A stretch of DNA of 64,000 nucleotides from positions 992,001-1,056,000 of the forward strand of contig BQFW01000001.1 in the NCBI GenBank assembly GCA_020891255.1, given 5' to 3'. This document shows positions 1 through 64,000 of the stretch, piece after piece (positions within the stretch are counted from its first letter, which is position 1; each line of letters starts with the position of its first letter). The notes beneath the pieces are model-generated. The model made no database searches and was not told the origin of the DNA. It worked only from the letters and a program-made list of their open reading frames with translations. The position numbers and the translations under genes were made by a program. This stretch comes from Entomortierella parvispora E1425 (lineage: Eukaryota > Fungi > Mortierellomycota).

Positions 1-2640
1 TCAACAGATCGTCGAGATACACGACAACCCATTTGTCCAAGACTGGATCGAGCACTCGCAACATCATATTGGAGAACGAAGCAGGAGCGTTAGTAAGGCC
101 AAAGGGAACAACATTGAACTCAAAGTGACCATAGCGACAACGGAAGGCAGTCTTGTGTGTGTGTGGTTCAAAGATACGCTGCTGATGATAACCGGATAAC
201 AAGTCCAACTTGGAGTAATAGCGTGCTCCACGGAAGCGGTCAAGAAGCTCGTCGATACGGGGCAGCGGGTGTCTGTTCTTCCTGGTGATCTTGTTGAGGC
301 CACGGTAGTCGACGCACATTCGGAGTGTGCCGTCCTTCTTCCGCACAAAGAGCACGGGGGCGCCATAGGGAGAGGTATTGGGTTTGATAAAACCTGCTGC
401 TAGCAATTGGTCCAGTTGTTTGCGAAGTTCGTCAAGCTCGGCGATTGAAAGTCTAATGACAGGGCGGAAGGGTGGGTCGGCTGTCGGGTCGGTCTCGATC
501 TTCATAGCATCACCACGGTCTGGGGGCAGGCCGTCCGGGAGTTTCTCCGGAAAGACATCAGCGAACTCTTCCATGACAATGGACCGCACCTCTGGGGGTC
601 ATATCGGGAATTGTACGCGGTTGGTCAGTTTCTTCAGAGGGCTCTGGGGTGTTGCGAATAAGGGCCAGGAACACCTCCGAGCCGGGCAGGGTTGCCATGG
701 AATGAAAGTGCATGTGTGTGAGGAGGAGTCCTTTGGTGCGGCTTTTGGATGTGATCGGCCTTGAAGCCGCGGCAGCTCCATTTGACATCGATTCCATTGT
801 GAGTGAAATGAAGATCGTTGGTGCGCCAATTGATGCAAGGGTTAACTTTGGTGAGCCAGGGTTTGCCAAGGATGAGGTCGTATTTGTTGAGAGGATAGAG
901 AATAGGGTTGAGCGAATCGGAGTAGTCGCTGCGGTTGAGGGTGATGGGGACGGTGTGTGATGTGAGGGAGGAAGAGCCATTGGGGAGGAGGATGGGGATG
1001 GGCAAGCATTCAGTGCCGAGGAGCTGGTGTCGCTTTTGAAAAGACGAACTGATAATATTACCTTCTGCACCACCATCAATCAGGATTCTGGCAGCGTGGC
1101 CATTGACAGAACCGATGAAAGTGAGCAGTTGGCTCTCTGCCTTTTGGACAGTGAATTCGTGTAGGCGAATCGCACGACGCTTCAACTTCTTCAACTGACT
1201 TTTGGACAGAGGTACACTAGGTGCCGGCGGTACAGCGAGAGGGTCCGGTTCATCTGTATCGGAGGATCTAGGTAGAGGAGCGGACAGGGCAACTGGAGCG
1301 GGCGAGGCAACAGGTTTTTTGGTTTGGTTTTGGTTTCGGTCCGATAGAACAACCAGAGCATCGTGGATGTGAGTTCGCTTGTCATGATTGGAGTCATGTT
1401 TCTGAGGTGTAGAATCAAGTGAAGTTTTATTTGAGGTACTTAGCTCAGGGTTGTTGGCTACAGTTTCGACAACTGGGGTCCGGACCGACCCTAGTTGCCG
1501 GAGGCTTTTCCCGAATCAGGGGATTCACCCGCGGTTACTTGATTAATTCCTCGGCTGCCGTTGCCGTACTTAGGGCAATTGGGACTGATGTGACCCAATT
1601 CGCGGCAGCGGAAGCAGCCACCGTTACGTACAAGGTACTCTCGGTCGGCGGCGGTCAGGGGTGCGGGGCGATCTCGAGAAGGGTTGTTAGTACCGTTGGT
1701 GGGGCGGTTCTGTAAGGAGCGGTGAAGGGTGCCGAGTTGCTTGTGGATATTGTTGAGTTGGATATGAATATTGTCCACTTCCATTGCGTTGGGGTCGGTG
1801 ATACCAGCAGAGGATCCCGAGGCAGCCAGTGCTTTGGCACCGAGTGATGGGTCTCCAGTGTGGAAGATACGACCGAACTCCTCCGCGGCCTTGAAGAGTC
1901 TGGGCAGATCTATGGTGTCGTTGCCTGCATTAACAATGGCCACTTCCAGCATCTGGCGAAGCTGAGTAGGTGCACCACTGAGAAAGGCAGTACGGATAGT
2001 ATCGTTGAGAACTGCGTTGTCGGCGTAGTAAGACTGGAGGAGCAGGTGGTATTCACGGGCTTTGGTAATATAGGCCATGACGTTGGAGATGTTCAATGGT
2101 AGTGTCATTTTCATTTGCATTGTGAGGGCGAGAATGTGCTCCTTAAACTTCGCAGGACTGAACTCGGTGGCAAGGAGCTCGCTGAAATCCGGGAATGAGG
2201 TGTCGGATGGCTTGTTTAAGAGTGCCCACCAGCCGATAACCTCATCGCCGGCAAAGGCAAGGGTAACCCCGACCTTGCGAGGTTCGGCAATTCCAGCGCC
2301 ATCGAAGAAAAAGGTCATGCGTTTCAGAAAACCGAGAACAGAGAATCCGTCGCGCTTGCCGTTGAACGGTGTTGGATGAGGGAATTTGAATGACGGTGTC
2401 GCGGGGTCCATGTTGGGTGAATTGTCGAGGGAGAGTTGATCGAAGAGGGATACGAGGGGGTCCAGGGTGTAAGTGTGTCGGAGGGTCAGTGGGTCAGTGA
2501 GGTCAGTGGATCGAAAACCTTTGCTACCATGCAATAGGAGTATCGAGGGTGGAGTGGAGACAAGAAGTGAGTTTTATTATATTGCAAGTTTCTAGCTTTT
2601 GTAGGTACACATCGCGTGATGTCACCGTATTCCTGTTACA
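1..2640 (-). mobile_element. Ty3/Gypsy chromovirus family A, copy A1 (5' LTR, gag, PR, start of RT; runs off the window start)
   Basis: 111-bp LTR (TGTAACA...TATTGCA) at 2530-2640, PBS TGGTAGCAAAGG, gag with CCHC knuckle CFRCRELGHISPNC, protease [14 protein letters not shown] at the window edge. Reverse complement of 6377-9017. Interrupts the RT of element B at 2640/2641. Confidence 0.95.
1491..2411 (-). CDS. gag: Gag of A1 (probable ATG at 2411, MDPATP...)
   Basis: Open ORF with CX2CX4HX4C. The ORF-track start at 2534 is a TTG inside the LTR. Confidence 0.85.
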   Translation of the reverse strand: MDPATPSFKFPHPTPFNGKRDGFSVLGFLKRMTFFFDGAGIAEPRKVGVTLAFAGDEVIGWWALLNKPSDTSFPDFSELLATEFSPAKFKEHILALTMQMKMTLPLNISNVMAYITKAREYHLLLQSYYADNAVLNDTIRTAFLSGAPTQLRQMLEVAIVNAGNDTIDLPRLFKAAEEFGRIFHTGDPSLGAKALAASGSSAGITDPNAMEVDNIHIQLNNIHKQLGTLHRSLQNRPTNGTNNPSRDRPAPLTAADREYLVRNGGCFRCRELGHISPNCPKYGNGSRGINQVTAGESPDSGKASGN

Positions 2641-5406
2641 TCCGATCTGGCTACTATCAGATGCAAATCCACCCCGACGATCGCCACAAGACCGCTTTTC
2701 GCACACGGTACGGCCATTACGAGTTCAATGTGGTCCCATTTGGGCTCACAAATGCACCAGCATGGTTCTCAACCCTCATGCGGACAGCCCTCGCGCCTGT
2801 CATTGACAAATGTGTAGTACTCTATCTTGATGACATCCTGATCTATTCGGACACAGAAGAGGAACACATCGAGGATATCCGCAAGGTCCTGACCCTCCTA
2901 CGAGAACATCGCCTCTACGCCAAGTTATCGAAATGCTCTTTCATGCAAGAAGAAACAGAGTTTTTGGGCCACATCATATCCAAGGACGGTATCAAAACCA
3001 ATGGAGGATTGGTCAAGGCAATACGTGAATGGCCTCAACCCAGGACACTCCGTGAGCTCTTGCAATTCCTTGGCCTTGCCAACTTCTACCGCCAGTATGT
3101 CAAAGGATACGCAGACATTGCACTGCCTCTCACAGAGCTGCTGAATCGTACAACCCCCTTCACCTGGTCCAGAAAAGCTCAAGCCGCCTTCAACAAACTT
3201 AAAGCTGCGATCACTTCAGCCCCTGTTCTCCGAATTTTTGATCCCGCCTTGTCCACCGCGATCGGCACCGATGCCTCAGGATTTGCCATTGGTGCTGTCC
3301 TCTTCCAGACCGACCAATTTGGCAGATCAAGGCCTGTCGCCTTCACGTCCCGCAAACTCAACCCGGCCGAGCGCAACTACCCAGTCCACGAACAGGAGTT
3401 ACTGGCAGTGGTCCATGCCCTTCGCACTTGGCGATACTATCTCGATGGATCTCACTTCATAGTGTACACGGACCACGCCACCCTCCAACACTTCCCCACT
3501 CAACCCAACCTTACCAGGCGACAAGCCCGCTGGATGGAGTTGCTACAGGAGTACAATTTCGACTTCCGGTACAAACGAGGTGTGGACAACATAGTGCCCG
3601 ACGCCCTGTCCAGAAGACCAGACCACCAAGACAAACCACCAGATCAAACATCCCTAGCATCCTTGCAGGTGGACATCGACCCCTCACTTCACATCAACTA
3701 CGCCAGGGATACGCCGATGACCCAAAATGTATGAAGATCATGGAGTTACACAAAGACGCCGCCCCTACAGACCGCTACTTCCTCAGTGCCCTCTTAGGGT
3801 CTTTTGTTCACCAACATTGCAGGACGCACTCGGCTATGCATCCCCGACAACGACAAAATTCGGAATCAACTCCTGCACGATGCCCACGACTCCAAACTGG
3901 CAGGACACCTCGGATTCGACAAGACCTACGACCTCCTCTGCAGGCGCTTTTACTGGCCCCGCCTGGCCAAAGACACAAAAGCGTACGTTCTCTCATGCGA
4001 CCTCTGCCAGAGGAACAAACCATCCCTACAACAACCAGCGGGACTCTATATGCCACTTGCGATCCCAGGACAACGATGGGATACGGTCTCTATGGATTTT
4101 ATTGTCAAACTACCAAAGACTGCCCGTGGCTATGATGCGATCACTGTCTTCGTCGATAAACTGTCAAAACAAGTCCATTTCTGCCCAAGCAACACCACCG
4201 ATACGGCTGCTGATGTAGCACGTATCTTCTTCCGAGAAGTCTTCCGTCTCCATGGCATGCCCCGAGCAATCGTCTCCGACCGCGACTCACGATTCACAGG
4301 CCACTTCTGGACCACCCTCATGGGCCTTATGGACACCAAACTCGATATGTCAACCGCGTTCCATCCCCAATCGGACGGTCAAACAGAGCGAGCCAACTAT
4401 ACACTAGAAGAGATGCTACGCGCCTATATCTCGTACAACCAAAAAGATTGGGACGTCCTACTCCCAATGATGGAGTTTGCTTACAATAACTCCCAAAACC
4501 CGTCCACAGGCTTCTCTCCTTTCCGATTAAACTACGGGCACGATCCAGTTACCCCGTCCGCATTACTGCACCCAATCCAATCCAACACTCCCGCAGCTAC
4601 CGAGTTTATTTTGCAACAACAAAGCGCCCTCACGCAAGCTCAAGACGCCATCCATCAGGCACAGGAGCGGCAGAAAACACAAGCAGATAAGGCAAGACGA
4701 CCATCAACCTTCAAAGTGGGCGACATGGTGCTCCTCAATGCAGACCACTTGTCACTTGCAGCTCGTCAAAACCGCCCAGCACGTAAACTGGAACCGAAAT
4801 ACATCGGCCCATTTCGGATCACACGTAAAGCCAACGACAACGCGTTTGAACTAGCCCTGCCTTCAACTATGAAACAGTATCCAGTTTTCAACACCGACCT
4901 ATTGCGCCCCTACATATCATCTCCACCTTCCTTCAACCGCACCACAACCGACCGTCCCCTTCCGATCACAACTGACGATGGCGACGAAGAGTACGAGGTG
5001 GAACGGATACTGGACTACAAAATGGATCGTAAAACACCGAAATGGCTCGTTCTCTGGAAAGGCTACACCCTCGACGATGCCACTTAAGAACCAAAACGGT
5101 CTCTCGCAAATGCCCAAGAAGCACTTGCAGAGTTTGAGCGCACCAGAAAACCTTGAGCCGTTTTTTTTTTAGAGGGGAAGGATGCAAACAAATAGACCTC
5201 GTGCAACAGTCAAATCAGACTGACCGTGCAGCGCCTTCACTCACAGCAAAGCCACAAGGGGTCAACTACAACCACTACCACCATTGCCACCATTGCCACC
5301 ATTGCCACCATTGCCACCACCACAACCTTTAGTATAAATACCCCGGACTTCATATCAATAAACATCATTCAATCTTCGTGCTCTTCCCTTGGCCTTTACT
5401 ATTGCA
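2641..5406 (+). mobile_element. Ty3/Gypsy chromovirus family B, 3' half (RT-RNaseH-integrase-chromodomain, PPT, 3' LTR)
   Basis: RT YLDD, RNase H TDAS...YTDH, integrase HHCC and DDE (SMDF, SDRD, GQTER), GPF motif, chromodomain with a stop at 5085-5087, PPT AGAGGGGAAGGA at 5171-5182. Frameshifts near 3700-3800. Confidence 0.92.
5183..5406 (+). repeat. LTR of family B (3' LTR) with a 9-bp tandem repeat (ACCATTGCC)x4 at 5280-5315
   Basis: TGCAAAC...TATTGCA, TATAAATA and AATAAA. Matches the solo copy at 33270-33479, which has fewer repeat units. Confidence 0.92.
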
Positions 5407-5409
5407 ACT

Positions 5410-5913
5410 GTAGATACAGATCACACATTTGTAGAAGTCAGTTTAGATACCCTTAAAAGATTGCGTTAATATAATTTCGTGTTCAGAGCAGTAATTGCTC
5501 TGGGTCGCTTCCTTCCCCACTTTTTTGTTTGCCTTTGTTTGATCGTTACAGAACACATACACATCCCCCCCCCCCCCCACTTCCTGCCCGATATCCCCTT
5601 TGCAGCAGCAGCAAGATCGACGCCTTAATTCCGATTGCTGAGACTATTAGTAGCTTGTCTAACCTCCTTCCCTCCCCCCTTACCTTTGGATATCACAGAC
5701 CCTGTTCTGCCGATCAAGCTTGCCTTCGTTCAAGTCTTGAGCTTCCACCCGACTGAGATCTTTATTGATACTTGGTTCACACAGTTTAGACAGTGAGATC
5801 CTGCAACGTCTATCCTCCCCCTCGCAAGCAATCCCCTTTCCCTTGATCACTTGTGACCAGCCCCTCTCTCCTTGAGCTACGACCGATCCCCAACCCATTG
5901 TAGCAACACCACA
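5410..5913 (+). repeat. Family C LTR copy C1, missing its first ~9 bp
   Basis: Matches 31173-31679 from GTAGATACAG onward. Ends CAACACCACA; right flank ACGG. Confidence 0.9.
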
Positions 5914-6376
5914 ACGGTTCACCAGCCGCTTCTGGCAGGAGTTGCACAAGCTGCTAGATGTGAAATTGGCGCTGTCTACAGCCTACCACCCACAGACAGA
6001 CGGACAGACAGAGGGGTCATGAACAAGACGCTGAAGACAATGTTACGGGCCTTCGTTGACAACAAGCAGTCGAACTGGGACCAGTTACTTCCTTCGCTAG
6101 AGTTTGCTTACAACAACGCTATCAACGCTTCCACTGGCTACTCTCCGTTCTTCCTCAACACTGGCCAACATCCTCGTCTTCCAACGGCGCTTCTCAGTAT
6201 GCCAAGCAGCTCAGTCCCCACCGTCGATAATTTCCTCACGGAGCAGGCGACAACGCTCATTCTTGCCCAAGATGCACTACAACGCGCGCAGGATCATCAG
6301 GAAGAGCAGGCTAATAAGCGACGACGAGACCACCAATTCAAAGTCGGTGACAAGGTCTTGCTGAGTGCCGCCAACA
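5914..6376 (+). pseudogene. Integrase fragment of an A-related subfamily (A'), cut by C1 on the left and A2 on the right
   Basis: Encodes [22 protein letters not shown]...FKVGDKVLL. Similar to but diverged from the A integrase; contains an internal frameshift. Confidence 0.85.
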
Positions 6377-6487
6377 TGTAACAGGAATACGGTGACATCA
6401 CGCGATGTGTACCTACAAAAGCTAGAAACTTGCAATATAATAAAACTCACTTCTTGTCTCCACTCCACCCTCGATACTCCTATTGCA

Positions 6488-6499
6488 TGGTAGCAAAGG
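6488..6499 (+). promoter_or_regulatory. Primer binding site of family A, complementary to the initiator tRNA-Met 3' end
   Basis: TGGTAGCA directly abuts the LTR end. tRNAiMet 3' ends in ...GCTACCA (established). Same PBS in A1, A3 and A4. Confidence 0.8.
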
Positions 6500-6605
6500 T
6501 TTTCGATCCACTGACCTCACTGACCCACTGACCCTCCGACACACTTACACCCTGGACCCCCTCGTATCCCTCTTCGATCAACTCTCCCTCGACAATTCAC
6601 CCAAC

Positions 6606-7526
6606 ATGGACCCCGCGACACCGTCATTCAAATTCCCTCATCCAACACCGTTCAACGGCAAGCGCGACGGATTCTCTGTTCTCGGTTTTCTGAAACGCAT
6701 GACCTTTTTCTTCGATGGCGCTGGAATTGCCGAACCTCGCAAGGTCGGGGTTACCCTTGCCTTTGCCGGCGATGAGGTTATCGGCTGGTGGGCACTCTTA
6801 AACAAGCCATCCGACACCTCATTCCCGGATTTCAGCGAGCTCCTTGCCACCGAGTTCAGTCCTGCGAAGTTTAAGGAGCACATTCTCGCCCTCACAATGC
6901 AAATGAAAATGACACTACCATTGAACATCTCCAACGTCATGGCCTATATTACCAAAGCCCGTGAATACCACCTGCTCCTCCAGTCTTACTACGCCGACAA
7001 CGCAGTTCTCAACGATACTATCCGTACTGCCTTTCTCAGTGGTGCACCTACTCAGCTTCGCCAGATGCTGGAAGTGGCCATTGTTAATGCAGGCAACGAC
7101 ACCATAGATCTGCCCAGACTCTTCAAGGCCGCGGAGGAGTTCGGTCGTATCTTCCACACTGGAGACCCATCACTCGGTGCCAAAGCACTGGCTGCCTCGG
7201 GATCCTCTGCTGGTATCACCGACCCCAACGCAATGGAAGTGGACAATATTCATATCCAACTCAACAATATCCACAAGCAACTCGGCACCCTTCACCGCTC
7301 CTTACAGAACCGCCCCACCAACGGTACTAACAACCCTTCTCGAGATCGCCCCGCACCCCTGACCGCCGCCGACCGAGAGTACCTTGTACGTAACGGTGGC
7401 TGCTTCCGCTGCCGCGAATTGGGTCACATCAGTCCCAATTGCCCTAAGTACGGCAACGGCAGCCGAGGAATTAATCAAGTAACCGCGGGTGAATCCCCTG
7501 ATTCGGGAAAAGCCTCCGGCAACTAG
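6606..7526 (+). CDS. gag: Gag of A2
   Basis: Uninterrupted ORF with a CCHC zinc knuckle. Confidence 0.87.
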   Translation: MDPATPSFKFPHPTPFNGKRDGFSVLGFLKRMTFFFDGAGIAEPRKVGVTLAFAGDEVIGWWALLNKPSDTSFPDFSELLATEFSPAKFKEHILALTMQMKMTLPLNISNVMAYITKAREYHLLLQSYYADNAVLNDTIRTAFLSGAPTQLRQMLEVAIVNAGNDTIDLPRLFKAAEEFGRIFHTGDPSLGAKALAASGSSAGITDPNAMEVDNIHIQLNNIHKQLGTLHRSLQNRPTNGTNNPSRDRPAPLTAADREYLVRNGGCFRCRELGHISPNCPKYGNGSRGINQVTAGESPDSGKASGN

Positions 7527-7549
7527 GGTCGGTCCGGACCCCAGTTGTC
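7505..7549 (+). promoter_or_regulatory. Putative -1 ribosomal frameshift signal between gag and pol (G GGA AAA plus stem-loop)
   Basis: Heptamer GGGAAAA at 7505-7511 in gag phase, 6-nt spacer, 13-bp stem 7518-7530/7537-7549. The -1 frame is open from here into the protease in A1, A3 and A4. Confidence 0.8.
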
Positions 7550-10500
7550 GAAACTGTAGCCAACAACCCTGAGCTAAGTACCTCAAATAAAACTTCACTT
7601 GATTCTACACCTCAGAAACATGACTCCAATCATGACAAGCGAACTCACATCCACGATGCTCTGGTTGTTCTATCGGACCGAAACCAAAACCAAACCAAAA
7701 AACCTGTTGCCTCGCCCGCTCCAGTTGCCCTGTCCGCTCCTCTACCTAGATCCTCCGATACAGATGAACCGGACCCTCTCGCTGTACCGCCGGCACCTAG
7801 TGTACCTCTGTCCAAAAAGTCAGTTGAAGAAGTTGAAGCGTCGTGCGATTCGCCTACACGAATTCACTGTCCAAAAGGCAGAGAGCCAACTGCTCACTTT
7901 CATCGGTTCTGTCAATGGCCACGCTGCCAGAATCCTGATTGATGGTGGTGCAGAAGGTAATATTATCAGTTCGTCTTTTCAAAAGCGACACCAGCTCCTC
8001 GGCACTGAATGCTTGCCCATCCCCATCCTCCTCCCCAATGGCTCTTCCTCCCTCACATCACACACCGTCCCCATCACCCTCAACCGCAGCGACTACTCCG
8101 ATTCGCTCAACCCTATTCTCTATCCTCTCAACAAATACGACCTCATCCTTGGCAAACCCTGGCTCACCAAAGTTAACCCTTGCATCAATTGGCGCACCAA
8201 CGATCTTCATTTCACTCACAATGGAATCGATGTCAAATGGAGCTGCCGCGGCTTCAAGGCCGATCACATCCAAAGCCGCACCAAAGGACTCCTCCTCACA
8301 CACATGCACTTTCATTCCATGGCAACCCTGCCCGGCTCGGAGGTGTTCCTGGCCCTTATTCGCAACACCCCAGAGCCCTCTGAAGAAACTGACCAACCGC
8401 GTACAATTCCCGATATGACCCCCAGAGGTGCGGTCCATTGTCATGGAAGAGTTCGCTGATGTCTTTCCGGAGAAACTCCCGGACGGCCTGCCCCCAGACC
8501 GTGGTGATGCTATGAAGATCGAGACCGACCCGACAGCCGACCCACCCTTCCGCCCTGTCATTAGACTTTCAATCGCCGAGCTTGACGAACTTCGCAAACA
8601 ACTGGACCAATTGCTAGCAGCAGGTTTTATCAAACCCAATACCTCTCCCTATGGCGCCCCCGTGCTCTTTTGTGCGGAAGAAGGACGGCACACTCCGAAT
8701 GTGCGTCGACTACCGTGGCCTCAACAAGATCACCAGGAAGAACAGACACCCGCTGCCCCGTATCGACGAGCTTCTTGACCGCTTCCGTGGAGCACGCTAT
8801 TACTCCAAGTTGGACTTGTTATCCGGTTATCATCAGCAGCGTATCTTTGAACCACACACACACAAGACTGCCTTCCGTTGTCGCTATGGTCACTTTGAGT
8901 TCAATGTTGTTCCCTTTGGCCTTACTAACGCTCCTGCTTCGTTCTCCAATATGATGTTGCGAGTGCTCGATCCAGTCTTGGACAAATGGGTTGTCGTGTA
9001 TCTCGACGATCTGTTGATCTACTCCAAGACAAAGAAAGAACACCTGCAGCATCTCCGAAGCGTCCTGGCTCTCCTCCGCAAGAATGGTCTGTACGCGAAA
9101 TTGAGCAAGTGCTCCTTCATGCAAGACGAAACTGAATTTTTGGGCCACACCATCACGAAGGACGGGATCAAAACATCGGCCGGGCTCAGCAAAGCCATCA
9201 GTGACTGGCCCACCCCCAAGAGCACAAAGGACGTCCAGCAATTTTTGGGGCTTGCGCAATTTTATCAACAGTACGTATCGGGCTTTGCAGGGATTGCCCT
9301 CCCTCTCTCTTCCCTCCTCGCCAACAACACTCCCTTCAAATGGACCGACGAACAACAATCTGCATTCCTTCAGCTCAAACGCGCCATCTGCTCCGCCCCC
9401 GTCCTCCGCATCTTCGACCCTGATCTCTCACCTTTGTCGAAACAGATGCATCCGGTTTCGCCATCGGTGCAGTGCTGCTGCAGACTGACCGGGAAGGGAA
9501 TACCCATCCCATCGCATTCACTTCCAGGAAAATGCAGTCAGCTGAGCGGAACTACCCTGTCCATGAGCAGGAACTGTTGGCTGTCATCCATGCGCTCCGC
9601 ACTTGGCGCTACTACCTCGATGGAACCAAGTTCAGCGTCCACACCGACCACGCCACCCTCCGCCACTTCCCCACACAGCCCAAACTCACTCGTCGACAGG
9701 CTCGCTGGATGGAGTTGCTTCAGGAATACGACTTTGACTTCAAGTACAAGCGAGGAGTTGACAACATCGTCCCAGACGCTCTCTCCCGACGACCGGACTA
9801 CCGCGAGCCTGACCCTGTTGAGCTATACAACCTCAGCGTCTCCCTGTCCCCGGACGTCCGTGACCAGCTTGTCCAGGACTACAACGACGATCCTCGACTT
9901 GGACCCATCTACAAGGATTGCCTGGATGGGAAGGTTGCCAATGGATATTCATTCCAGAACAACCTCCTCTACTTTACCCGACGTGGAGCAACCACCCTGG
10001 CCATCCCTCGGCACTCCCCGATCCGCCTCACTCTCTTGCACGACGCTCACGACTCTGCCACTGCTGGACACTTTGGTTTTCAAAAGACTTACGACAACCT
10101 GCGCCGTTTCGTATATTGGCCCCACATCGCCAAGGATACCCAGCAGTATGTAGCAACCTGCGAGAAGTGTCAAAGGAACAAGGACTCACAGGATCGACCA
10201 GCTGGACTCTTGCAACCGCTACCCATTCCTTCGCAACGTTGGGAGGTAGTCACCATGGACTTCATCGGCCCTCTTCCGCCCACAGCTAGAAATTTTGACG
10301 CCATCACAGTGTTTGTCGACAAGCTGACCAAGCAAGCTCACTTCGCCCCCAGTACTACCTCTGCCACAGCCGTCGACGTCGCCCACCAGTTTTTTGACAA
10401 CATCTTTAAGCTGCATGGCACACCAACATCCATCATCTCGGACCGCGACACTCGATTCACTAGTAGATTCTGGCAAGAGTTGCACAGGCTAATGGATGTC

Positions 10501-11323
10501 AAACTTGCACTGTCAACCACCTACCACCCACAGACGGATGGGCAGACAGAGGTTATGAACAAGACGCTGAAGACTATGTTGAGAGCGTTTATTGACAACA
10601 AGCAGTCTAACTGGGACCAGCTCCTTCCGTCACTGGAATTCGCCTATAACAACGCTGTCAATGCATCCACGGGATACTCGCCGTTCTTCCTCAACTCTGG
10701 CCAGCACCCTCGTCTCCCCACCGCTCTCCTCGGTAAACCCAACAGCTCAGTCCCCACTGTCGATACCTTCCTGACTGAACAGGCGACCACCCTTGCCCTG
10801 GCCCAGGATGCTCTGCAGCGTGCTCAGGATCATCAGGAGCAACAGGCAAACAAGCGACGACGGGATCACAAGTACAAGGTTGGCGATAAGGTCCTGCTGC
10901 GTGCCACCAATATCACCATCCCAGCCGACAGTATCAGACCAGCCGATAAGCTTCGACCTCAATTCCTTGGCCCGTTCACACTTTTTGGAGCAACACTCAC
11001 CTGTCACCTTCCGCGTCGAGCTGCCACCATTCTACAAAATCCATGACGTCTTCCACGTTGATACCTTTCGACCCTACTTGCCGTCCCCGGAGTCACTCGG
11101 CATTCGAGCTCCAGCCCCCGTGGATCCCACTGTAATTGACGGCGAAGAGGAGTATGAAGTGGACGAAATTTTAAAGTACCGCTTCTACCGCAGACAACAC
11201 CAGTTCCTAGTGTCATTCAAAGGCTACGGCAGAGAAGCTGACGAATGGCTCCCAGTAAGCAACTTGGACAACTGCATGGACTTGGTCACAACCTTCAAAG
11301 AGCAGCACGGTATCATTTTTTAA
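7505..11323 (+). pseudogene. pol: Pol of A2 (PR-RT-RNaseH-INT-chromodomain) with frameshifts
   Basis: ORF pieces 7599-8459, 8428-8778, 8651-10153, 9472-11046 and 10793-11323 join across 1-nt indels, mostly in homopolymers. Confidence 0.88.
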
Positions 11324-11442
11324 AAGGGGAAGGTGTAACAGTACGTGACATCACGCGATGTACCTACAAAAGCTAGATTGCAATATAATAAAACTCACTT
11401 CTTGTCTCCACTCCACCCTCGATACTCCTATTGTCCCGATCC

Positions 11443-11605
11443 AAATAGACAACAGTCAAATCGGAGTAGATACAGCAGAGCCACAAACAAAGGGTACTAA
11501 AACCACTTTTTGCCACCACCGCAACCTTTAGTATAAATACCCCGAACTTCATATCAATAAACATCATTCAATCTTCGTGCTCTTCCCTTGGCCTTTACTA
11601 TTGCA
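11443..11605 (+). repeat. Deletion-riddled family B LTR remnant
   Basis: The 3' part matches the B LTR (...GGCCTTTACTATTGCA). The 5' part has many small deletions and short D-LTR-like patches. Confidence 0.7.
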
Positions 11606-11791
11606 CAATTTTGCATGTGCATCGCTCACTATCTCTATACCGTCTCTTTAGGGGTAGAAGGGTAACTGCTTTGCTGCGTTTCTTTCCCCAAACCACAGCT
11701 CCTGAGGGAATTTCGCGACAGCGCGTGGCAGCACGTTCAACACTGGTAAACGACCTTGAATGTATAATCCAGAATTTTCCTGCCATGCCGT
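11606..11791 (-). pseudogene. Element F, degraded RNase H C-terminal/linker fragment
   Basis: The minus strand continues ...EMNSMLT from 20301 into W-QE...LDYTFKVVY...VLNVLP...FPQELW once E is removed. Confidence 0.75.
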
Positions 11792-12848
11792 TGTGGTGTA
11801 GTAGATGTGGAGTCCCGATCCACATCAATCGGAGTAGATATACATTTTCAGTAGCATTTATTATTTTGTTTAGTTTCAGTTTTTTTTCTATAAAGAAGGG
11901 AGCAAAATCCATTTTGCTCCTGGTTGCCTTTTTCCTTTACGATTCCTGCCAGTACACTTTTGTTGAACCCTTCAGAACACAAACACACATCCCCCCCTTC
12001 CTGCCCGATATCCCCTTTGCAGCAGCAGCAAGCTCGACGCCTTAATTCCGATTGCTGAGACTATTAGTAGCTAGTCTAAACCTCCTCCCCTTACCTTTGG
12101 ATATCACAGACCTATTGCGTTCTGTTGATCGACCTTGTACACTCACAAGTTACGATCTTCCCCGTCCTCGACAAGTCCCGTCAAGAACCTCGGCCAACCA
12201 GTTCTCCGTGTCCTTGCTCACTTACGAGGTACCAACAATGTCTTGTCTCTTTTGAGTGGACTTGTACGATCTTGGCATCCCACCCTGAGGCCTTAACTGG
12301 CGCTTGGGCACCCTGAGACCTTAACTGCCTTAACTGGTGCTTGGGAACCTCCCTTATCTTCTCGTCGCCTTCCCTCGAGTCCCTCCTGAACCCTCAGTTA
12401 GGCGGCCTTGTCCCCTTTCCCTGGATAGAATACTTCTAGCCTTGCTCTTACTGATTAGATCCCTTCAATCCTCCCTTGTTGTTGTTATTAGTTAGTATAG
12501 TACCTAGTGTTCGCCTCCGTAGTTGTTTATTCTCCTGTTTGGTTACCATTAGGACGTGCTTAGCTCATTGGTATGTCCTTATTAGTCTCCTTTCAGTTTC
12601 GTTCCTGCTTATATCGTGATCCTGTTGCTCATTCTCCTCCTCCTGTCTATCCAGTTCATTCTCTCGAGATTGTATCTGATCATATAGCAGTGCTGTGCTT
12701 GATCCTTGTGGCACAGAGAGCAAAGTCCCTATCATATGTAAGCAGCGAGCTTTGTTCGTTATTATTCTTTTCGTTATCATTTTCATCTCCAGCCTTTGCT
12801 GACGTTAGACTATACTTACTTTAGACAACATCACACCCGAAGCCAATT

Positions 12849-12866
12849 TGGTGGAGAACCTGGGCA
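12849..12866 (+). promoter_or_regulatory. Putative PBS of E (TGGTGGAGAACCTGGGCA), tRNA-Ala-like, 13 nt downstream of the LTR
   Basis: TGGTGGAGA is complementary to the typical tRNA-Ala 3' end ...TCTCCACCA. The cognate tRNA was not verified. Confidence 0.6.
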
Positions 12867-13015
12867 ATTACAAGCCCTCCCGTCTGAGATTAAAGAGAAA
12901 CTCTTCTTCTTTCCGATATCAACTTGAAACCAGTCTTCATTGGATTCCAACATGACCCCCGCGCAGCTCCGATAGTATCTCCGCGGACCGGTCCCCAGCC
13001 GCATCCACTAGCAGC

Positions 13016-14487
13016 ATGGAGAGTAGTGTGCCGGATATGCGTCCAGAAGGAGAGATCCCAGGTCACCTCAAAAACACACCTGAAATGTTTGTAGCCACGG
13101 ACAGAGAGAAATGGCTGATGGAAAGCACCCTTAGCAGGATGGAGAGCATGCTGTTGAACGTGCTGAAGCGTACGGAATTGGCAGCCGCTAATCGCCATCC
13201 CGAGTACGCTCAAACTGCCGATCCAGGACCAATCCCTGAATCCCACTCCCTCGTTACCGACGACTCAGCCGACCAGCCATTTCTCGACCCCCTTACAGGC
13301 CCTCTAACTTTGCCGACGGAAGGAGTCGAGAACGACTCGAACGTCCTTGGTCACGTGACGAACGCCCTCATGATCAGTATCGGACGCCTCCCAACGACTT
13401 CCATGGCAAGAAAGAACCTCGTGTATGTTCGGCTGGAAAGTTCAATCCTAAGAAACATAAAGCAGAGGTATGGCTGCATCAGTACCAATTGTGGGCTGGA
13501 ACGCAATTTACCAACATGAACCCACATACGGCCGCCTCTCGTACCATCGAATCGTTTGGAGCATCCATGGGAACAGACGAAACACAGGCATGGTTTGTAT
13601 ACTTTCTCGAAAATAACCGGGAGGTTCGCCCCGAAGGCCTCTACGAGGATTTCCGCAATACCTTCATGTCCGTTCGTGATCAGTTGCTCTCAGGATCCTT
13701 GGCGCAGTTGGACAAGTGCAAGCAGACAAAGAAAGAGTCGGTCCAGGCCTTCAACATCCGTTTTAGGATCCTAAACGAACAATATCAACAGGCTACTCGA
13801 CAAGGACTTGGTGTGTATGATGAAGCAGGCGTACGCAAAGCTTATCTCAAGAACTTGTTCCTTCCTGACATTGCCAAGGAGGTCCATCACCAGAACAAGC
13901 TTGAGGATATGATGGAGGAGGCCCATAAATGCTCTCGCAAGATGTACGAGTTGTATCTGGTACGACATAACGAGGAAACGGACGATACCGATGATGAAAG
14001 CGAGTCCAGCGATGATGACGATGATAAGAACCCGACTGCTAAGGACAAGCAAAAGAAGAAGGACCCGTTAGATGACCGTGGCAAATCTGAATCAAAGGCC
14101 GTCGGCTCCCCGTCCGTGAAACGCGACACCAAATCCTTTACCTCTGCCAAAAACAACTCGACTCAGAAGAATTTAGCTTCCAAGGACGACATCGAAGCTG
14201 TCACTCAGGAGCTGGACCGCCTGAAAATCCTCATCAGTAAGAGTAATCGAGTTACTCCTAGACCGGCTGGACCGCCCACCACTCGGTACTCAGGCGAGAA
14301 GAACCCCATGTCTGAGAGACAGTGTTACAATTGCCAACAGTTGGGACATATAGCCCGAGATTGCCCCGCGCAGAAGACACCTCAAACTTTGTTGGTCGAA
14401 GCCAGGATCGATGAAGGCGCTGGAGTTGAGGATTTCGACGTTCGCTGTTATTTCTTCGGATTTGTTGAAGTCGAAGTGGATTTTTAG
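13016..14487 (+). CDS. gag: Gag of E (one frameshift near 13200-13240)
   Basis: The gag frame is open from ~13240 to 14487 with CYNCQQLGHIARDC. The upstream ORF 13016-13519 probably supplies the N-terminus. Confidence 0.75.
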
Positions 14488-17400
14488 AAGGGGACCATGG
14501 AGAGACTCCAAACCATGAACCCCCTGACCCTATCCATGGAGAAAACACAGAAGAAGTAAGCGTACTGGTTGCTACTCGTCCCACTACCCGCAACCCTACC
14601 AGCTCGTTACCGTATGCAAAAGCGCCGCCGCCTCGAGGAGTGCCTCGCCCCAACGCTGCCACCCAAGTCCTGAAAAGACCACCTGCCATGACTACACGTG
14701 TTGGCCCATCTGCCATGTCGCATGTCAAAGCCCTCCAACATGCTGCGGCCAAGGCTCGCTCGATGGATGTCGATCCTCCTCCTCGACGAGAGATGATGAC
14801 CGCAGTGGAGATTCCCATCAAGCCCAAGGAGAGTGTCCCAAGTTCCATTGAAGGTCCATCTGCTGCGGAAAACTTGGCCCGGCTCGAACGAACCATCGCT
14901 GCACAAGATGCAATCAAGGCAACGAAGGGAATTGAGAGAGATGGGCGAGATGAGATGGAGGCGGACGACTCAGATGGCGGATTACGAAGGATGATGGTGC
15001 CGCCGAAGGAAAGTCGAAAAGTAATGGAGACAAGAAAAGTGAATGGAGGAAGAGATGATGGAACGAGCATGCGTGCGTCATCGGCCAAGAAGATCACATG
15101 GGAGGAAAAAGACCAGTCACGGCCACCCTCGCCCGAAAAGAAAAAAGAGAGCCGCAAGAACGACAAAAAAGGGGAGCAAAAGAAAAAAAAAACGGACGGA
15201 CCGGATCTTACCCTCGAGTCAGATGAGGCGTTTTTGAAGTCGTTACCCAATCCTATCGTGTTGCAGTTGAAGCAGAAACCTTTTGACATCCGTCAGTGCT
15301 TACGAACCACCAAAGTCGAAGGCTTAACCATCGGGCAACTGATGGAGTTGTCACCCAGCATTAGACGGACTGTACAAGCCTCGCTGAAAACTGTGCCGCG
15401 CGAGGAGCGAGTCCTACTCACTCAAGAATATCCCTCGTTATTACTGGGCGAGTCCGAAATAGAAGAGCTACGTGTTTTTCTGAACCGAGTGGAACGATCC
15501 AAAACCGACACCCATGGATTCAGAGCTGCCATCATGGGAACCAAGTGCGAGATTTTGTTGGATGGTGGCTCCTGTGTCAATGTTATCCGTCGTGGATTTC
15601 TCGATCAAATCGGGATAACCAACCACACACCTTACTCGTCATTTTCGTTGAAAGGTTTGACTGGAAACGCTGGAGTTGCTGGAGAAGCTCCGGGCGTTCC
15701 TATCGACATTCAAGGTATCATGATTCCAGCGGGCTGCGTGATTGTGGATTCTGTCGACTTCGATATTTTGTTGGGGCCGCCCATTTCTCGAGGCTTGCAG
15801 CGGATACACAAATTGGTCTACTGCTATCACTACCTTGCATGTCCAAGGATTCAAGGTCACAATTGATGGTCGCGCCCGCACCCTTCCGATCGTTTCTCGC
15901 GTTGACAACCAAGACGATACGAGTGAATCCGAAGCCGAACTCAGCGAAGACACGTCCGAGGATTCAGGTACCGATAACGAAGCGTCCTCCACCAGCGAAA
16001 AAGAAGATGGGGATGAAGGATACGCCCTCCTTATTCGAAACATCCAGGAAGGGAGGGTAGAGCGCACTACCGTGGAACAACTCAAGCAGGACGATGCCAA
16101 GGGAGACATTGTCAATTGTTGGTTTTTGCAAGCGGTTTTCCCAGAACCCCCTATTCCGGATGGTCGTCAACCTGTATCATGTCTCTCCGTTGTGGATGCT
16201 TCCCACCCGTCACCATCTGCTGAAATCAGTTCTATCTTCGACGCTTCTCCGATCATGGTGAATGACTCCTATGGTTTCCACCTGGAAGCACCACGTTGCC
16301 GAGACCGGTTGACTAACACTCCGGTCATGTTGCTGCCTGGTTTGGAGGAACGATCAGTGTATGTGGGAGACATACCGGAGGTGCATGATAATTTATCAGA
16401 AATTCGACGTATTTTCCAGAAACATGAGGAATGCTTTCCAAAGGAGGGCGAGATGTCAAGGACTCTGAACGCTGATATGTTGGAAGCACCCGCTTCTTTC
16501 CACCTCAAGCCTGGCTCAAAGTTTCCGCGTGCGTACAACAAGAAATATTCACCGGGTCAGATAACCACTTTATGTGAATATCGCGATCAAATGGTCAAGG
16601 CTGGAAAGATGAGGCGATCCAGCTCTCCTGCCTCCTGCAATCCGCTCTTAATACAAAAGAAGGATAACTCCTATCGGGTATGCGTTAATTTCATACCAGT
16701 CAACAAGTTGATTGCACCTATGGCATGGCCGCTACCGGATCCCATCACCGAGATATACAAGTTGCAAGGATGCGAGTTTTTGTCATTTTGGGATTGCAAA
16801 GATGGGTATCTTCAATCACCTATCGCCGAAGACAGTCGCTTCCTCACCGCCGTCGCCTTTCCGGATGGATTATACGAGTATAACGTATTGCCTATGGGAT
16901 TGATCGATTCTATGCAATGGTATACTCGCCACATGGGCGAGGTCTTCAGCACAATCAAGGAACGACTAGGGAATTTCGTGGACGACATGGCTACAGGCGA
17001 CGGCACCTTTCATCTCCATTTCCGCACCGTTGAAGAAGTGCTAGCCCGCATGGATATGTTCAACGGTTCGTTTTCAGGCAAGAAATCGGCGTTCTTTGTC
17101 AAACAGCGCGAGTTCTTGGGAAGGATTGTAGGAGATAGTCGGATCTCTGCGGACCCCAAGAAGCTATTCAAGATGGAATATTGGCCCGTGCCTCAGAATG
17201 TCACTGAACTACGCGGTTTCGTTGGTTTTGCTTTATTTTTGTGTGATTTCATATCCAACTTTTTCTGCAATGGCTGCCCCATTGTTTCCTCTGTACAAAT
17301 TGCACAAGGATCCAAACGCTTTTGTGGAAAAATGGATGTCAGATCCCAAATATATGAAAGCCTTCCGCGATATTCAGGTTGCTCTGGTCACCGCTCCAGT

Positions 17401-19178
17401 TCTAATTATGATGGACCATAAGAGACCGGTTATTATATCCGCTGACACGTCGGATTTCGCCACAGGGCATGTGGTTGCTCATTGTCTGAACCCAGAAGAT
17501 GACGATCGGATCGATATCAACGTCAAATATCAGCCCATTGTTTTTGGAAGCCGGAAATTATCGGGGGCCGAGTCTCGTTATTTTGCCACGGAGCGCGAAT
17601 TGCTAGGACTAGGGTATTGCCTCGTCAAGCACAGTCATCTGTTAGAAGGGAAGGAGATTCATGTCTTCATCGACCATCGGGCGTTGTTATACATGCATAA
17701 CCTTTCTTCGAGGAGCGCGCGACTCACTCGGTGGACATTAATCATCGCCCAATACCGGGTTACCATTCATCATCGACCCGGGCGGGACATGAAAGACTCC
17801 GATCCTTTATCTCGCATCCATCACAAGAATGTCACTGGGGAGGATCTACCGGACCTTGGGGTGGAGGAAGCCATTGAGATACAAGAAAACAAGAGGTTGA
17901 TGAGCACTTTGCTCATCTCGGAGGACCAAGAGCCATTCGTCTCAATTGTGGCTGCGTTACAAGGAGATCCTTTGACCTATTTGGACAAAAAATTCAAGGG
18001 GCAAAATTATGAGCATGCTACCCAAGTATTTTGTTGCTCAAGGTCGTCTATTCAAGCGCACGCCTGGCGGCATGCCTCGCCAATACGTGCCGCCTGGAGA
18101 AGTATCTAGGGTGTTAGAACGCGCTCATGGATCCACCATCGTCGGGCATCTGGGCGTAGTTTCGACCTATACTCTCATCGCCGAGGGATACTTCTGGCCT
18201 GGGATGTACAAGGACGTTAAGGAACACTTATCCAGCTGTGATGCATGTCAACGGTATCAGGCACGAGACCCCACCCGATATCGTTTCCATCGCATACCTC
18301 CGCCTCGAACTATCTTTGAGACTGTGGGACTAGATGCCGTCGGACCTTTGCCAATGTCCAATGGAAAGAGATTCGTTTTAAACATGGTGGATTATCTCTC
18401 CGGATGGGTTGTGTCCGTTGCATTGTCATCCTTGGCTGGAAACCTAGTCTTGCGAACAGTTGAAAAACATTGGGCGATGCAATATGGCCATCCTAAACGT
18501 ATCATCACGGATAATGGATCATCGTTGTCCGCAGGAGTCTTCAAAGCATGGTGTATCAAGCATATGATCGATCTGGATCCAGCTTCTGCATATCATGCAC
18601 AGACCAACGGAATGGTAGAGCGGTATAATGGTTTCATGGTGCGTCAAATGGCCCGTATCATCCAGCACGATGGATTACCAGAGAATGCGTGGGCTACCAT
18701 TCTGGATCGTGTTACCTGGACTTGGAGGACCCAGATCAAACAGACCCGGGGGGTTTCACCGTTCGAGATCCTTTTTGGGCAACGAGCCCGCCTTCCCTGG
18801 GATATCGATCTTAACCACAACATGGACTTGGAAGAACGTGAAGAGGTGGATGAGGAGAGACGGGAAATCTTGGGAGTTTTACGCGCGGAGGTTCATCAAA
18901 GGATCATAAATGAGCACAAATGGTCCACCGATGCAGCCGACCTCCCTCCCCCTCGACAGTACGAAGTTGGAGATGAGGTACTAGTACATCAATCCGCGCT
19001 TCTCAAGCAGTGGAGCGGTAAGCTCTCACCCAGATGGAAGGGACCTTACGTTATTGTTGAAGCTTTGCCCGGAGGAGCCTATCGATTGAGTGAAAAGATC
19101 GATGGACAATGGCATCGATATTATGGAGGTCGACCCGTTAACCACAGTCGCCTTAGACCGTATAAACGAACGACCTAG
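14478..19178 (+). pseudogene. pol: Pol of E (long N-terminal extension-PR-RT-RNaseH-INT), -1 frame relative to gag, three internal 1-nt shifts
   Basis: PR LLDGGSCVN, RT FWDCKDGY and FVDD, RNase H ADTS...FIDH, integrase HHCC/DDE (GLDA, TDNG, GMVER) and GPY. No chromodomain. Slippery G GAT TTT at 14478-14484. Confidence 0.88.
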
Positions 19179-20300
19179 TAGGATATGGGGATCAGCCCAC
19201 CAGAGACACTCACTGGCTTGCTCTCACATAGGAGGATGTGAGAAAGAGACCCTGGGATCGGTGTGGTGTAGTAGATGTGGAGTCCCGATCCACATCAATC
19301 GGAGTAGATATACATTTTCAGTAGCATTTATTATTTTGTTTAGTTTCAGTTTTTTTTTTCTATAAAGAAGGGAGCAAAATCCATTTTGCTCCTGGTTGCC
19401 TTTTTCCTTTACGATTCCTGCCAGTACACTTTTGTTGAACCCTTCAGAACACAAACACACATCCCCCCCTTCCTGCCCGATATCCCCTTTGCAGCAGCAG
19501 CAAGCTCGACGCCTTAATTCCGATTGCTGAGACTATTAGTAGCTAGTCTAAACCTCCTCCCCCCCTTACCTTTGGATATCACAGACCTATTGCGTTCTGT
19601 TGATCGACCTTGTACACTCACAAGTTACGATCTTCCCTGTCCTCGACAAGTCCCGTCAAGAACCTCGGCCAACCCGTTCTCCGTGTCCTTGCTCACTTAC
19701 GAGGTACCAACAATGTCTTGTCTCTTTTGAGTGGACTTGTACGATCTTGGCATCCCACCCTGAGGCCTTAACTGGCGCTTGGGCACCCTGAGGCCTTAAC
19801 TGGTGCTTGGGAACCTCCCTTATCTTCTCGTCGCCTTCCCTCGAGTCCCTCCTGAACCCTCAGTTAGGCGGCCTTGTCCCCTTTCCCTGATAGAATACTT
19901 CTAGCCTTGCTCTTACTGATTAGATCCCTTCAATCCTCCCTTGTTGTTGTTATTAGTTAGTATAGTACCTAGTGTTCGCCTCCGTAGTTGTTTATTCTCC
20001 TGTTTGGTTACCATTAGGACGTGCTTAGCTCATTGGTATGTCCTTATTAGTCTCCTTTCAGTTTCGTTCCTGCTTACATCGTGATCCTGTTGCTCATTCT
20101 CCTCCTCCTGTCTATCCAGTTCATTCTCTCGAGATTGTATCTGATCATATAGCAGTGCTGTGCTTGATCCTTGTGGCACAGAGAGCAAAGTCCCTATCAT
20201 ATGTAAGCAGCGAGCTTTGTTCGTTATTATTCTTTTCGTTATCATTTTCACCTCCAGCCTTTGCTGACGTTAGACTATACTTACTTTAGACGACATCACA

Positions 20301-20864
20301 CCGTCAACATTGAGTTCATCTCCTTTTGCGTGTGCATAAAAGTCAAAGCACGATGGTCAGTAAAGAGCGTGAAACAACGACCCCACAGGTAATAATGAAG
20401 CTTTTTTAACGCAAAGACAATAATGGCCAAAAGCTCACGCTGCGTGGCGGAATAATTCCTTTCACTTGGTTGCAATGAGCGTGCAACAAATGATACGTAC
20501 CGAATATTCTTCGGTTCATCTTCTCCTCCTGGTAGCTGGTACAGTACTGCTCCAATGCCATAGTTCGATGCGTCCATGGCCACATAAAATGGCTGACTGA
20601 AGTCTGGGAAATGTAAAATTGGCGCTTGCACCAATAAGTTTTTTAAAGTGTTGAAGCACTTCAACTGGAGTTTGTTCAGCGTGAACGTTCCTGGTTCATT
20701 TCTCAGTGCATCTAATGGTGCTGCTACCGTGCTGATTAATGGGACGAATTCTCTAAAGAAATTAAACGTTCCCATATACGACATTACCTGCTTGCCTGTC
20801 GTAGGTGCCTTCCATTCATCGATGTTCGCCAATTTGTTGGGGTCAACTCTCTTCCCATTGACGT
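20301..20864 (-). pseudogene. Element F, RT end and RNase H fragment
   Basis: VDPNKLANIDEWKAP...MDASNYG...FTDH. Confidence 0.88.
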
Positions 20865-21903
20865 TGTGATGTTGTCTAAAGTAAGTATAGTCTAACGTCA
20901 GCAAAGGCTGGAGGTGAAAATGATAACGAAAAGAATAATAACGAACAAAGCTCGCTGCTTACATATGATAGGGACTTTGCTCTCTGTGCCACAAGGATCA
21001 AGCACAGCACTGCTATATGATCAGATACAATCTCGAGAGAATGAACTGGATAGACAGGAGGAGGAGAATGAGCAACAGGATCACGATGTAAGCAGGAACG
21101 AAACTGAAAGGAGACTAATAAGGACATACCAATGAGCTAAGCACGTCCTAATGGTAACCAAACAGGAGAATAAACAACTACGGAGGCAAACACTAGGTAC
21201 TATACTAACTAATAACAACAACAAGGGAGGATTGAAGGGATCTAATCAGTAAGAGCAAGGCTAGAAGTATTCTATCCAGGGAAAGGGGACAAGGCCGCCT
21301 AACTGAGGGTTCAGGAGGGACTCGAGGGAAGGCGACGAGAAGATAAGGGAGGTTCCCAAGCACCAGTTAAGGCCTCAGGGTGCCCAAGCGCCAGTTAAGG
21401 CCTCAGGATGGGATGCCAAGATCGTACAAGTCCACTCAAAAGAGACAAGACATTGTTGGTACCTCGTAAGTGAGCAAGGACACGGAGAACGGGTTGGCCG
21501 AGGTTCTTGACGGGACTTGTCGAGGACAGGGAAGATCGTAACTTGTGAGTGTACAAGGTCGATCAACAGAACGCAATAGGTCTGTGATATCCAAAGGTAA
21601 GGGGGGGAGGAGGTTTAGACTAGCTACTAATAGTCTCAGCAATCGGAATTAAGGCGTCGAGCTTGCTGCTGCTGCAAAGGGGATATCGGGCAGGAAGGGG
21701 GGGATGTATGTTTGTGTTCTGAAGGGTTCAACAAAAGTGTACTGGCAGGAATCGTAAAGGAAAAAGGCAACCAGGAGCAAAATGGATTTTGCTCCCTTCT
21801 TTATAGAAAAAAAAACTGAAACTAAACAAAATAATAAATGCTACTGAAAATGTATATCTAGTCCGATTGATGTGGATCGGGACTCCACATCTACTACACC
21901 ACA
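20865..21903 (-). repeat. Solo LTR D3, TSD ACGT
   Basis: Complete D LTR with ACGT at 20861-20864 and 21904-21907. The F reading frame resumes on both sides. Confidence 0.95.
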
Positions 21904-22576
21904 ACGTCAATGATGAATCCCAATAAGGCCACCTGAGTGCAAACCTGCACTTGTCTCCGTTGATGATAAGATTCGCCTCTGTCAGTCTCTCGATGACAAT
22001 CCTGACATGCTCAGCGTGCTCCGCCTTGTTCTTTGAAGCTATCAGGATATCATCAATGAAATTCCTAACGAATTTTAGATCTCCAAGAATTCTACTCATT
22101 CCTCTTTGAAACAATGACGATAACGGTTTGAGTCCGAAAGGCGCCTTCTTAAACATGTATTGAACTCCTCCATGCATGAATGCTGTCAAATTTCTGTCTG
22201 CTGCATGAATTGGTAGCCTGTGGTATGCTTGTCTGAGATCAATCGTCGTGAAAACTTCGTTGCCTCCCGCAAAGTTCATAATATCTGATATCAGTGGGAC
22301 AGGGAAATTGTCATCCGGTAAATAGGCGTTTAACGGCCTTGGATCCAAGCATACACGATACAGTGTTTTGTTCCCTTCCAAATCCTTTTTTGCTGCGAGC
22401 GTCAAAGTATTGTTGTATCTGTTTCCAGCTGGTGCTAACATGATCACATCGTCCTTTATCCATGCTTCCACTGCTGCATCCAGAATTGGAACCTGCGACG
22501 CTGCAAATACTCGTGGTCTTCTATACAGTTCTACTCCTTCTGGTACTGCTAAAAATACCTTCATTTCTGGTATCGG
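21904..22576 (-). pseudogene. Element F, RT fragment
   Basis: RVCLDPRPLN...IDLRQAYH...FIDD. Confidence 0.9.
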
Positions 22577-23447
22577 TGTGATGTTGTCTAAAGTAAGTAT
22601 AGTCTAACGTCAGCAAAGGCTGGAGGTGAAAATGATAACGAAAAGAATAATAACGAACAAAGCTCGCTGCTTACATATGATAGGGACTTTGCTCTCTGTG
22701 CCACAAGGATCAAGCACAGCACTGCTATATGATCAGATACAATCTCGAGAGAATGAACTGGATAGACAGGAGGAGGAGAATGAGCAACAGGATCACGATA
22801 TAAGCAGGAACGAAACTGAAAGGAGACTAATAAGGACATACCAATGAGCTAAGCACGTCCTAATGGTAACCAAACAGGAGAATAAACAACTACGGAGGCG
22901 AACACTAGGTACTATACTAACTAATAACAACAACAAGGGAGGATTGAAGGGTTCTAATCAGTAAGAGCACGGCCAGAAATATTCTATCCAGGGAAAGGGG
23001 ACAAGGCCTCCTAACTGAGGGTTCAGGAGGGACTCGAGGGAAGGCGACGAGAAGATAAGGGAGGTTCCCAAGCACCAGTTAAGGCCTCAGGATGCCCAAG
23101 CACCAGTTAAGGCCTCAGGATGCCCAAGCGCCAGTTAAGGCCTCAGGATGGGATGCCAAGATCGTACAAGTCCACTCAAAAGAGACAAGACATTGTTGGT
23201 ACCTCGTAAGTGAGCAAGGACACGGAGAAGTGGTTGGCCGAGGTTCTTGACGGGACTTGTCGAGGACGGGGAAGATCGTAACTTGTGAGTGTACAAGGTC
23301 GATCAACAGAACGCAATAGGTCTGTGATATCCAAAGAGGAGGAGGTTTAGACTAGCTACTAATAGTCTCAGCAATCGGAATTAAGGCGTCGAGCTTGCTG
23401 CTGCTGCAAAGGGGATATCGGGCAGGAAGGGGGGGATGTATGTTTGT

Positions 23448-26400
23448 TGAAAAGTATATGGCACACGGAGTCAGTGAGAATAAGAGAGGGATCTCTGTTT
23501 TATTGAACCGGTCAGGATATTATCCTGACCGTTGCCTCCGTGACTGTGCCTTGCTGCCAGCAGCATCATTTGCCGCTGCGCCACCAAATTATGCGACAGA
23601 ACTTCCCCTCCCATGGAGAGCGAAGCGCGGGTTGACACTACTGGTCAGTGAGAGGGTAAAAAATAAAACCTCTATGAAAATGTTATGGTTGAGGAAAAGT
23701 GAAAAACCTCTTGTCTTTGAGGAAAACCATGTGGTAAAAAACCTCTTTGCCTGTTAGGTCTTCTTTGCGTAGTAGCGTTTTAGTTCCTCGTTCTCGTTTG
23801 GTATCTCTTCGATCTTTGATCCTGTGGTCGCTTATTTTCTTTGAGAAGTTGCCAATATTCTCTGATACATTGTTTTTCAATAAAGTTTTCTTCAGGTTCC
23901 CAAGTGTAGTCATCTTTGGAGTAGCCAGCCCATTTTGCTTTGTATTCCCACTCCCCCTTTCGAGAAGGATGAGGACGGTGGTCGAGAATGTACTCGATCT
24001 CGAATATGGGCAGCGTATTTAAATCCTCGAGTACGAGTTTGAGCTGGGATGGGGCATAGTTGCGACTGAGCGACTCGCCTGTACCATCTCTGAGCTCATA
24101 AGATCCACCGGTCGTGCGGCGCACTACTGTGTACGGGCCTTCATACCGTGGCGTAAGTTTATTACCGCGGATGGGATCAAGTGTCATGACTTTTGCGCCA
24201 TCAGGGAATTCATTATGCAGAACTGTGGCATTGAATCGGGCGATCATTTTCTTTTGAGTCTCTTCTGATTTCTTGTCAATCGCTGGAAAGACAATTTCAG
24301 TCATGTATGCGAGACGATCACAGAGCTGCTTGTGGGTCATGACGTTCTTGGTAGATTTGGAGTAATTTTGGAAGCCATTGGCCTTGCGAGCGAAGAAGAG
24401 AGAGAACGGTGATGAATTATGGAGAGCAACGATTCTTGTATTCATTGCAAGCTGTGCCATGGGTACATGAAGGTCCCAAGTATCTTGTTTCTGATGATGT
24501 TCTTTCTTGAGGATGTCGACTGCGACTTTGACATGTCGTTCAGCAACGCCGTTTCCTCGAGGGTGATACGGCGTAAGTAGCCGGTGGTCAACGTTAAATT
24601 CAGAGGTCATTGCAAGCATGACTTGGTTCACAAATTCCCTGCCGTTATCGGATTGTAAAACGCGAGGAAAGCCAACGGTACAAAATATATCAAACAGGGC
24701 TTTAGCGACAGTGTTTGCTTGTTTATCAGGGGAGCGCTCTTAAGAAGACGAAGCGTGTGCATACGTCGACTACGATAAGAAGGATTTCATTGCCTTTCTT
24801 TGAGAGTTTGAACGGTCCCGCTAAATCCATAGCCATATGATCTCCTGGCAGGTTTGCGTGGATAGCTTTTAATGGATGATAGCCTTTGATACTAATATTG
24901 TACTTCTGACATTCCGAGCATTTCTTAACCCAGTTCAAGCAGTCATCTGTGAGATGGGGCCATGTGTATTGTTCCGCATGTATAGACCGGACCATTGCAT
25001 TCGCTCCAAGGTGGCCGAGGGCGTGGGTTTTGTACAATATATCGTCCTGCTTCTTTTTGCCATGAACGACTTCTAACATTGTGTCTTTGTTTTGCATGAT
25101 GTGCATGTAAGCGTTGACTATGTGCCCATGGTTGGAGTCGTAGCGAGTCTGGATGGAGGCTGGGAACAGTCTAGACAAGTGATCTGGCAACACATTCATC
25201 ACTCCAGGTCGGTATTCGACCGTAAAGTCATAACTCAGGATTGTTTCATGCCAGCCAGTGAGCATGGAGTTTAACTCTTTCTGCGAGTGAATGAACGTAA
25301 GTGCTCGGTGATCTGTATACAGTGTAAAGTGTCTTCCCCAGAGGTAATAGTGGAATTTCGTGAGTGCAAACACGATTCCTAGCAATTCTTTTTGTGTGGC
25401 TGAATACCGTCGTTCTCTGTCTTGTAGAGAGCGTGCCATGAAGGATATGTATCTGTTCTCCCATTTTTTCTTGGATTCATTCCTGACTTTCTGGTAAAGG
25501 ACCGATGCAATGCCTACGTTGGATGCGTCAGTGGCGACGTAGAACGGCAGACCGAAGTCAGGGAAGTGCAAGATTGGTGCATGGCTTAGCAGTTTCTTGA
25601 ATGTATTGAAAGCATCGAGTTCGTCTGCATTGAGTTTGAACACTTTTGTTTCATGCCTCAACTTATCCAATGGCGCTGCCAACGTACTGAACAGCGGGAT
25701 GAATTCTCGAAAGAAATTAAATGTGCCCATGTAGGACTGAATCTGATTGCCTGTGGTTGGTGGAACCCACTGGTCGATATTGGCTAGCTTGGTAGGATCT
25801 ACCCGTTTGCCAGCCAAGTCAATGACAAAGCCGAGAAGTACAATCTGTGTTGCGAAGAAGTGTGATTTTTCTGGGTTGATAATAAGCTTTGCTTCTGTTA
25901 GGCGTTCGATTACACACTTGACGTGCGCTGCATGCTCTTCCTTGGTCTTGGAGAAAATAACGATGTCGTCAATGAACACCAGGACAAAGGGCAAGTCCCC
26001 CAAGATGCGTGTCATTCCGCGTTGGAATATGCTTGACAGTGGCTTAAGTCCGAATGGAGCTCGTCGGAACATATATTGAGTTCCTCGGTGCATGAATGCA
26101 GTGAGTGGTTGATGTCCTGCTTCGATAGGTAACCGGTGATATGCTTGTGTCAAATCGAGCGTTGTATAAATCATGTGGCCACCTATCTGTTGTAAGATGT
26201 CCGATATTAATGGTACTGGATGGTTGTCATCCTTTAATAATTTGTTCAGAGGACGTGGGTCTAGGCAAACCCGCCATTTCGTTTTATTGCCGAGGAGATC
26301 TTTCTTGGCCGCGAGAGTTAGCGTGTTATTGTGCCGATTGTTGGCCGGAGCAAGTGTGATAACTCCATCTTTAAGCCATTTGTCAACTTGTTCGTCGAAA

Positions 26401-29400
26401 ATATGCTGTTGCTGTTCAGCAAAAAGTCCTTGGTCTGCGATAAATTGTCGTGCCATCAGGAACATCCAAGAACACGTGCATCTCTGGTAGAGTGCAGTAG
26501 CTGTCTAGCGGTATCTGTGCGTTGTCCTTTATCGAGTCTTGGATTTCACTCATGAATTGTGCTTTGAGTTTCTTGAACTTGTCAGTCAGTTCTTCGATTG
26601 GTGTTTCCAATGGTAACACGGATGGCTTTTCATCTGGTGTTGGCGTTGGCAGAGTCTGTGCGTTTGCTCGTCCGTCTGCAATGCCTCCGATTGAGAACCC
26701 TAGTTTGTTAAATAGGTCCATGCCAATGACAAATGGGTATTGTAGGTCAAACAGTTCAAATGAGGCGAGAAGCGAATGTTCATTGCATTCTACTTCTATA
26801 TGTTCTGTTACTCCTGTTCTTGCTACATGCATTTTCTTGTGCCCGAGGAAGATGTTTCCCCGTGCTTTGCTGACCTCAATTTTCAGAGCTTCTACTAATG
26901 ACTTGTCTATGAATGACTTCGTGGCTCCAGAATCAATTAGTGCTTCAAATTGAAGGCCTTCGAAGTAGATCGGTACTACAAGTCTCTTGTCATTGTCGTT
27001 CTGGTCACCCATTTCATTGTATATAAGTGTTTCAAACATGTGTGATTGCTCATCGTTTATTGTCATGTGCTCCTGTGGTATGTCTTGTGACATTCTACTT
27101 TCCCTCCCCGCATGTGCCAGGACTGAATCTGTGGAGTGAACAGACTCTATGAATTCTTTATCTGACACTGGCGGCATGTCTCTAGTCTGAGAGGAGTAGG
27201 ACGCAAGAGTGAGTGCGTTGAAGTTGATATCAAGATCGTGGTATGTTTGCCACACATTTTTACGAGAGCGTAGTATATGAAGAGGGTCCTTACTGTAATT
27301 GCGCTCACGAGAGTTGTGGCTATCCCTGTTGTCTCTGCGCTGGCGATTGTCAGCTTGATATGGCCCGAAGCGGCTTGATCCGCGGTGGGACCGGTCTTGT
27401 CGATCGTCTGAGCTGTGTGAGCTACGCTCCGAGTGTTCATTGCGTCGTCGTTCGTCGTTCTGGCGCGCACGGCAGGCGTCCTTCTTATGGCCTAGCTTGT
27501 TGCAGTAGTCGCAGCTGATATGGTCCTTGGAAACGTGGTTGCCGTTCTTGTTACATTTATCACACCACATCTGCTTCGACTCAGCCTTGGCGGCGTGAGA
27601 GTTGGTGGTGGGCATTACTGGAGCGCTAAAGTTTTCGCGAGCTCCAGCTGGTCCTGTTAGCTTGCCCAGTGCGATACAAAAATCAGCGATAGAGCAATTG
27701 GAGTGTCTGGCACTGATGTTGCTTGTGGGTTGTCCAGTACGTATTGCGATTGGAATCGCGTGTTGACTGTGTCCATTTCAGATGATGCAAGTCCTTGTCG
27801 AAGCAGAGTCAAAACCACATCGTTGTTGTCTTGTACTCGGAATAGCTTTGTAGCTCTTGCGATCCGATGAGCGTAGTGACTATATGGCTCTCCTGCGAGT
27901 CGTCCAAATTTGGTGAGCGTGGTAACAGCGTTTTCTCGCTCTTCGATTGTTAAACATGTCTCGAAGAACGTCCTCTCGAGATAGTCCACTGTCAGCACCT
28001 CCTTGGGTGCCTTGAACTTCTCTTTCAGATTGGCATGAAAGTGGTCGTTGTGGACCAGGTACAGGAGGTATTTGTCTCCATGACTTCCTATGATTTGCTC
28101 CCCCACATACGGCGCGATTTCTCGTTCGAAGTGCGCCCACCAGTCGTATGCCGATAGGGATCCTGATGATCCGAATCGAAGCCATGTGGATAGAGGCTTG
28201 ACAGGAAATCCTGCCTCAGATCGCGCTTGTGGAGCATGGTTGCTTGCGCTTCGATCCTGCTCTTGATAACGGTCTACGGTGGACTGATTTGGATATGCCC
28301 ATTGTGCTGGTACAGGGCGGCGAGCTGCGTGAAGAGCATTGTATGTTTGCTCCATACTGCTGAGGAAGTCCTCGTTGCGCTTATGTTCTTCCTCCATCTT
28401 GTCTGTTTCCGGTGTGAGGTCCATGGGAGCTGTACCGGCATGGGTGACTCTTTTGTTACGTGAGATATGTAAAAGGAGTCTTACATTGGTGAGCCGAGTA
28501 GCTTCCATCTGTGCGTACGTTGCCGCAATGTCTGCCTCTATTTCCGCATCTGTTATGTCAGGCAGGGCAGTATGGGTAGGTACCGCCAAGGCTCTGGTGA
28601 TTGATACGACCGATGTAGGACTATCCTTTCTTGGAATAGATGGCAACTGTGACGGTGGTAGTCCTTCAAACGTCAGTCCACTTCTGGTGCCAGAGCTGGT
28701 GGATGGAATGGTTTCCTCGTCCACATCCATCTCTTCTGTGATGGATCCTTCGTGTGTGGCTACAGTGGCCAAGTCTCCGCCATTGTTGGTGGGTTCTCCA
28801 GAGTTGGAGGCAGTGGCGCGCGCGTTGGCGGCTTGTGCAACAGGTATAACAACTGCAGCGACTCTGCTCCGAATTGGTTTGTTGTTGTTGAGATTCACTT
28901 TGCCCATGTCGCGAAAAATTTTTCCCAGCTGAATTGACTTAATGCCGGAATGAACTGAATGTCGAAAAGTTCACCAAAGTCCATGAGCGGTGGCTTGCGT
29001 GCAGTAAGTGGTGTTCTGGTAACTTTCAAGGGTCCTGAAAGCGATGCTGTGTTCCGTTTAGATGGATGGGTCGGATTGACGGGTGAATTGGCGTTCCAAA
29101 GTTGATCTCAGTTAAATCGAGTGGAATTAACTTGCGGAATGTGAGATGCAGGTCAATGCTGGTGAATGTCGTCGCAGACAGTGAAGAAATGCTGTTGATC
29201 GGTCGAGTGCTGACGAGTGCGGTTGAATGGAGGTGAATGCCGGTTGTGAATGTCGGTTATGTTCCTGATCCTGCGAGATCTTCTTCTCTTCACTGAAAAA
29301 AATGAAAAGTATATGGCACACGGAGTCAGTGAGAATAAGAGAGGGATCTCTGTTTTATTGAACCGGTCAGGATATTATCCTGACCGTTGCCTCCGTGACT

Positions 29401-29453
29401 GTGCCTTGCTGCCAGCAGCATCATTTGCCGCTGCGCCACCAAATTATGCGACA
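23448..29453 (-). mobile_element. Full-length chromovirus G (151-bp LTRs 23448-23598 and 29303-29453), 5-bp TSD TTTGT
   Basis: Apparently identical LTRs TGTCGC...CTTTTCA, PPT GGGAGGGGAAGTTC, gag with CCHC-type knuckle(s), PR LIDSGAT, RT FIDD, RH, INT, chromodomain ...TWEPEENF. Confidence 0.95.
23780..28907 (-). pseudogene. Gag-pol of G, broken by about three 1-nt shifts (pieces 27657-28907, 26416-27615, 24726-26465, 23780-24631)
   Basis: Domains are in the canonical order and the pieces abut or overlap. Confidence 0.85.
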
Positions 29454-29646
29454 TTTGTGTTCTGAAGGGTTCAACAAAAGTGTACTGGCAGGAATCGTAA
29501 AGGAAAAAGGCAACCAGGAGCAAAATGGATTTTGCTCCCTTCTTTATAGAAAAAAAAACTGAAACTAAACAAAATAATAAATGCTACTGAAAATATATCT
29601 CTACTCCGATGGATGTGGACCGGGACTCCACATCTACTACACCACA

Positions 29647-30125
29647 GCGGTACAACATTGCTAGAAAGGGATACCACCCTTTAAAAGCCATTCACGCAGA
29701 ACTCCCTGGTGAACATTTGGCTATTGACTTGGCTCAATTTCCACCAAGTAAAGACGGCAATGAATATGCCCTCCTAGTTGTCGATGTCTGCACTAGATTT
29801 GTTTTCCTATTTGAATTGAAAACAAAAGATGCTGCTTCAGTTAGTAAGCGTCTCTTTCGTCTATTTTGCGACATTGGATTTCCAAAGATTATCCAAAGCG
29901 ACAATGGTCTAGAGTTTGTCAACAAAATTATTACCAATCTGACAGAAACTCTACAGATTGACCACCGAGTCTCAACGCCATACCACCCTCGAGGTAACGG
30001 AGTGGCGGAAAGACATATTAAGTCAATGAAGGACATCTTGCGAAAAAACAATGAAGCAAACCCTACTGATTGGGATGTGCACTTACCCATGGTTCAGCTT
30101 CAGATGAACAGCAAAATTGTGTCAC
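29647..30125 (+). pseudogene. Integrase fragment J (G/I/F lineage)
   Basis: QRYNIARKGYHPL...IDLA...QSDNG...NGVAER. Ends abruptly against A3. Confidence 0.88.
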
Positions 30126-31172
30126 TGCTGGCCAGAGTTGAGGAAGAACGGCGAGTATCCCGTGGATGCATTGACAGCGTTATTATAGGCGAATTCCAGT
30201 GACGGAAGGAGCTGGTCCCAGTTAGACTGCTTGTTGTCAATAAACGCTCTCAACATAGTCTTCAGCGTCTTGTTCATAACCTCTGTCTGCCCATCCGTCT
30301 GTGGGTGGTAGGCGGTTGACAGTGCAAGTTTGACATCCATTAGCCTGTGCAACTCTTGCCAGAATCTACTAGTGAATCGAGTGTCGCGGTCCGAGACGAT
30401 GGATGTTGGTGTGCCATGCAGCTTGAAGATGTTGTCAAAAAACTGGTGGGCGACGTCGACGGCTGTGGCAGAGGTAGTACTGGGGACGAAGTGAGCTTGC
30501 TTGGTGAGTTTGTCGACAAACACTGTGATGGCGTCAAAATTTCTAGCTGTGGGCGGAAGAGGGCCGATGAAGTCCATGGTGACTACCTCCCAACGTTGCG
30601 AAGAAATGGGTAGCGGTTGCAAGAGTCCAGCTGGTCGATCCTGGGAGTCCTTGTTCCTTTGACACTTCTCGCAGGTTGCTACATACTGCTGGGTATCCTT
30701 GGCGATGTGGGGCCAATATACGAAACGGCGCAGGTTGTCGTAAGTCTTCTGAAAACCAAAGTGTCCAGCAGTGGCAGAGTCGTGAGCATCGTGCAAGAGA
30801 GTGAGGCGGATCGGGGAGTGCCGAGGGATGGCCAGGGTGGTTGCTCCACGTCGGGTAAAGTAGAGGAGGTTGTTCTGGAATGAATATCCATTGGCAACCT
30901 TCCCATCCAGGCAATCCTTGTAGATGGGTCCAAGTCGAGGATCGTCGTTGTAGTCCTGGACGAGCTGGTCACGGACGTCCGGGGACAGGGAGACGCTGAG
31001 GTTGTATAGCTCAACAGGGTCAGGCTCGCGGTAGTCCGGTCGTCGGGAGAGAGCGTCTGGGACGATGTTGTCAACTCCTCGCTTGTACTTGAAGTCAAAG
31101 TCGTATTCCTGAAGCAACTCCATCCAGCGAGCCTGTCGACGAGTGAGTTTGGGCTGTGTGGGAAAGTGGCGG

Positions 31173-31679
31173 TGTGGTGTAGTAGATACAGATCACACAT
31201 TTGTAGAAGTCAGCTTAGATACCCTTAAAAGATTGCGTTAATATAATTTCGTGTTCAGAGCAGTAATTGCTCTGGGTCGCTTCCTTCCCTACTTTTTCGT
31301 TTGCCTTTGTTTGATCGTTACAGAACACATACACATCCCCCCCCCACTTCCTGCCCGATATCCCCTTTGCAACAGCAGCAAGATCGACGCCTTAATTCCG
31401 ATTGCTGAGACTATTAGTAGCTAGTCTAACCTCCTCCCCCCCCATTTACCTTTGGATATCACAGACCCTGTTCTGCCGATCAAGCTTGCCTTCGTACAAG
31501 TCTTGAGCTTCCACCCGACTGAGATCTTTATTGATACTTGGTTCACACAGTTTAGACAGTGAGATCCTGCAACGTCTATCCTCCCCCTCGCAAGCAATCC
31601 CCTTTCCCTTGATCACTTGTGACCCGCCCCTCTCTCCTTGAGCTACGACCGATCCCCAACCCATTGTAGCAACACCACA
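31173..31679 (+). repeat. Solo LTR C2 (507 bp), TSD GCGG
   Basis: TGTGGTGT...ACACCACA termini, with GCGG on both sides. Confidence 0.95.
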
Positions 31680-33269
31680 GCGGAGGGTGGCGTGGTCGGT
31701 GTGGACGCTGAACTTGGTTCCATCGAGGTAGTAGCGCCAAGTGCGGAGCGCATGGATGACAGCCAACAGTTCCTGCTCATGGACAGGGTAGTTCCGCTCA
31801 GCTGACTGCATTTTCCTGGAAGTGAATGCGATGGGATGGGTATTCCCTTCCCGGTCAGTCTGCAGCAGCACTGCACCGATGGCGAAACCGGATGCATCTG
31901 TTTCGACAAAGGTGAGGAGATCGGGGTCGAAGATGCGGAGGACGGGGGCGGAGCAGATGGCCCGTTTGAGTTGAAGGAATGCAGATTGTTGTTCGTCGGT
32001 CCATTTGAAGGGAGTGTTGTTGGCGAGGAGGGAAGAGAGAGGGAGGGCAATCCCTGCAAAGCCCGATACGTACTGTTGATAAAATTGCGCAAGCCCCAAA
32101 AATTGCTGGACGTCCTTTGTGCTCTTGGGGGTGGGCCAGTCACTGATGGCTTTGCTGAGCCCAGCCGATGTTTTGATCCCGTCTTTCGTGATGGTGTGGC
32201 CCAAAAATTCAGTTTCGTCTTGCATGAAGGAGCACTTGCTCAATTTCGCGTACAGACCATTCTTGCGGAGGAGAGCCAGGACGCTTCGGAGATGCTGCAG
32301 GTGTTCTTTCTTTGTCTTGGAGTAGATCAACAGATCGTCGAGATACACGACAACCCATTTGTCCAAGACTGGATCGAGCACTCGCAACATCATATTGGAG
32401 AACGAAGCAGGAGCGTTAGTAAGGCCAAAGGGAACAACATTGAACTCAAAGTGACCATAGCGACAACGGAAGGCAGTCTTGTGTGTGTGTGGTTCAAAGA
32501 TACGCTGCTGATGATAACCGGATAACAAGTCCAACTTGGAGTAATAGCGTGCTCCACGGAAGCGGTCAAGTAGCTCGTCGATACGGGGCAACGGGTGTCT
32601 GTTCTTCCTGGTGATCTTGTTGAGGCCACGATAGTCGACGCACATTCGGAGTGTGCCGTCCTTCTTCCGCACAAAGAGCACGGGGGCGCCATAGGGAGAG
32701 GTACTGGGTTTGATAAAACCTGCTGCTAGCAATTGGTCCAGTTGTTTGCGAAGTTCGTCAAGCTCGGCGATTGAAAGTCTAATGACAGGGCGGAAGGGTG
32801 GGTCGGCTGTCGGGTCGGTCTCGATCTTCATAGCATCACCACGGTCTGGGGGCAGGCCGTCCGGGAGTTTCTCCGGAAAGACATCAGTGAACTCTTCCAT
32901 GACAATGGACCGCACCTCTGGGGTCATATCGGGAATTGTACGCGGTTGGTCAGTTTCTTCAGAGGGCTCTGGGGTGTTGCGAATAAGGGCCAGGAACACC
33001 TCCGAGCCGGGCAGGGTTGCCATGGAATGAAAGTGCATGTGTGTGAGGAGGAGTCCTTTGGTGCGGCTTTGGATGTGATCGGCCTTGAAGCCGCGGCAGC
33101 TCCATTTGACATCGATTCCATTGTGAGTGAAATGAAGATCATTGGTGCGCCAATTGATGCAAGGGTTAACTTTGGTGAGCCAGGGTTTGCCATGGATGAG
33201 GTCGTATTTGTTGAGAGGATAGAGAATAGGGTTGAGCGAATCGGAGTAGTCGCTGCGGTTGAGGGTGAT

Positions 33270-33479
33270 TGCAAACAAATAGACCTCGTGCAACAGTCAA
33301 ATCAGACTGACCGTGCAGCGCCTTCACTCACAGCAGAGCCACAAACAAAGGGTCAACTAAAACCACTACCACCATTGCCGCCATTGCCACCACCGCAACC
33401 TTTAGTATAAATACCCCGGACTTCATATCAATAAACATCATTCAATCTTCGTGCTCTTCCCTTGGCCTTTACTATTGCA
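33270..33479 (+). repeat. Solo LTR of family B, TSD GTGAT
   Basis: GTGAT at 33265-33269 and 33480-33484. Confidence 0.95.
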
Positions 33480-34193
33480 GTGATGGGGACGGTGTGTGAT
33501 GTGAGGGAGGAAGAGCCATTGGGGAGGAGGATGGGGATGGGCAAGCATTCAGTGCGGAGGAGCTGGTGTCGCTTTTGAAAAGACGAACTGATAATATTAC
33601 CTTCTGCACCACCATCAATCAGGATTCTGGCAGCGTGGCCATTGACAGAACCGATGAAAGTGAGCAGTTGGCTCTCTGCCTTTTGGACAGTGAATTCGTG
33701 TAGGCGAATCGCACGACGCTTCAACTTCTTCAACTGACTTTTGGACAGAGGTACGCTAGGTGCCGGCGGTACAGCGAGAGGGTCCGGTTCATCTGTATCG
33801 GAGGATCTAGGTAGAGGAGCGGACAGGGCAACTGGAGCGGGCGAGGCAACAGGGTTTTTGGTTTGGTTTTGGTTTCGGTCCGATAGAACAACCAGAGCAT
33901 CGTGGATGTGAGTTCGCTTGTCATGATTGGAGTCATGTTTCTGAGGTGTAGAATCAAGTGAAGTTTTATTTGAGGTACTTAGCTCAGGGTTGTTGGCTAC
34001 AGTTTCGACAACTGGGGTCCGGACCGACCCTAGTTGCAGGAGGCTTTTCCCGAATCAGGGGATTCACCCGCGGTTACTTGATTAATTCCTCGTCTGCCGT
34101 TGCCGTACTTAGGGCAATTGGGACTGATGTGACCCAATTCGCGGCAGCGAAAGCAGCCACCGTTACGTACAAGGTACTCTCGGTCGGCGGCGG

Positions 34194-34700
34194 TGTGGTG
34201 TTGCTACAATGGGTTGGGGATCGGTCGTAGCTCAAGGAGAGAGGGGCTGGTCACAAGTGATCAAGGGAAAGGGGATTGCTTGCGAGGGGGAGGATAGACG
34301 TTGCAGGATCTCACTGTCTAAACTGTGTGAACCAAGTATCAATAAAGATCTCAGTCGGGTGGAAGCTCAAGACTTGTACGAAGGCAAGCTTGATCGGCAG
34401 AACAGGGTCTGTGATATCCAAAGGTAAAGGGGGGGGAGGAGGTTAGACTAGCTACTAATAGTCTCAGCAATCGGAATTAAGGCGTCGATCTTGCTGCTGC
34501 TGCAAAGGGGATATCGGGCAGGAAGTGGGGGGGGGGATGTGTATGTGTTCTGTAACGATCAAACAAAAGCAAACGAAAAAGTAGGGAAGGAAGCGACCCA
34601 GAGCAATTACTGCTCTGAACACGAAATTATATTAACGCAATCTTTTAAGGGTATCTAAACTGACTTCTACAAATGTGTGATCCGTATCTACTACACCACA
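34194..34700 (-). repeat. Solo LTR C3, TSD GCGG
   Basis: Inserted in the gag zinc-knuckle region of A3, with GCGG on both sides. Confidence 0.95.
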
Positions 34701-34739
34701 GCGGTCAGGGGTGCGGGGCGATCTCGAGAAGGGTTGTTA

Positions 34740-36353
34740 CAGTGCTGTGCAAAAATGATCAGATGATTTGCTGATTTCGACATGAATGCCATTTGCATTC
34801 CCTCCATCTAGTTTCACCTTACCCCCTCCCTACTAACGTTTCCTTGGTATTTTTCACATAGTTTAGTTCAGGTTTGAGTTCAGATCAATAAATGCAATGA
34901 GAAATGAATGAACACTCAATTCGCCCATGTCCACTTGATCATTTTTGCACTTTTTTGTGACGTGGCTTTATTTGGTTCCTGAGCATTCCAGGCACGGTCC
35001 ACCAGTTCCAAAATTGAACACCTCGACGCGTCAGCTTCCTCCGGTCATTTTGGTCACTCATTACTCCATCATCGCTCAAGGCAATGAAGCCCATTCCTCC
35101 TTCAAAGTTCAATGATATCAAACAGCAAGTTTTACAAGGAAAACCTCTTCGCGAGGTCGCTCGAGCTTTCAACGTGTCACCAGGTTCAGTTGCAACAATC
35201 AGGAAAACTATTCAGGAGAACGTCCCGCCACCATGCATTGGCCGACCTAAGAAGATTTCCGATCAAACTCGAAAGTTAATTGCACGGGAATTAAACAACG
35301 GCATACTTTTGACGATGAAGGATGCAGTTCGGGAAATCAGAATCTTGGATGGAAGGCAGGTTCATCGAACCACGGTCCAGCGCAATCTCAAGGACTTCGG
35401 GGTGAAGGCATGGGTCAAACCAAAGAAACCAAAACTTGAGCCGCATCAGCGACAAGCTCGGTATGCATTCGCTCGGCGACATGAGAAGTGGACGATTGAC
35501 CAATGGAAGAACGTAATGTTCTCAGATGAGTCGAGTATAAGTCGCATAGGGTCCTTCGGAAGACAGTACTTTTACTCCGATAGGGAGCACAAGCGTTCAG
35601 AGCCTCACCAAGTCAAGGAAACCAAGCAGAGTGGCGGAGGGAAAATTATGGTCTGGGGTTGCATGATCTACTACGGCCTTGGTGACCTTTCTTGGATCCC
35701 GGGAAAGATCAATTCGGATCAGTACCTTACTGTGCTCAAGGATTATGTCCTCCGAAGTCGCGACTGGTTTGGCATGGACAGAGAGACATTCATCTTTCAG
35801 CAGGACAATGCCAGCATTCACACTGCGCGTATTATCAAAGACTATTTTTCAGAGCAACAACTCACCGTTTTGGAGTGGCCAGCCAATTCGCCGGACCTCA
35901 ACCCTATAGAAAACCTCTGGGCAATCATAAAACGACAACTGGATGAGTTTAAAGTTCGCCCAAAGAACTTTGACGAGCTATGGGAGAATGTCCAACAAAT
36001 TTGGGAAAAAATAAGTTTGGAGGACATTCAGAATCTTTATGACAGTCTTCCCAATCGCATACAGCAAGTGCAAAAGCGTAAGGGAGGTCATTCTGACTAC
36101 TGAGGGGACCTCTATCAACGTTGCAGCAATAAAGGCAAAAAAATGCAAAAGTGATCAAGTGGACATGGGCGAATTGAGTGTTCATTCATTTCTCATTGCA
36201 TTTATTGATCTGAACTCAAACCTAAACTAAACTATGTGAAAAATACCAAGGAAACGTTAGTAGGGAGGGGGTAAGGTGAAATTAGATGGAGGAAATGCAA
36301 ATGGCATTCATGTCGAAATCAGCAAATCATCTGATCATTTTTGCACAGCACTG
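34740..36353 (+). mobile_element. Tc1/mariner DNA transposon with ~210-bp TIRs, inserted at a TA in the gag of A3
   Basis: TIRs CAGTGCTGTGCAAAAATG... at 34740-~34950 and ~36143-36353. TA at 34738-34739; the right TA is split by the H insertion. Confidence 0.95.
35084..36103 (+). CDS. Tc1-family transposase, 339 aa, DD34E
   Basis: FSDES, QQDNA..H, WPANSPDLNPIENLW, with 34 residues between the second D and the E. N-terminal HTH and GRPKK. Confidence 0.95.
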   Translation: MKPIPPSKFNDIKQQVLQGKPLREVARAFNVSPGSVATIRKTIQENVPPPCIGRPKKISDQTRKLIARELNNGILLTMKDAVREIRILDGRQVHRTTVQRNLKDFGVKAWVKPKKPKLEPHQRQARYAFARRHEKWTIDQWKNVMFSDESSISRIGSFGRQYFYSDREHKRSEPHQVKETKQSGGGKIMVWGCMIYYGLGDLSWIPGKINSDQYLTVLKDYVLRSRDWFGMDRETFIFQQDNASIHTARIIKDYFSEQQLTVLEWPANSPDLNPIENLWAIIKRQLDEFKVRPKNFDELWENVQQIWEKISLEDIQNLYDSLPNRIQQVQKRKGGHSDY

Positions 36354-36354
36354 T

Positions 36355-36804
36355 TGTCACGGTCGGACAAGGCAGGAACAAGAGAAAGAGGGAAGGTATG
36401 GTTTATTGGGAATTGTGAATTGCAGACTGGGGAATACAGCTATGAATCAAGGGGGTTTTTATACTAGAGAGAGGTGCGGGCCTGGACCTAGTCTGCGTTG
36501 TGTCAGGGAGGGCGCCGGGAAGTATAATCATAAGCTCGACCTATGAGTTGGGTCGTAGATGGCGACAACGGTGATGAAGGAGGAGATGGAGGTCCAAATG
36601 GGTGCAGCCGACGGATATATATCAATGATAGATAGAACATCCGAAGTCTAGACCCTGGAGGACTCCAATGGGTTTGACCCTAGATCCTAGGTTCGGATCC
36701 TATATCAAGCAAGACGCGTTCCGACAATGGGTGGAACGGAGTGACCAATTGGTGCCCAGCACGGCACGTGACAGATCGCGGCTGATATCTGACGGTTCGT
36801 GACA
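36355..36804. repeat. Solo LTR H (450 bp), TSD ACTGT
   Basis: TGTCACG...CGTGACA termini. ACTGT at 36350-36354 and 36805-36809. TATAAAA and AATAAA lie on the minus strand. Confidence 0.92.
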
Positions 36805-37237
36805 ACTGTAGTACCGTTGGTGGGGCGGCTCTGTAAGGAGCGGTGAAGGGTGCCGAGTTGCTTGTGGATATTGTTGAGTTGGATATGAATATTGTCCACT
36901 TCCATTGCGTTGGGGTCGGTGATACCAGCAGAGGATCCCGAGGCAGCCAGTGCTTTGGCACCGAGTGATGGGTCTCCAGTGTGGAAGATACGACCGAACT
37001 CCTCCGCGGCCTTGAAGAGTCTGGGCAGATCTATGGTGTCGTTGCCTGCATTAACAATGGCCACTTCCAGCATCTGGCGAAGCTGAGTAGGTGCACCACT
37101 GAGAAAGGCAGTACGGTGCAATAGGAGTATCGAGGGTGGAGTGGAGACAAGAAGTGAGTTTTATTATATTGCAAGTTTCTAGCTTTTGTAGGTACACATC
37201 GCGTGATGTCACCGTATTCCTGTTACACCTTCCCCTT

Positions 37238-40200
37238 TTAAAAAATGATACCGTGCTGCTCTTTGAAGGTTGTGACCAAGTCCATGCAGTTGTCCAAGTT
37301 GCTTACTGGGAGCCATTCGTCAGCTTCTCTGCCGTAGCCTTTGAATGACACTAGGAACTGGTGTTGTCTGCGGTAGAAGCGGTACTTTAAAATTTCGTCC
37401 ACTTCATACTCCTCTTCGCCGTCAATTACAGTGGGATCCACGGGGGCAGGAGCTCGAATGCCGAGTGACTCCGGGGACGGCAAATAGGGTCGAAAGGTAT
37501 CAACGTGGAAGACGTCATGGATTTTGTAGAATGGTGGCAGCTCGACGCGGAAGGTGACAGGTGAGTGTTGCTCCAAAAGTGTGAACGGGCCAAGGAATTG
37601 AGGTCGAAGTTTATCGGCTGGTCTGATACTGTCGGCAGGGATGGTGATATTGGTGGCACGCAGCAGGACCTTATCGCCAACCTTGTACTTGTGATCCCGT
37701 CGTCGCTTGTTTGCCTGTTGCTCCTGATGATCCTGAGCACGCTGCAGAGCATCCTGGGCCAGGGCAAGGGTGGTCGCCTGCTCAGTCAGGAAGGTATCGA
37801 CAGTGGGGACTGAGCTGCTGGGTTTACCGAGGAGAGCGGTGGGGAGACGAGGGTGCTGGCCAGAGTTGAGGAAGAACGGCGAGTATCCCGTGGATGCATT
37901 GACAGCGTTGTTATAGGCGAATTCCAGTGACGGAAGGAGCTGGTCCCAGTTAGACTGCTTGTTGTCAATAAACGCTCTCAACATAGTCTTCAGCGTCTTG
38001 TTCATAACCTCTGTCTGCCCATCCGTCTGTGGGTGGTAGGCGGTTGACAGTGCAAGTTTGACATCCATTAGCCTGTGCAACTCTTGCCAGAATCTACTAG
38101 TGAATCGAGTGTCGCGGTCCGAGATGATGGATGTTGGTGTGCCATGCAGCTTAAAGATGTTGTCAAAAAACTGGTGGGCGACGTCGACGGCTGTGGCAGA
38201 GGTAGTACTGGGGACGAAGTGAGCTTGCTTGGTCAGCTTGTCGACAAACACTGTGATGGCGTCAAAATTTCTAGCTGTGGGCGGAAGAGGGCCGATGAAG
38301 TCCATGGTGACTACCTCCCAACGTTGCGAAGGAATGGGTAGCGGTTGCAAGAGTCCAGCTGGTCGATCCTGTGAGTCCTTGTTCCTTTGACACTTCTCGC
38401 AGGTTGCTACATACTGCTGGGTATCCTTGGCGATGTGGGGCCAATATACGAAACGGCGCAGGTTGTCGTAAGTCTTTTGAAAACCAAAGTGTCCAGCAGT
38501 GGCAGAGTCGTGAGCGTCGTGCAAGAGAGTGAGGCGGATCGGGGAGTGCCGAGGGATGGCCAGGGTGGTTGCTCCACGTCGGGTAAAGTAGAGGAGGTTG
38601 TTCTGGAATGAATATCCATTGGCAACCTTCCCATCCAGGCAATCCTTGTAGATGGGTCCAAGTCGAGGATCGTCGTTGTAGTCCTGGACAAGCTGGTCAC
38701 GGACGTCCGGGGACAGGGAGACGCTGAGGTTGTATAGCTCAACAGGGTCAGGCTCGCGGTAGTCCGGTCGTCGGGAGAGAGCGTCTGGGACGATGTTGTC
38801 AACTCCTCGCTTGTACTTGAAGTCAAAGTCGTATTCCTGAAGCAACTCCATCCAGCGAGCCTGTCGACGAGTGAGTTTGGGCTGTGTGGGGGAAGTGGCG
38901 GAGGGTGGCGTGGTCGGTGTGGACGCTGAACTTGGTTCCATCGAGGTAGTAGCGCCAAGTGCGGAGCGCATGGATGACAGCCAACAGTTCCTGCTCATGG
39001 ACAGGGTAGTTCCGCTCAGCTGACTGCATTTTCCTGGAAGTGAATGCGATGGGATGGGTATTCCCTTCCCGGTCAGTCTGCAGCAGCACTGCACCGATGG
39101 CGAAACCGGATGCATCTGTTTCGACAAAGGTGAGAGATCAGGGTCGAAGATGCGGAGGACGGGGGCGGAGCAGATGGCGCGTTTGAGCTGAAGGAATGCA
39201 GATTGTTGTTCGTCGGTCCATTTGAAGGGAGTGTTGTTGGCGAGGAGGGAAGAGAGAGGGAGGGCAATCCCTGCAAAGCCCGATACGTACTGTTGATAAA
39301 ATTGCGCAAGCCCCAAAAATTGCTGGACGTCCTTTGTGCTCTTGGGGGTGGGCCAGTCACTGATGGCTTTGCTGAGCCCGGCCGATGTTTTGATCCCGTC
39401 CTTCGTGATGGTGTGGCCCAAAAATTCAGTTTCGTCTTGCATGAAGGAGCACTTGCTCAATTTCGCGTACAGACCGTTCTTGCGGAGGAGAGCCAGGACG
39501 CTTCGGAGATGCTGCAGGTGTTCTTTCTTTGTCTTGGAGTAGATCAACAGATCGTCGAGATACACGACAACCCATTTGTCCAAGACTGGATCGAGTACTC
39601 GCAACATCATATTGGAGAACGAAGCAGGAGCGTTAGTAAGGCCAAAGGGAACAACATTGAACTCAAAGTGACCATAGCGACAACGGAAGGCAGTCTTGTG
39701 TGTGTGTGGTTCAAAGATACGCTGCTGATGATAACCGGATAACAAGTCCAACTTGGAGTAATAGCGTGCTCCACGGAAGCGGTCAAGAAGCTCGTCGATA
39801 CGGGGCAACGGGTGTCTGTTCTTCCTGGTGATCTTGTTGAGGCCACGGTAGTCGACGCACATTCGGAGTGTGCCGTCCTTCTTCCGCACAAAGAGCACGG
39901 GGGCGCCATAGGGAGAGGTACTGGGTTTGATAAAACCTGCTGCTAGCAATTGGTCCAGTTGTTTGCGAAGTTCGTCAAGCTCGGCGATTGAAAGTCTAAT
40001 GACAGGGCGGAAGGGTGGGTCGGCTGTCGGGTCGGTCTCGATCTTCATAGCATCACCACGGTCTGGGGGCAGGCCGTCCGGGAGTTTCTCCGGAAAGACA
40101 TCAGCGAACTCTTCCATGACAATGGACCGCACCTCTGGGGTCATATCGGGAATTGTACGCGGTTGGTCAGTTTCTTCAGAGGGCTCTGGGGTGTTGCGAA

Positions 40201-41053
40201 TAAGGGCCAGGAACACCTCCGAGCCGGGCAGGGTTGCCATGGAATGAAAGTGCATGTGTGTGAGGAGGAGTCCTTTGGTGCGGCTTTGGATGTGATCGGC
40301 CTTGAAGCCGCGGCAGCTCCATTTGACATCGATTCCATTGTGAGTGAAATGAAGATCGTTGGTGCGCCAATTGATGCAAGGGTTAACTTTGGTGAGCCAG
40401 GGTTTGCCAAGGATGAGGTCGTATTTGTTGAGAGGATAGAGAATAGGGTTGAGCGAATCGGAGTAGTCGCTGCGGTTGAGGGTGATGGGGACGGTGTGTG
40501 ATGTGAGGGAGGAAGAGCCATTGGGGAGGAGGATGGGGATGGGCAAGCATTCAGTGCGGAGGAGCTGGTGTCGTTTTTGAAAAGACGAACTGATAATATT
40601 ACCTTCTGCACCACCATCAATCAGGATTCTGGCAGCGTGGCCATTGACAGAACCGATGAAAGTGAGCAGTTGGCTCTCTGCCTTTTGGACAGTGAATTCG
40701 TGTAGGCGAATCGCACGACGCTTCAACTTCTTCAACTGACTTTTGGACAGAGGTACACTAGGTGCCGGCGGTACAGCGAGAGGGTCCGGTTCATCTGTAT
40801 CGGAGGATCTAGGTAGAGGAGCGGACAGGGCAACTGGAGCGGGCGAGGCAACAGGTTTTTTGGTTTGGTTTTGGTTTCGGTCCGATAGAACAACCAGAGC
40901 ATCGTGGATGTGAGTTCGCTTGTCATGATTGGAGTCATGTTTCTGAGGTGTAGAATCAAGTGAAGTTTTATTTGAGGTACTTAGCTCAGGGTTGTTGGCT
41001 ACAGTTTCGACAACTGGGGTCCGGACCGACCCTAGTTGCCGGAGGCTTTTCCC
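37238..41053 (-). CDS. pol: Pol of A4, reached by -1 frameshift. The RNase H core is out of frame for ~90 aa between two compensating indels
   Basis: 1165-aa called ORF with PR, RT, INT and chromodomain. Segment [13 protein letters not shown]...PSATS replaces [14 protein letters not shown]...ATLRH. Confidence 0.85.
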
Positions 41054-41952
41054 GAATCAGGGGATTCACCCGCGGTTACTTGATTAATTCCTCGGCTGCC
41101 GTTGCCGTACTTAGGGCAATTGGGACTGATGTGACCCAATTCGCGGCAGCGGAAGCAGCCACCGTTACGTACAAGGTACTCTCGGTCGGCGGCGGTCAGG
41201 GGTGCGGGGCGATCTCGAGAAGGGTTGTTAGTACCGTTGGTGGGGCGGTTCTGTAAGGAGCGGTGAAGGGTGCCGAGTTGCTTGTGGATATTGTTGAGTT
41301 GGATATGAATATTGTCCACTTCCATTGCGTTGGGGTCGGTGATACCAGCAGAGGATCCCGAGGCAGCCAGTGCTTTGGCACCGAGTGATGGGTCTTCAGT
41401 GTGGAAGATACGACCGAACTCCTCCGCGGCCTTAAAGAGTCTGGGCAGATCTATGGTGTCGTTGCCTGCATTAACAATGGCCACTTCCAGCATCTGGCGA
41501 AGCTGAGTAGGTGCACCACTGAGAAAGGCAGTACGGATAGTATCGTTGAGAACTGCGTTGTCGGCGTAGTAAGACTGGAGGAGTAGGTGGTATTCACGGG
41601 CTTTGGTAATATAGGCCATGACGTTGGAGATGTTCAGTGGCAGTGTCATTTTCATTTGCATTGTGAGGGCGAGAATGTGCTCCTTAAACTTCGCAGGGCT
41701 GAACTCGGCGGCAAGGAGCTCGCTGAAATCCGGGAATGAGGTGTCGGATGGCTTGTTTAAGAGTGCCCACCAGCCGATAACCTCATCGCCGGCAAAGGCA
41801 AGGGTAACCCCGACCTTGCGAGATTCGGCAATTCCAGCGCCATCGAAGAAAAAGGTCATGCGTTTCAGAAAACCGAGAACAGAGAATCCGTCGCGCTTGC
41901 CGTTGAACGGTGTTGGATGAGGGAATTTGAATGACGGTGTCGCGGAGTCCAT
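41032..41952 (-). CDS. gag: Gag of A4
   Basis: Open ORF with a CCHC knuckle. Probable ATG is MDSATP. Confidence 0.85.
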   Translation of the reverse strand: MDSATPSFKFPHPTPFNGKRDGFSVLGFLKRMTFFFDGAGIAESRKVGVTLAFAGDEVIGWWALLNKPSDTSFPDFSELLAAEFSPAKFKEHILALTMQMKMTLPLNISNVMAYITKAREYHLLLQSYYADNAVLNDTIRTAFLSGAPTQLRQMLEVAIVNAGNDTIDLPRLFKAAEEFGRIFHTEDPSLGAKALAASGSSAGITDPNAMEVDNIHIQLNNIHKQLGTLHRSLQNRPTNGTNNPSRDRPAPLTAADREYLVRNGGCFRCRELGHISPNCPKYGNGSRGINQVTAGESPDSGKASGN

Positions 41953-44031
41953 GTTGGGTGAATTGTCGAGGGAGAGTTGATCGAAGAGGGATACGAGGGG
42001 GTCCAGGGTGTGAGTGTGTCGGAGGGTCAGTGGGTCAGTGAGGTCAGTGGATCGAAAACCTTTGCTACCATGCAATAGGAGTATCGAGGGTGGAGTGGAG
42101 ACAAGAAGTGAGTTTTATTATATTGCAAGTTTCTAGCTTTTGTAGGTACACATCGCGTGATGTCACCGTATTCCTGTTACATACGGATAGTATCGTTGAG
42201 AACTGCGTTGTCGGCGTAGTAAGACTGGAGGAGCAGGTGGTATTCACGGGCTTTGGTAATATAGGCCATGACGTTGGAGATGTTCAGTGGTAGTGTCATT
42301 TTCATTTGCATTGTGAGGGCGAGAATGTGCTCCTTAAACTTCGCAGGGCTGAACTCGGCGGCAAGGAGCTCGCTGAAATCCGGGAATGAGGTGTCGGATG
42401 GCTTGTTTAAGAGTTCCCACCAGCCGATAACCTCATCGCCGGCAAAGGCAAGGGTAACCCCGACCTTGCGAGATTCGGCAATTCCAGCGCCATCGAAGAA
42501 AAAGGTCATGCGTTTCAGAAAACCGAGAACAGAGAATCCGTCGCGCTTGCCGTTGAACGGTGTTGGATGAGGGAATTTGAATGACGGTGTCGCGGAGTCC
42601 ATGTTGGGTGAATTGTCGAGGGAGAGTTGATCGAAGAGGGATACGAGGGGGTCCAGGGTGTGAGTGTGTCGGAGGGTCAGTGGGTCAGTGAGGTCAGTGG
42701 ATCGAAAACCTTTGCTACCATGCAATAGGAGTATCGAGGGTGGAGTGGAGACAAGAAGTGAGTTTTATTATATTGCAGGTTTCTAGCTTTTGTAGGTGTG
42801 CCGGATCAGGCCTCTGACCCTTAATTTTTAGTTGACGAAGATATATCAGCGCCTCCAGCGCTCTCTCATTAAAACAGATCTCTTCTTCCGTCTCGTCATT
42901 ACTCGTACCCATACTTACTCACGTTGACGGGGACCCCCTGCCCCGCACACTTTTTTTGACGTAAAACGAAGGCCACCACATTCCCTCACGATCCCTTCGT
43001 CGTAGACATTAATCTCTTGAAAGATGTCGAACGGTTCTCCACAGAACACTTCTCCTGCTCCTGTGCCTCAAAACACTGGAGAGGACTCCTCTGGAATCTC
43101 AGCCGAGGCCACTCCAGTTGTATCCAACCCGCTTGAGTCTCACAGCTCAATCCTCGCGCTCAACAACAGTGGATCTCCTTTTCCAGTTCCAACGAGTGCC
43201 TTTGCTGGCTTCGCTGAACTATTGCGCTCTTCCGCTCCCATGGAAGTAGACGGAGAGCCACCTGTTAGCAGAATCGCTCAGCTAGAGTCCCTCGTTGTGC
43301 GCAAGCAACAGCGGGTGGATGAATTGGCTGAACAACGCGAAGATGTTCTACTCAAGGCTGAGGAGCTCATCAACGCTAGTCCTCCTGCAGAACAACCCTC
43401 ATTAGTTGTGCAACGCGATCTGATGTTGACTGATCTTGCTGACAAGTTGAAGCAAGCCAACGCTGATCTGGAAGTAGCTAGAGAAGCACTCAACAGGCGT
43501 CGCCCGCTTATTTTTCCGACGGCCACTTCACTTGCACAAGAGACTTCACAAGTACTTTTGAATTCATCCAACGTGGCTCCCGTTCTCAACGCTCCTTTCC
43601 ATCAAGCGTTGGTCCGTTACAACAGCTTCAAGTCCATTCCAGTCTTTCCAGGCACCCTGTCAGTCGACTTTGCCAGAGTTAGTCTCGCCCACTACCCTTC
43701 AAGTCCGGTCTTAGATCTGACTTCGCAGCTCAAGAATGTTGAAAAGAAGGACTTTGAAGCCAAGTTTGTCGAGGTCATCTTCACCTTTCTCGATCGTTTT
43801 GAGAAGTTCTTGGAGAACGTCTTACCGAGCTTTTTGATCCATTGGCTTGGCGTTACGTCTCGGTCGCTTTGCAAAAAGTAGAGATGGACCGTCGTTTTGA
43901 TTCTCAAATGGAGCTGATCAAAAATCCACTGGATCGTACTTGGGTTCAAGTCGAGAAAGCTATCAAAACCATTTTCTGCCTTGACATGATCAATGGTGAT
44001 CTGCTTGAGCGAGTCTTCACATTCAAGGCGC

Positions 44032-44540
44032 TGTGGTGTAGTAGATACGGATCACACATTTGTAGAAGTCAGTTTAGATACCCTTAAAAGATTGCGTTAA
44101 TATAATTTCGTGTTCAGAGCAGTAATTGCTCTGGGTCGCTTCCTTCCCTACTTTTTCGTTTGCTTTTGTTTGATCGTTACAGAACACATACACATCTCCC
44201 CCCCCCACTTCCTGCCCGATATCCCCTTTGCAGCAGCAGCAAGATCGACGCCTTAATTCCGATTGCTGAGACTATTAGTAGCTAGTCTAACCTCCTCCTC
44301 CCCCCTTTACCTTTGGATATCACAGACCCTGTTCTGCCGATCAAGCTTGCCTTCGTACAAGTCTTGAGCTTCCACCGGACTGAGATCTTTATTGATACTT
44401 GGTTCACACAGTTTAGACAGTGAGATCCTGCAACGTCTATCCTCCCCCTCGCAAGCAATCCCCTTTCCCTTGATCACTTGTGACCAGCCCCTCTCTCCTT
44501 GAGCTACGACCGATCCCCAACCCATTGTAGCAACACCACA
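44032..44540 (+). repeat. Solo LTR C4, TSD GCGC
   Basis: GCGC at 44028-44031 and 44541-44544. Confidence 0.95.
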
Positions 44541-46777
44541 GCGCTCCCTCAGGAGAACTCAGAAACCTTCGCCTGTCGCTTTGAGGGCTTGCTCAGAGCC
44601 TCTGGTATTGCCGATGCTCGAGGCAACACGGATTTCCCTCAGTCACTTCTAGTCGGGGTCCTCTATCGAGCGGTCCCGGACAATGTTCAGAACCTTGCTC
44701 TGTCTCATTTCAATCGGTTGTCCGACATCAAGGACTACGATGCGCTTCTAACGTTTATCCGCAACACCAGTAATACTCTCCAGGGTACGTATCCTTGGGG
44801 CGGTTTCTGGGCAGCCTCTCAATGGGCTCCGCACCTTATCAAACAAGACGGCACTAAAGGTCATTCATCGCACTCTGCTTCCCATGGCGGTTCTAAGCGG
44901 CAACGCTCCCCATCGCCTGCTCCTCGAGATCGCAAGTCCAGTCGTAAGCAACACAAGCAGAAAGGCAAGAGTGATCGATCCTCGCCACGACTCCCAGATG
45001 GTGAAAAGTGGTGCACCAATCCTCCGTGCACCACCCTTACGAAGCAACACTGGGACTCATCTTGCAGAAGACATAGCAACAATCGCACACCTGCAAGCTC
45101 CGGAACTCCCACGTCCGAGTCTTCAAACTCCAACGGTTCCTCCAATTCTACATTTGCTCATAAGAACAAGCAAAACTCTTCTAATTACTCCAAAAGACAC
45201 AACGCAGCCATTAACCGTCTCATTGAAGGCGAGGCTGACGATGATGATCCTATTCCTGACTTTGGCCTCAAAATCGATGATATTGACGACAACGAGGACA
45301 CCAAAGGTCTTGACCATGATTATAGTAATGTTGATGCAATTAAATCTATGGTTCTTGGTTCCTCTTATTCTACTTGTTCCACTCATGGTGACTTGGCTCG
45401 TTCTATCCATAATGTTACTCCTAAGTTCAATGCTCTATCTCTTACTGAAGCTGCACAAGCAGTTCCTTTTTTCCCTGCCGATCAATTTGATCGCTCCAAT
45501 TGTGCATTCACTGGCCAAAAACCAGAAGATACACGACTTGTAGTTCCTATCACTTTCAATGGTGTTGAGTATACAGCTCTGCTTGACACGGGTTGCACAC
45601 AGACAACAATTGATCCACGAGTAGCTGAAGAGCTATGCATCCCAACTACTCTGCTTTCAGGCACCAAAACTGTGTTAGCCAACCCTGATCATGTCAATCC
45701 CACTTGCATCACTACTCAGGCTGTTCAAGGCGGCTGCAATGGCCGCGCCCTAAACTACCAACTCGATGTCATGAAGCTGGACAGCTACGATTGCTATTTA
45801 GGAATGGACCTGTTTTCCCGACTAGGTTTTTCCATTAGTGGCATCCAATTCAAACGCCCAGACCTCTTACATGACAACGTCGAATCTGACAAAAAACCTT
45901 CTATTGTGTCCTCCACACGCCCCAATCATGAAAACTCCGAAGAGTTTAAATCTCAAAGACAGGATTTCCTGTCCGCAATTGGCGCTCCCCTTGCAGAGAA
46001 TGCAGCAATTAATCCTCAAAGCTGTTGTCCTCATCCCTCCATGAAGGTGCATCTTACAACCAAGGACGGCGCAACCGTCTTCCAACGCTCCTCTAAACCA
46101 TTCTCCCAATCTCAAAAGGGGGAGGTGGATGCTCAAATATCAAAATGGTTGAACGACGGTGTCATTGTTCCAGCACCGCACGGCACTCCTCATATGAACA
46201 AACTTACAATGGCTGCAAGGCACGATCTAGAAGGCAACCTCCTCAAAAACCGAGTGTGTCTAGACCCTCGTCACCTCAATAGTCTCTTAGAAGACACTGA
46301 CAACTTCACGCTGCCTCAAGTAGCAGACATTCTAGAGAAGGCGGCTGGTCACCGATTCTTCTCCACACTCGATCTATTTCAGGCGTATCATCGGTTAGCA
46401 CTCACAAAGGAGAGTCAACCCTTGACTGCCTTCATGCACAACGGCAAACAATACATGTTTGCTCGTGCCCCTTTTGGTTTGAAACCAATGACTTCCATAT
46501 TCCAAAGAGGAATGTCACTCATCCTAGGTGATCTGCCCTTTGTTGCTGTGTATGTAGACGATATTGTTATCTTCTCAGACACAGCGGAAGAACATCGTGA
46601 ACATGTCCGAGAGGTCATCAAACGCCTCACCAAAGCCAACCTTATTCTGAACCCTGACAAATGTAATTTCTTTAGCACTGAAGTCATCCTTTTGGGTTTT
46701 ATCATCAATGAGTCTGGACGTCGTATCGTCCCTGAAAAGGTTGCGAACATCCGCTCTTGGGCTCCACCCACTGACGG

Positions 46778-47786
46778 TGTGGTGTAGTAGATGTGGAGTC
46801 CCGGTCCACATCCATCGGAGTAGAGATATATTTTCAGTAGCATTTATTATTTTGTTTAGTTTCAGTTTTTTTTCTATAAAGAAGGGAGCAAAATCCATTT
46901 TGCTCCTGGTTGCCTTTTTCCTTTACGATTCCTGCCAGTACACTTTTGTTGAACCCTTCAGAACACAAACATACATCCCCCCCTTCCTGCCCGATATCCC
47001 CTTTGCAGCAGCAGCAAGCTCGACGCCTTAATTCCGATTGCTGAGACTATTAGTAGCTAGTCTAAACCTCCTCCCCCCCTTACCTTTGGATATCACAGAC
47101 CTATTGCGTTCTGTTGATCGACCTTGTACACTCACAAGTTACGATCTTCCCTGTCCTCGACAAGTCCCGTCAAGAACCTCGGCCAACCCGTTCTCCGTGT
47201 CCTTGCTCACTTACGAGGTACCAACAATGTCTTGTCTCTTTTGAGTGGACTTGTACGATCTTGGCATCCCACCCTGAGGCCTTAACTGGTGCTTGGGAAC
47301 CTCCCTTATCTTCTCGTCGCCTTCCCTCGAGTCCCTCCTGAACCCTCAGTTAGGCGGCCTTGTCCCCTTTCCCTGATAGAATACTTCTAGCCTTGCTCTT
47401 ACTGATTAGATCCCTTCAATCCTCCCTTGTTGTTGTTATTAGTTAGTATAGTACCTAGTGTTCGCCTCCGTAGTTGTTTATTCTCCTGTTTGGTTACCAT
47501 TAGGACGTGCTTAGCTCATTGGTATGTCCTTATTAGTCTCCTTTCAGTTGCGTTCCTGCTTACATCGTGATCCTGTTGCTCATTCTCCTCCTCCTGTCTA
47601 TCCAGTTCATTCTCTCGAGATTGTATCTGATCATATAGCAGTGCTGTGTTTGATCCTTGTGGCACAGAGAGCAAAGTCCCTATCATATGTAAGCAGCGAG
47701 CTTTGTTCGTTATTATTCTTTTCGTTATCATTTTCACCTCCAGCCTTTGCTGACGTTAGACTATACTTACTTTAGACAACATCACA
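46778..47786 (+). repeat. Solo LTR D5, TSD ACGG
   Basis: ACGG at 46774-46777 and 47787-47790. Confidence 0.95.
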
Positions 47787-50489
47787 ACGGCAAGATGGTT
47801 CAACGCTATCTTGGCATGTTCAATTACTTCCGAGAGTTTATCCCTCTCTACTCCACCTTGGCTGCTCCACTAGACGAACTCCGATTTCGTAGAGGCTCGT
47901 TCGAGCTTTCACCACTTCAACTTGAATGCTTCACGCAGATCAAAGAGTTGATCAGCCGCGCACCAGTCCTCTCTTTCCCGGACTTCACTCAACCGTTCTA
48001 CGTTGCTACAGACGCGTCTAATCTTGGACTTGGCACTGTCCTGTACCAACTCCCCAATGGCCCTGGTGACGAATCTGTGGTTAACTACATTTCGTTCATG
48101 GCTCGCTCGTTAAAAAAACATGAGCGTAACTACCCTGCCTATAAGAAAGAGTTACTTGGTATAGTCTACGCCCTCAAGAAGTTTCATTACTACTTGTGGG
48201 GTCGCCACTTCACGCTGTACACAGACCACAAGCCTCTTACTTTCATCCAGAATCAGACTGATCTACCTACAACTATTGCCAATTGGACAGAGACAATCCT
48301 CAGCCATGACTTTGAGTGTATCTATCGTCCTGGTGTGCTCAACATCATTCCTGATGCCTTATCGAGAGCATTCCCTAAGGAACTCTGGACTCACTCCTCT
48401 GAACCGTCCTCTGAACACAGAGACAAGCGTCGCAAGACAGCTGCGGTCACCACTCGTCGTGGATTCCGCCCAACGGTCCCTGAAAATAATGATCAAACTT
48501 TATCTGTCTCGTCTGAGCAATTGGGCAATAACCTCTCTGATCCCTCAGCACCCTTCGTGCATCAGATGCAATTAGCCGAAGACGCTATGACCATCCCTAA
48601 AGAATCTGAACGATCTGATCTTCTCCAGAAGACTCATGGCGATGCTCACCTTGGAGCCAACGCCATGGTCAGCGCCCTGCATTTGCAAAAGTTGACTTGG
48701 CCAAAACTCAAAGATGCATGTCTAAACTTTATCCGAAAGTGTACGGCTTGCCAGCACTTCAACATCGGAAGAAAAGGGTACCACCCTCTCAAAGCTGTCC
48801 ACGCCACCTTCCCTGGTGAACATCTAGCTATAGATCTTGCTCAATTTCAGCAGAGTTCTAACAACCACGTCTACGCCCTAGTCGTCGTTGACGTCTGCAC
48901 CCGCTTTGTCTTCTTACGTCCCCTCAAGACGAAAGAGGATTCTGTAATCGCTAGAGAGCTCTTCACGCTCTTCAGTGATATTGGCCCTCCAAAGATCGTA
49001 CAGACAGACAACGGCTCGGAATTTTCTAATCTATTGTTGGACTCAGTTCTAACGCTTCTCCAAACGCAACATCGTTTGTCAACCCCTTACCACCCTCGCG
49101 GTAATGGCATTGCTGAACGACTTGTTCGCTCATCCAAGGAATTGCTGCGCAAAGTGCTCCACGGCAAAGTCCTTGACTGGGACTCGTACCTCCCAGCAGT
49201 TCAATTCTCTCTCAACACTAAAGTAGCGAGTCTACACAGTTCCACTCCATTTTCTCTATTCTATGGCCGCGCTTATTCAAGCGTCAGCAACTTCAAACAA
49301 ATCAAGTCTGAACTCCTCACTCCCGAAGATCTGGACGATCGTCTTGAGTATCTCACAAACATTGTCTTCCCCGCTATCTCTGAAAAGAGCAAAGCCAGCC
49401 AGAAACAAATGGTTGACAAGTTCAATCGCTCTCACCATATCACAGAGTTTCCTGTTGGATCATTTGTCATGACCAAAGACATGGAAGCCACTGGCTCTCT
49501 TGATGCACGCTACGACGGCCCTTACAAAGTTGTCGCGCGCACTTCTCATGGCACTTATACTCTGAAGGATACCACCAACACCATCCTCTCTCGCAACTTT
49601 GCACCCGAGCAATTGAAGCTCGCCCTCCGCGATGACGAAGAAGAAGACAACAACAGTTATGAACTCGAAAAGATCATTGGGCACCGTGATATTGCCCCTG
49701 GGGAGACGGTTTACATGGTTAAATGGAAGAACTACGATAGCTCACACAACCAAGAGTTGCCAGAATCCGCTTTCAACTCCAAAACAATCATTCCACGCTA
49801 CTATAGACAATTGCAAAAAACGAATCCTGAGCTCGTGCCCGCCAACAGGATGCAGCCCGAACCCAAAGCTAAAATCAAGAGCACAGGTCCCGCTGCGAAA
49901 AAGAAATCTGTCACCTTCGCACAGACAACCAAGGCCGTCACGACAAGAACAACACGCTCGACTCGACCCAGTACCAACAAATAGCTCCTGTTCGAAGAAT
50001 CCCGCTTCGAGGTTTTTGCACGCTTACGACCCTGGTCGTTTGAACGTTTTCCTCACCCTTTCCTTCGTACAGACATGGGTTTTTCTCATTTTCCCATTCG
50101 CACAACTTCAATTGAGGTTTATTATTTTGCCCTCTTCATTTTCTCTTCTGAGGTTTTCTTCTTTTTCTCCTCGCACAACCAAATTAATTCTTTTGAGTTT
50201 ACTTCTTTCTCAAAATCTGAGGTTTTTACGTCCTTTTCCTCAACGGTCATCCTCTCTCGAGCACCTCCCTGGACCTAAAAACTCGCCGGGGGCTTCTGTG
50301 CCGGATCAGGCCTCTGACCCTTAATTTTTAGTTGACGAAGATATATCAGCGCCTCCAGCGCTCTCTCATTAAAACAGATCTCTTCTTCCGTCTCGTCATT
50401 ACTCGTACCCATACTTACTCACGTTGACGGGGACCCCCTGCCCCGCACAGTAGGTACACATCGCGTGATGTCACCGTATTCCTGTTACA

Positions 50490-50782
50490 CATAGGTCGAG
50501 CTTATGATTATACTTCCCGGCGCCCTCCCTAACACAACGCAGACTAGGTCCAGGCCCGCACCTCTCTCTAGTATAAAACCCCCCTTGATTCATAGCTGTA
50601 TTCCCCAGTCTGCAATTCACAATTCCCAATAAACCATACCTTCCCTCTTTCTCTTGTTCCTGCCTTGTCCAACCGTGACAGCAATCCCCTTTCCCTTGAT
50701 CACTTGTGACCAGCCCCTCTCTCCTTGAGCTACGACCGATCCCCAACCCATTGTAGCAACACCACACCGTATTCCTGTTACA
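50490..50782. repeat. Stacked LTR right halves: H (50490-50680), C5 (50681-50766), A LTR end (50767-50782)
   Basis: Each fragment matches the corresponding complete LTR elsewhere in the window. The right flank of C5 is CCGT. Confidence 0.88.
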
Positions 50783-50973
50783 AATTGTAAAGTCACATAA
50801 AATCATATCATCCCTGTACAATAGTGGATATCCACGGGTGCTAAAGGAAATGGCGTAGGAAACGGATGAGTTATGGAGCTTGGGCATTTTTGGATTGGCA
50901 ATGGAGTCGGACTTTTGGGGTTGAGAAGGTGAACATGGAGTTGTGGACTGGCCGATGAGCTTTGGTGAGCTGG

Positions 50974-51003
50974 TGTGATGTTGCTAATGTAAGTATAGTC
51001 TAA
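50974..51003 (-). repeat. Short diverged remnant of a D-like LTR 3' end
   Basis: TGTGATGTTGCTAATGTAAGTATAGTCTAA versus D TGTGATGTTGTCTAAAGTAAGTATAGTCTAA. Confidence 0.6.
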
Positions 51004-51011
51004 GGTGTACA

Positions 51012-51223
51012 TGTGATGTTTAGCACTAGGTATGGGGTTCAGGACGCCAGTCCTGAGTCGCAGTCCTTTTTTACTTCTCCGATGTTTAAGAGTCTTCCGT
51101 GACTGGCACCCGCCGGACTATAAAAGACCTGCTGGTGCCTGTCTTTAATAAAACCCTCTCTTGTTCTCGTTGACTTCTATTGACTCTTATTGTTTGTAAG
51201 TAAGACCCCACGAGAATATCACA
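51012..51223 (+). repeat. Solo LTR K (212 bp)
   Basis: TGTGAT...ATCACA termini, TATAAAA and AATAAA. GTGTA at 51005-51009 and 51224-51228 (offset by CA on the left). Confidence 0.7.
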
Positions 51224-51224
51224 G

Positions 51225-51343
51225 TGTAGCAGTAGGACAGTAATACGGTGACCTCACGCGATCCTCGCCTATATAAGTTAGTTGCTAGCACTTGAATAAA
51301 CATCACTTCTTGTCTCCACTCTGTTCCCAGTACTCCTATTGCA
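51225..51343 (+). repeat. Diverged A-like solo LTR marking the edge of the TE cluster
   Basis: AATACGGTGACCTCACGCGAT...TCACTTCTTGTCTCCACTC...TACTCCTATTGCA matches the A LTR. Confidence 0.8.
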
Positions 51344-51770
51344 ATGACGACAGTATGAGAAGTGAACGCATCGAAAGAACGATCGTTCAGGAGACGATAA
51401 AGTCAGTATGGATGCTCTTCAAAGGTACAGAATAAAAGAAACTACCGGCAAGGCTTCTTGGCTGAACGTCGCAAACCTCTAAAGCGAGCAGAACATGTAC
51501 CTACCTCGTCATCCTCCTCTCCTCTCGTCGACCTCTTGCAGGTCTGGTTGGGTGTAGGTTCTTGTATATATATGAGTTTAAGTGTGGTTGTTGTTGGGCA
51601 GGTAATTTTCAAGATTGATCGTAGTGACTCGTTGCGAAGAAACACTTCAGCCCGATATATGTCAAACGAAATGAAACGCTGGCGATAAAATGGCGTTACT
51701 ATTGTATTCATACAATACAAAGACAGAGTTACTATATAAGAGGGTTTGTCTAAGCATGGCCAGTATCTCC

Positions 51771-54700
51771 CTATGGCCTTGGTGACAGAGCATCTACTTC
51801 CGAGGAGTTCGTGCTTCCACCGCCTGCTGGAGATAGAGCTGTGGTATCTCCATACTCCAGCTCGCTCGGCAGGTAAACAAAGGACGTGGGATCGTTTCGA
51901 GGATGCTCTGCTGGCAGGTTCACATGCATAAAGAACGTGTCATGAATCATTTGGCCACGAAACGACTCCAGAACAGCTTCCTCTGACATCAAAGTCGACC
52001 CCCCAGGCGAACTGACTACAGATGAGGACGAAATTGGGCCAGTAGGTTCTGGGGCTGATCCATGATAAAGGCCAGGGTGGGCGATCTTGTTATCCAAATT
52101 GTTCTTGCTAATAGAAGAGACCAGCTGTTGAGTTGAGTGCTGACTTGGATACATATCCAGCATATGGCGAGAAAGGGATGGCTGATTTTGAAACAAACTT
52201 GTGAGGTGTATTTGTGGAGATACAACAGTCGACGGGCCACCGGAATTCGAGGACGTGGGAGAAAGGGGTGCATTATCCAAAAGAGGCGGTGTCAAATGAG
52301 AGTTGGTCAATGACGAAATGGGTGATTTCGGTGACAGCAACGCGGTCTGGCTTCTGGGAACAGATGTTAAGAAGACGTCCTCCGCCAAGTTAGGCGCTGC
52401 GCAGAAAGCAGATTTGCTGTTATCACCCGTTGATTCAGTGTTTGAGAGTACTTTCGAAGCAGCGGTCGAAAAAAGAGCCTCGTGTCTTGGATCAAAAACG
52501 ATCGATTGAATGTCAATCATTTCCTCTCCGGCTCCAAACAGTTCGTTTCCAGATAATTGGTCGTAAGACGTCTGACACAATGCAGAGACGTCCGGTCGGG
52601 TATCCGCTATCCACGACGCATAAGCGCGCTGGTCTTGATGCATAGAATGCGCTTGTAGTTGTTGTTGAGACTGACCTGTTTGTAACAATTGCTGGTCCAC
52701 TGTGGTCGATGGAGGAGGGGTAAATGATGGTTGGCCTTGAAATAAGACCGCGCCCTGGAACGTAGGTATTGACAGGAAGGAGTTTGCTCTCTGAGTGTAA
52801 TTCTGGTTGGACTGAGGCTGTGGAGTGATATTATGACTCCCTGAAAGATACTGCTGTTGTTGATCTTGCTGTTCTTGCTGCTGCTGCTGCTGCTGCTGTT
52901 GCCGCTGCTGGATTGGCAGTGCGAATTGAGACTTTTGATGAGGTTGCTCTTGCTGCCGTTGTCGCCGCCGTTGCTCTTCATGATGTTGCTGACGCAGAAT
53001 TTGGATATGCTGCTGGTGATGTTGTTGTTGAATAATATTCGACTTCATTAGTTGGATATGGGCTTGCTGCTGCTGCAGAAGCTGTGATTGATTTAGAAGC
53101 TGATGTTGATGATTAATCTGCAGATTCTCCTGGCTTCCGTGTGTTTGGGGAAAGCTTGAAGAAGCTTGGCTCTGCAAAGGCTGATTGAGATGCGGCTGTA
53201 AATACTGTTGCTCATATTGTGCCTGTGCTTGCTGCCGTTGTGTAAATGCCCACTGTTGTTGCTGCTGTTGCAAAAGCTGTTGCTGTTGCAGCTGCCGTAT
53301 TTGGTCTTTCGCCAAAAGCTTTGCCTGCAAAAGCTGGCGGTGCTTTACTGCTGCCGCTTCCTTGGCCAAATCTAGACTTGATTTTTGTTGCGCTAAAGCG
53401 GCGCGACAAGACGCAAGCAAGTCTGCAACATCTGACTTTTTAGATCGGTTGATTCTGAAGAACTGGAGGTTCTCAACTTGCTCCACATAGTCCATCGATT
53501 TTTGCAAATCTCGCCTTGACTCCTTCGCCAGAGTTGAATCAATGGTGCATTTTGAGTTGCGTAAGTGAATCCGGATTGCAAAGTTCAAAGCATAGCGAGC
53601 TGGCGTGTTCTGCTCGAACGTCCGTGGTGCATCCTTAAGGAGAATCCCCGCAATCTTTGTGATCTCTTTCGCAGCCTGGGTGCAGTATCCTTGCGAGTCA
53701 GGGAGATTACCTTGTTGCGGCGACTGAAATGCTTCGGCACTCTTTGGATTGGGTAGATATGGGTGGTGCAGCAAAATGATAAGTGCATAGCAGAGAAGTT
53801 GCGCCCCTGCGGCAAGTGCCTTAACATCAGAAGTGATGGAACCTTTTGTTGGCACAAGGTCAAAGACCTTTGGCATTTGTTCCTGCCAAGCGACTAGGTC
53901 CTTGTCGAGCCGATCAAGATTTTCCAGCAGGACAGACTTTGAGGGAGGGGGACGCATCAAAACTAACTTTGAATTTTTGCGAATCTTGCGACAAATTTGC
54001 CACCCACGGACACAGTGCAGCATATATTGGTCAGAGTAGTTTTCCGTCTCTGGACCGAGATCGCCAGGTACTATCATGTCAACATGGATCTCTTCATCGT
54101 TAATTAGGGTCGGTTTTCCACCAATTGCGGAGGATGTTGAGTCGAAGACAAAGCAGCACCAGAATACTCGGGCTCTGTATGCACGCATGAACTTGTTCGT
54201 AGAGTCATCCATCTTTGAGTGTAATCCCATGTCTAAGGCCATGGTGATGGCTTGGCTGATGAAAGCGGACCGTTGCGCTGGAGATTTGTGGCCGATTGCA
54301 AAGAGGAGCAAGGACTGAACAGTGCAAAGGTGTGTAGTTAAGTATTTCTTCTCCAAAAGCGCTACCATCGGAACGAACAAAGGTGAGTATTAAGTCTCGC
54401 CCAGCATTGTGCATTGTTATACAAATAGCTTCCGTGCAGGTGTTACCTTGACCACGCTGGAAAAAAATCTCGCCAACTGTGCCTTCGTCACTCTTGTCCT
54501 TACGCAATGGAAGGGTGTTGGTTGAAAACATAGATCCGCAATAGTAAACCGCGTTGCAGAGTAGGAGGCAGTGCGGAATGTGAATATTCTCTTCGCACAC
54601 ACGTAGAACTTCACGCTGAACCATCGGAAGAAGTATGTAGTGATTCTAATCATGACATGGATGATGAAATTCTGCACTGTGTAAGCCTTTCGTACCGGTC

Positions 54701-55675
54701 TCGCACGGGTAGCAATATATTATACTTGCCTTATAGTATAACTCAGTAAGCTGCTGTCGGGTTGCAATATCGGGCAAGATCTGTAACTCCACGGGCACAA
54801 CTGGATCCTCTGTCGAATTTACAGAACGGATTTGGGGTCCCCAGAGATCCTCGTCGTCATAGTCATCGGCAATCGTGGCTGCGGCACTGGGGCCATAGTA
54901 CGATATGTTGCTCAGTGTAGTCTCTGAGAGCATGGCGGTCAAACCGTCCATTTCCTTGGCAGTCACCGCTTCAGATGCCATCGCCACGTCGGCACCCTGT
55001 CTAGGCATGCAAGGTCCATTGGAGATGTGCCACTAAAAATGCAAGGACGGATTAGTCGGTGATGTAGAAGGGGGCGGCCTTGGGGTCGTTATGGCGTGGT
55101 GTGCTTTGCCATGTTTGAGATGCGATTTGTGGGAGGATTGGGTTTGCACAGTCATTCATTCGATCAGCTCATGTTCCATCGTTTCGCATTCTAAAGATGA
55201 ATCAGACCCTACTCTCATCACATGCAGAGTGGACTGTTTGGTACGTCTTCCAGTCTTCCAGTTGTCAGACCTAAAAAAAAAAAAAAAAGGGAAGAGGGAG
55301 GTACCCACTCACCTCTCCAAGTCCATTTGGGTCCAGGGGCAGCAACGCCTGGCTGGGAAGACGTTGATGCTGGAGAGATGTCGGCTGTTGGTAGACAAAT
55401 CCTGGCGAGCCCGTGCCGACAGAAGCAGCAGTACTGTTGTTGAGGTGGTTGTTGATAGTGCTGCCTGAGAGAAGACTGCCATTGGAGCTGTAGGGCGAGG
55501 AAGAGGCAGAAGAGGAAGAAGTCGAGGTCGAGAGGCTCAGGGGGCGTGGGGGGACCGCCACAGTGGAAGCAGCCGAGAAGGCAGTAGTGCCAGGCTGCTT
55601 TCTCTTTACGGCCGGTTTGAATCTCTTTGCAGCCTCCTGGTTCTGATGGAATGGTTCCTCTCCAGATTCAGTCAT
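51771..55675 (-). CDS. Fungal-specific transcription factor domain (Fungal_trans) protein with a Gln-rich C-terminal region; multi-exon
   Basis: TVQSLLLFA...AITMALDMGLH...RARVFWCCFVFD...GKPTLI motif in the large exon, plus polyQ tracts. Upstream exons in 54440-55675 with a probable ATG at 55675. Exon limits approximate. Confidence 0.85.
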
Positions 55676-56647
55676 GGAGAGAGAGCGGGTTGGATCCGGA
55701 GAAAGTGACAAGAGGGTGGGGGAGAGATGCTCAACAAGCGATGGAAAAGAAGAGAAGGAACAAAAGAGGCAAGCTGAACAAACACTTTGATGCACCGTGC
55801 GCCCTCTCGATGTTTCGGACCGTGAGACACACACACCGCACATGCTGCGAGGACGGTGAGACTTTGTGTCTTTGTACCTTCCAGCTCTTCCGTCGTTCCC
55901 CCTGGGCCGGAAGAGGGAGAAGAGGAAGAAAAGCAGTGGAAGCCTGCAGTGCCCATGCACACATGTTTGTTTCTCCAAGGCAATTGCTCCGCGGAGTAAA
56001 AACAGTCAGTCAATTCCACGTTTGTTTTTGTGCAGTTGTGCCCGCTCCTGGCCAGCTATGAATGGGTATGCCTTCAACCTGTCTGCTAGATCCGCCTGAT
56101 AGTTCGAGGACAAGGTGGCGAGCCATGACGCCGCCGCTCAAATGAACTCTCCGAGGTATGGGCACTGTCCATTACCGTATCAGGGGCCAGTCTCTTTGGT
56201 TTCATCGTCCTCTTTTTTATCTCCATTCTTTGGAAACAAAGAGTATCTGGGGGCAGAGTGTGGGACCCTCCTGCCACTCTAAAAGAAGGTGGATCATGCT
56301 GTTTTTATCACTCCTCGTTCTTCTTGCTGCCACCTTGTGCTTGTCCGACAAAGAACGAAAGAAGTGCGAGTGTTCTTTACGCGACTTTACCTATTAATAT
56401 GCTGGGTTCCTAATACGTTTCCTATTCCTCCGTTTTCACCGACGTGGGTTGATTTCATGAAGTTCTTTATAACTAGACCGCTTTGGCTCTTCGTCTTCGT
56501 CTATGTATCCAATCTGTTTCCCCTTCTGCCATCTTCATTGAACGGCTCCATATTCTTCAATTATCCTACCGCAATTGCTGTTCAATATATCCTTAGATCC
56601 CATCGCCATCTTACTACTCTGGGCTCGACACTCAACGGCATCAAACC

Positions 56648-58129
56648 ATGGCATCGCCTTTGGTGTCATCTGCAGTTTTCTTCCCCCCTACGGCCTCTGC
56701 CCTCCATCAGAAGCGACGTAAGGCTAAGAAGCATGCACTCCGAGTTCCTCGACCCAAGAACTGTTTTATGCTCTATCGAACTCACGTCATGCCGATGATT
56801 ATGGTCGAGCTTGGTAACCTAAACAACCGAGTCATCTCGCAGATCGCAGCAGAACGTTGGAATGCAGAGTCCGAACCAGTCAAGGCTTGGTACCGACTAA
56901 TGGCGAAGATGGGTAAAGAGGAGCATGCCATCAACCACCCAGGATACAGATACGCACCAAACAAAAAACTACTCGACTACTCTTCCCAGGAACCATATCG
57001 AGATGATGGTGAAGATAACGAGGCGGGTGTACCATGCAGAACGATCGGATATAGTGAGCTCAAAGACATGATCAGCGATGACGATGATGACAACGATCCA
57101 ACCTATAGAAGCAGGAAATCAACCAAGAAGTACATGAGCGCACGAAAGGGGGTGCTCAACAGCAGACGCCAGAACGACTCTCGACTCTCCATCGCCTTTT
57201 CTCAAAAGCCAAATGTGCGGGGACGCCGCAAGATAGCAGGCAAGGATCTCGGACCTAGCCATGCACCCGCGGACCCCGATTTTCAATCGGTCCAGAGTCC
57301 AATTGATGCTTCAACATTACTGGGGCCACAGGCAATTGTGGAGCCAGGCGGAGGAATGTACAGCAGCACGTATTATCATGTTGGCTATGACCATGGGTCA
57401 ACACTCACATCGTTAAATCCTATTGAAGACTACCGAATCGTGGCAGACCCACAGCAACTATATCCGCTACAAGCACAGTGCTGTCGCGTGTTGCAACACC
57501 AGGCATTTCAGCAGTTGGAGTCACAGCCACCCCATCTGCATCATGATGCTCTTCTGGATAGTTGTCGCAATTTTCACATTCTTCCGGGGGGAGAGCATGA
57601 CCTACATCTTTTGCACCAGCAGCGATATCATGAAAACTGCCAAGATTGGAATCCGCCCTTCTACCTGCACTCCTCCAGACGGCACTCGTTTTATGATGTT
57701 AATCCCGAGGCAAATGCCAGTGTGGAGACACTTGTTGACCCTAGTGATCATTGGTTGACCCACCGATACTATGATTCGATGACCGAGTATCCAGGGCACT
57801 TCGACTCCGAATTGTCAGAGGAGAAGGACGTACCATCGCTGCCAATGGACATAGTCGTTGATGCAGTACATGACCCACATTCCACTCTCGCTCAGCTGAG
57901 TAGCGTCATCTACGGCGTTGGCCAAAACGAGGACAAGTCCAAGGTAGCCATGACGTCCAGTTCTCATTTTACAAGGGTTGGACAAGAGGGCCACTCGATT
58001 AAATACGACATTGACAAGGCACAACCTCCTATCGATGGGACCACTGATCAGCAATTTTTTATCCAGCCTGCGAGTCTGACATACCTGTCGTTCACTGAAG
58101 CTAGTCATTGTGAAAGTGCAACAAAATAA
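56648..58129 (+). CDS. MATA-type HMG-box transcription factor (493 aa, single exon)
   Basis: RVPRPKNCFMLYR...NRVISQIAAERWNAESEPVKAWY...EHAINHPGYRYAP at ~56741-56960. Confidence 0.9.
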   Translation: MASPLVSSAVFFPPTASALHQKRRKAKKHALRVPRPKNCFMLYRTHVMPMIMVELGNLNNRVISQIAAERWNAESEPVKAWYRLMAKMGKEEHAINHPGYRYAPNKKLLDYSSQEPYRDDGEDNEAGVPCRTIGYSELKDMISDDDDDNDPTYRSRKSTKKYMSARKGVLNSRRQNDSRLSIAFSQKPNVRGRRKIAGKDLGPSHAPADPDFQSVQSPIDASTLLGPQAIVEPGGGMYSSTYYHVGYDHGSTLTSLNPIEDYRIVADPQQLYPLQAQCCRVLQHQAFQQLESQPPHLHHDALLDSCRNFHILPGGEHDLHLLHQQRYHENCQDWNPPFYLHSSRRHSFYDVNPEANASVETLVDPSDHWLTHRYYDSMTEYPGHFDSELSEEKDVPSLPMDIVVDAVHDPHSTLAQLSSVIYGVGQNEDKSKVAMTSSSHFTRVGQEGHSIKYDIDKAQPPIDGTTDQQFFIQPASLTYLSFTEASHCESATK

Positions 58130-59047
58130 ACCCTTTAAAACCTCAAAAACAACCGAGAAAGACCTGATCAGACTCTACTGAATTTTATTTGAGGGTAAAA
58201 GACATGTCTGCATTTTCCGACGTCAGCTCCTACTTACATGTAGTATCTGTAATTGTCGTAGAGGAGATCTTGATACCCAACCATGTCACATCAAAGGCGC
58301 GTCAAACTTGACTGATAGAAGGGTCTTGAGGGTCAGAGCATGTTGCTACTAGAAAAGTCCAGAGGAGGAGGAGGACTCGAAATTAAGGAGTCAAAAGCAG
58401 AAATTGAGTGTTGGGAAGCGCGCTGACTGCCCGCAGCAAGCTCCAAAGGCAGTGATTAACCAATGATACTCTAGCAGGACCCTGCTGCTGCAAAACCGGA
58501 TCGTTTGGCTTCAAACATGAACGAAGGAAAATGAGATAGTGAAAGACGGGGAGGACAAAGTGCCGGTTTGTTTCGTATGTCCTTGCTGTCTACGGTCCGC
58601 TTCCGACGGTTAAATGAAATTAATGAGGAGGGGGGTACAAAGGGTTCCACAGACCCATGGGCTCATTAGGAAACGCGCAGCCATGCAGGAGCTGGGTCGG
58701 AACATTGTCAGTTGTGGCAGTTTGGAGCGCTTATGCCATCACTACTGTACCTGCCTCCAAACCCCTGCAAACAATTAGTTGCTGGCTTTGTCAAACACAG
58801 TGGGCAATATCTGTGTAGTTCAATAATACGCTCAAGATGCTGAACGTGGTGTACATGTACCTTGCTTTCAAGGGATGGCCACGATCGAACAGCGGGGCCA
58901 GGGAAAGCAGTAACCATGTCTGCTCAGACATGCAAAGAATAGGGGCGCGCTAGTTTCAGCGCGCATACATTAGCCCCAGCACCGGTACCAACATTAGTGG
59001 CTGAAATCTACCTGGATTACGAGTGTCTGTTAAACGCCAATTCTCGG

Positions 59048-59056
59048 GTATAAAAG
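59048..59056 (+). promoter_or_regulatory. Putative TATA box of the secreted His1 gene
   Basis: TATAAAA ~270 bp upstream of ATG 59324, followed by a pyrimidine-rich leader. Confidence 0.5.
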
Positions 59057-59323
59057 CAGAGGCTCTCGGCACAATTCATCATCGTCAACAACTACTCGCC
59101 TCGTCCAATTACACTGCCTCTTGATATTCAACTCGGTCCTTCTCTCTTTTTCGCTTTCTCTCTCTCTTTTCTTCTTTCCTCATTTTCTTCACTCTTATCA
59201 AGTTCCCCTACAGCCACAGCTACACATTCTCCTTACCCACGGCTGCTTCGCTCCTGCCGCCCGCACTCTTTGCACTCCTCCCTCATCTTCGTTGTCATTC
59301 GTCTCTCTCGACACTTACTCTCC

Positions 59324-60476
59324 ATGTTCTTCCGTACAACTATCATTGCCTCCGCCACGTTGGCCCTGATTGCTTCCATGGCGGACGCTCATTCTTGGGC
59401 CGACTGCGTTGACTGGCGCTTCAATAACCCCAGCAAGCCAGGTATGCATCCAATATCCCTGGATTTGACCTACCCACTCTTTGGGGGGTGGATCCCTGGA
59501 CAAACTGCTCTGTGTGTCATTTTACCCGAAGTGTCTTTGGAAGAAGACCAGGAAATTTAAAAAAAAAAAAAAAAGAGCATCCCAAATTGGACGCCTGCCC
59601 AGAGCGGACTGTGTAACATTACCCCATCTTCATTTCATGGCTGCCCAACATATTCTTCCTTTTCCGAATGTCTGTGTCCAGGGAAGAGCCACGAGGTTGA
59701 GTGAAACCTGGCTTACTTTTTTCCGGCCCTTGTTCCTGCCCCTGCCCCTGCCCCTTTCTGGGACACTTGCATCTGTCTCCTCACTTGGAAGCGGTCTCAT
59801 ATTAGAAAGTCATCTAATAGTACTATAATTTTTCTTTGTAGATTATTCTGCAAAGGGTGGCAAGTGCTTCGGGTGGGCTCGTCAGTACCCTGTCAACTCT
59901 GGCATCGCATTTGGCGGCCTGGACGACGCTTCACCTAATCGCCACTACCAGCAAGGCAAAGACATGACTCCTTGCTCCGACGGTAAACATGGCGTTGAGC
60001 CTGGTGCAGACGAGACTCGACAGAGCCCCATCTCCAAAGCGTATGGTGGAAAGTGGGGTACCATGGCCACCGTCAAAGCTGGCGACCAGATGTGTATCCG
60101 CTGGCCAGCTAAAAACCACGCTGTCAAGGATGAAGTGGATCGCGGCGTCTTCATTAATATGCCTCAAACTATCTTGACTAAGGACCCCACCCAGTCTGGC
60201 TTCCTGAAGGCCAACATCGCCAAGCTTCCTTATAAGGGTTGCAACTTTACAAGTAATTCAGATACAACCCCTTGCGGTGGCTGCTTCACTGTCCCTGCCA
60301 GCCTTACCACAGGCACTTATGTGGTCCAATGGCGTTGGGAATTGAACCCAGGCGAGTTCTACACCTCCTGCTGGGACCTGGGCGTAACTGGCGCTGGCGG
60401 TGACAGTTCAACCACAGGCGGCAAAGCCATTGGAGGATCAACTTCAGTTTTTGCTGAGCTCGCAGAGGATGATTAA
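59324..60476 (+). CDS. Secreted 250-aa protein with His at the predicted mature N-terminus (LPMO-like). Exons 59324-59441 and 59842-60476
   Basis: Signal peptide MFFRTT...ADA/HSW. A GTATGC...TAG intron (400 nt) restores the frame. WPAKNH, QWRW and FYTSCWD motifs, 8 Cys. Confidence 0.85.
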
Positions 60477-60756
60477 GCATCGATTTTTCGTCTATTGTCA
60501 CTGTGCTATGTAAACTATCTATGCCTAAAAAAACTCCCCCACTCTCCTCCAAAATACCAAAATGGCTAGCGTTGATGTGGGCAGGCCCAACCACGATCCT
60601 ACCTCAAAAGTACCGGGTACACTCAATAAAAAATGACTTTATCAACGCCCAGATCCTGAACTCCAAATGACAGAAGGCGAGTGGGCAAACCAAACGGACA
60701 AATTTTGATTCTTTGTGCCAGCCCCCCAAAACCAGACAATTGTCATCAACACCATC

Positions 60757-62039
60757 ATGGCATCTAACCGCGATTCAGCCCTTGAACTTGAACAACGTCT
60801 CGCAAAACTAAAGGAAATAGGCATTGCTGCTACTCCCTCGAGGTAGGCGCGCATTTGAGGCTGGTGGGTACGTTTTCATTCCCTCATTTGACGTTTTCAT
60901 GATGCAACTAGCGACCATGACTTGGCCTTGCATTTCTCAAGAGTGTTTGGACATTCACCAGCTGCTACGCATCTGAGTCCACCCTTGGAGAGCCTTGGAG
61001 AGCAGACATTGGATAGCGGAAAGGTCAGCCAGAGCATTGGGACGCTCTATTTCGTTCCTGAGGATTCGAAGCAAGACGAGGTGAGTGATAACGCCAAGCC
61101 TCGTAAACACTGAATGTTGTTTACTTTGTCGGAGCACATCTAACAAAGAGGGCTGAGGTTCGTTCACGTAGATCGAGAAAATCCTTGCTGACTCGGAGGA
61201 TCTACTCATTGATGAGGAAGATCACGATCTGTCATTTCTGGATACGGCCAACACGGGCCTCACTCATGAGCAGACAAGGGAATTGAAGGATGCTTTCAAC
61301 ATGGAGGACAGCATATCCGCAAGAAAGACGGGCCAACAGGAGCTAGACCATGTCGCAAAAGAACTGGAGACGACACTTTCCAAATTTCTTCAGTCTCATC
61401 AATCCCCTCGGTTTACCGAATACACAGATAAAAGCGGGGCAACACCCCGACTAGAGTCGGGGATCGATTCTGCCTTTGGAGACCAGCTGGATAGATTAAC
61501 TGGCATCCCGTTGGTGTCGGGCACCAGTGCAGATTTCGGTGACCATGATGAAGCGTCAAACTTGATCACACGGATAAGGGAATCTGCAGCGTTGGAGGCT
61601 AAATACGGAACGAAGGAGGATGAGGAGGTGAAGTCTTTGTCAAGTCGTCATGACGAACTGAAGAAAGGAATTCAAGGCTTGTCTTCTGTACGAGAGGTCC
61701 AGGCTGCCAAAATGAAAACCCAAACCTCACTGGGTCCAGTCCCAACAGTGATCGATTTGAGTGAGCTGAGAACCGGTTCCGGCGACATTGATGAAAACCC
61801 AGACAGCTGGTGCTGTAAGTGATATCCATTTTTTCTGGAGACCCAACCTCGTTTTTAGAATACTAGAGCTTACAATGATTTGTTGTTGAGTAGGTATCTG
61901 CAATGAGGACGCAACTTGGACATGTCCCGGATGCGACAATGATCATTTCTGTCAAGATTGTTACCGAGAGAGTCACGTAGGTCCAGATGCAGACTGGGAG
62001 ATGAAGAGGCACCGCCCTCGACCCTTTGTGAAGAACTAG
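60757..62039 (+). CDS. ZFYVE19/ANCHR-like protein with a C-terminal Cys/His Zn finger. Exons ~60757-60842, 60912-61080, 61172-61814, 61894-62039
   Basis: Spliced C-terminus [31 protein letters not shown] resembles the ZFYVE19 C-terminus (recalled, not searched). GT-AG introns keep the frame. Confidence 0.72.
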
Positions 62040-62544
62040 AAGAGGCGGCGGAGGCGACGTGAGCAGTGAAATAAAGGCCTGTCCTGTGAGTTCAAGCCCA
62101 GCTCAGTAACCCAGTTAGCGGGACCCCAAATAGGGTCCTCACAGAGGTACCTCCAAGCGAGGGTGGAAGGGAGAGAAGGAGCACCAACACAAAGGACGAG
62201 TAGCATGAAGGAGGAGAGGCGTGCCAAAGTAGCCAAGGGCCAAACGACAAAAGGTAGAGGAGAAGACGGTTGAAGTGACAAACACCTCATGGCGTCGACG
62301 TGAAAACCTTGCACCTTTCTTCCTCTTGGACCTCTCTTTCCCCACCACACTTCACCTCCTCCCATCCACCAACGCACGTCCTTGTGTCACACTGGGCACC
62401 CGTGCGACATTAAGAGCTGCAGGCACCCGCAGGATATCGAGACCAACCCCACAGCGGACTCATCTGACATCTGGGTTTGACATTGCTGCCACCATTTAGC
62501 TTGGAATCACTCTTCATTCACACACCCTTGATTACCACTCGACC

Positions 62545-64000
62545 ATGGTTGCGCTTACTGGCGAGCTGGCGGAGACTGATAGTCTCTATTGCAACCCAAC
62601 AGAGGATGGAGGCTCGACTAAGGGGAGTGCTCGGTCTGTTAAGTCTGTTCAATCCAGTACTTCTTCAGTCAAATCAGGCTCGAACGTGTCTACAAAGACC
62701 AAATCGACCTCAAGGTCAAAGTCATCGACTACATCCTCGATCCCTAAAACAGCCGCTTGGAAGGCAGCAGTCGATCCCCTGGGCATGTCATCAAAAGCAG
62801 TCGGACCGGGTTTCATGCCCATGTTTAGCACCAGTCTTTATAGTCCTGGATTCCAGGTTGCTAGCTCCAATGGGGGTGGCCCCAAAGCATTTCAATCCAA
62901 GCAGCTAAGATTTGTAGAGAAAAAGAAGGCAACAGATGGGACAAAATCCTCGGCAGCTTCTACAAAATCAGGAAAGTCTGGCTTATCAACAAAATCTGGC
63001 CAGTCAGCAAAGTCGACCAAAACCATGAATTCTGAAAAATCGACGAAATCTGCGGATTCCTCAAGCACCAGCTCTTCCACGAAATCCAGTTTCTTTTCGG
63101 CCTTGAAAGAGACACTGCAAGGGCCCACACAACTTGAGCAGGACGACAACGCTGTTGAAGCTGGAGGAGATACCAAGTCGACTGTGAATGCCTCCGAGTC
63201 AATGTCTCCGGCAGGCACGGATCAAGCCACTGTCGAATCTGCATTCCCTTTAGCACCGACGTCAGTACCAGTGGCGAGAGCGGCCGTAGCTTCATCTGCC
63301 CGGCCAATTGCCAAAGAGTTAGTGCCTCCTATAAGCACTGAAAGTATAACTGGAGCGAGGAAACCGTCTTGGACACCGCCGCCATCAATAGTGCCATCCT
63401 CCCGAGACCCTAAATCTCTCACCAGTTCTGCCAAGGAGTTATTCAGGAAGCGGATAGTCACCTGGGAATACCTGAGTCGAGTTTTTAATGGGCATTTGGC
63501 CTATTACAACACCATCGTGCTGTCGGAGGCTGACCTGCGGAAACACTTTTCACCCGAAGTTGTTCTGAGAAGAACACTGCCTTTATTTTTGCTGGGCAAT
63601 TCAATCGCACAGCTACTGGATATCCCACACATACCCGACTTCATGAAGGCTTTCTCCGTAGTCCTCGGTGAATTCGAACACTTTGTAGCGTCGTCTGGGT
63701 CAAGGTCTAAAATGGTACATATGCAACCTTCACAACGGTATATTGTGCAACTAGCTTGCTAACCACATGTCTTTGACACGCAACTAGAATTTTTTTGGAC
63801 GCAGAGTTTCAGACGGCAGATCTTTTGAAGAGTCGGGAGAGTATACATACCTTGAGGTCAAATCAGTGGTATGAAATTAGGTCTAATTCTACAACGTTAT
63901 ATGCTACCATGCTTCAGAACACTAACCAGGCTGTGTTTATTTTGCCAAATTTACACTGAAGCCGTTCGATATGGACTATACCATCGTTTTCACAACATTA
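62545..64000 (+). CDS. Conserved fungal hypothetical protein with a Ser/Lys-rich N-terminus; multi-exon, runs off the window end
   Basis: FRKRIVTWEYL...YYNT...LFLLGNSI...EF, then GEYTYL and PFDMDY in later exons. Resembles a widespread uncharacterised fungal family (recalled). Confidence 0.75.

What the first reader, a model, noticed from the sequence alone, without database searches (positions are those of the whole stretch)
11788..50770. LTR family E/C/D integrates exclusively into CpG-centred 4-bp sites
Seen: every readable junction of the TGTGGTGT-ended C/D LTRs has CG at positions 2-3 of a 4-bp flank. Six full TSDs are CCGT (E), ACGT (D3), GCGG (C2), GCGG (C3), GCGC (C4) and ACGG (D5). 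Four single flanks are ACGG (5914), TCGG (22573), GCGG (29647) and CCGT (50767). That is 10/10, roughly (1/16)^10 under uniform base composition. All other LTR families here make 5-bp TSDs with no consensus (TTTGT, GTGAT, TACGG, GTAGG, ACTGT). The older D-like remnant at 50974 has CTGG, as expected from a deaminated CCGG. Known: sequence-specific 4-bp TSDs occur in some insect errantiviruses (gypsy, ZAM), whereas chromoviruses target heterochromatin via chromodomains. E has no chromodomain. Inference: this integrase reads CpG, possibly methylated CpG, as an alternative route into silenced TE clusters. I do not know of a described fungal example.
Basis: partly seen in the sequence, partly recalled or inferred. 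Interest (0 to 1): 0.82.

Follow-up and report, generated by a model that had tools for sequence, protein, structure and literature searches.

The report
Fungal retrotransposon that inserts at CG
A young Ty3/Gypsy retrotransposon family in the soil fungus Entomortierella parvispora almost always inserts at four-base sites with CG in the middle. This is an unusually sharp integrase site preference, but nothing here links it to DNA methylation.

Summary
All ten window junctions read as stated.

**Sample.** I examined 319 kb from 15 contigs, holding 124 LTR ends.
- Of 111 outward flanks, 93 have CG at positions 2-3. Another 16 have TG or CA. Background CG frequency is 4.8%.
- 39 insertions have perfect 4-bp duplications: 34 CG and 5 TG/CA, with no non-pyrimidine-purine centre.
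- Uninterrupted paralogous copies of the host repeats confirm the pre-insertion 4-mer for 25 events. They show that TG/CA sites were real targets, not decayed CpG.

**Controls.** Four other LTR families in the same clusters make 5-bp duplications with no shared motif.

**The family.** E is an 8.5-kb Ty3/Gypsy element with no env gene and no chromodomain. It is intact in two copies. C is its 2.57-kb non-coding passenger.

**The motif.** The site reads T-R|V-C-G-B|Y-A. This is a sharpened form of the foamy-virus/MLV integrase consensus.

**Methylation.** The methyl-CpG idea is disfavoured. The genome has only one short, DNMT2-like cytosine-methylase locus. LTR copies show no CpG hypermutability. 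CpG density is the same inside and outside the clusters.

**Clustering.** The family sits in one cluster per contig, and CG preference cannot explain that.

**Verdict.** This is a new variant of a known kind.

The parts
11792..20300 (+). Element E: full-length Ty3/Gypsy copy. The 5' LTR is 11792-12835 and the 3' LTR is 19262-20300. The gag-PR-RT-RH-IN region is broken by frameshifts in this copy. The 4-bp duplication CCGT lies at 11788-11791 and 20301-20304.
   Evidence: the two LTRs are 98.1% identical
20865..21903 (-). D3: solo LTR of the E type, with duplication ACGT on both sides (20861-20864 and 21904-21907).
22577..29646 (-). E-type LTR split in two (22577-23447 and 29454-29646) by a nested 6.0-kb element of another family at 23448-29453. 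That nested element has 151-bp LTRs and the 5-bp duplication TTTGT. The outer flanks are TCGG and GCGG on the + strand; they are unequal but both CG-centred.
31173..31679 (+). C2: solo C-type LTR of 507 bp with duplication GCGG. Thirteen uninterrupted paralogous host-repeat copies carry a single GCGG at this place.
   Evidence: contigs from four runs join 31168 to 31680, skipping 511 bp with 4 shared letters
34194..34700 (-). C3: solo C-type LTR with duplication GCGG on the + strand (CCGC in the element's own orientation).
   Evidence: a joint 34189 to 34701 skipping 511 bp appears in two runs
44032..44540 (+). C4: solo C-type LTR with duplication GCGC.
46778..47786 (+). D5: solo E-type LTR with duplication ACGG. 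It is nested inside a 7.65-kb element of another family at 42797-50449, which has the 5-bp duplication GTAGG.
5410..5913 (+). C-type LTR lacking its first 9 bases. Its 3' flank is ACGG.
50680..50766 (+). The last 87 bases of a C-type LTR, with 3' flank CCGT. An older E-like LTR end at about 50972-51003 on the - strand has flank CTGG.

Best explanation
**What it is.** E is an autonomous and apparently still active Ty3/Gypsy retrotransposon.
- It is 8.5 kb long with about 1.04-kb LTRs. It encodes a gag of 518 aa and a PR-RT-RNaseH-IN pol of 1568 aa.
- It has no env gene and no chromodomain.
- D copies are its solo LTRs.
- C is a 2.57-kb non-coding passenger. It keeps only E's LTR ends, the PBS region, the PPT and a 128-bp LTR segment, so it must be moved by E's proteins.

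**How it chooses sites.** The E integrase cuts the target with a 4-bp stagger. It chooses sites of the palindromic form T-R | V-C-G-B | Y-A.
- Per available site, a CG centre is used about 18 times more than expected.
- TG/CA centres are used at about background rate.
- TA and every non-pyrimidine-purine centre are used essentially never.

**Relation to known integrases.** The motif has the shape of the weak consensus of retroviral integrases that make 4-bp duplications, such as prototype foamy virus (KWK|VYRB|MWM). There the target is bent sharply at a flexible central pyrimidine-purine step, and an arginine of the C-terminal domain reads the edges and positions -2/+5. Here the central step is narrowed from YR to CG.

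**Shown and inferred.** The preference, its symmetry and its restriction to this family are shown. It is inferred that each of the two inner integrase protomers adds a base-specific contact favouring C over T in its half-site, on top of the need for a bendable step.

**Clustering.** The family's restriction to one TE cluster per contig is a separate property of unknown cause. It could be a tether or selection. CG preference does not explain it.
For: **Family-specific rule**
- 93 of 111 flanks and 34 of 39 matched duplications have a CG centre, against 4.76% background.
- The rule holds for both LTR types: 17 of 18 D/E events and 17 of 21 C events.
- Nine control insertions of four other families in the same clusters have 5-bp duplications with no motif.

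**The 4-mers are target duplications**
- Uninterrupted paralogous host copies carry a single copy of the 4-mer for 25 of 39 events.
- Assembled contigs skip the LTR plus 4 bp.

**Motif shape**
- T is never seen at position 0 (0 of 38) and A almost never at position +3 (1 of 38).
- T is favoured at -2 and A at +5; G/A at -1 and C/T at +4.
- This matches the PFV/MLV pattern described in PMC4422553.
- The best solved-structure match of the E integrase is PFV integrase (E 1e-23), ahead of Ty3 (1e-18).

**Bendability alone is not enough**
- All 39 centres are YR, but CG takes 34 of them. CG makes up only 20% of the available YR steps (p about 7e-19).
- TA makes up 18% of YR steps and was used 0 times.

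**The family is young and likely active**
- Two copies have intact gag and pol.
- LTR pairs are 99.8-100% identical.
- C LTRs are 99.3% identical pairwise.
Against: - No integration assay, no de novo insertions and no structure with target DNA exist. The base-specific contact is therefore inferred.
- All sites lie in a special compartment of nested repeats, so a chromatin or host-factor contribution to the local motif cannot be excluded.
- Relatives in other genomes could not be tested for the same rule.
Confidence: 0.8

Rival explanations
1. The integrase, or a partner protein, reads methylated CpG. In this reading 5mC both sets the local site and guides the element into silenced TE clusters.
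For: - The centre is CG and the minor targets are TG/CA. T carries the same 5-methyl group as 5mC.
- All copies lie in gene-poor TE nests.
Against: - The genome has one short PF00145 locus (C5:618789-620299), spanning about 1.5 kb. No DNMT1-RFD match was found anywhere. No BAH or SNF2 hit lies near the locus, so it looks like DNMT2, an RNA methylase.
- A 2026 review states that early-diverging fungi, including Mortierellomycota, have near-undetectable 5mC (PMC13297926).
- CpG columns of the LTR alignments show transitions in 10-12% of columns, against 4-11% for other C/G columns.
- CpG observed/expected is 0.82 inside the nest and 0.67-0.87 in the flanks.
Confidence: 0.05
2. The motif is pure shape readout. 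The integrase needs only the most deformable central step and makes no base-specific contact.
For: - All 39 centres are pyrimidine-purine steps.
- This is the accepted explanation for the central YR of PFV, MLV and HIV sites (PMC4422553).
Against: - TA and TG/CA are also flexible YR steps and together are four times as common as CG here. Yet CG takes 34 of 39 and TA none.
- Retroviral YR enrichment is reported as only about 63% over random, not about 18-fold for one dinucleotide.
Confidence: 0.06
3. A host CpG-binding factor, for example a CXXC-type protein bound in the clusters, tethers the intasome. In this reading the factor sets both the region and the local site.
For: - Regional confinement to one cluster per contig needs some tether or filter.
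- Tethering by host factors is the rule for Ty1, Ty3, Ty5, Tf1, MLV and HIV (established knowledge; PMC5408687).
Against: - A tether rarely fixes the cut to the base. Here CG sits exactly at the dyad of the 4-bp stagger, with a palindromic motif extending to -2/+5. That is the signature of the symmetric intasome itself (PMC3276498).
- CpG density does not differ between the clusters and their flanks.
Confidence: 0.05
4. The pattern is an artefact. Possible sources are misplaced LTR boundaries, copies multiplied by segmental duplication, or decay after insertion.
For: The insertions sit in repeats that are themselves multi-copy, and one pair of sites is identical over 36 bp.
Against: - The outer duplicated bases vary and match on both sides, so the boundaries are fixed.
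- 38 of 39 sites are unique.
- Paralogous empty sites show one copy of the same 4-mer.
- The copies are too young to have decayed.
Confidence: 0.02

Closest known systems
Target-site consensus of retroviral integrases with 4-bp duplications (prototype foamy virus, MLV, PERV, XMRV): (-3)KWK|VYRB|MWM(+6)
   Same: - 4-bp stagger and a palindromic motif.
- T is avoided at position 0 and A at +3.
- T and A are favoured at -2 and +5.
- The centre is a pyrimidine-purine step (against PMC4422553).
- PFV integrase is the best solved-structure match of the E integrase.
   Different: - In retroviruses the consensus is weak, with central YR use only about 63% above random.
- Here the centre carries about 1.7 bits per position and is CG in 87% of insertions.
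- E is a fungal retrotransposon, not a retrovirus.
Drosophila errantiviruses of the ZAM subgroup (ZAM, Tirant), reported to prefer the palindrome CGCG
   Same: Ty3/Gypsy superfamily, 4-bp duplication and a high-information, GC-type palindromic target (PMC5408687).
   Different: - Errantiviruses carry env and have AGT...AnT LTR ends. E has no room for env and has TG...CA ends.
- E fixes only the central CG and excludes T/A at the edges (VCGB), not CGCG.
- No Drosophila protein appeared among the 65 integrase relatives found.
- The review calls sequence-specific integration exclusive to errantiviruses. This case would be an exception.
Clade-specific palindromic target-site motifs of Drosophila LTR families (412, gypsy and Idefix clades)
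   Same: It follows the same general rule: the motif is a palindrome that extends beyond the duplication and is shared within a clade (PMC3276498).
   Different: Those motifs are AT-rich (ATAT, TATA). This one is CG-centred and comes from an early-diverging fungus.
Centromere-associated or heterochromatin-targeted Ty3/Gypsy elements (plant CR elements and fungal chromoviruses)
   Same: Copies are confined to one gene-poor TE cluster per chromosome-scale contig.
   Different: - E has no chromodomain.
- No centromere has been mapped in this organism.
- The local CG rule has no counterpart in those families, which make 5-bp duplications (my own knowledge, not tested here).

Membership tests
Ty3/Gypsy (Metaviridae) LTR retrotransposon | Pol domain order protease - reverse transcriptase - RNase H - integrase, with a gag carrying a CCHC zinc knuckle | tested here: met
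   Pfam hits in that order on the intact 1568-aa pol and on the window fragments. zf-CCHC is present in gag.
Ty3/Gypsy (Metaviridae) LTR retrotransposon | LTRs ending TG...CA, a tRNA-type primer-binding site and a polypurine tract | tested here: met
   The ends are TGTGG...CACA, and GGGATCGG lies before the 3' LTR. A TGGTGGAG... PBS is present but sits 12-13 nt after the LTR.
Chromovirus | Chromodomain at the integrase C-terminus | tested here: not met
   No PF00385 hit at E up to 0.1. Pol ends 29 residues after the SH3-like domain.
Errantivirus (ZAM/Tirant type with CGCG targets) | Third ORF (env) and AGT...AnT LTR termini | tested here: not met
   Gag and pol fill nt 1157-7398 of the 8548-nt copy, and the 3' LTR starts about 86 nt later. 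The termini are TG...CA.
Errantivirus (ZAM/Tirant type with CGCG targets) | 4-bp duplication with a high-information palindromic target | tested here: met
   39 of 39 matched duplications are 4 bp. The motif is TR|VCGB|YA.
PFV/MLV-class target recognition (4-bp stagger) | V at 0, YR at +1/+2, B at +3, and T/A at -2/+5 | tested here: met
   Position counts, compared with PMC4422553.
Methyl-CpG-directed integration | The host maintains CpG methylation: a DNMT1 or DNMT5 class enzyme and CpG hypermutability in the targets | tested here: not met
   There is one short PF00145 locus without RFD, BAH or SNF2 beside it. There is no clear excess of CpG transitions. Methylation itself was not measured.
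Centromere-specific retrotransposon | One cluster per chromosome that coincides with CENP-A or kinetochore chromatin | tested here: inconclusive
   90 of 91 exact 5' ends lie in one 20-60-kb cluster on each of contigs C1-C15. Kinetochore association cannot be tested with these tools.
Non-autonomous LTR element (LARD/TRIM-like) for the C type | LTRs, PBS and PPT are present, there is no coding capacity, and the ends are shared with an autonomous partner | tested here: met
   The element is 2569 bp with 509-bp identical LTRs and no ORF over 72 aa. It shares only the termini, PBS region, PPT and a 128-bp LTR segment with E. Three copies were found.

The most novel reading that the evidence does not exclude
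The E integrase reads the central CpG by direct base contacts. This gives about 20-fold discrimination against TG/CA and complete exclusion of TA and non-YR steps. It also works together with a chromodomain-independent tether that restricts the family to the centromere-like TE cluster of each chromosome. That would be a two-layer targeting system not described in fungi, and the first sequence-specific LTR integrase outside the insect errantiviruses.
Probability: 0.35. Interest if true: 0.65.

Novelty: new variant of a known kind. Interest (0 to 1): 0.5.

Why it matters
- **Target reading.** Integrases of retroviruses and LTR elements are thought to read target sequence only weakly. The strong exceptions known so far are insect errantiviruses. 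A fungal Ty3/Gypsy integrase with a near-obligate CG at the dyad of a 4-bp site gives a simple natural system. It allows a direct test of how the central step of the target is recognised, as flexibility or as base contact.
- **Engineering.** Such an integrase could inform the engineering of integrases with narrower site choice.
- **Annotation.** TSD-based LTR finders that assume 5 bp will mis-handle this family.
- **Centromeres.** The one-cluster-per-contig distribution flags candidate centromeres in Mortierellomycotina, where I found no centromere description.
- **Methylation.** The more exciting methyl-CpG reading is unlikely in this organism.

Tried and rejected
1. **Remaining clusters.** About half of the roughly 91 copies were therefore not read.
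2. **Metagenome scan.** Scanning for the 15-nt LTR start gave 120 hits. None had any further LTR similarity, so all were chance matches.
3. **Relatives.** Contigs encoding relatives of E pol (integrase 46-83% identical) are collapsed gag-pol or pol-LTR-gag assemblies. They have no LTR pairs or flanks, so the rule could not be tested in other genomes.
4. **Deamination as the source of TG/CA centres.** Rejected. Both copies of the duplication agree, paralogous empty sites already read CTGG, CCAC and GTGG, and the copies are 99-100% identical.
5. **Tf1-like self-priming.** I tested it as an explanation for the PBS offset. No complement of the LTR-adjacent 8-14 nt exists in the LTR.
6. **Protein atlas look-up.** It returned only generic Gypsy integrase clusters.
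7. **Named Ty3/Gypsy phylogeny.** Not attempted, because no reference clade sequences are available in these tools. Outside the Mortierellaceae-like group the nearest integrases are at most 31% identical.
8. **Literature.** Searches for a described fungal or CG-centred LTR case found none. Searches for Mortierella centromeres found nothing relevant.


Full report
**What is in the window.** The window is G000:C1:992001-1056000 of a 38.9-Mb, 20-contig genome.
- A protein 98% identical to part of E's integrase is annotated in Entomortierella parvispora.
- Positions 1 to about 51,100 are a nest of retrotransposons inserted into one another.
- The motif TGTGGTGT occurs 14 times, against 2.3 expected. 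It marks the ends of two LTR types.
- The 'C' LTR is 507 bp and ends ...CAACACCACA. The 'D/E' LTR is 1.01-1.07 kb and ends ...CAACATCACA. Both begin with the same 15 bases.

**The elements.**
- E (window 11792-20300) is a Ty3/Gypsy element. It has a gag with a CCHC knuckle, then protease, RT, RNase H and integrase (H2C2 zinc domain, rve core, SH3-like C-terminal domain). It has no chromodomain and no room for env.
- The window copy is frameshifted.
- Copies at C2:2202479-2211026 and C6:428899-437453 have an intact gag of 518 aa and an intact pol of 1568 aa. Their LTR pairs differ only by one or two gaps.
- The C LTRs belong to a 2,569-bp element with identical LTRs and no ORF above 72 aa. It shares with E only the LTR termini, the PBS region, the PPT and a 128-bp LTR segment. 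Three copies were seen.
- C is therefore a non-autonomous passenger of E, and D copies are E's solo LTRs.

**Checking the observation.**
- To go beyond ten junctions I located the family in the whole genome. I read 319 kb: the window, 30 loci around C LTRs on 15 contigs, and 185 kb of the clusters on contigs C2-C7.
- These hold 124 LTR ends. Thirteen abut the element's own PBS or PPT, and 111 face host DNA.
- Of the 111 outward flanks, 93 have CG at positions 2-3. Nine have TG, seven CA, one TA and one other.
- CG makes up 4.76% of dinucleotides in the same DNA (p about 1e-103).
- Thirty-nine insertions have identical 4-bp flanks on both sides. They comprise 33 solo LTRs (two of them split by a nested insertion), three full E copies and three C elements. 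Of these, 34 have CG and 5 have TG/CA.
- Thirty-eight of the 39 sites are unique.
- Both LTR types obey the rule: 17 of 18 D/E events and 17 of 21 C events.

**The 4-mers are true target duplications.**
- The hosts of these insertions are themselves multi-copy repeats, so I searched the same 319 kb for uninterrupted copies.
- For 25 of the 39 events, such paralogous 'empty sites' exist. They carry one copy of the 4-mer at the expected place, usually at 98-100% identity.
- Assembled contigs from four public runs in four studies join window 31168 to 31680, skipping the C2 LTR plus 4 bp with 4 shared letters. Two runs do the same for C3.
- These contigs may come from paralogous copies rather than from other strains. 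I count them only as agreement.

**Controls.** Nine insertions of four other LTR families lie in the same clusters. All have 100% identical LTRs and all have 5-bp duplications: TTTGT, GGTGT, TACGG, CTTTA, TCTAA, ATTCA, TATGG, GTAGG and GGTCA. They share no motif. The CG rule belongs to the E/C/D family, not to the compartment.

**The exceptions.** The data point the other way.
- In all five TG/CA events, both copies of the duplication agree.
- The uninterrupted paralogues already read CTGG (7 copies), CCAC (9) and GTGG (1).
- The copies are too young for such decay. C LTRs are 99.3% identical pairwise and LTR pairs are 99.8-100% identical.
- TG/CA centres are therefore real minor targets.
- Per available site, CG is used about 18 times more than expected. 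TG/CA is used about as expected. TA was used 0 of 39 times (it is 4.3% of dinucleotides). Non-YR steps, 77% of dinucleotides, were never used.
- Read as two half-sites, 73 of 78 carry C, five carry T and none carries a purine.

**The full motif and how it most likely works.**
- The aligned sites give T (53%) at -2, G/A at -1, never T at 0, then C and G, almost never A at +3, C/T at +4 and A at +5. This is a palindrome about the dyad of the 4-bp stagger.
- This is the shape of the consensus published for prototype foamy virus, (-3)KWK|VYRB|MWM(+6). It also fits the common features of 4-bp-duplication retroviruses: T/A disfavoured at 0/+3, T/A preferred at -2/+5, and YR at the centre.
- In the PFV target-capture complex, the central YR step is unstacked by a severe bend. 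Arg329 of the C-terminal domain reads the edges and positions -2/+5 (PMC4422553).
- PFV integrase is also the best solved-structure match of E's integrase (E 1e-23, against 1e-18 for Ty3). The residue aligned with PFV Ala188 is Ser, as in HIV-1.
- The best-supported mechanism is an ordinary symmetric intasome of this class. Its need for a bendable centre has been narrowed to CG.
- Flexibility alone cannot do that. TA and TG/CA are also flexible and together are four times as common. I therefore infer an added base-specific contact in each half-site. That step is inferred, not shown.

**The methylation idea.**
- The genome has a single PF00145 (C5 cytosine methylase) locus, C5:618789-620299, spanning about 1.5 kb.
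- No DNMT1 replication-focus domain was found anywhere. That search has no positive control, because the control genomes are prokaryotes.
- None of the five BAH hits or the 43 SNF2 hits lies near the locus. It looks like DNMT2, which mainly methylates RNA.
- A 2026 review states that early-diverging fungi, including Mortierellomycota, have near-undetectable 5mC (PMC13297926).
- Among the LTR copies, CpG columns carry transition variants in 4 of 41 (C) and 12 of 96 (D). Other C/G columns show 8 of 204 and 44 of 395. There is no strong CpG hypermutability.
- CpG observed/expected is 0.82 in the nest and 0.67-0.87 in its flanks.
- Methylation was not measured, so the idea is disfavoured rather than excluded. 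I give it about 5%.

**Regional confinement is a separate matter.**
- Ninety of 91 exact copies of the LTR start lie in one 20-60-kb cluster on each of contigs C1-C15. On C3 and C7 the cluster is at a contig end. The one exception is C10:21829.
- CpGs are equally frequent outside the clusters, so the CG rule cannot be the route into them.
- A tether, or strong selection against insertions elsewhere, is needed. E has no chromodomain, only a short basic tail after the SH3-like domain.
- One cluster per chromosome-scale contig suggests centromeres. Other readers of the scan raised the same idea for other windows. No kinetochore data exist, and I found no paper on centromeres in this group.

**Comparison with what is known.**
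- Palindromic, clade-specific target motifs that extend beyond the duplication are the rule for LTR elements in Drosophila, but there they are AT-rich (PMC3276498).
- Strong specificity, including CGCG for the ZAM subgroup, is described as exclusive to errantiviruses and their derivatives (PMC5408687).
- E fails the errantivirus membership test: it has no env and its ends are TG...CA. It fails the chromovirus test: it has no chromodomain.
- Outside a group of unnamed soil and metagenome relatives (integrase 46-83% identical), the nearest integrases are at most 31% identical and mostly from animals.
- I could not place E in a named clade, and I could not test relatives for the same rule.
- Four literature searches found no fungal or CG-centred LTR case. 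That is not proof that none exists.

**Verdict.**
- The inference of an integrase-intrinsic CG preference is well supported.
- 'Exclusive', 'deaminated' and 'methylated CpG as the route into clusters' are not supported.
- This is a new variant of a known kind: a sharpened, CG-centred version of the 4-bp integrase target motif, found in an early-diverging fungus.
- Interest is moderate.

Noticed in passing
window 12836-12870 (also L045 and the C10 copy): The tRNA-type primer-binding site (TGGTGGAGAACCTGGGCAA) starts 13 nt after the E LTR and 12 nt after the C LTR, instead of the usual 0-5 nt. A test for Tf1-like self-priming was negative.
   Followed up: partly
G000:C12:1011513-1014433 (L020, L026, L029): Two inverted C LTRs carry swapped flanks, TCGG/TCGT and TCGT/TCGG. 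This is the pattern expected from an inversion by recombination between two inverted solo LTRs. Seven further LTRs have unequal flanks, nearly all still CG-, TG- or CA-centred, which fits recombination between different copies.
   Followed up: partly
G000:C4:1237471, C13:2001258, C2:2200222; also C1:1026700 and C9:275912: The same position of a multi-copy host repeat was hit twice, once by a D LTR and once by a C LTR. A third insertion lies 10 bp downstream. Another pair of C LTRs shares an identical 36-bp site on two contigs. This suggests hot spots beyond the 8-bp motif, or a segmental duplication for the second pair.
   Followed up: partly
window 23448-29453, 37117-42181 and 42797-50449; also C2, C5 and C6 clusters: Four other LTR families (LTRs of 111, 151, 153 and 215 bp) have 100% identical LTR pairs and 5-bp duplications. 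Several families in these clusters therefore look very recently active.
   Followed up: partly
G000:C5:1300756-1301813: A tandem array of about 112-bp units, each holding the first 40 bases of the LTR, lies next to a diverged C-like LTR. It is 200 kb away from the C5 cluster.
   Followed up: no
G000:C5:618789-620299: This is the only match to the C5 cytosine-methylase family in the genome. It is short and has no RFD, BAH or SNF2 domain nearby, so the fungus probably lacks a DNA CpG-methylation system.
   Followed up: partly
L051-L054 (soil and other metagenome contigs); runs X3-X8: Relatives of E pol (integrase 46-83% identical) occur in soil metagenomes as gag-pol contigs, one of them (L054) assembled circularly permuted as pol-LTR-gag. 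Mine-drainage metagenomes hold about 30% of the words of a 5-kb stretch of this window, which suggests close relatives of this fungus there.
   Followed up: no
contigs C1-C15, one place each (for example C2:2.18-2.24 Mb, C6:0.42-0.47 Mb, C12:0.99-1.05 Mb): The family marks one 20-60-kb gene-poor TE cluster per large contig. These are candidate centromeres of a Mortierellomycotina fungus.
   Followed up: partly

What the first reader, a model, noticed from the sequence alone, without database searches (positions are those of the whole stretch)
59324..60476. Secreted His1 protein: candidate unclassified LPMO / histidine-brace copper protein
Seen: after splicing, a 250-aa protein with a 22-aa signal peptide ending ADA, which leaves His23 as residue 1 (HSWADC). 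It has a second His in WPAKNH (codon 60117-60119), a late QWRW strand, a terminal FYTSCWD strand, 8 Cys and a short Gly/Ser tail. Known: LPMO families (AA9-11, AA13-17) and LPMO-like X325/Bim1 bind Cu via His1 plus a second His, with a Tyr/Phe from a last strand of the form (F/Y)YxCxD preceded by a W-x-W strand. The HSW start and AKNH motif do not match the family signatures I recall. Inference: a possibly undescribed LPMO-like family in an early-diverging fungus; the substrate is unknown (chitin/chitosan wall remodelling or plant polysaccharide).
Basis: partly seen in the sequence, partly recalled or inferred. Interest (0 to 1): 0.75.

Follow-up and report, generated by a model that had tools for sequence, protein, structure and literature searches.

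The report
Uncharacterised LPMO-like copper protein family
This gene of the soil fungus Entomortierella parvispora encodes a secreted protein with the fold and the conserved copper-binding residues of the polysaccharide-cutting LPMO enzymes, but it fits none of the LPMO families that have a solved structure or a Pfam model, so it is a good candidate for a new one.

Summary
Two exons (59324-59441 and 59842-60476) encode a 250-aa protein identical to the NCBI record EMPS_00272 of Entomortierella parvispora.

- **Active-site residues:** a 22-aa signal peptide ends in A-D-A and leaves His23 as residue 1. In 66 Mortierellomycota homologues His23, His132 (motif WPAKNH), Glu211 and Tyr213 are invariant. 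In a wider set of 58 relatives His132 is in 58, His23 in 57 and Tyr213 in 56.
- **Fold:** the AlphaFold2 model (pLDDT 87) matches only LPMOs at the top of two fold searches (AA10, AA15, AA13, AA11, AA9; Z 10-12). Residue 23 is the first aligned residue opposite residue 1 of the mature enzyme.
- **Family membership:** no Pfam family passes its cut-off. Sequence profiles reach only AA11 structures, and only over the last ~50 residues.
- **Closest kin:** Pfam DUF7492, which aligns full length to a genuine member in this genome (hhalign 99.4%). That member also starts HSW-x-DC.
- **Range:** 531 clusters, including Amoebozoa and marine protists.

Best reading: a histidine-brace copper protein, probably an oxidative polysaccharide enzyme with an AA11-like Glu-x-Tyr second sphere. 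The substrate is unknown.

Not tested: copper-site geometry, metal binding, activity, and CAZy/dbCAN status.

The parts
59049..59056 (+). TATAAAAG, a TATA-box-like element about 270 nt upstream of the ATG, followed by a CT-rich leader
   Evidence: Read directly from the sequence. Function not tested.
59324..59441 (+). Exon 1: signal peptide plus the first 17 residues of the mature protein, and the first base of codon 40
   Evidence: Translation. Identical to residues 1-39 of P0001. GT at 59442.
59324..59389 (+). Signal peptide, 22 aa: Arg4, a hydrophobic core, then A-D-A at positions -3 to -1
   Evidence: Homologues have AxA-type ends directly before the invariant His. SignalP not run.
59390..59392 (+). 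His23 codon, residue 1 of the mature protein and proposed histidine-brace ligand (amino terminus plus imidazole)
   Evidence: Present in 66 of 66 and 57 of 58 sequences. It is the first aligned model residue opposite residue 1 of the mature enzyme in nearly all LPMO structures matched.
59442..59841 (+). Intron, 400 nt, GT...AG, phase 1, containing an A-run at about 59559-59575
   Evidence: The paralogue on contig 12 has an intron at the same place.
59842..60476 (+). Exon 2: the rest of the catalytic domain, the C-terminal tail and the stop codon
   Evidence: Translation. 100% identical to P0001.
60117..60119 (+). His132 codon in the WPAKNH motif, proposed second copper ligand
   Evidence: Present in 66 of 66 and 58 of 58 sequences. 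It lies four residues after strand 122-128. It aligns to a His in the DUF7492 member. A weak alignment places it opposite the WTH histidine of an AA9 structure, 5ufv.
60354..60362 (+). Glu211-Phe212-Tyr213: proposed axial Tyr, with a Glu two residues before it (second sphere of the AA11 Glu-x-Tyr type)
   Evidence: Tyr213 is Y in 66 of 66 and in 56 of 58, with 2 F. Glu211 is E in 66 of 66, and E, Q or D in 49 of 58. The profile aligns this motif with E-M-Y of the AA11 structures 4mah and 9exj.
60390..60473 (+). C-terminal tail, residues 223-250: Gly/Ser-rich and of low model confidence, ending in the conserved acidic motif GGSTSVFAELAEDD (60432-60473). It has no hydrophobic end, so it is not a GPI signal.
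   Evidence: pLDDT 52-75 with a short helix at 243-247. A tail motif occurs in 28 of 66 homologues from several genera.

Best explanation
The gene encodes a secreted, disulfide-rich protein of about 24 kDa with the LPMO beta-sandwich fold.

After signal-peptide cleavage, His23 becomes residue 1. I infer that its amino group and imidazole, together with His132, hold one copper ion in a histidine brace. Tyr213 lies below the metal and Glu211 sits in the second sphere, as in AA11 enzymes.

The most likely action is the LPMO reaction. Cu(II) is reduced to Cu(I), reacts with H2O2 or O2, and oxidises a glycosidic carbon of an insoluble polysaccharide, which breaks the chain.

The substrate is not known. 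Chitin or chitosan is the first guess, either from prey or litter or from the fungus's own wall, because Mortierellomycota are chitinolytic soil fungi and the nearest structurally known relatives (AA11) act on chitin.

The protein belongs to a family of its own, with the motifs HS[WFY]-x-x-C, WP-x-K-N-H and W-x-W...E-x-Y-x-x-C-x-D. This genome holds about 7 copies. Relatives occur in Amoebozoa and marine protists, and the family is a sister of Pfam DUF7492.

Shown here: the gene model, the conservation, the fold, and the lack of membership in families with structures or Pfam models. Inferred: copper binding, catalysis and substrate.
For: **Gene and protein.**

**Conservation.** His23, His132, Glu211, Tyr213 and 8 Cys are invariant in 66 homologues. 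In 58 distant relatives the counts are His132 58, His23 57, and Tyr213 56 with 2 Phe. His74 is invariant only in Mortierellomycota, so it is not a general ligand.

**Fold.**
- The model has pLDDT 87 and pTM 0.81.
- Foldseek's listed hits with E below 1e-3 are nearly all LPMOs.
- VIA-align gives Z 11.9 for AA10 4oy7, 11.0 for AA15 5msz, 10.7 for AA13 4opb, 10.0-10.2 for AA11 and 9.9 for AA9. The first aligned model residue, 23, stands opposite the first residue of the mature enzyme.
- The independent wide search has LPMOs or LPMO-like proteins in ranks 1-23, then generic Ig-like folds at Z 7.2 and below.

**Homology.**
- The wider profile hits AA11 structures at E 3e-7 to 1e-5, with Tyr213 on the E-M-Y tyrosine.
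- hhalign to the DUF7492 member of this genome gives 99.4% probability, E 3e-21, over the full length.

**Secretion.** Motif positions in 150 representatives support a cleaved signal peptide.

**Ecology.** Mortierellomycotina are described as chitinolytic, with secretomes enriched in AA11 and chitin-binding modules (PMC9391592).
Against:
- No copper binding or activity data exist.
- A secreted protein with an N-terminal His need not bind copper or be an enzyme. DUF4198 and DUF6702 bind Ni and act in metal capture (PMC12537917). X325 binds Cu without LPMO activity, and AA16 members mainly make H2O2 (PMC13353379).
- Many distant relatives carry GPI-like or transmembrane anchors. This fits a cell-surface copper-handling or wall-remodelling role as well as it fits litter degradation.
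- TM-scores to known LPMOs are low (0.3-0.45).
- The family also occurs in organisms without chitin walls, so the chitin guess is weak.
- The neighbouring genes (an HMG-box protein and a fungal transcription factor) give no functional hint.
Confidence: 0.6

Rival explanations
1. It is a histidine-brace copper protein but not a polysaccharide-cleaving enzyme. Instead it is a copper scavenger or chaperone at the cell surface (like X325/Bim1), or an H2O2-producing helper (like some AA16 proteins).
For: - Distant relatives end in GPI-like hydrophobic tails or have a transmembrane helix (P0136, P0145, P0177, P0180, P0205), as X325 proteins do.
- LaX325 is matched at Z 8.2.
- The literature shows LPMO-like folds without LPMO activity and N-terminal-His metal-capture proteins.
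Against: - This protein has no anchor; its C-terminus is acidic.
- Pfam BIM1-like (PF20238) gives no hit.
- The match to X325 is weaker than to AA10, AA15, AA13 and AA11 (Z 10-12).
- The conserved Glu-x-Tyr second sphere is the arrangement seen in the AA11 structures.
Confidence: 0.25
2. It is simply a divergent subgroup of CAZy family AA11 (or is already filed in CAZy under some AA family), so there is no new family, only poor coverage by Pfam and the PDB.
For: - The only significant sequence link to solved structures is to AA11.
- Some UniRef clusters carry the names 'Chitin-binding type-4 domain' or 'Lytic polysaccharide monooxygenase'.
- dbCAN counts 2-14 AA11 genes per Mortierellomycota genome in one study (supplement of PMC11134847).
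Against: - The link to AA11 covers only ~45-50 C-terminal residues. The N-terminal two thirds, including the second-His motif, do not align.
- This genome has at least 7 canonical AA11-like genes of its own (N-terminus HVGLLHP, motif HGGGHCQW). These alone can explain the dbCAN counts.
- The family aligns full length to DUF7492, not to AA11.
Confidence: 0.25
3. It is a secreted Ig-like beta-sandwich protein with no metal site, for example an adhesin or effector-like protein.
For: Generic beta-sandwich proteins, including the effector NIS1, appear at Z 5-7.
Against: - They score well below the LPMO block.
- An invariant N-terminal His, a second His and an axial Tyr at the LPMO positions across hundreds of clusters are hard to explain without a metal site.
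Confidence: 0.05

Closest known systems
Pfam DUF7492 (PF24320), an uncharacterised family; the atlas search found a DUF7492 cluster mostly from Zoopagomycota
   Same: Full-length homology. The genuine member in this genome (G000 contig 3, L001 1204-1851 minus strand) starts HSWLDC after its signal peptide, has W-E-A-N-G-H at the second His and E-E-Y-S-T-C at the Tyr. hhalign gives 99.4% probability and E 3e-21. BLASTP gives 22% identity and E 1e-7.
   Different: - This protein gives no DUF7492 hit at E up to 1. 43 of the 66 homologues hit it weakly, all below the 27-bit cut-off.
- It has a longer loop region (residues ~34-115) and 8 rather than fewer Cys.
- DUF7492 itself has no described function, and no paper was found on it.
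AA11 LPMOs (AoAA11 4mah/4mai, AfAA11B 9exj, AfAA11A 7p3u), chitin-active fungal enzymes
   Same: LPMO fold (Z 9.9-10.2, rmsd ~3 A over 132-141 residues). The last two strands align in sequence, with W-x-W, Glu-x-Tyr and Cys (E 3e-7). Both are secreted fungal proteins.
   Different: - No sequence similarity over the first ~170 residues.
- The N-terminus is HSW-x-DC rather than the HVGLLHP type.
- The second His sits in WPAKNH rather than HGGG-x-CQW.
- There is no X278-type or other appended module.
AA10, AA15 and AA13 LPMOs
   Same: These are the best structural matches (Z 10.7-11.9 over 145-158 residues), aligned from residue 1.
   Different: 10-16% identity and no usable sequence hit: Pfam LPMO_10 matches 3 of 66 homologues at E 0.0044 or worse, and AA15 scores E 1.9. 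AA10 and AA15 usually have an axial Phe (PMC13353379); here it is Tyr.
AA9 LPMOs (Pfam PF03443)
   Same: A weak Pfam hit over residues 112-228 (E 6e-4 to 9e-4). The W-P-x-x-x-H strand resembles the AA9 second-His strand, and the axial residue is Tyr.
   Different: The score is below the gathering cut-off (19.6-20.3 against 27.8 bits). It has Glu rather than the Gln of the AA9 His-Gln-Tyr motif (PMC11137697 abstract). Z is 8.4-9.9.
X325 / Bim1-like copper-binding proteins
   Same: LPMO-like fold with an N-terminal His (Z 8.2). Anchored relatives of this family resemble its cell-surface location.
   Different: No PF20238 hit and no GPI signal in this protein. It is a weaker structural match than the catalytic families.

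Membership tests
LPMO superfamily (histidine-brace copper proteins) | His as the first residue of the mature protein after signal-peptide cleavage | tested here: met
   A-D-A then H at 22/23. His is in 66 of 66 and 57 of 58 sequences. The HS[WYF] motif is at median position 22 in 113 of 150 representatives. The site is rule-based; SignalP was not run.
LPMO superfamily (histidine-brace copper proteins) | A second conserved His and an axial Tyr/Phe on the penultimate strand | tested here: met
   His132 is in 58 of 58 sequences. Tyr213 is in 56 of 58, with 2 Phe. Tyr213 aligns with the E-M-Y tyrosine of AA11 structures.
LPMO superfamily (histidine-brace copper proteins) | Fibronectin/Ig-like beta-sandwich LPMO fold | tested here: met
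   The model has pLDDT 87. Z is 10-12 to AA10, AA15, AA13 and AA11. Ranks 1-23 of 48,161 chains are all LPMO or LPMO-like.
LPMO superfamily (histidine-brace copper proteins) | T-shaped Cu site geometry, Cu binding and oxidative cleavage of a polysaccharide | not testable with these tools
   The model's coordinates are not exposed and there are no biochemical data.
CAZy AA11 | Full-length sequence similarity to AA11 catalytic domains | tested here: not met
   Only the last ~45-50 residues align: PDB profile search E 3e-7, hhalign to this genome's AA11-like gene over 45 columns, BLASTP over 34 residues.
CAZy AA11 | Assignment by CAZy curators or the dbCAN HMM | not testable with these tools
   No CAZy or dbCAN library is available. 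Published AA11 counts cannot settle it, because the genome has at least 7 canonical AA11-like genes.
CAZy AA9 (Pfam PF03443) | Pfam score above the gathering cut-off | tested here: not met
   19.6-20.3 bits against 27.8. 16 of the 66 homologues hit weakly, best E 4.3e-5.
CAZy AA10 / Pfam LPMO_10 (PF03067; the AA16 structure 7ze9 carries the domain name UniProt uses for it) | Pfam score above the gathering cut-off | tested here: not met
   No hit for this protein at E up to 10. 3 of 66 homologues hit, best E 0.0044.
AA13, AA14, AA15, AA16, AA17 and X325 (families with solved structures) | Sequence-profile match to a solved member | tested here: not met
   Two family profiles were searched against all PDB sequences at E up to 10. 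Only AA11 was significant. AA16 scored 0.4 and AA15 1.9. No row named AA13, AA14, AA17 or X325 appeared. Whether an AA17 structure is in the PDB copy rests on my memory.
Pfam DUF7492 (PF24320) | Pfam score above the gathering cut-off (27 bits) | tested here: inconclusive
   This protein gives no hit. Paralogues score 9.8-24.4 bits, and a few distant relatives 27.6-35.9 bits. Profile-profile homology to a genuine member is clear. It is a sister group or an uncovered branch of that family.

The most novel reading that the evidence does not exclude
Together with DUF7492, this is an unrecognised LPMO family of eukaryotes, found in Mortierellomycota and other zygomycetes, Amoebozoa and marine protists. 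It would have a catalytic copper histidine brace and a substrate or role not covered by AA9-AA17, for example remodelling of the organism's own wall or matrix at the cell surface.
Probability: 0.35. Interest if true: 0.8.

Novelty: new variant of a known kind. Interest (0 to 1): 0.62.

Why it matters
- **A candidate for a new LPMO family.** The AA14, AA15 and AA16 reports cited in the papers read here each added a new substrate or a new biological role to this enzyme class. This candidate has clean conservation of all three copper-site residues and a wide eukaryotic range.
- **Mortierellomycota biology.** It would add a second, unrecognised set of oxidative enzymes to a group described as chitinolytic soil saprotrophs and root endophytes (PMC9391592). 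This genome has about 7 copies, beside at least 7 AA11-like and about 3 DUF7492 genes. No AA9 survived the checks in the Mortierellomycota genomes of one survey (PMC11134847); AA9 was not searched for in this genome.
- **Directly testable.** It is one small secreted protein with four obvious point mutants and standard copper and product assays.

Tried and rejected
- **Genomic context:** the neighbours are an HMG-box protein and a fungal transcription factor, and other ORFs have no Pfam hit. There is no functional cluster.
- **Inferring the dbCAN class from published AA11 counts:** Mortierellomycota average 9.2 AA11 genes. I rejected this as evidence once the genome proved to hold at least 7 canonical AA11-like genes.
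- **His74 as a copper ligand:** it is invariant in Mortierellomycota, in the motif NRHYQQ. I rejected it because it is H in only 20 of 58 wider relatives.
- **Literature:** no paper on DUF7492 was found. The lists returned by the Mortierella + LPMO and Mortierella + AA11 searches, of which only some papers were opened, showed nothing on this family. The proposed Egh16/TrsA LPMO family is unrelated. The signal-strapping paper covers bacterial Ni and Cu binders only. AA18 is listed among the LPMO families in a 2026 paper, but I could not test it.
- **Ustilago AA10 paper:** it states that fungal AA10 genes occur in some Ustilaginomycetes, and it does not mention Mortierella.
- **Earlier notes of this scan:** blank.
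- **Glutaminase-asparaginase PDB hits** (E 0.02-0.08): these are short chance matches around the P-A-K-x-H-x-V string.
- **Joined exons:** I did not build or search the joined spliced sequence. The exons were used by reference, and the full-length database record P0001 returned was used by its id.

Full report
**1. What is in the sequence**

The region holds a two-exon gene on the + strand.
- Exon 1 is 59324-59441. It starts at the ATG and is followed by GT.
- The intron is 59442-59841 (400 nt) and ends in AG.
- Exon 2 is 59842-60476, with TAA at 60474-60476.

The word search with exon 2 returned the database record P0001. It is 250 aa, NCBI 'hypothetical protein EMPS_00272' of Entomortierella parvispora. 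It is 100% identical over exon 2, and its first 39 residues equal the exon 1 translation. From then on I used that record by its id.

The splice is supported by continuous alignment of homologues across the junction. An intron-less paralogue also reads through that region, and another paralogue has an intron at the same place.

- The signal peptide ends A-D-A, and His23 is at 59390-59392.
- His132 in WPAKNH is at 60117-60119.
- The strands Q-W-R-W and F-Y-T-S-C-W-D are present.
- The mature part has eight Cys.
- There is a Gly/Ser-rich tail.

A TATAAAAG element lies at 59049-59056.

**2. Conservation**

One search found 149 relatives, and nearly all the named ones are from Mortierellomycota genera.

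In an alignment of 66 of them (A1), His23, Ser24, His74, His132, Glu211, Tyr213, Asp218 and all eight Cys are invariant.

A profile search of 1.84 billion cluster representatives found 531 clusters at E up to 1e-3 and 267 at E up to 1e-10. Where the more distant ones carry a source name, they come from:
- the dictyostelid Heterostelium album (PPL_06211);
- the amoeba Paradermamoeba levis;
- MMETSP marine protist transcriptomes;
- metagenomes.

Many of these are longer. They carry Thr/Pro-rich linkers, TSP1 and EGF modules, transmembrane helices or GPI-like ends.

In a 58-sequence alignment spanning this range (A2):
- His132 is in 58 of 58;
- His23 is in 57 of 58;
- Tyr213 is in 56 of 58, with Phe in the other two;
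- Glu211 is E, Q or D in 49 of 58;
- His74 is H in only 20 of 58.

Among 150 representatives, 113 have HS[WYF]-x-x-C with the His at median position 22. It follows small residues such as VEA, AEA, ADA and VSA, which is the pattern expected of a cleaved signal peptide. 124 of them have a WP-x-K-N-H-type motif.

**3. Fold**

AlphaFold2 on A1 gave a confident model: mean pLDDT 87 and pTM 0.81, with the core mostly above 90. The signal peptide and the tail have low confidence.

- Foldseek against the PDB returned almost only LPMOs among its listed hits with E below 1e-3 (AA10, AA9, AA11, AA16). The best E was 6e-6, and TM-scores were modest at 0.3-0.45.
- VIA-align gave Z 11.9 for AA10 4oy7 (rmsd 3.0 A over 155 residues). 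It gave 11.0 for AA15 5msz, 10.7 for AA13 4opb, 10.0-10.2 for AA11 and 9.9 for AA9. In nearly every row the aligned range starts at model residue 23, opposite the first residue of the mature enzyme.
- A search of 48,161 representative chains that does not depend on Foldseek put LPMOs or LPMO-like proteins in ranks 1-23. These include fusolin, X325 at Z 8.2, AA14 at 8.2 and AA16 at 7.2. Generic Ig-like folds followed at Z 7.2 and below.

The fold is therefore the LPMO sandwich. The known families are roughly equidistant from this protein.

**4. Family membership**

Pfam:
- No family passes its cut-off for this protein.
- AA9 scores 19.6-20.3 bits against 27.8.
- Across the 66 homologues, 43 hit DUF7492, 16 hit AA9 and 3 hit LPMO_10. 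All are below threshold.

Profiles against all PDB sequences:
- The Mortierellomycota profile reached only AA11 (4mah, E 0.0016).
- The wider profile reached AA11 at E 3e-7 to 1e-5, then AA9 at 0.04-0.9, AA16 at 0.4 and AA15 at 1.9.
- In every case the match covers only the last ~50 residues. There W-x-W, Glu-x-Tyr and Cys line up with the AA11 G-N-R-E-M-Y-M-N-C motif.
- Counting along the alignment puts that Tyr at residue 140 of 4mah. I recall this as the axial Tyr of AoAA11, from memory and not checked here.

Comparison within this genome:
- It has canonical AA11-like genes, with mature N-terminus HVGLLHP and second-His motif HGGGHCQW. There are at least seven clear copies and several weaker ones.
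- Against the wider family profile, such a gene aligns over only 45 columns (hhalign 93%, E 2.7e-7). BLASTP to this protein covers only 34 residues.
- By contrast, a genuine DUF7492 gene of this genome (contig 3, 30.6 bits, over cut-off) has a mature N-terminus HSWLDC, W-E-A-N-G-H at the second His and E-E-Y-S-T-C at the Tyr.
- That gene aligns full length with the family profile (99.4%, E 3e-21). It also aligns with this protein by BLASTP (22% identity, E 1e-7).

The protein therefore belongs to a family of its own that is a sister of DUF7492. It is linked to AA11 only through the last two strands. The genome holds about seven copies of this family, two pairs of them close together on contigs 2 and 14.

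**5. How it most likely works**

The following steps are inferred from the established LPMO mechanism, not shown here.
1. Signal peptidase exposes His23.
2. The amino terminus, the His23 side chain and His132 bind one copper ion. Tyr213 is axial and Glu211 lies in the second sphere.
3. After reduction, the Cu(I) site uses H2O2 or O2 to oxidise C1 or C4 of a polysaccharide chain lying on the flat face. That face is formed largely by the long, well-ordered loop region (residues ~34-115).

The conserved Glu-x-Tyr speaks for a catalytic rather than a purely metal-binding role, since it matches the AA11 arrangement.

The substrate is open. Chitin or chitosan is the first guess. Mortierellomycotina are described as chitinolytic saprotrophs with secretomes enriched in AA11 and chitin-binding modules (PMC9391592). 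However, relatives in amoebae and marine protists, and the anchored forms, argue for caution.

My odds are:
- histidine-brace copper protein with an LPMO fold, about 0.85;
- true polysaccharide oxidase, about 0.55;
- chitin as the substrate, about 0.3.

**6. Rivals**

- **Copper handling or H2O2 production without polysaccharide cleavage (X325/Bim1-like or AA16-like).** The anchored relatives support it, as does the general warning that N-terminal-His proteins can be metal-capture proteins (PMC12537917). Against it stand the lack of an anchor here, the lack of a BIM1-like Pfam hit and the Glu-x-Tyr motif.
- **A divergent AA11 already covered by CAZy.** I cannot exclude this without dbCAN or CAZy. 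The published AA11 counts in Mortierellomycota are explained by the canonical AA11-like genes alone, so they decide nothing.
- **A metal-free Ig-like protein.** This is unlikely given the conservation pattern.

**7. Novelty**

No paper in the library describes DUF7492. The papers I opened from the Mortierella searches did not describe this family.

Most database records are 'hypothetical protein'. Some UniRef clusters carry the automatic names 'Chitin-binding type-4 domain-containing protein' or 'Lytic polysaccharide monooxygenase'. The protein-atlas search likewise named the protein's own clusters that way. The LPMO likeness is therefore already flagged by machine, but the family is uncharacterised.

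I rate it a new variant of a known kind, that is, a candidate new LPMO family.

**8. Limits**

- SignalP and dbCAN were not available.
- The model's coordinates could not be read, so the copper-site geometry is untested.
- There are no expression or biochemical data.
- The joined spliced sequence was not built by me.

Noticed in passing
window 60432-60473 (residues 237-250): The disordered tail ends in an acidic motif, GGSTSVFAELAEDD, with a short predicted helix. A similar ending occurs in 28 of 66 homologues from several genera, while other paralogues stop right after the catalytic domain. It may be a short linear motif for binding, dimerisation or self-inhibition. Its function is unknown.
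   Followed up: partly
G000:C12:1741100-1742500 (L006), paralogue EMPS_08912 = P0041: The database model of this paralogue starts at MVEAHSW and so lacks a signal peptide. The genome encodes an upstream in-frame Met (MVVPTTIVATLLASLALFSTMVEA, then HSW). The annotated start is probably too far downstream. The intron is at the same position as in the window's gene.
   Followed up: yes
G000: contigs 2, 4, 12 and 15 (e.g. C2:3479881-3480567 = L005, C2:3574665, C12:1824228, C12:1828998, C2:3467647, C4:1794488, C15:2160687): There are at least seven canonical AA11-like LPMO genes, some clustered, plus about eight weaker matches. With about 7 copies of the HSW family and about 3 DUF7492 genes (C3:445650-446240, C15:1273299, C2:2991495), this fungus has a large LPMO-like set.
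   Followed up: partly
proteins P0145, P0136, P0177, P0180, P0205 (distant relatives, metagenomes): The same catalytic domain is fused to TSP1 and EGF modules (Pfam hits in P0145), long Thr/Pro linkers, a transmembrane helix with a cytoplasmic tail (one looked to me like a WW domain; not checked) or GPI-like ends. This suggests cell-surface forms in protists.
   Followed up: partly
protein atlas, query P0001: One of the nearest feature-space clusters (score 0.90) is a 336-aa 'hypothetical protein' cluster that is 83% viral, mostly Nucleocytoviricota. Giant viruses may carry related LPMO-like genes. This was not verified by alignment.
   Followed up: no
window 51771-54380 (-) and 56648-58129 (+): The neighbouring long ORFs encode a fungal-specific transcription factor domain protein and an HMG-box protein. 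There is no obvious link to the LPMO-like gene.
   Followed up: partly
window 59442-59841: The intron contains an A-run of about 17 bases (about 59559-59575) and a CCCCTG-type short repeat (about 59736-59753).
   Followed up: no
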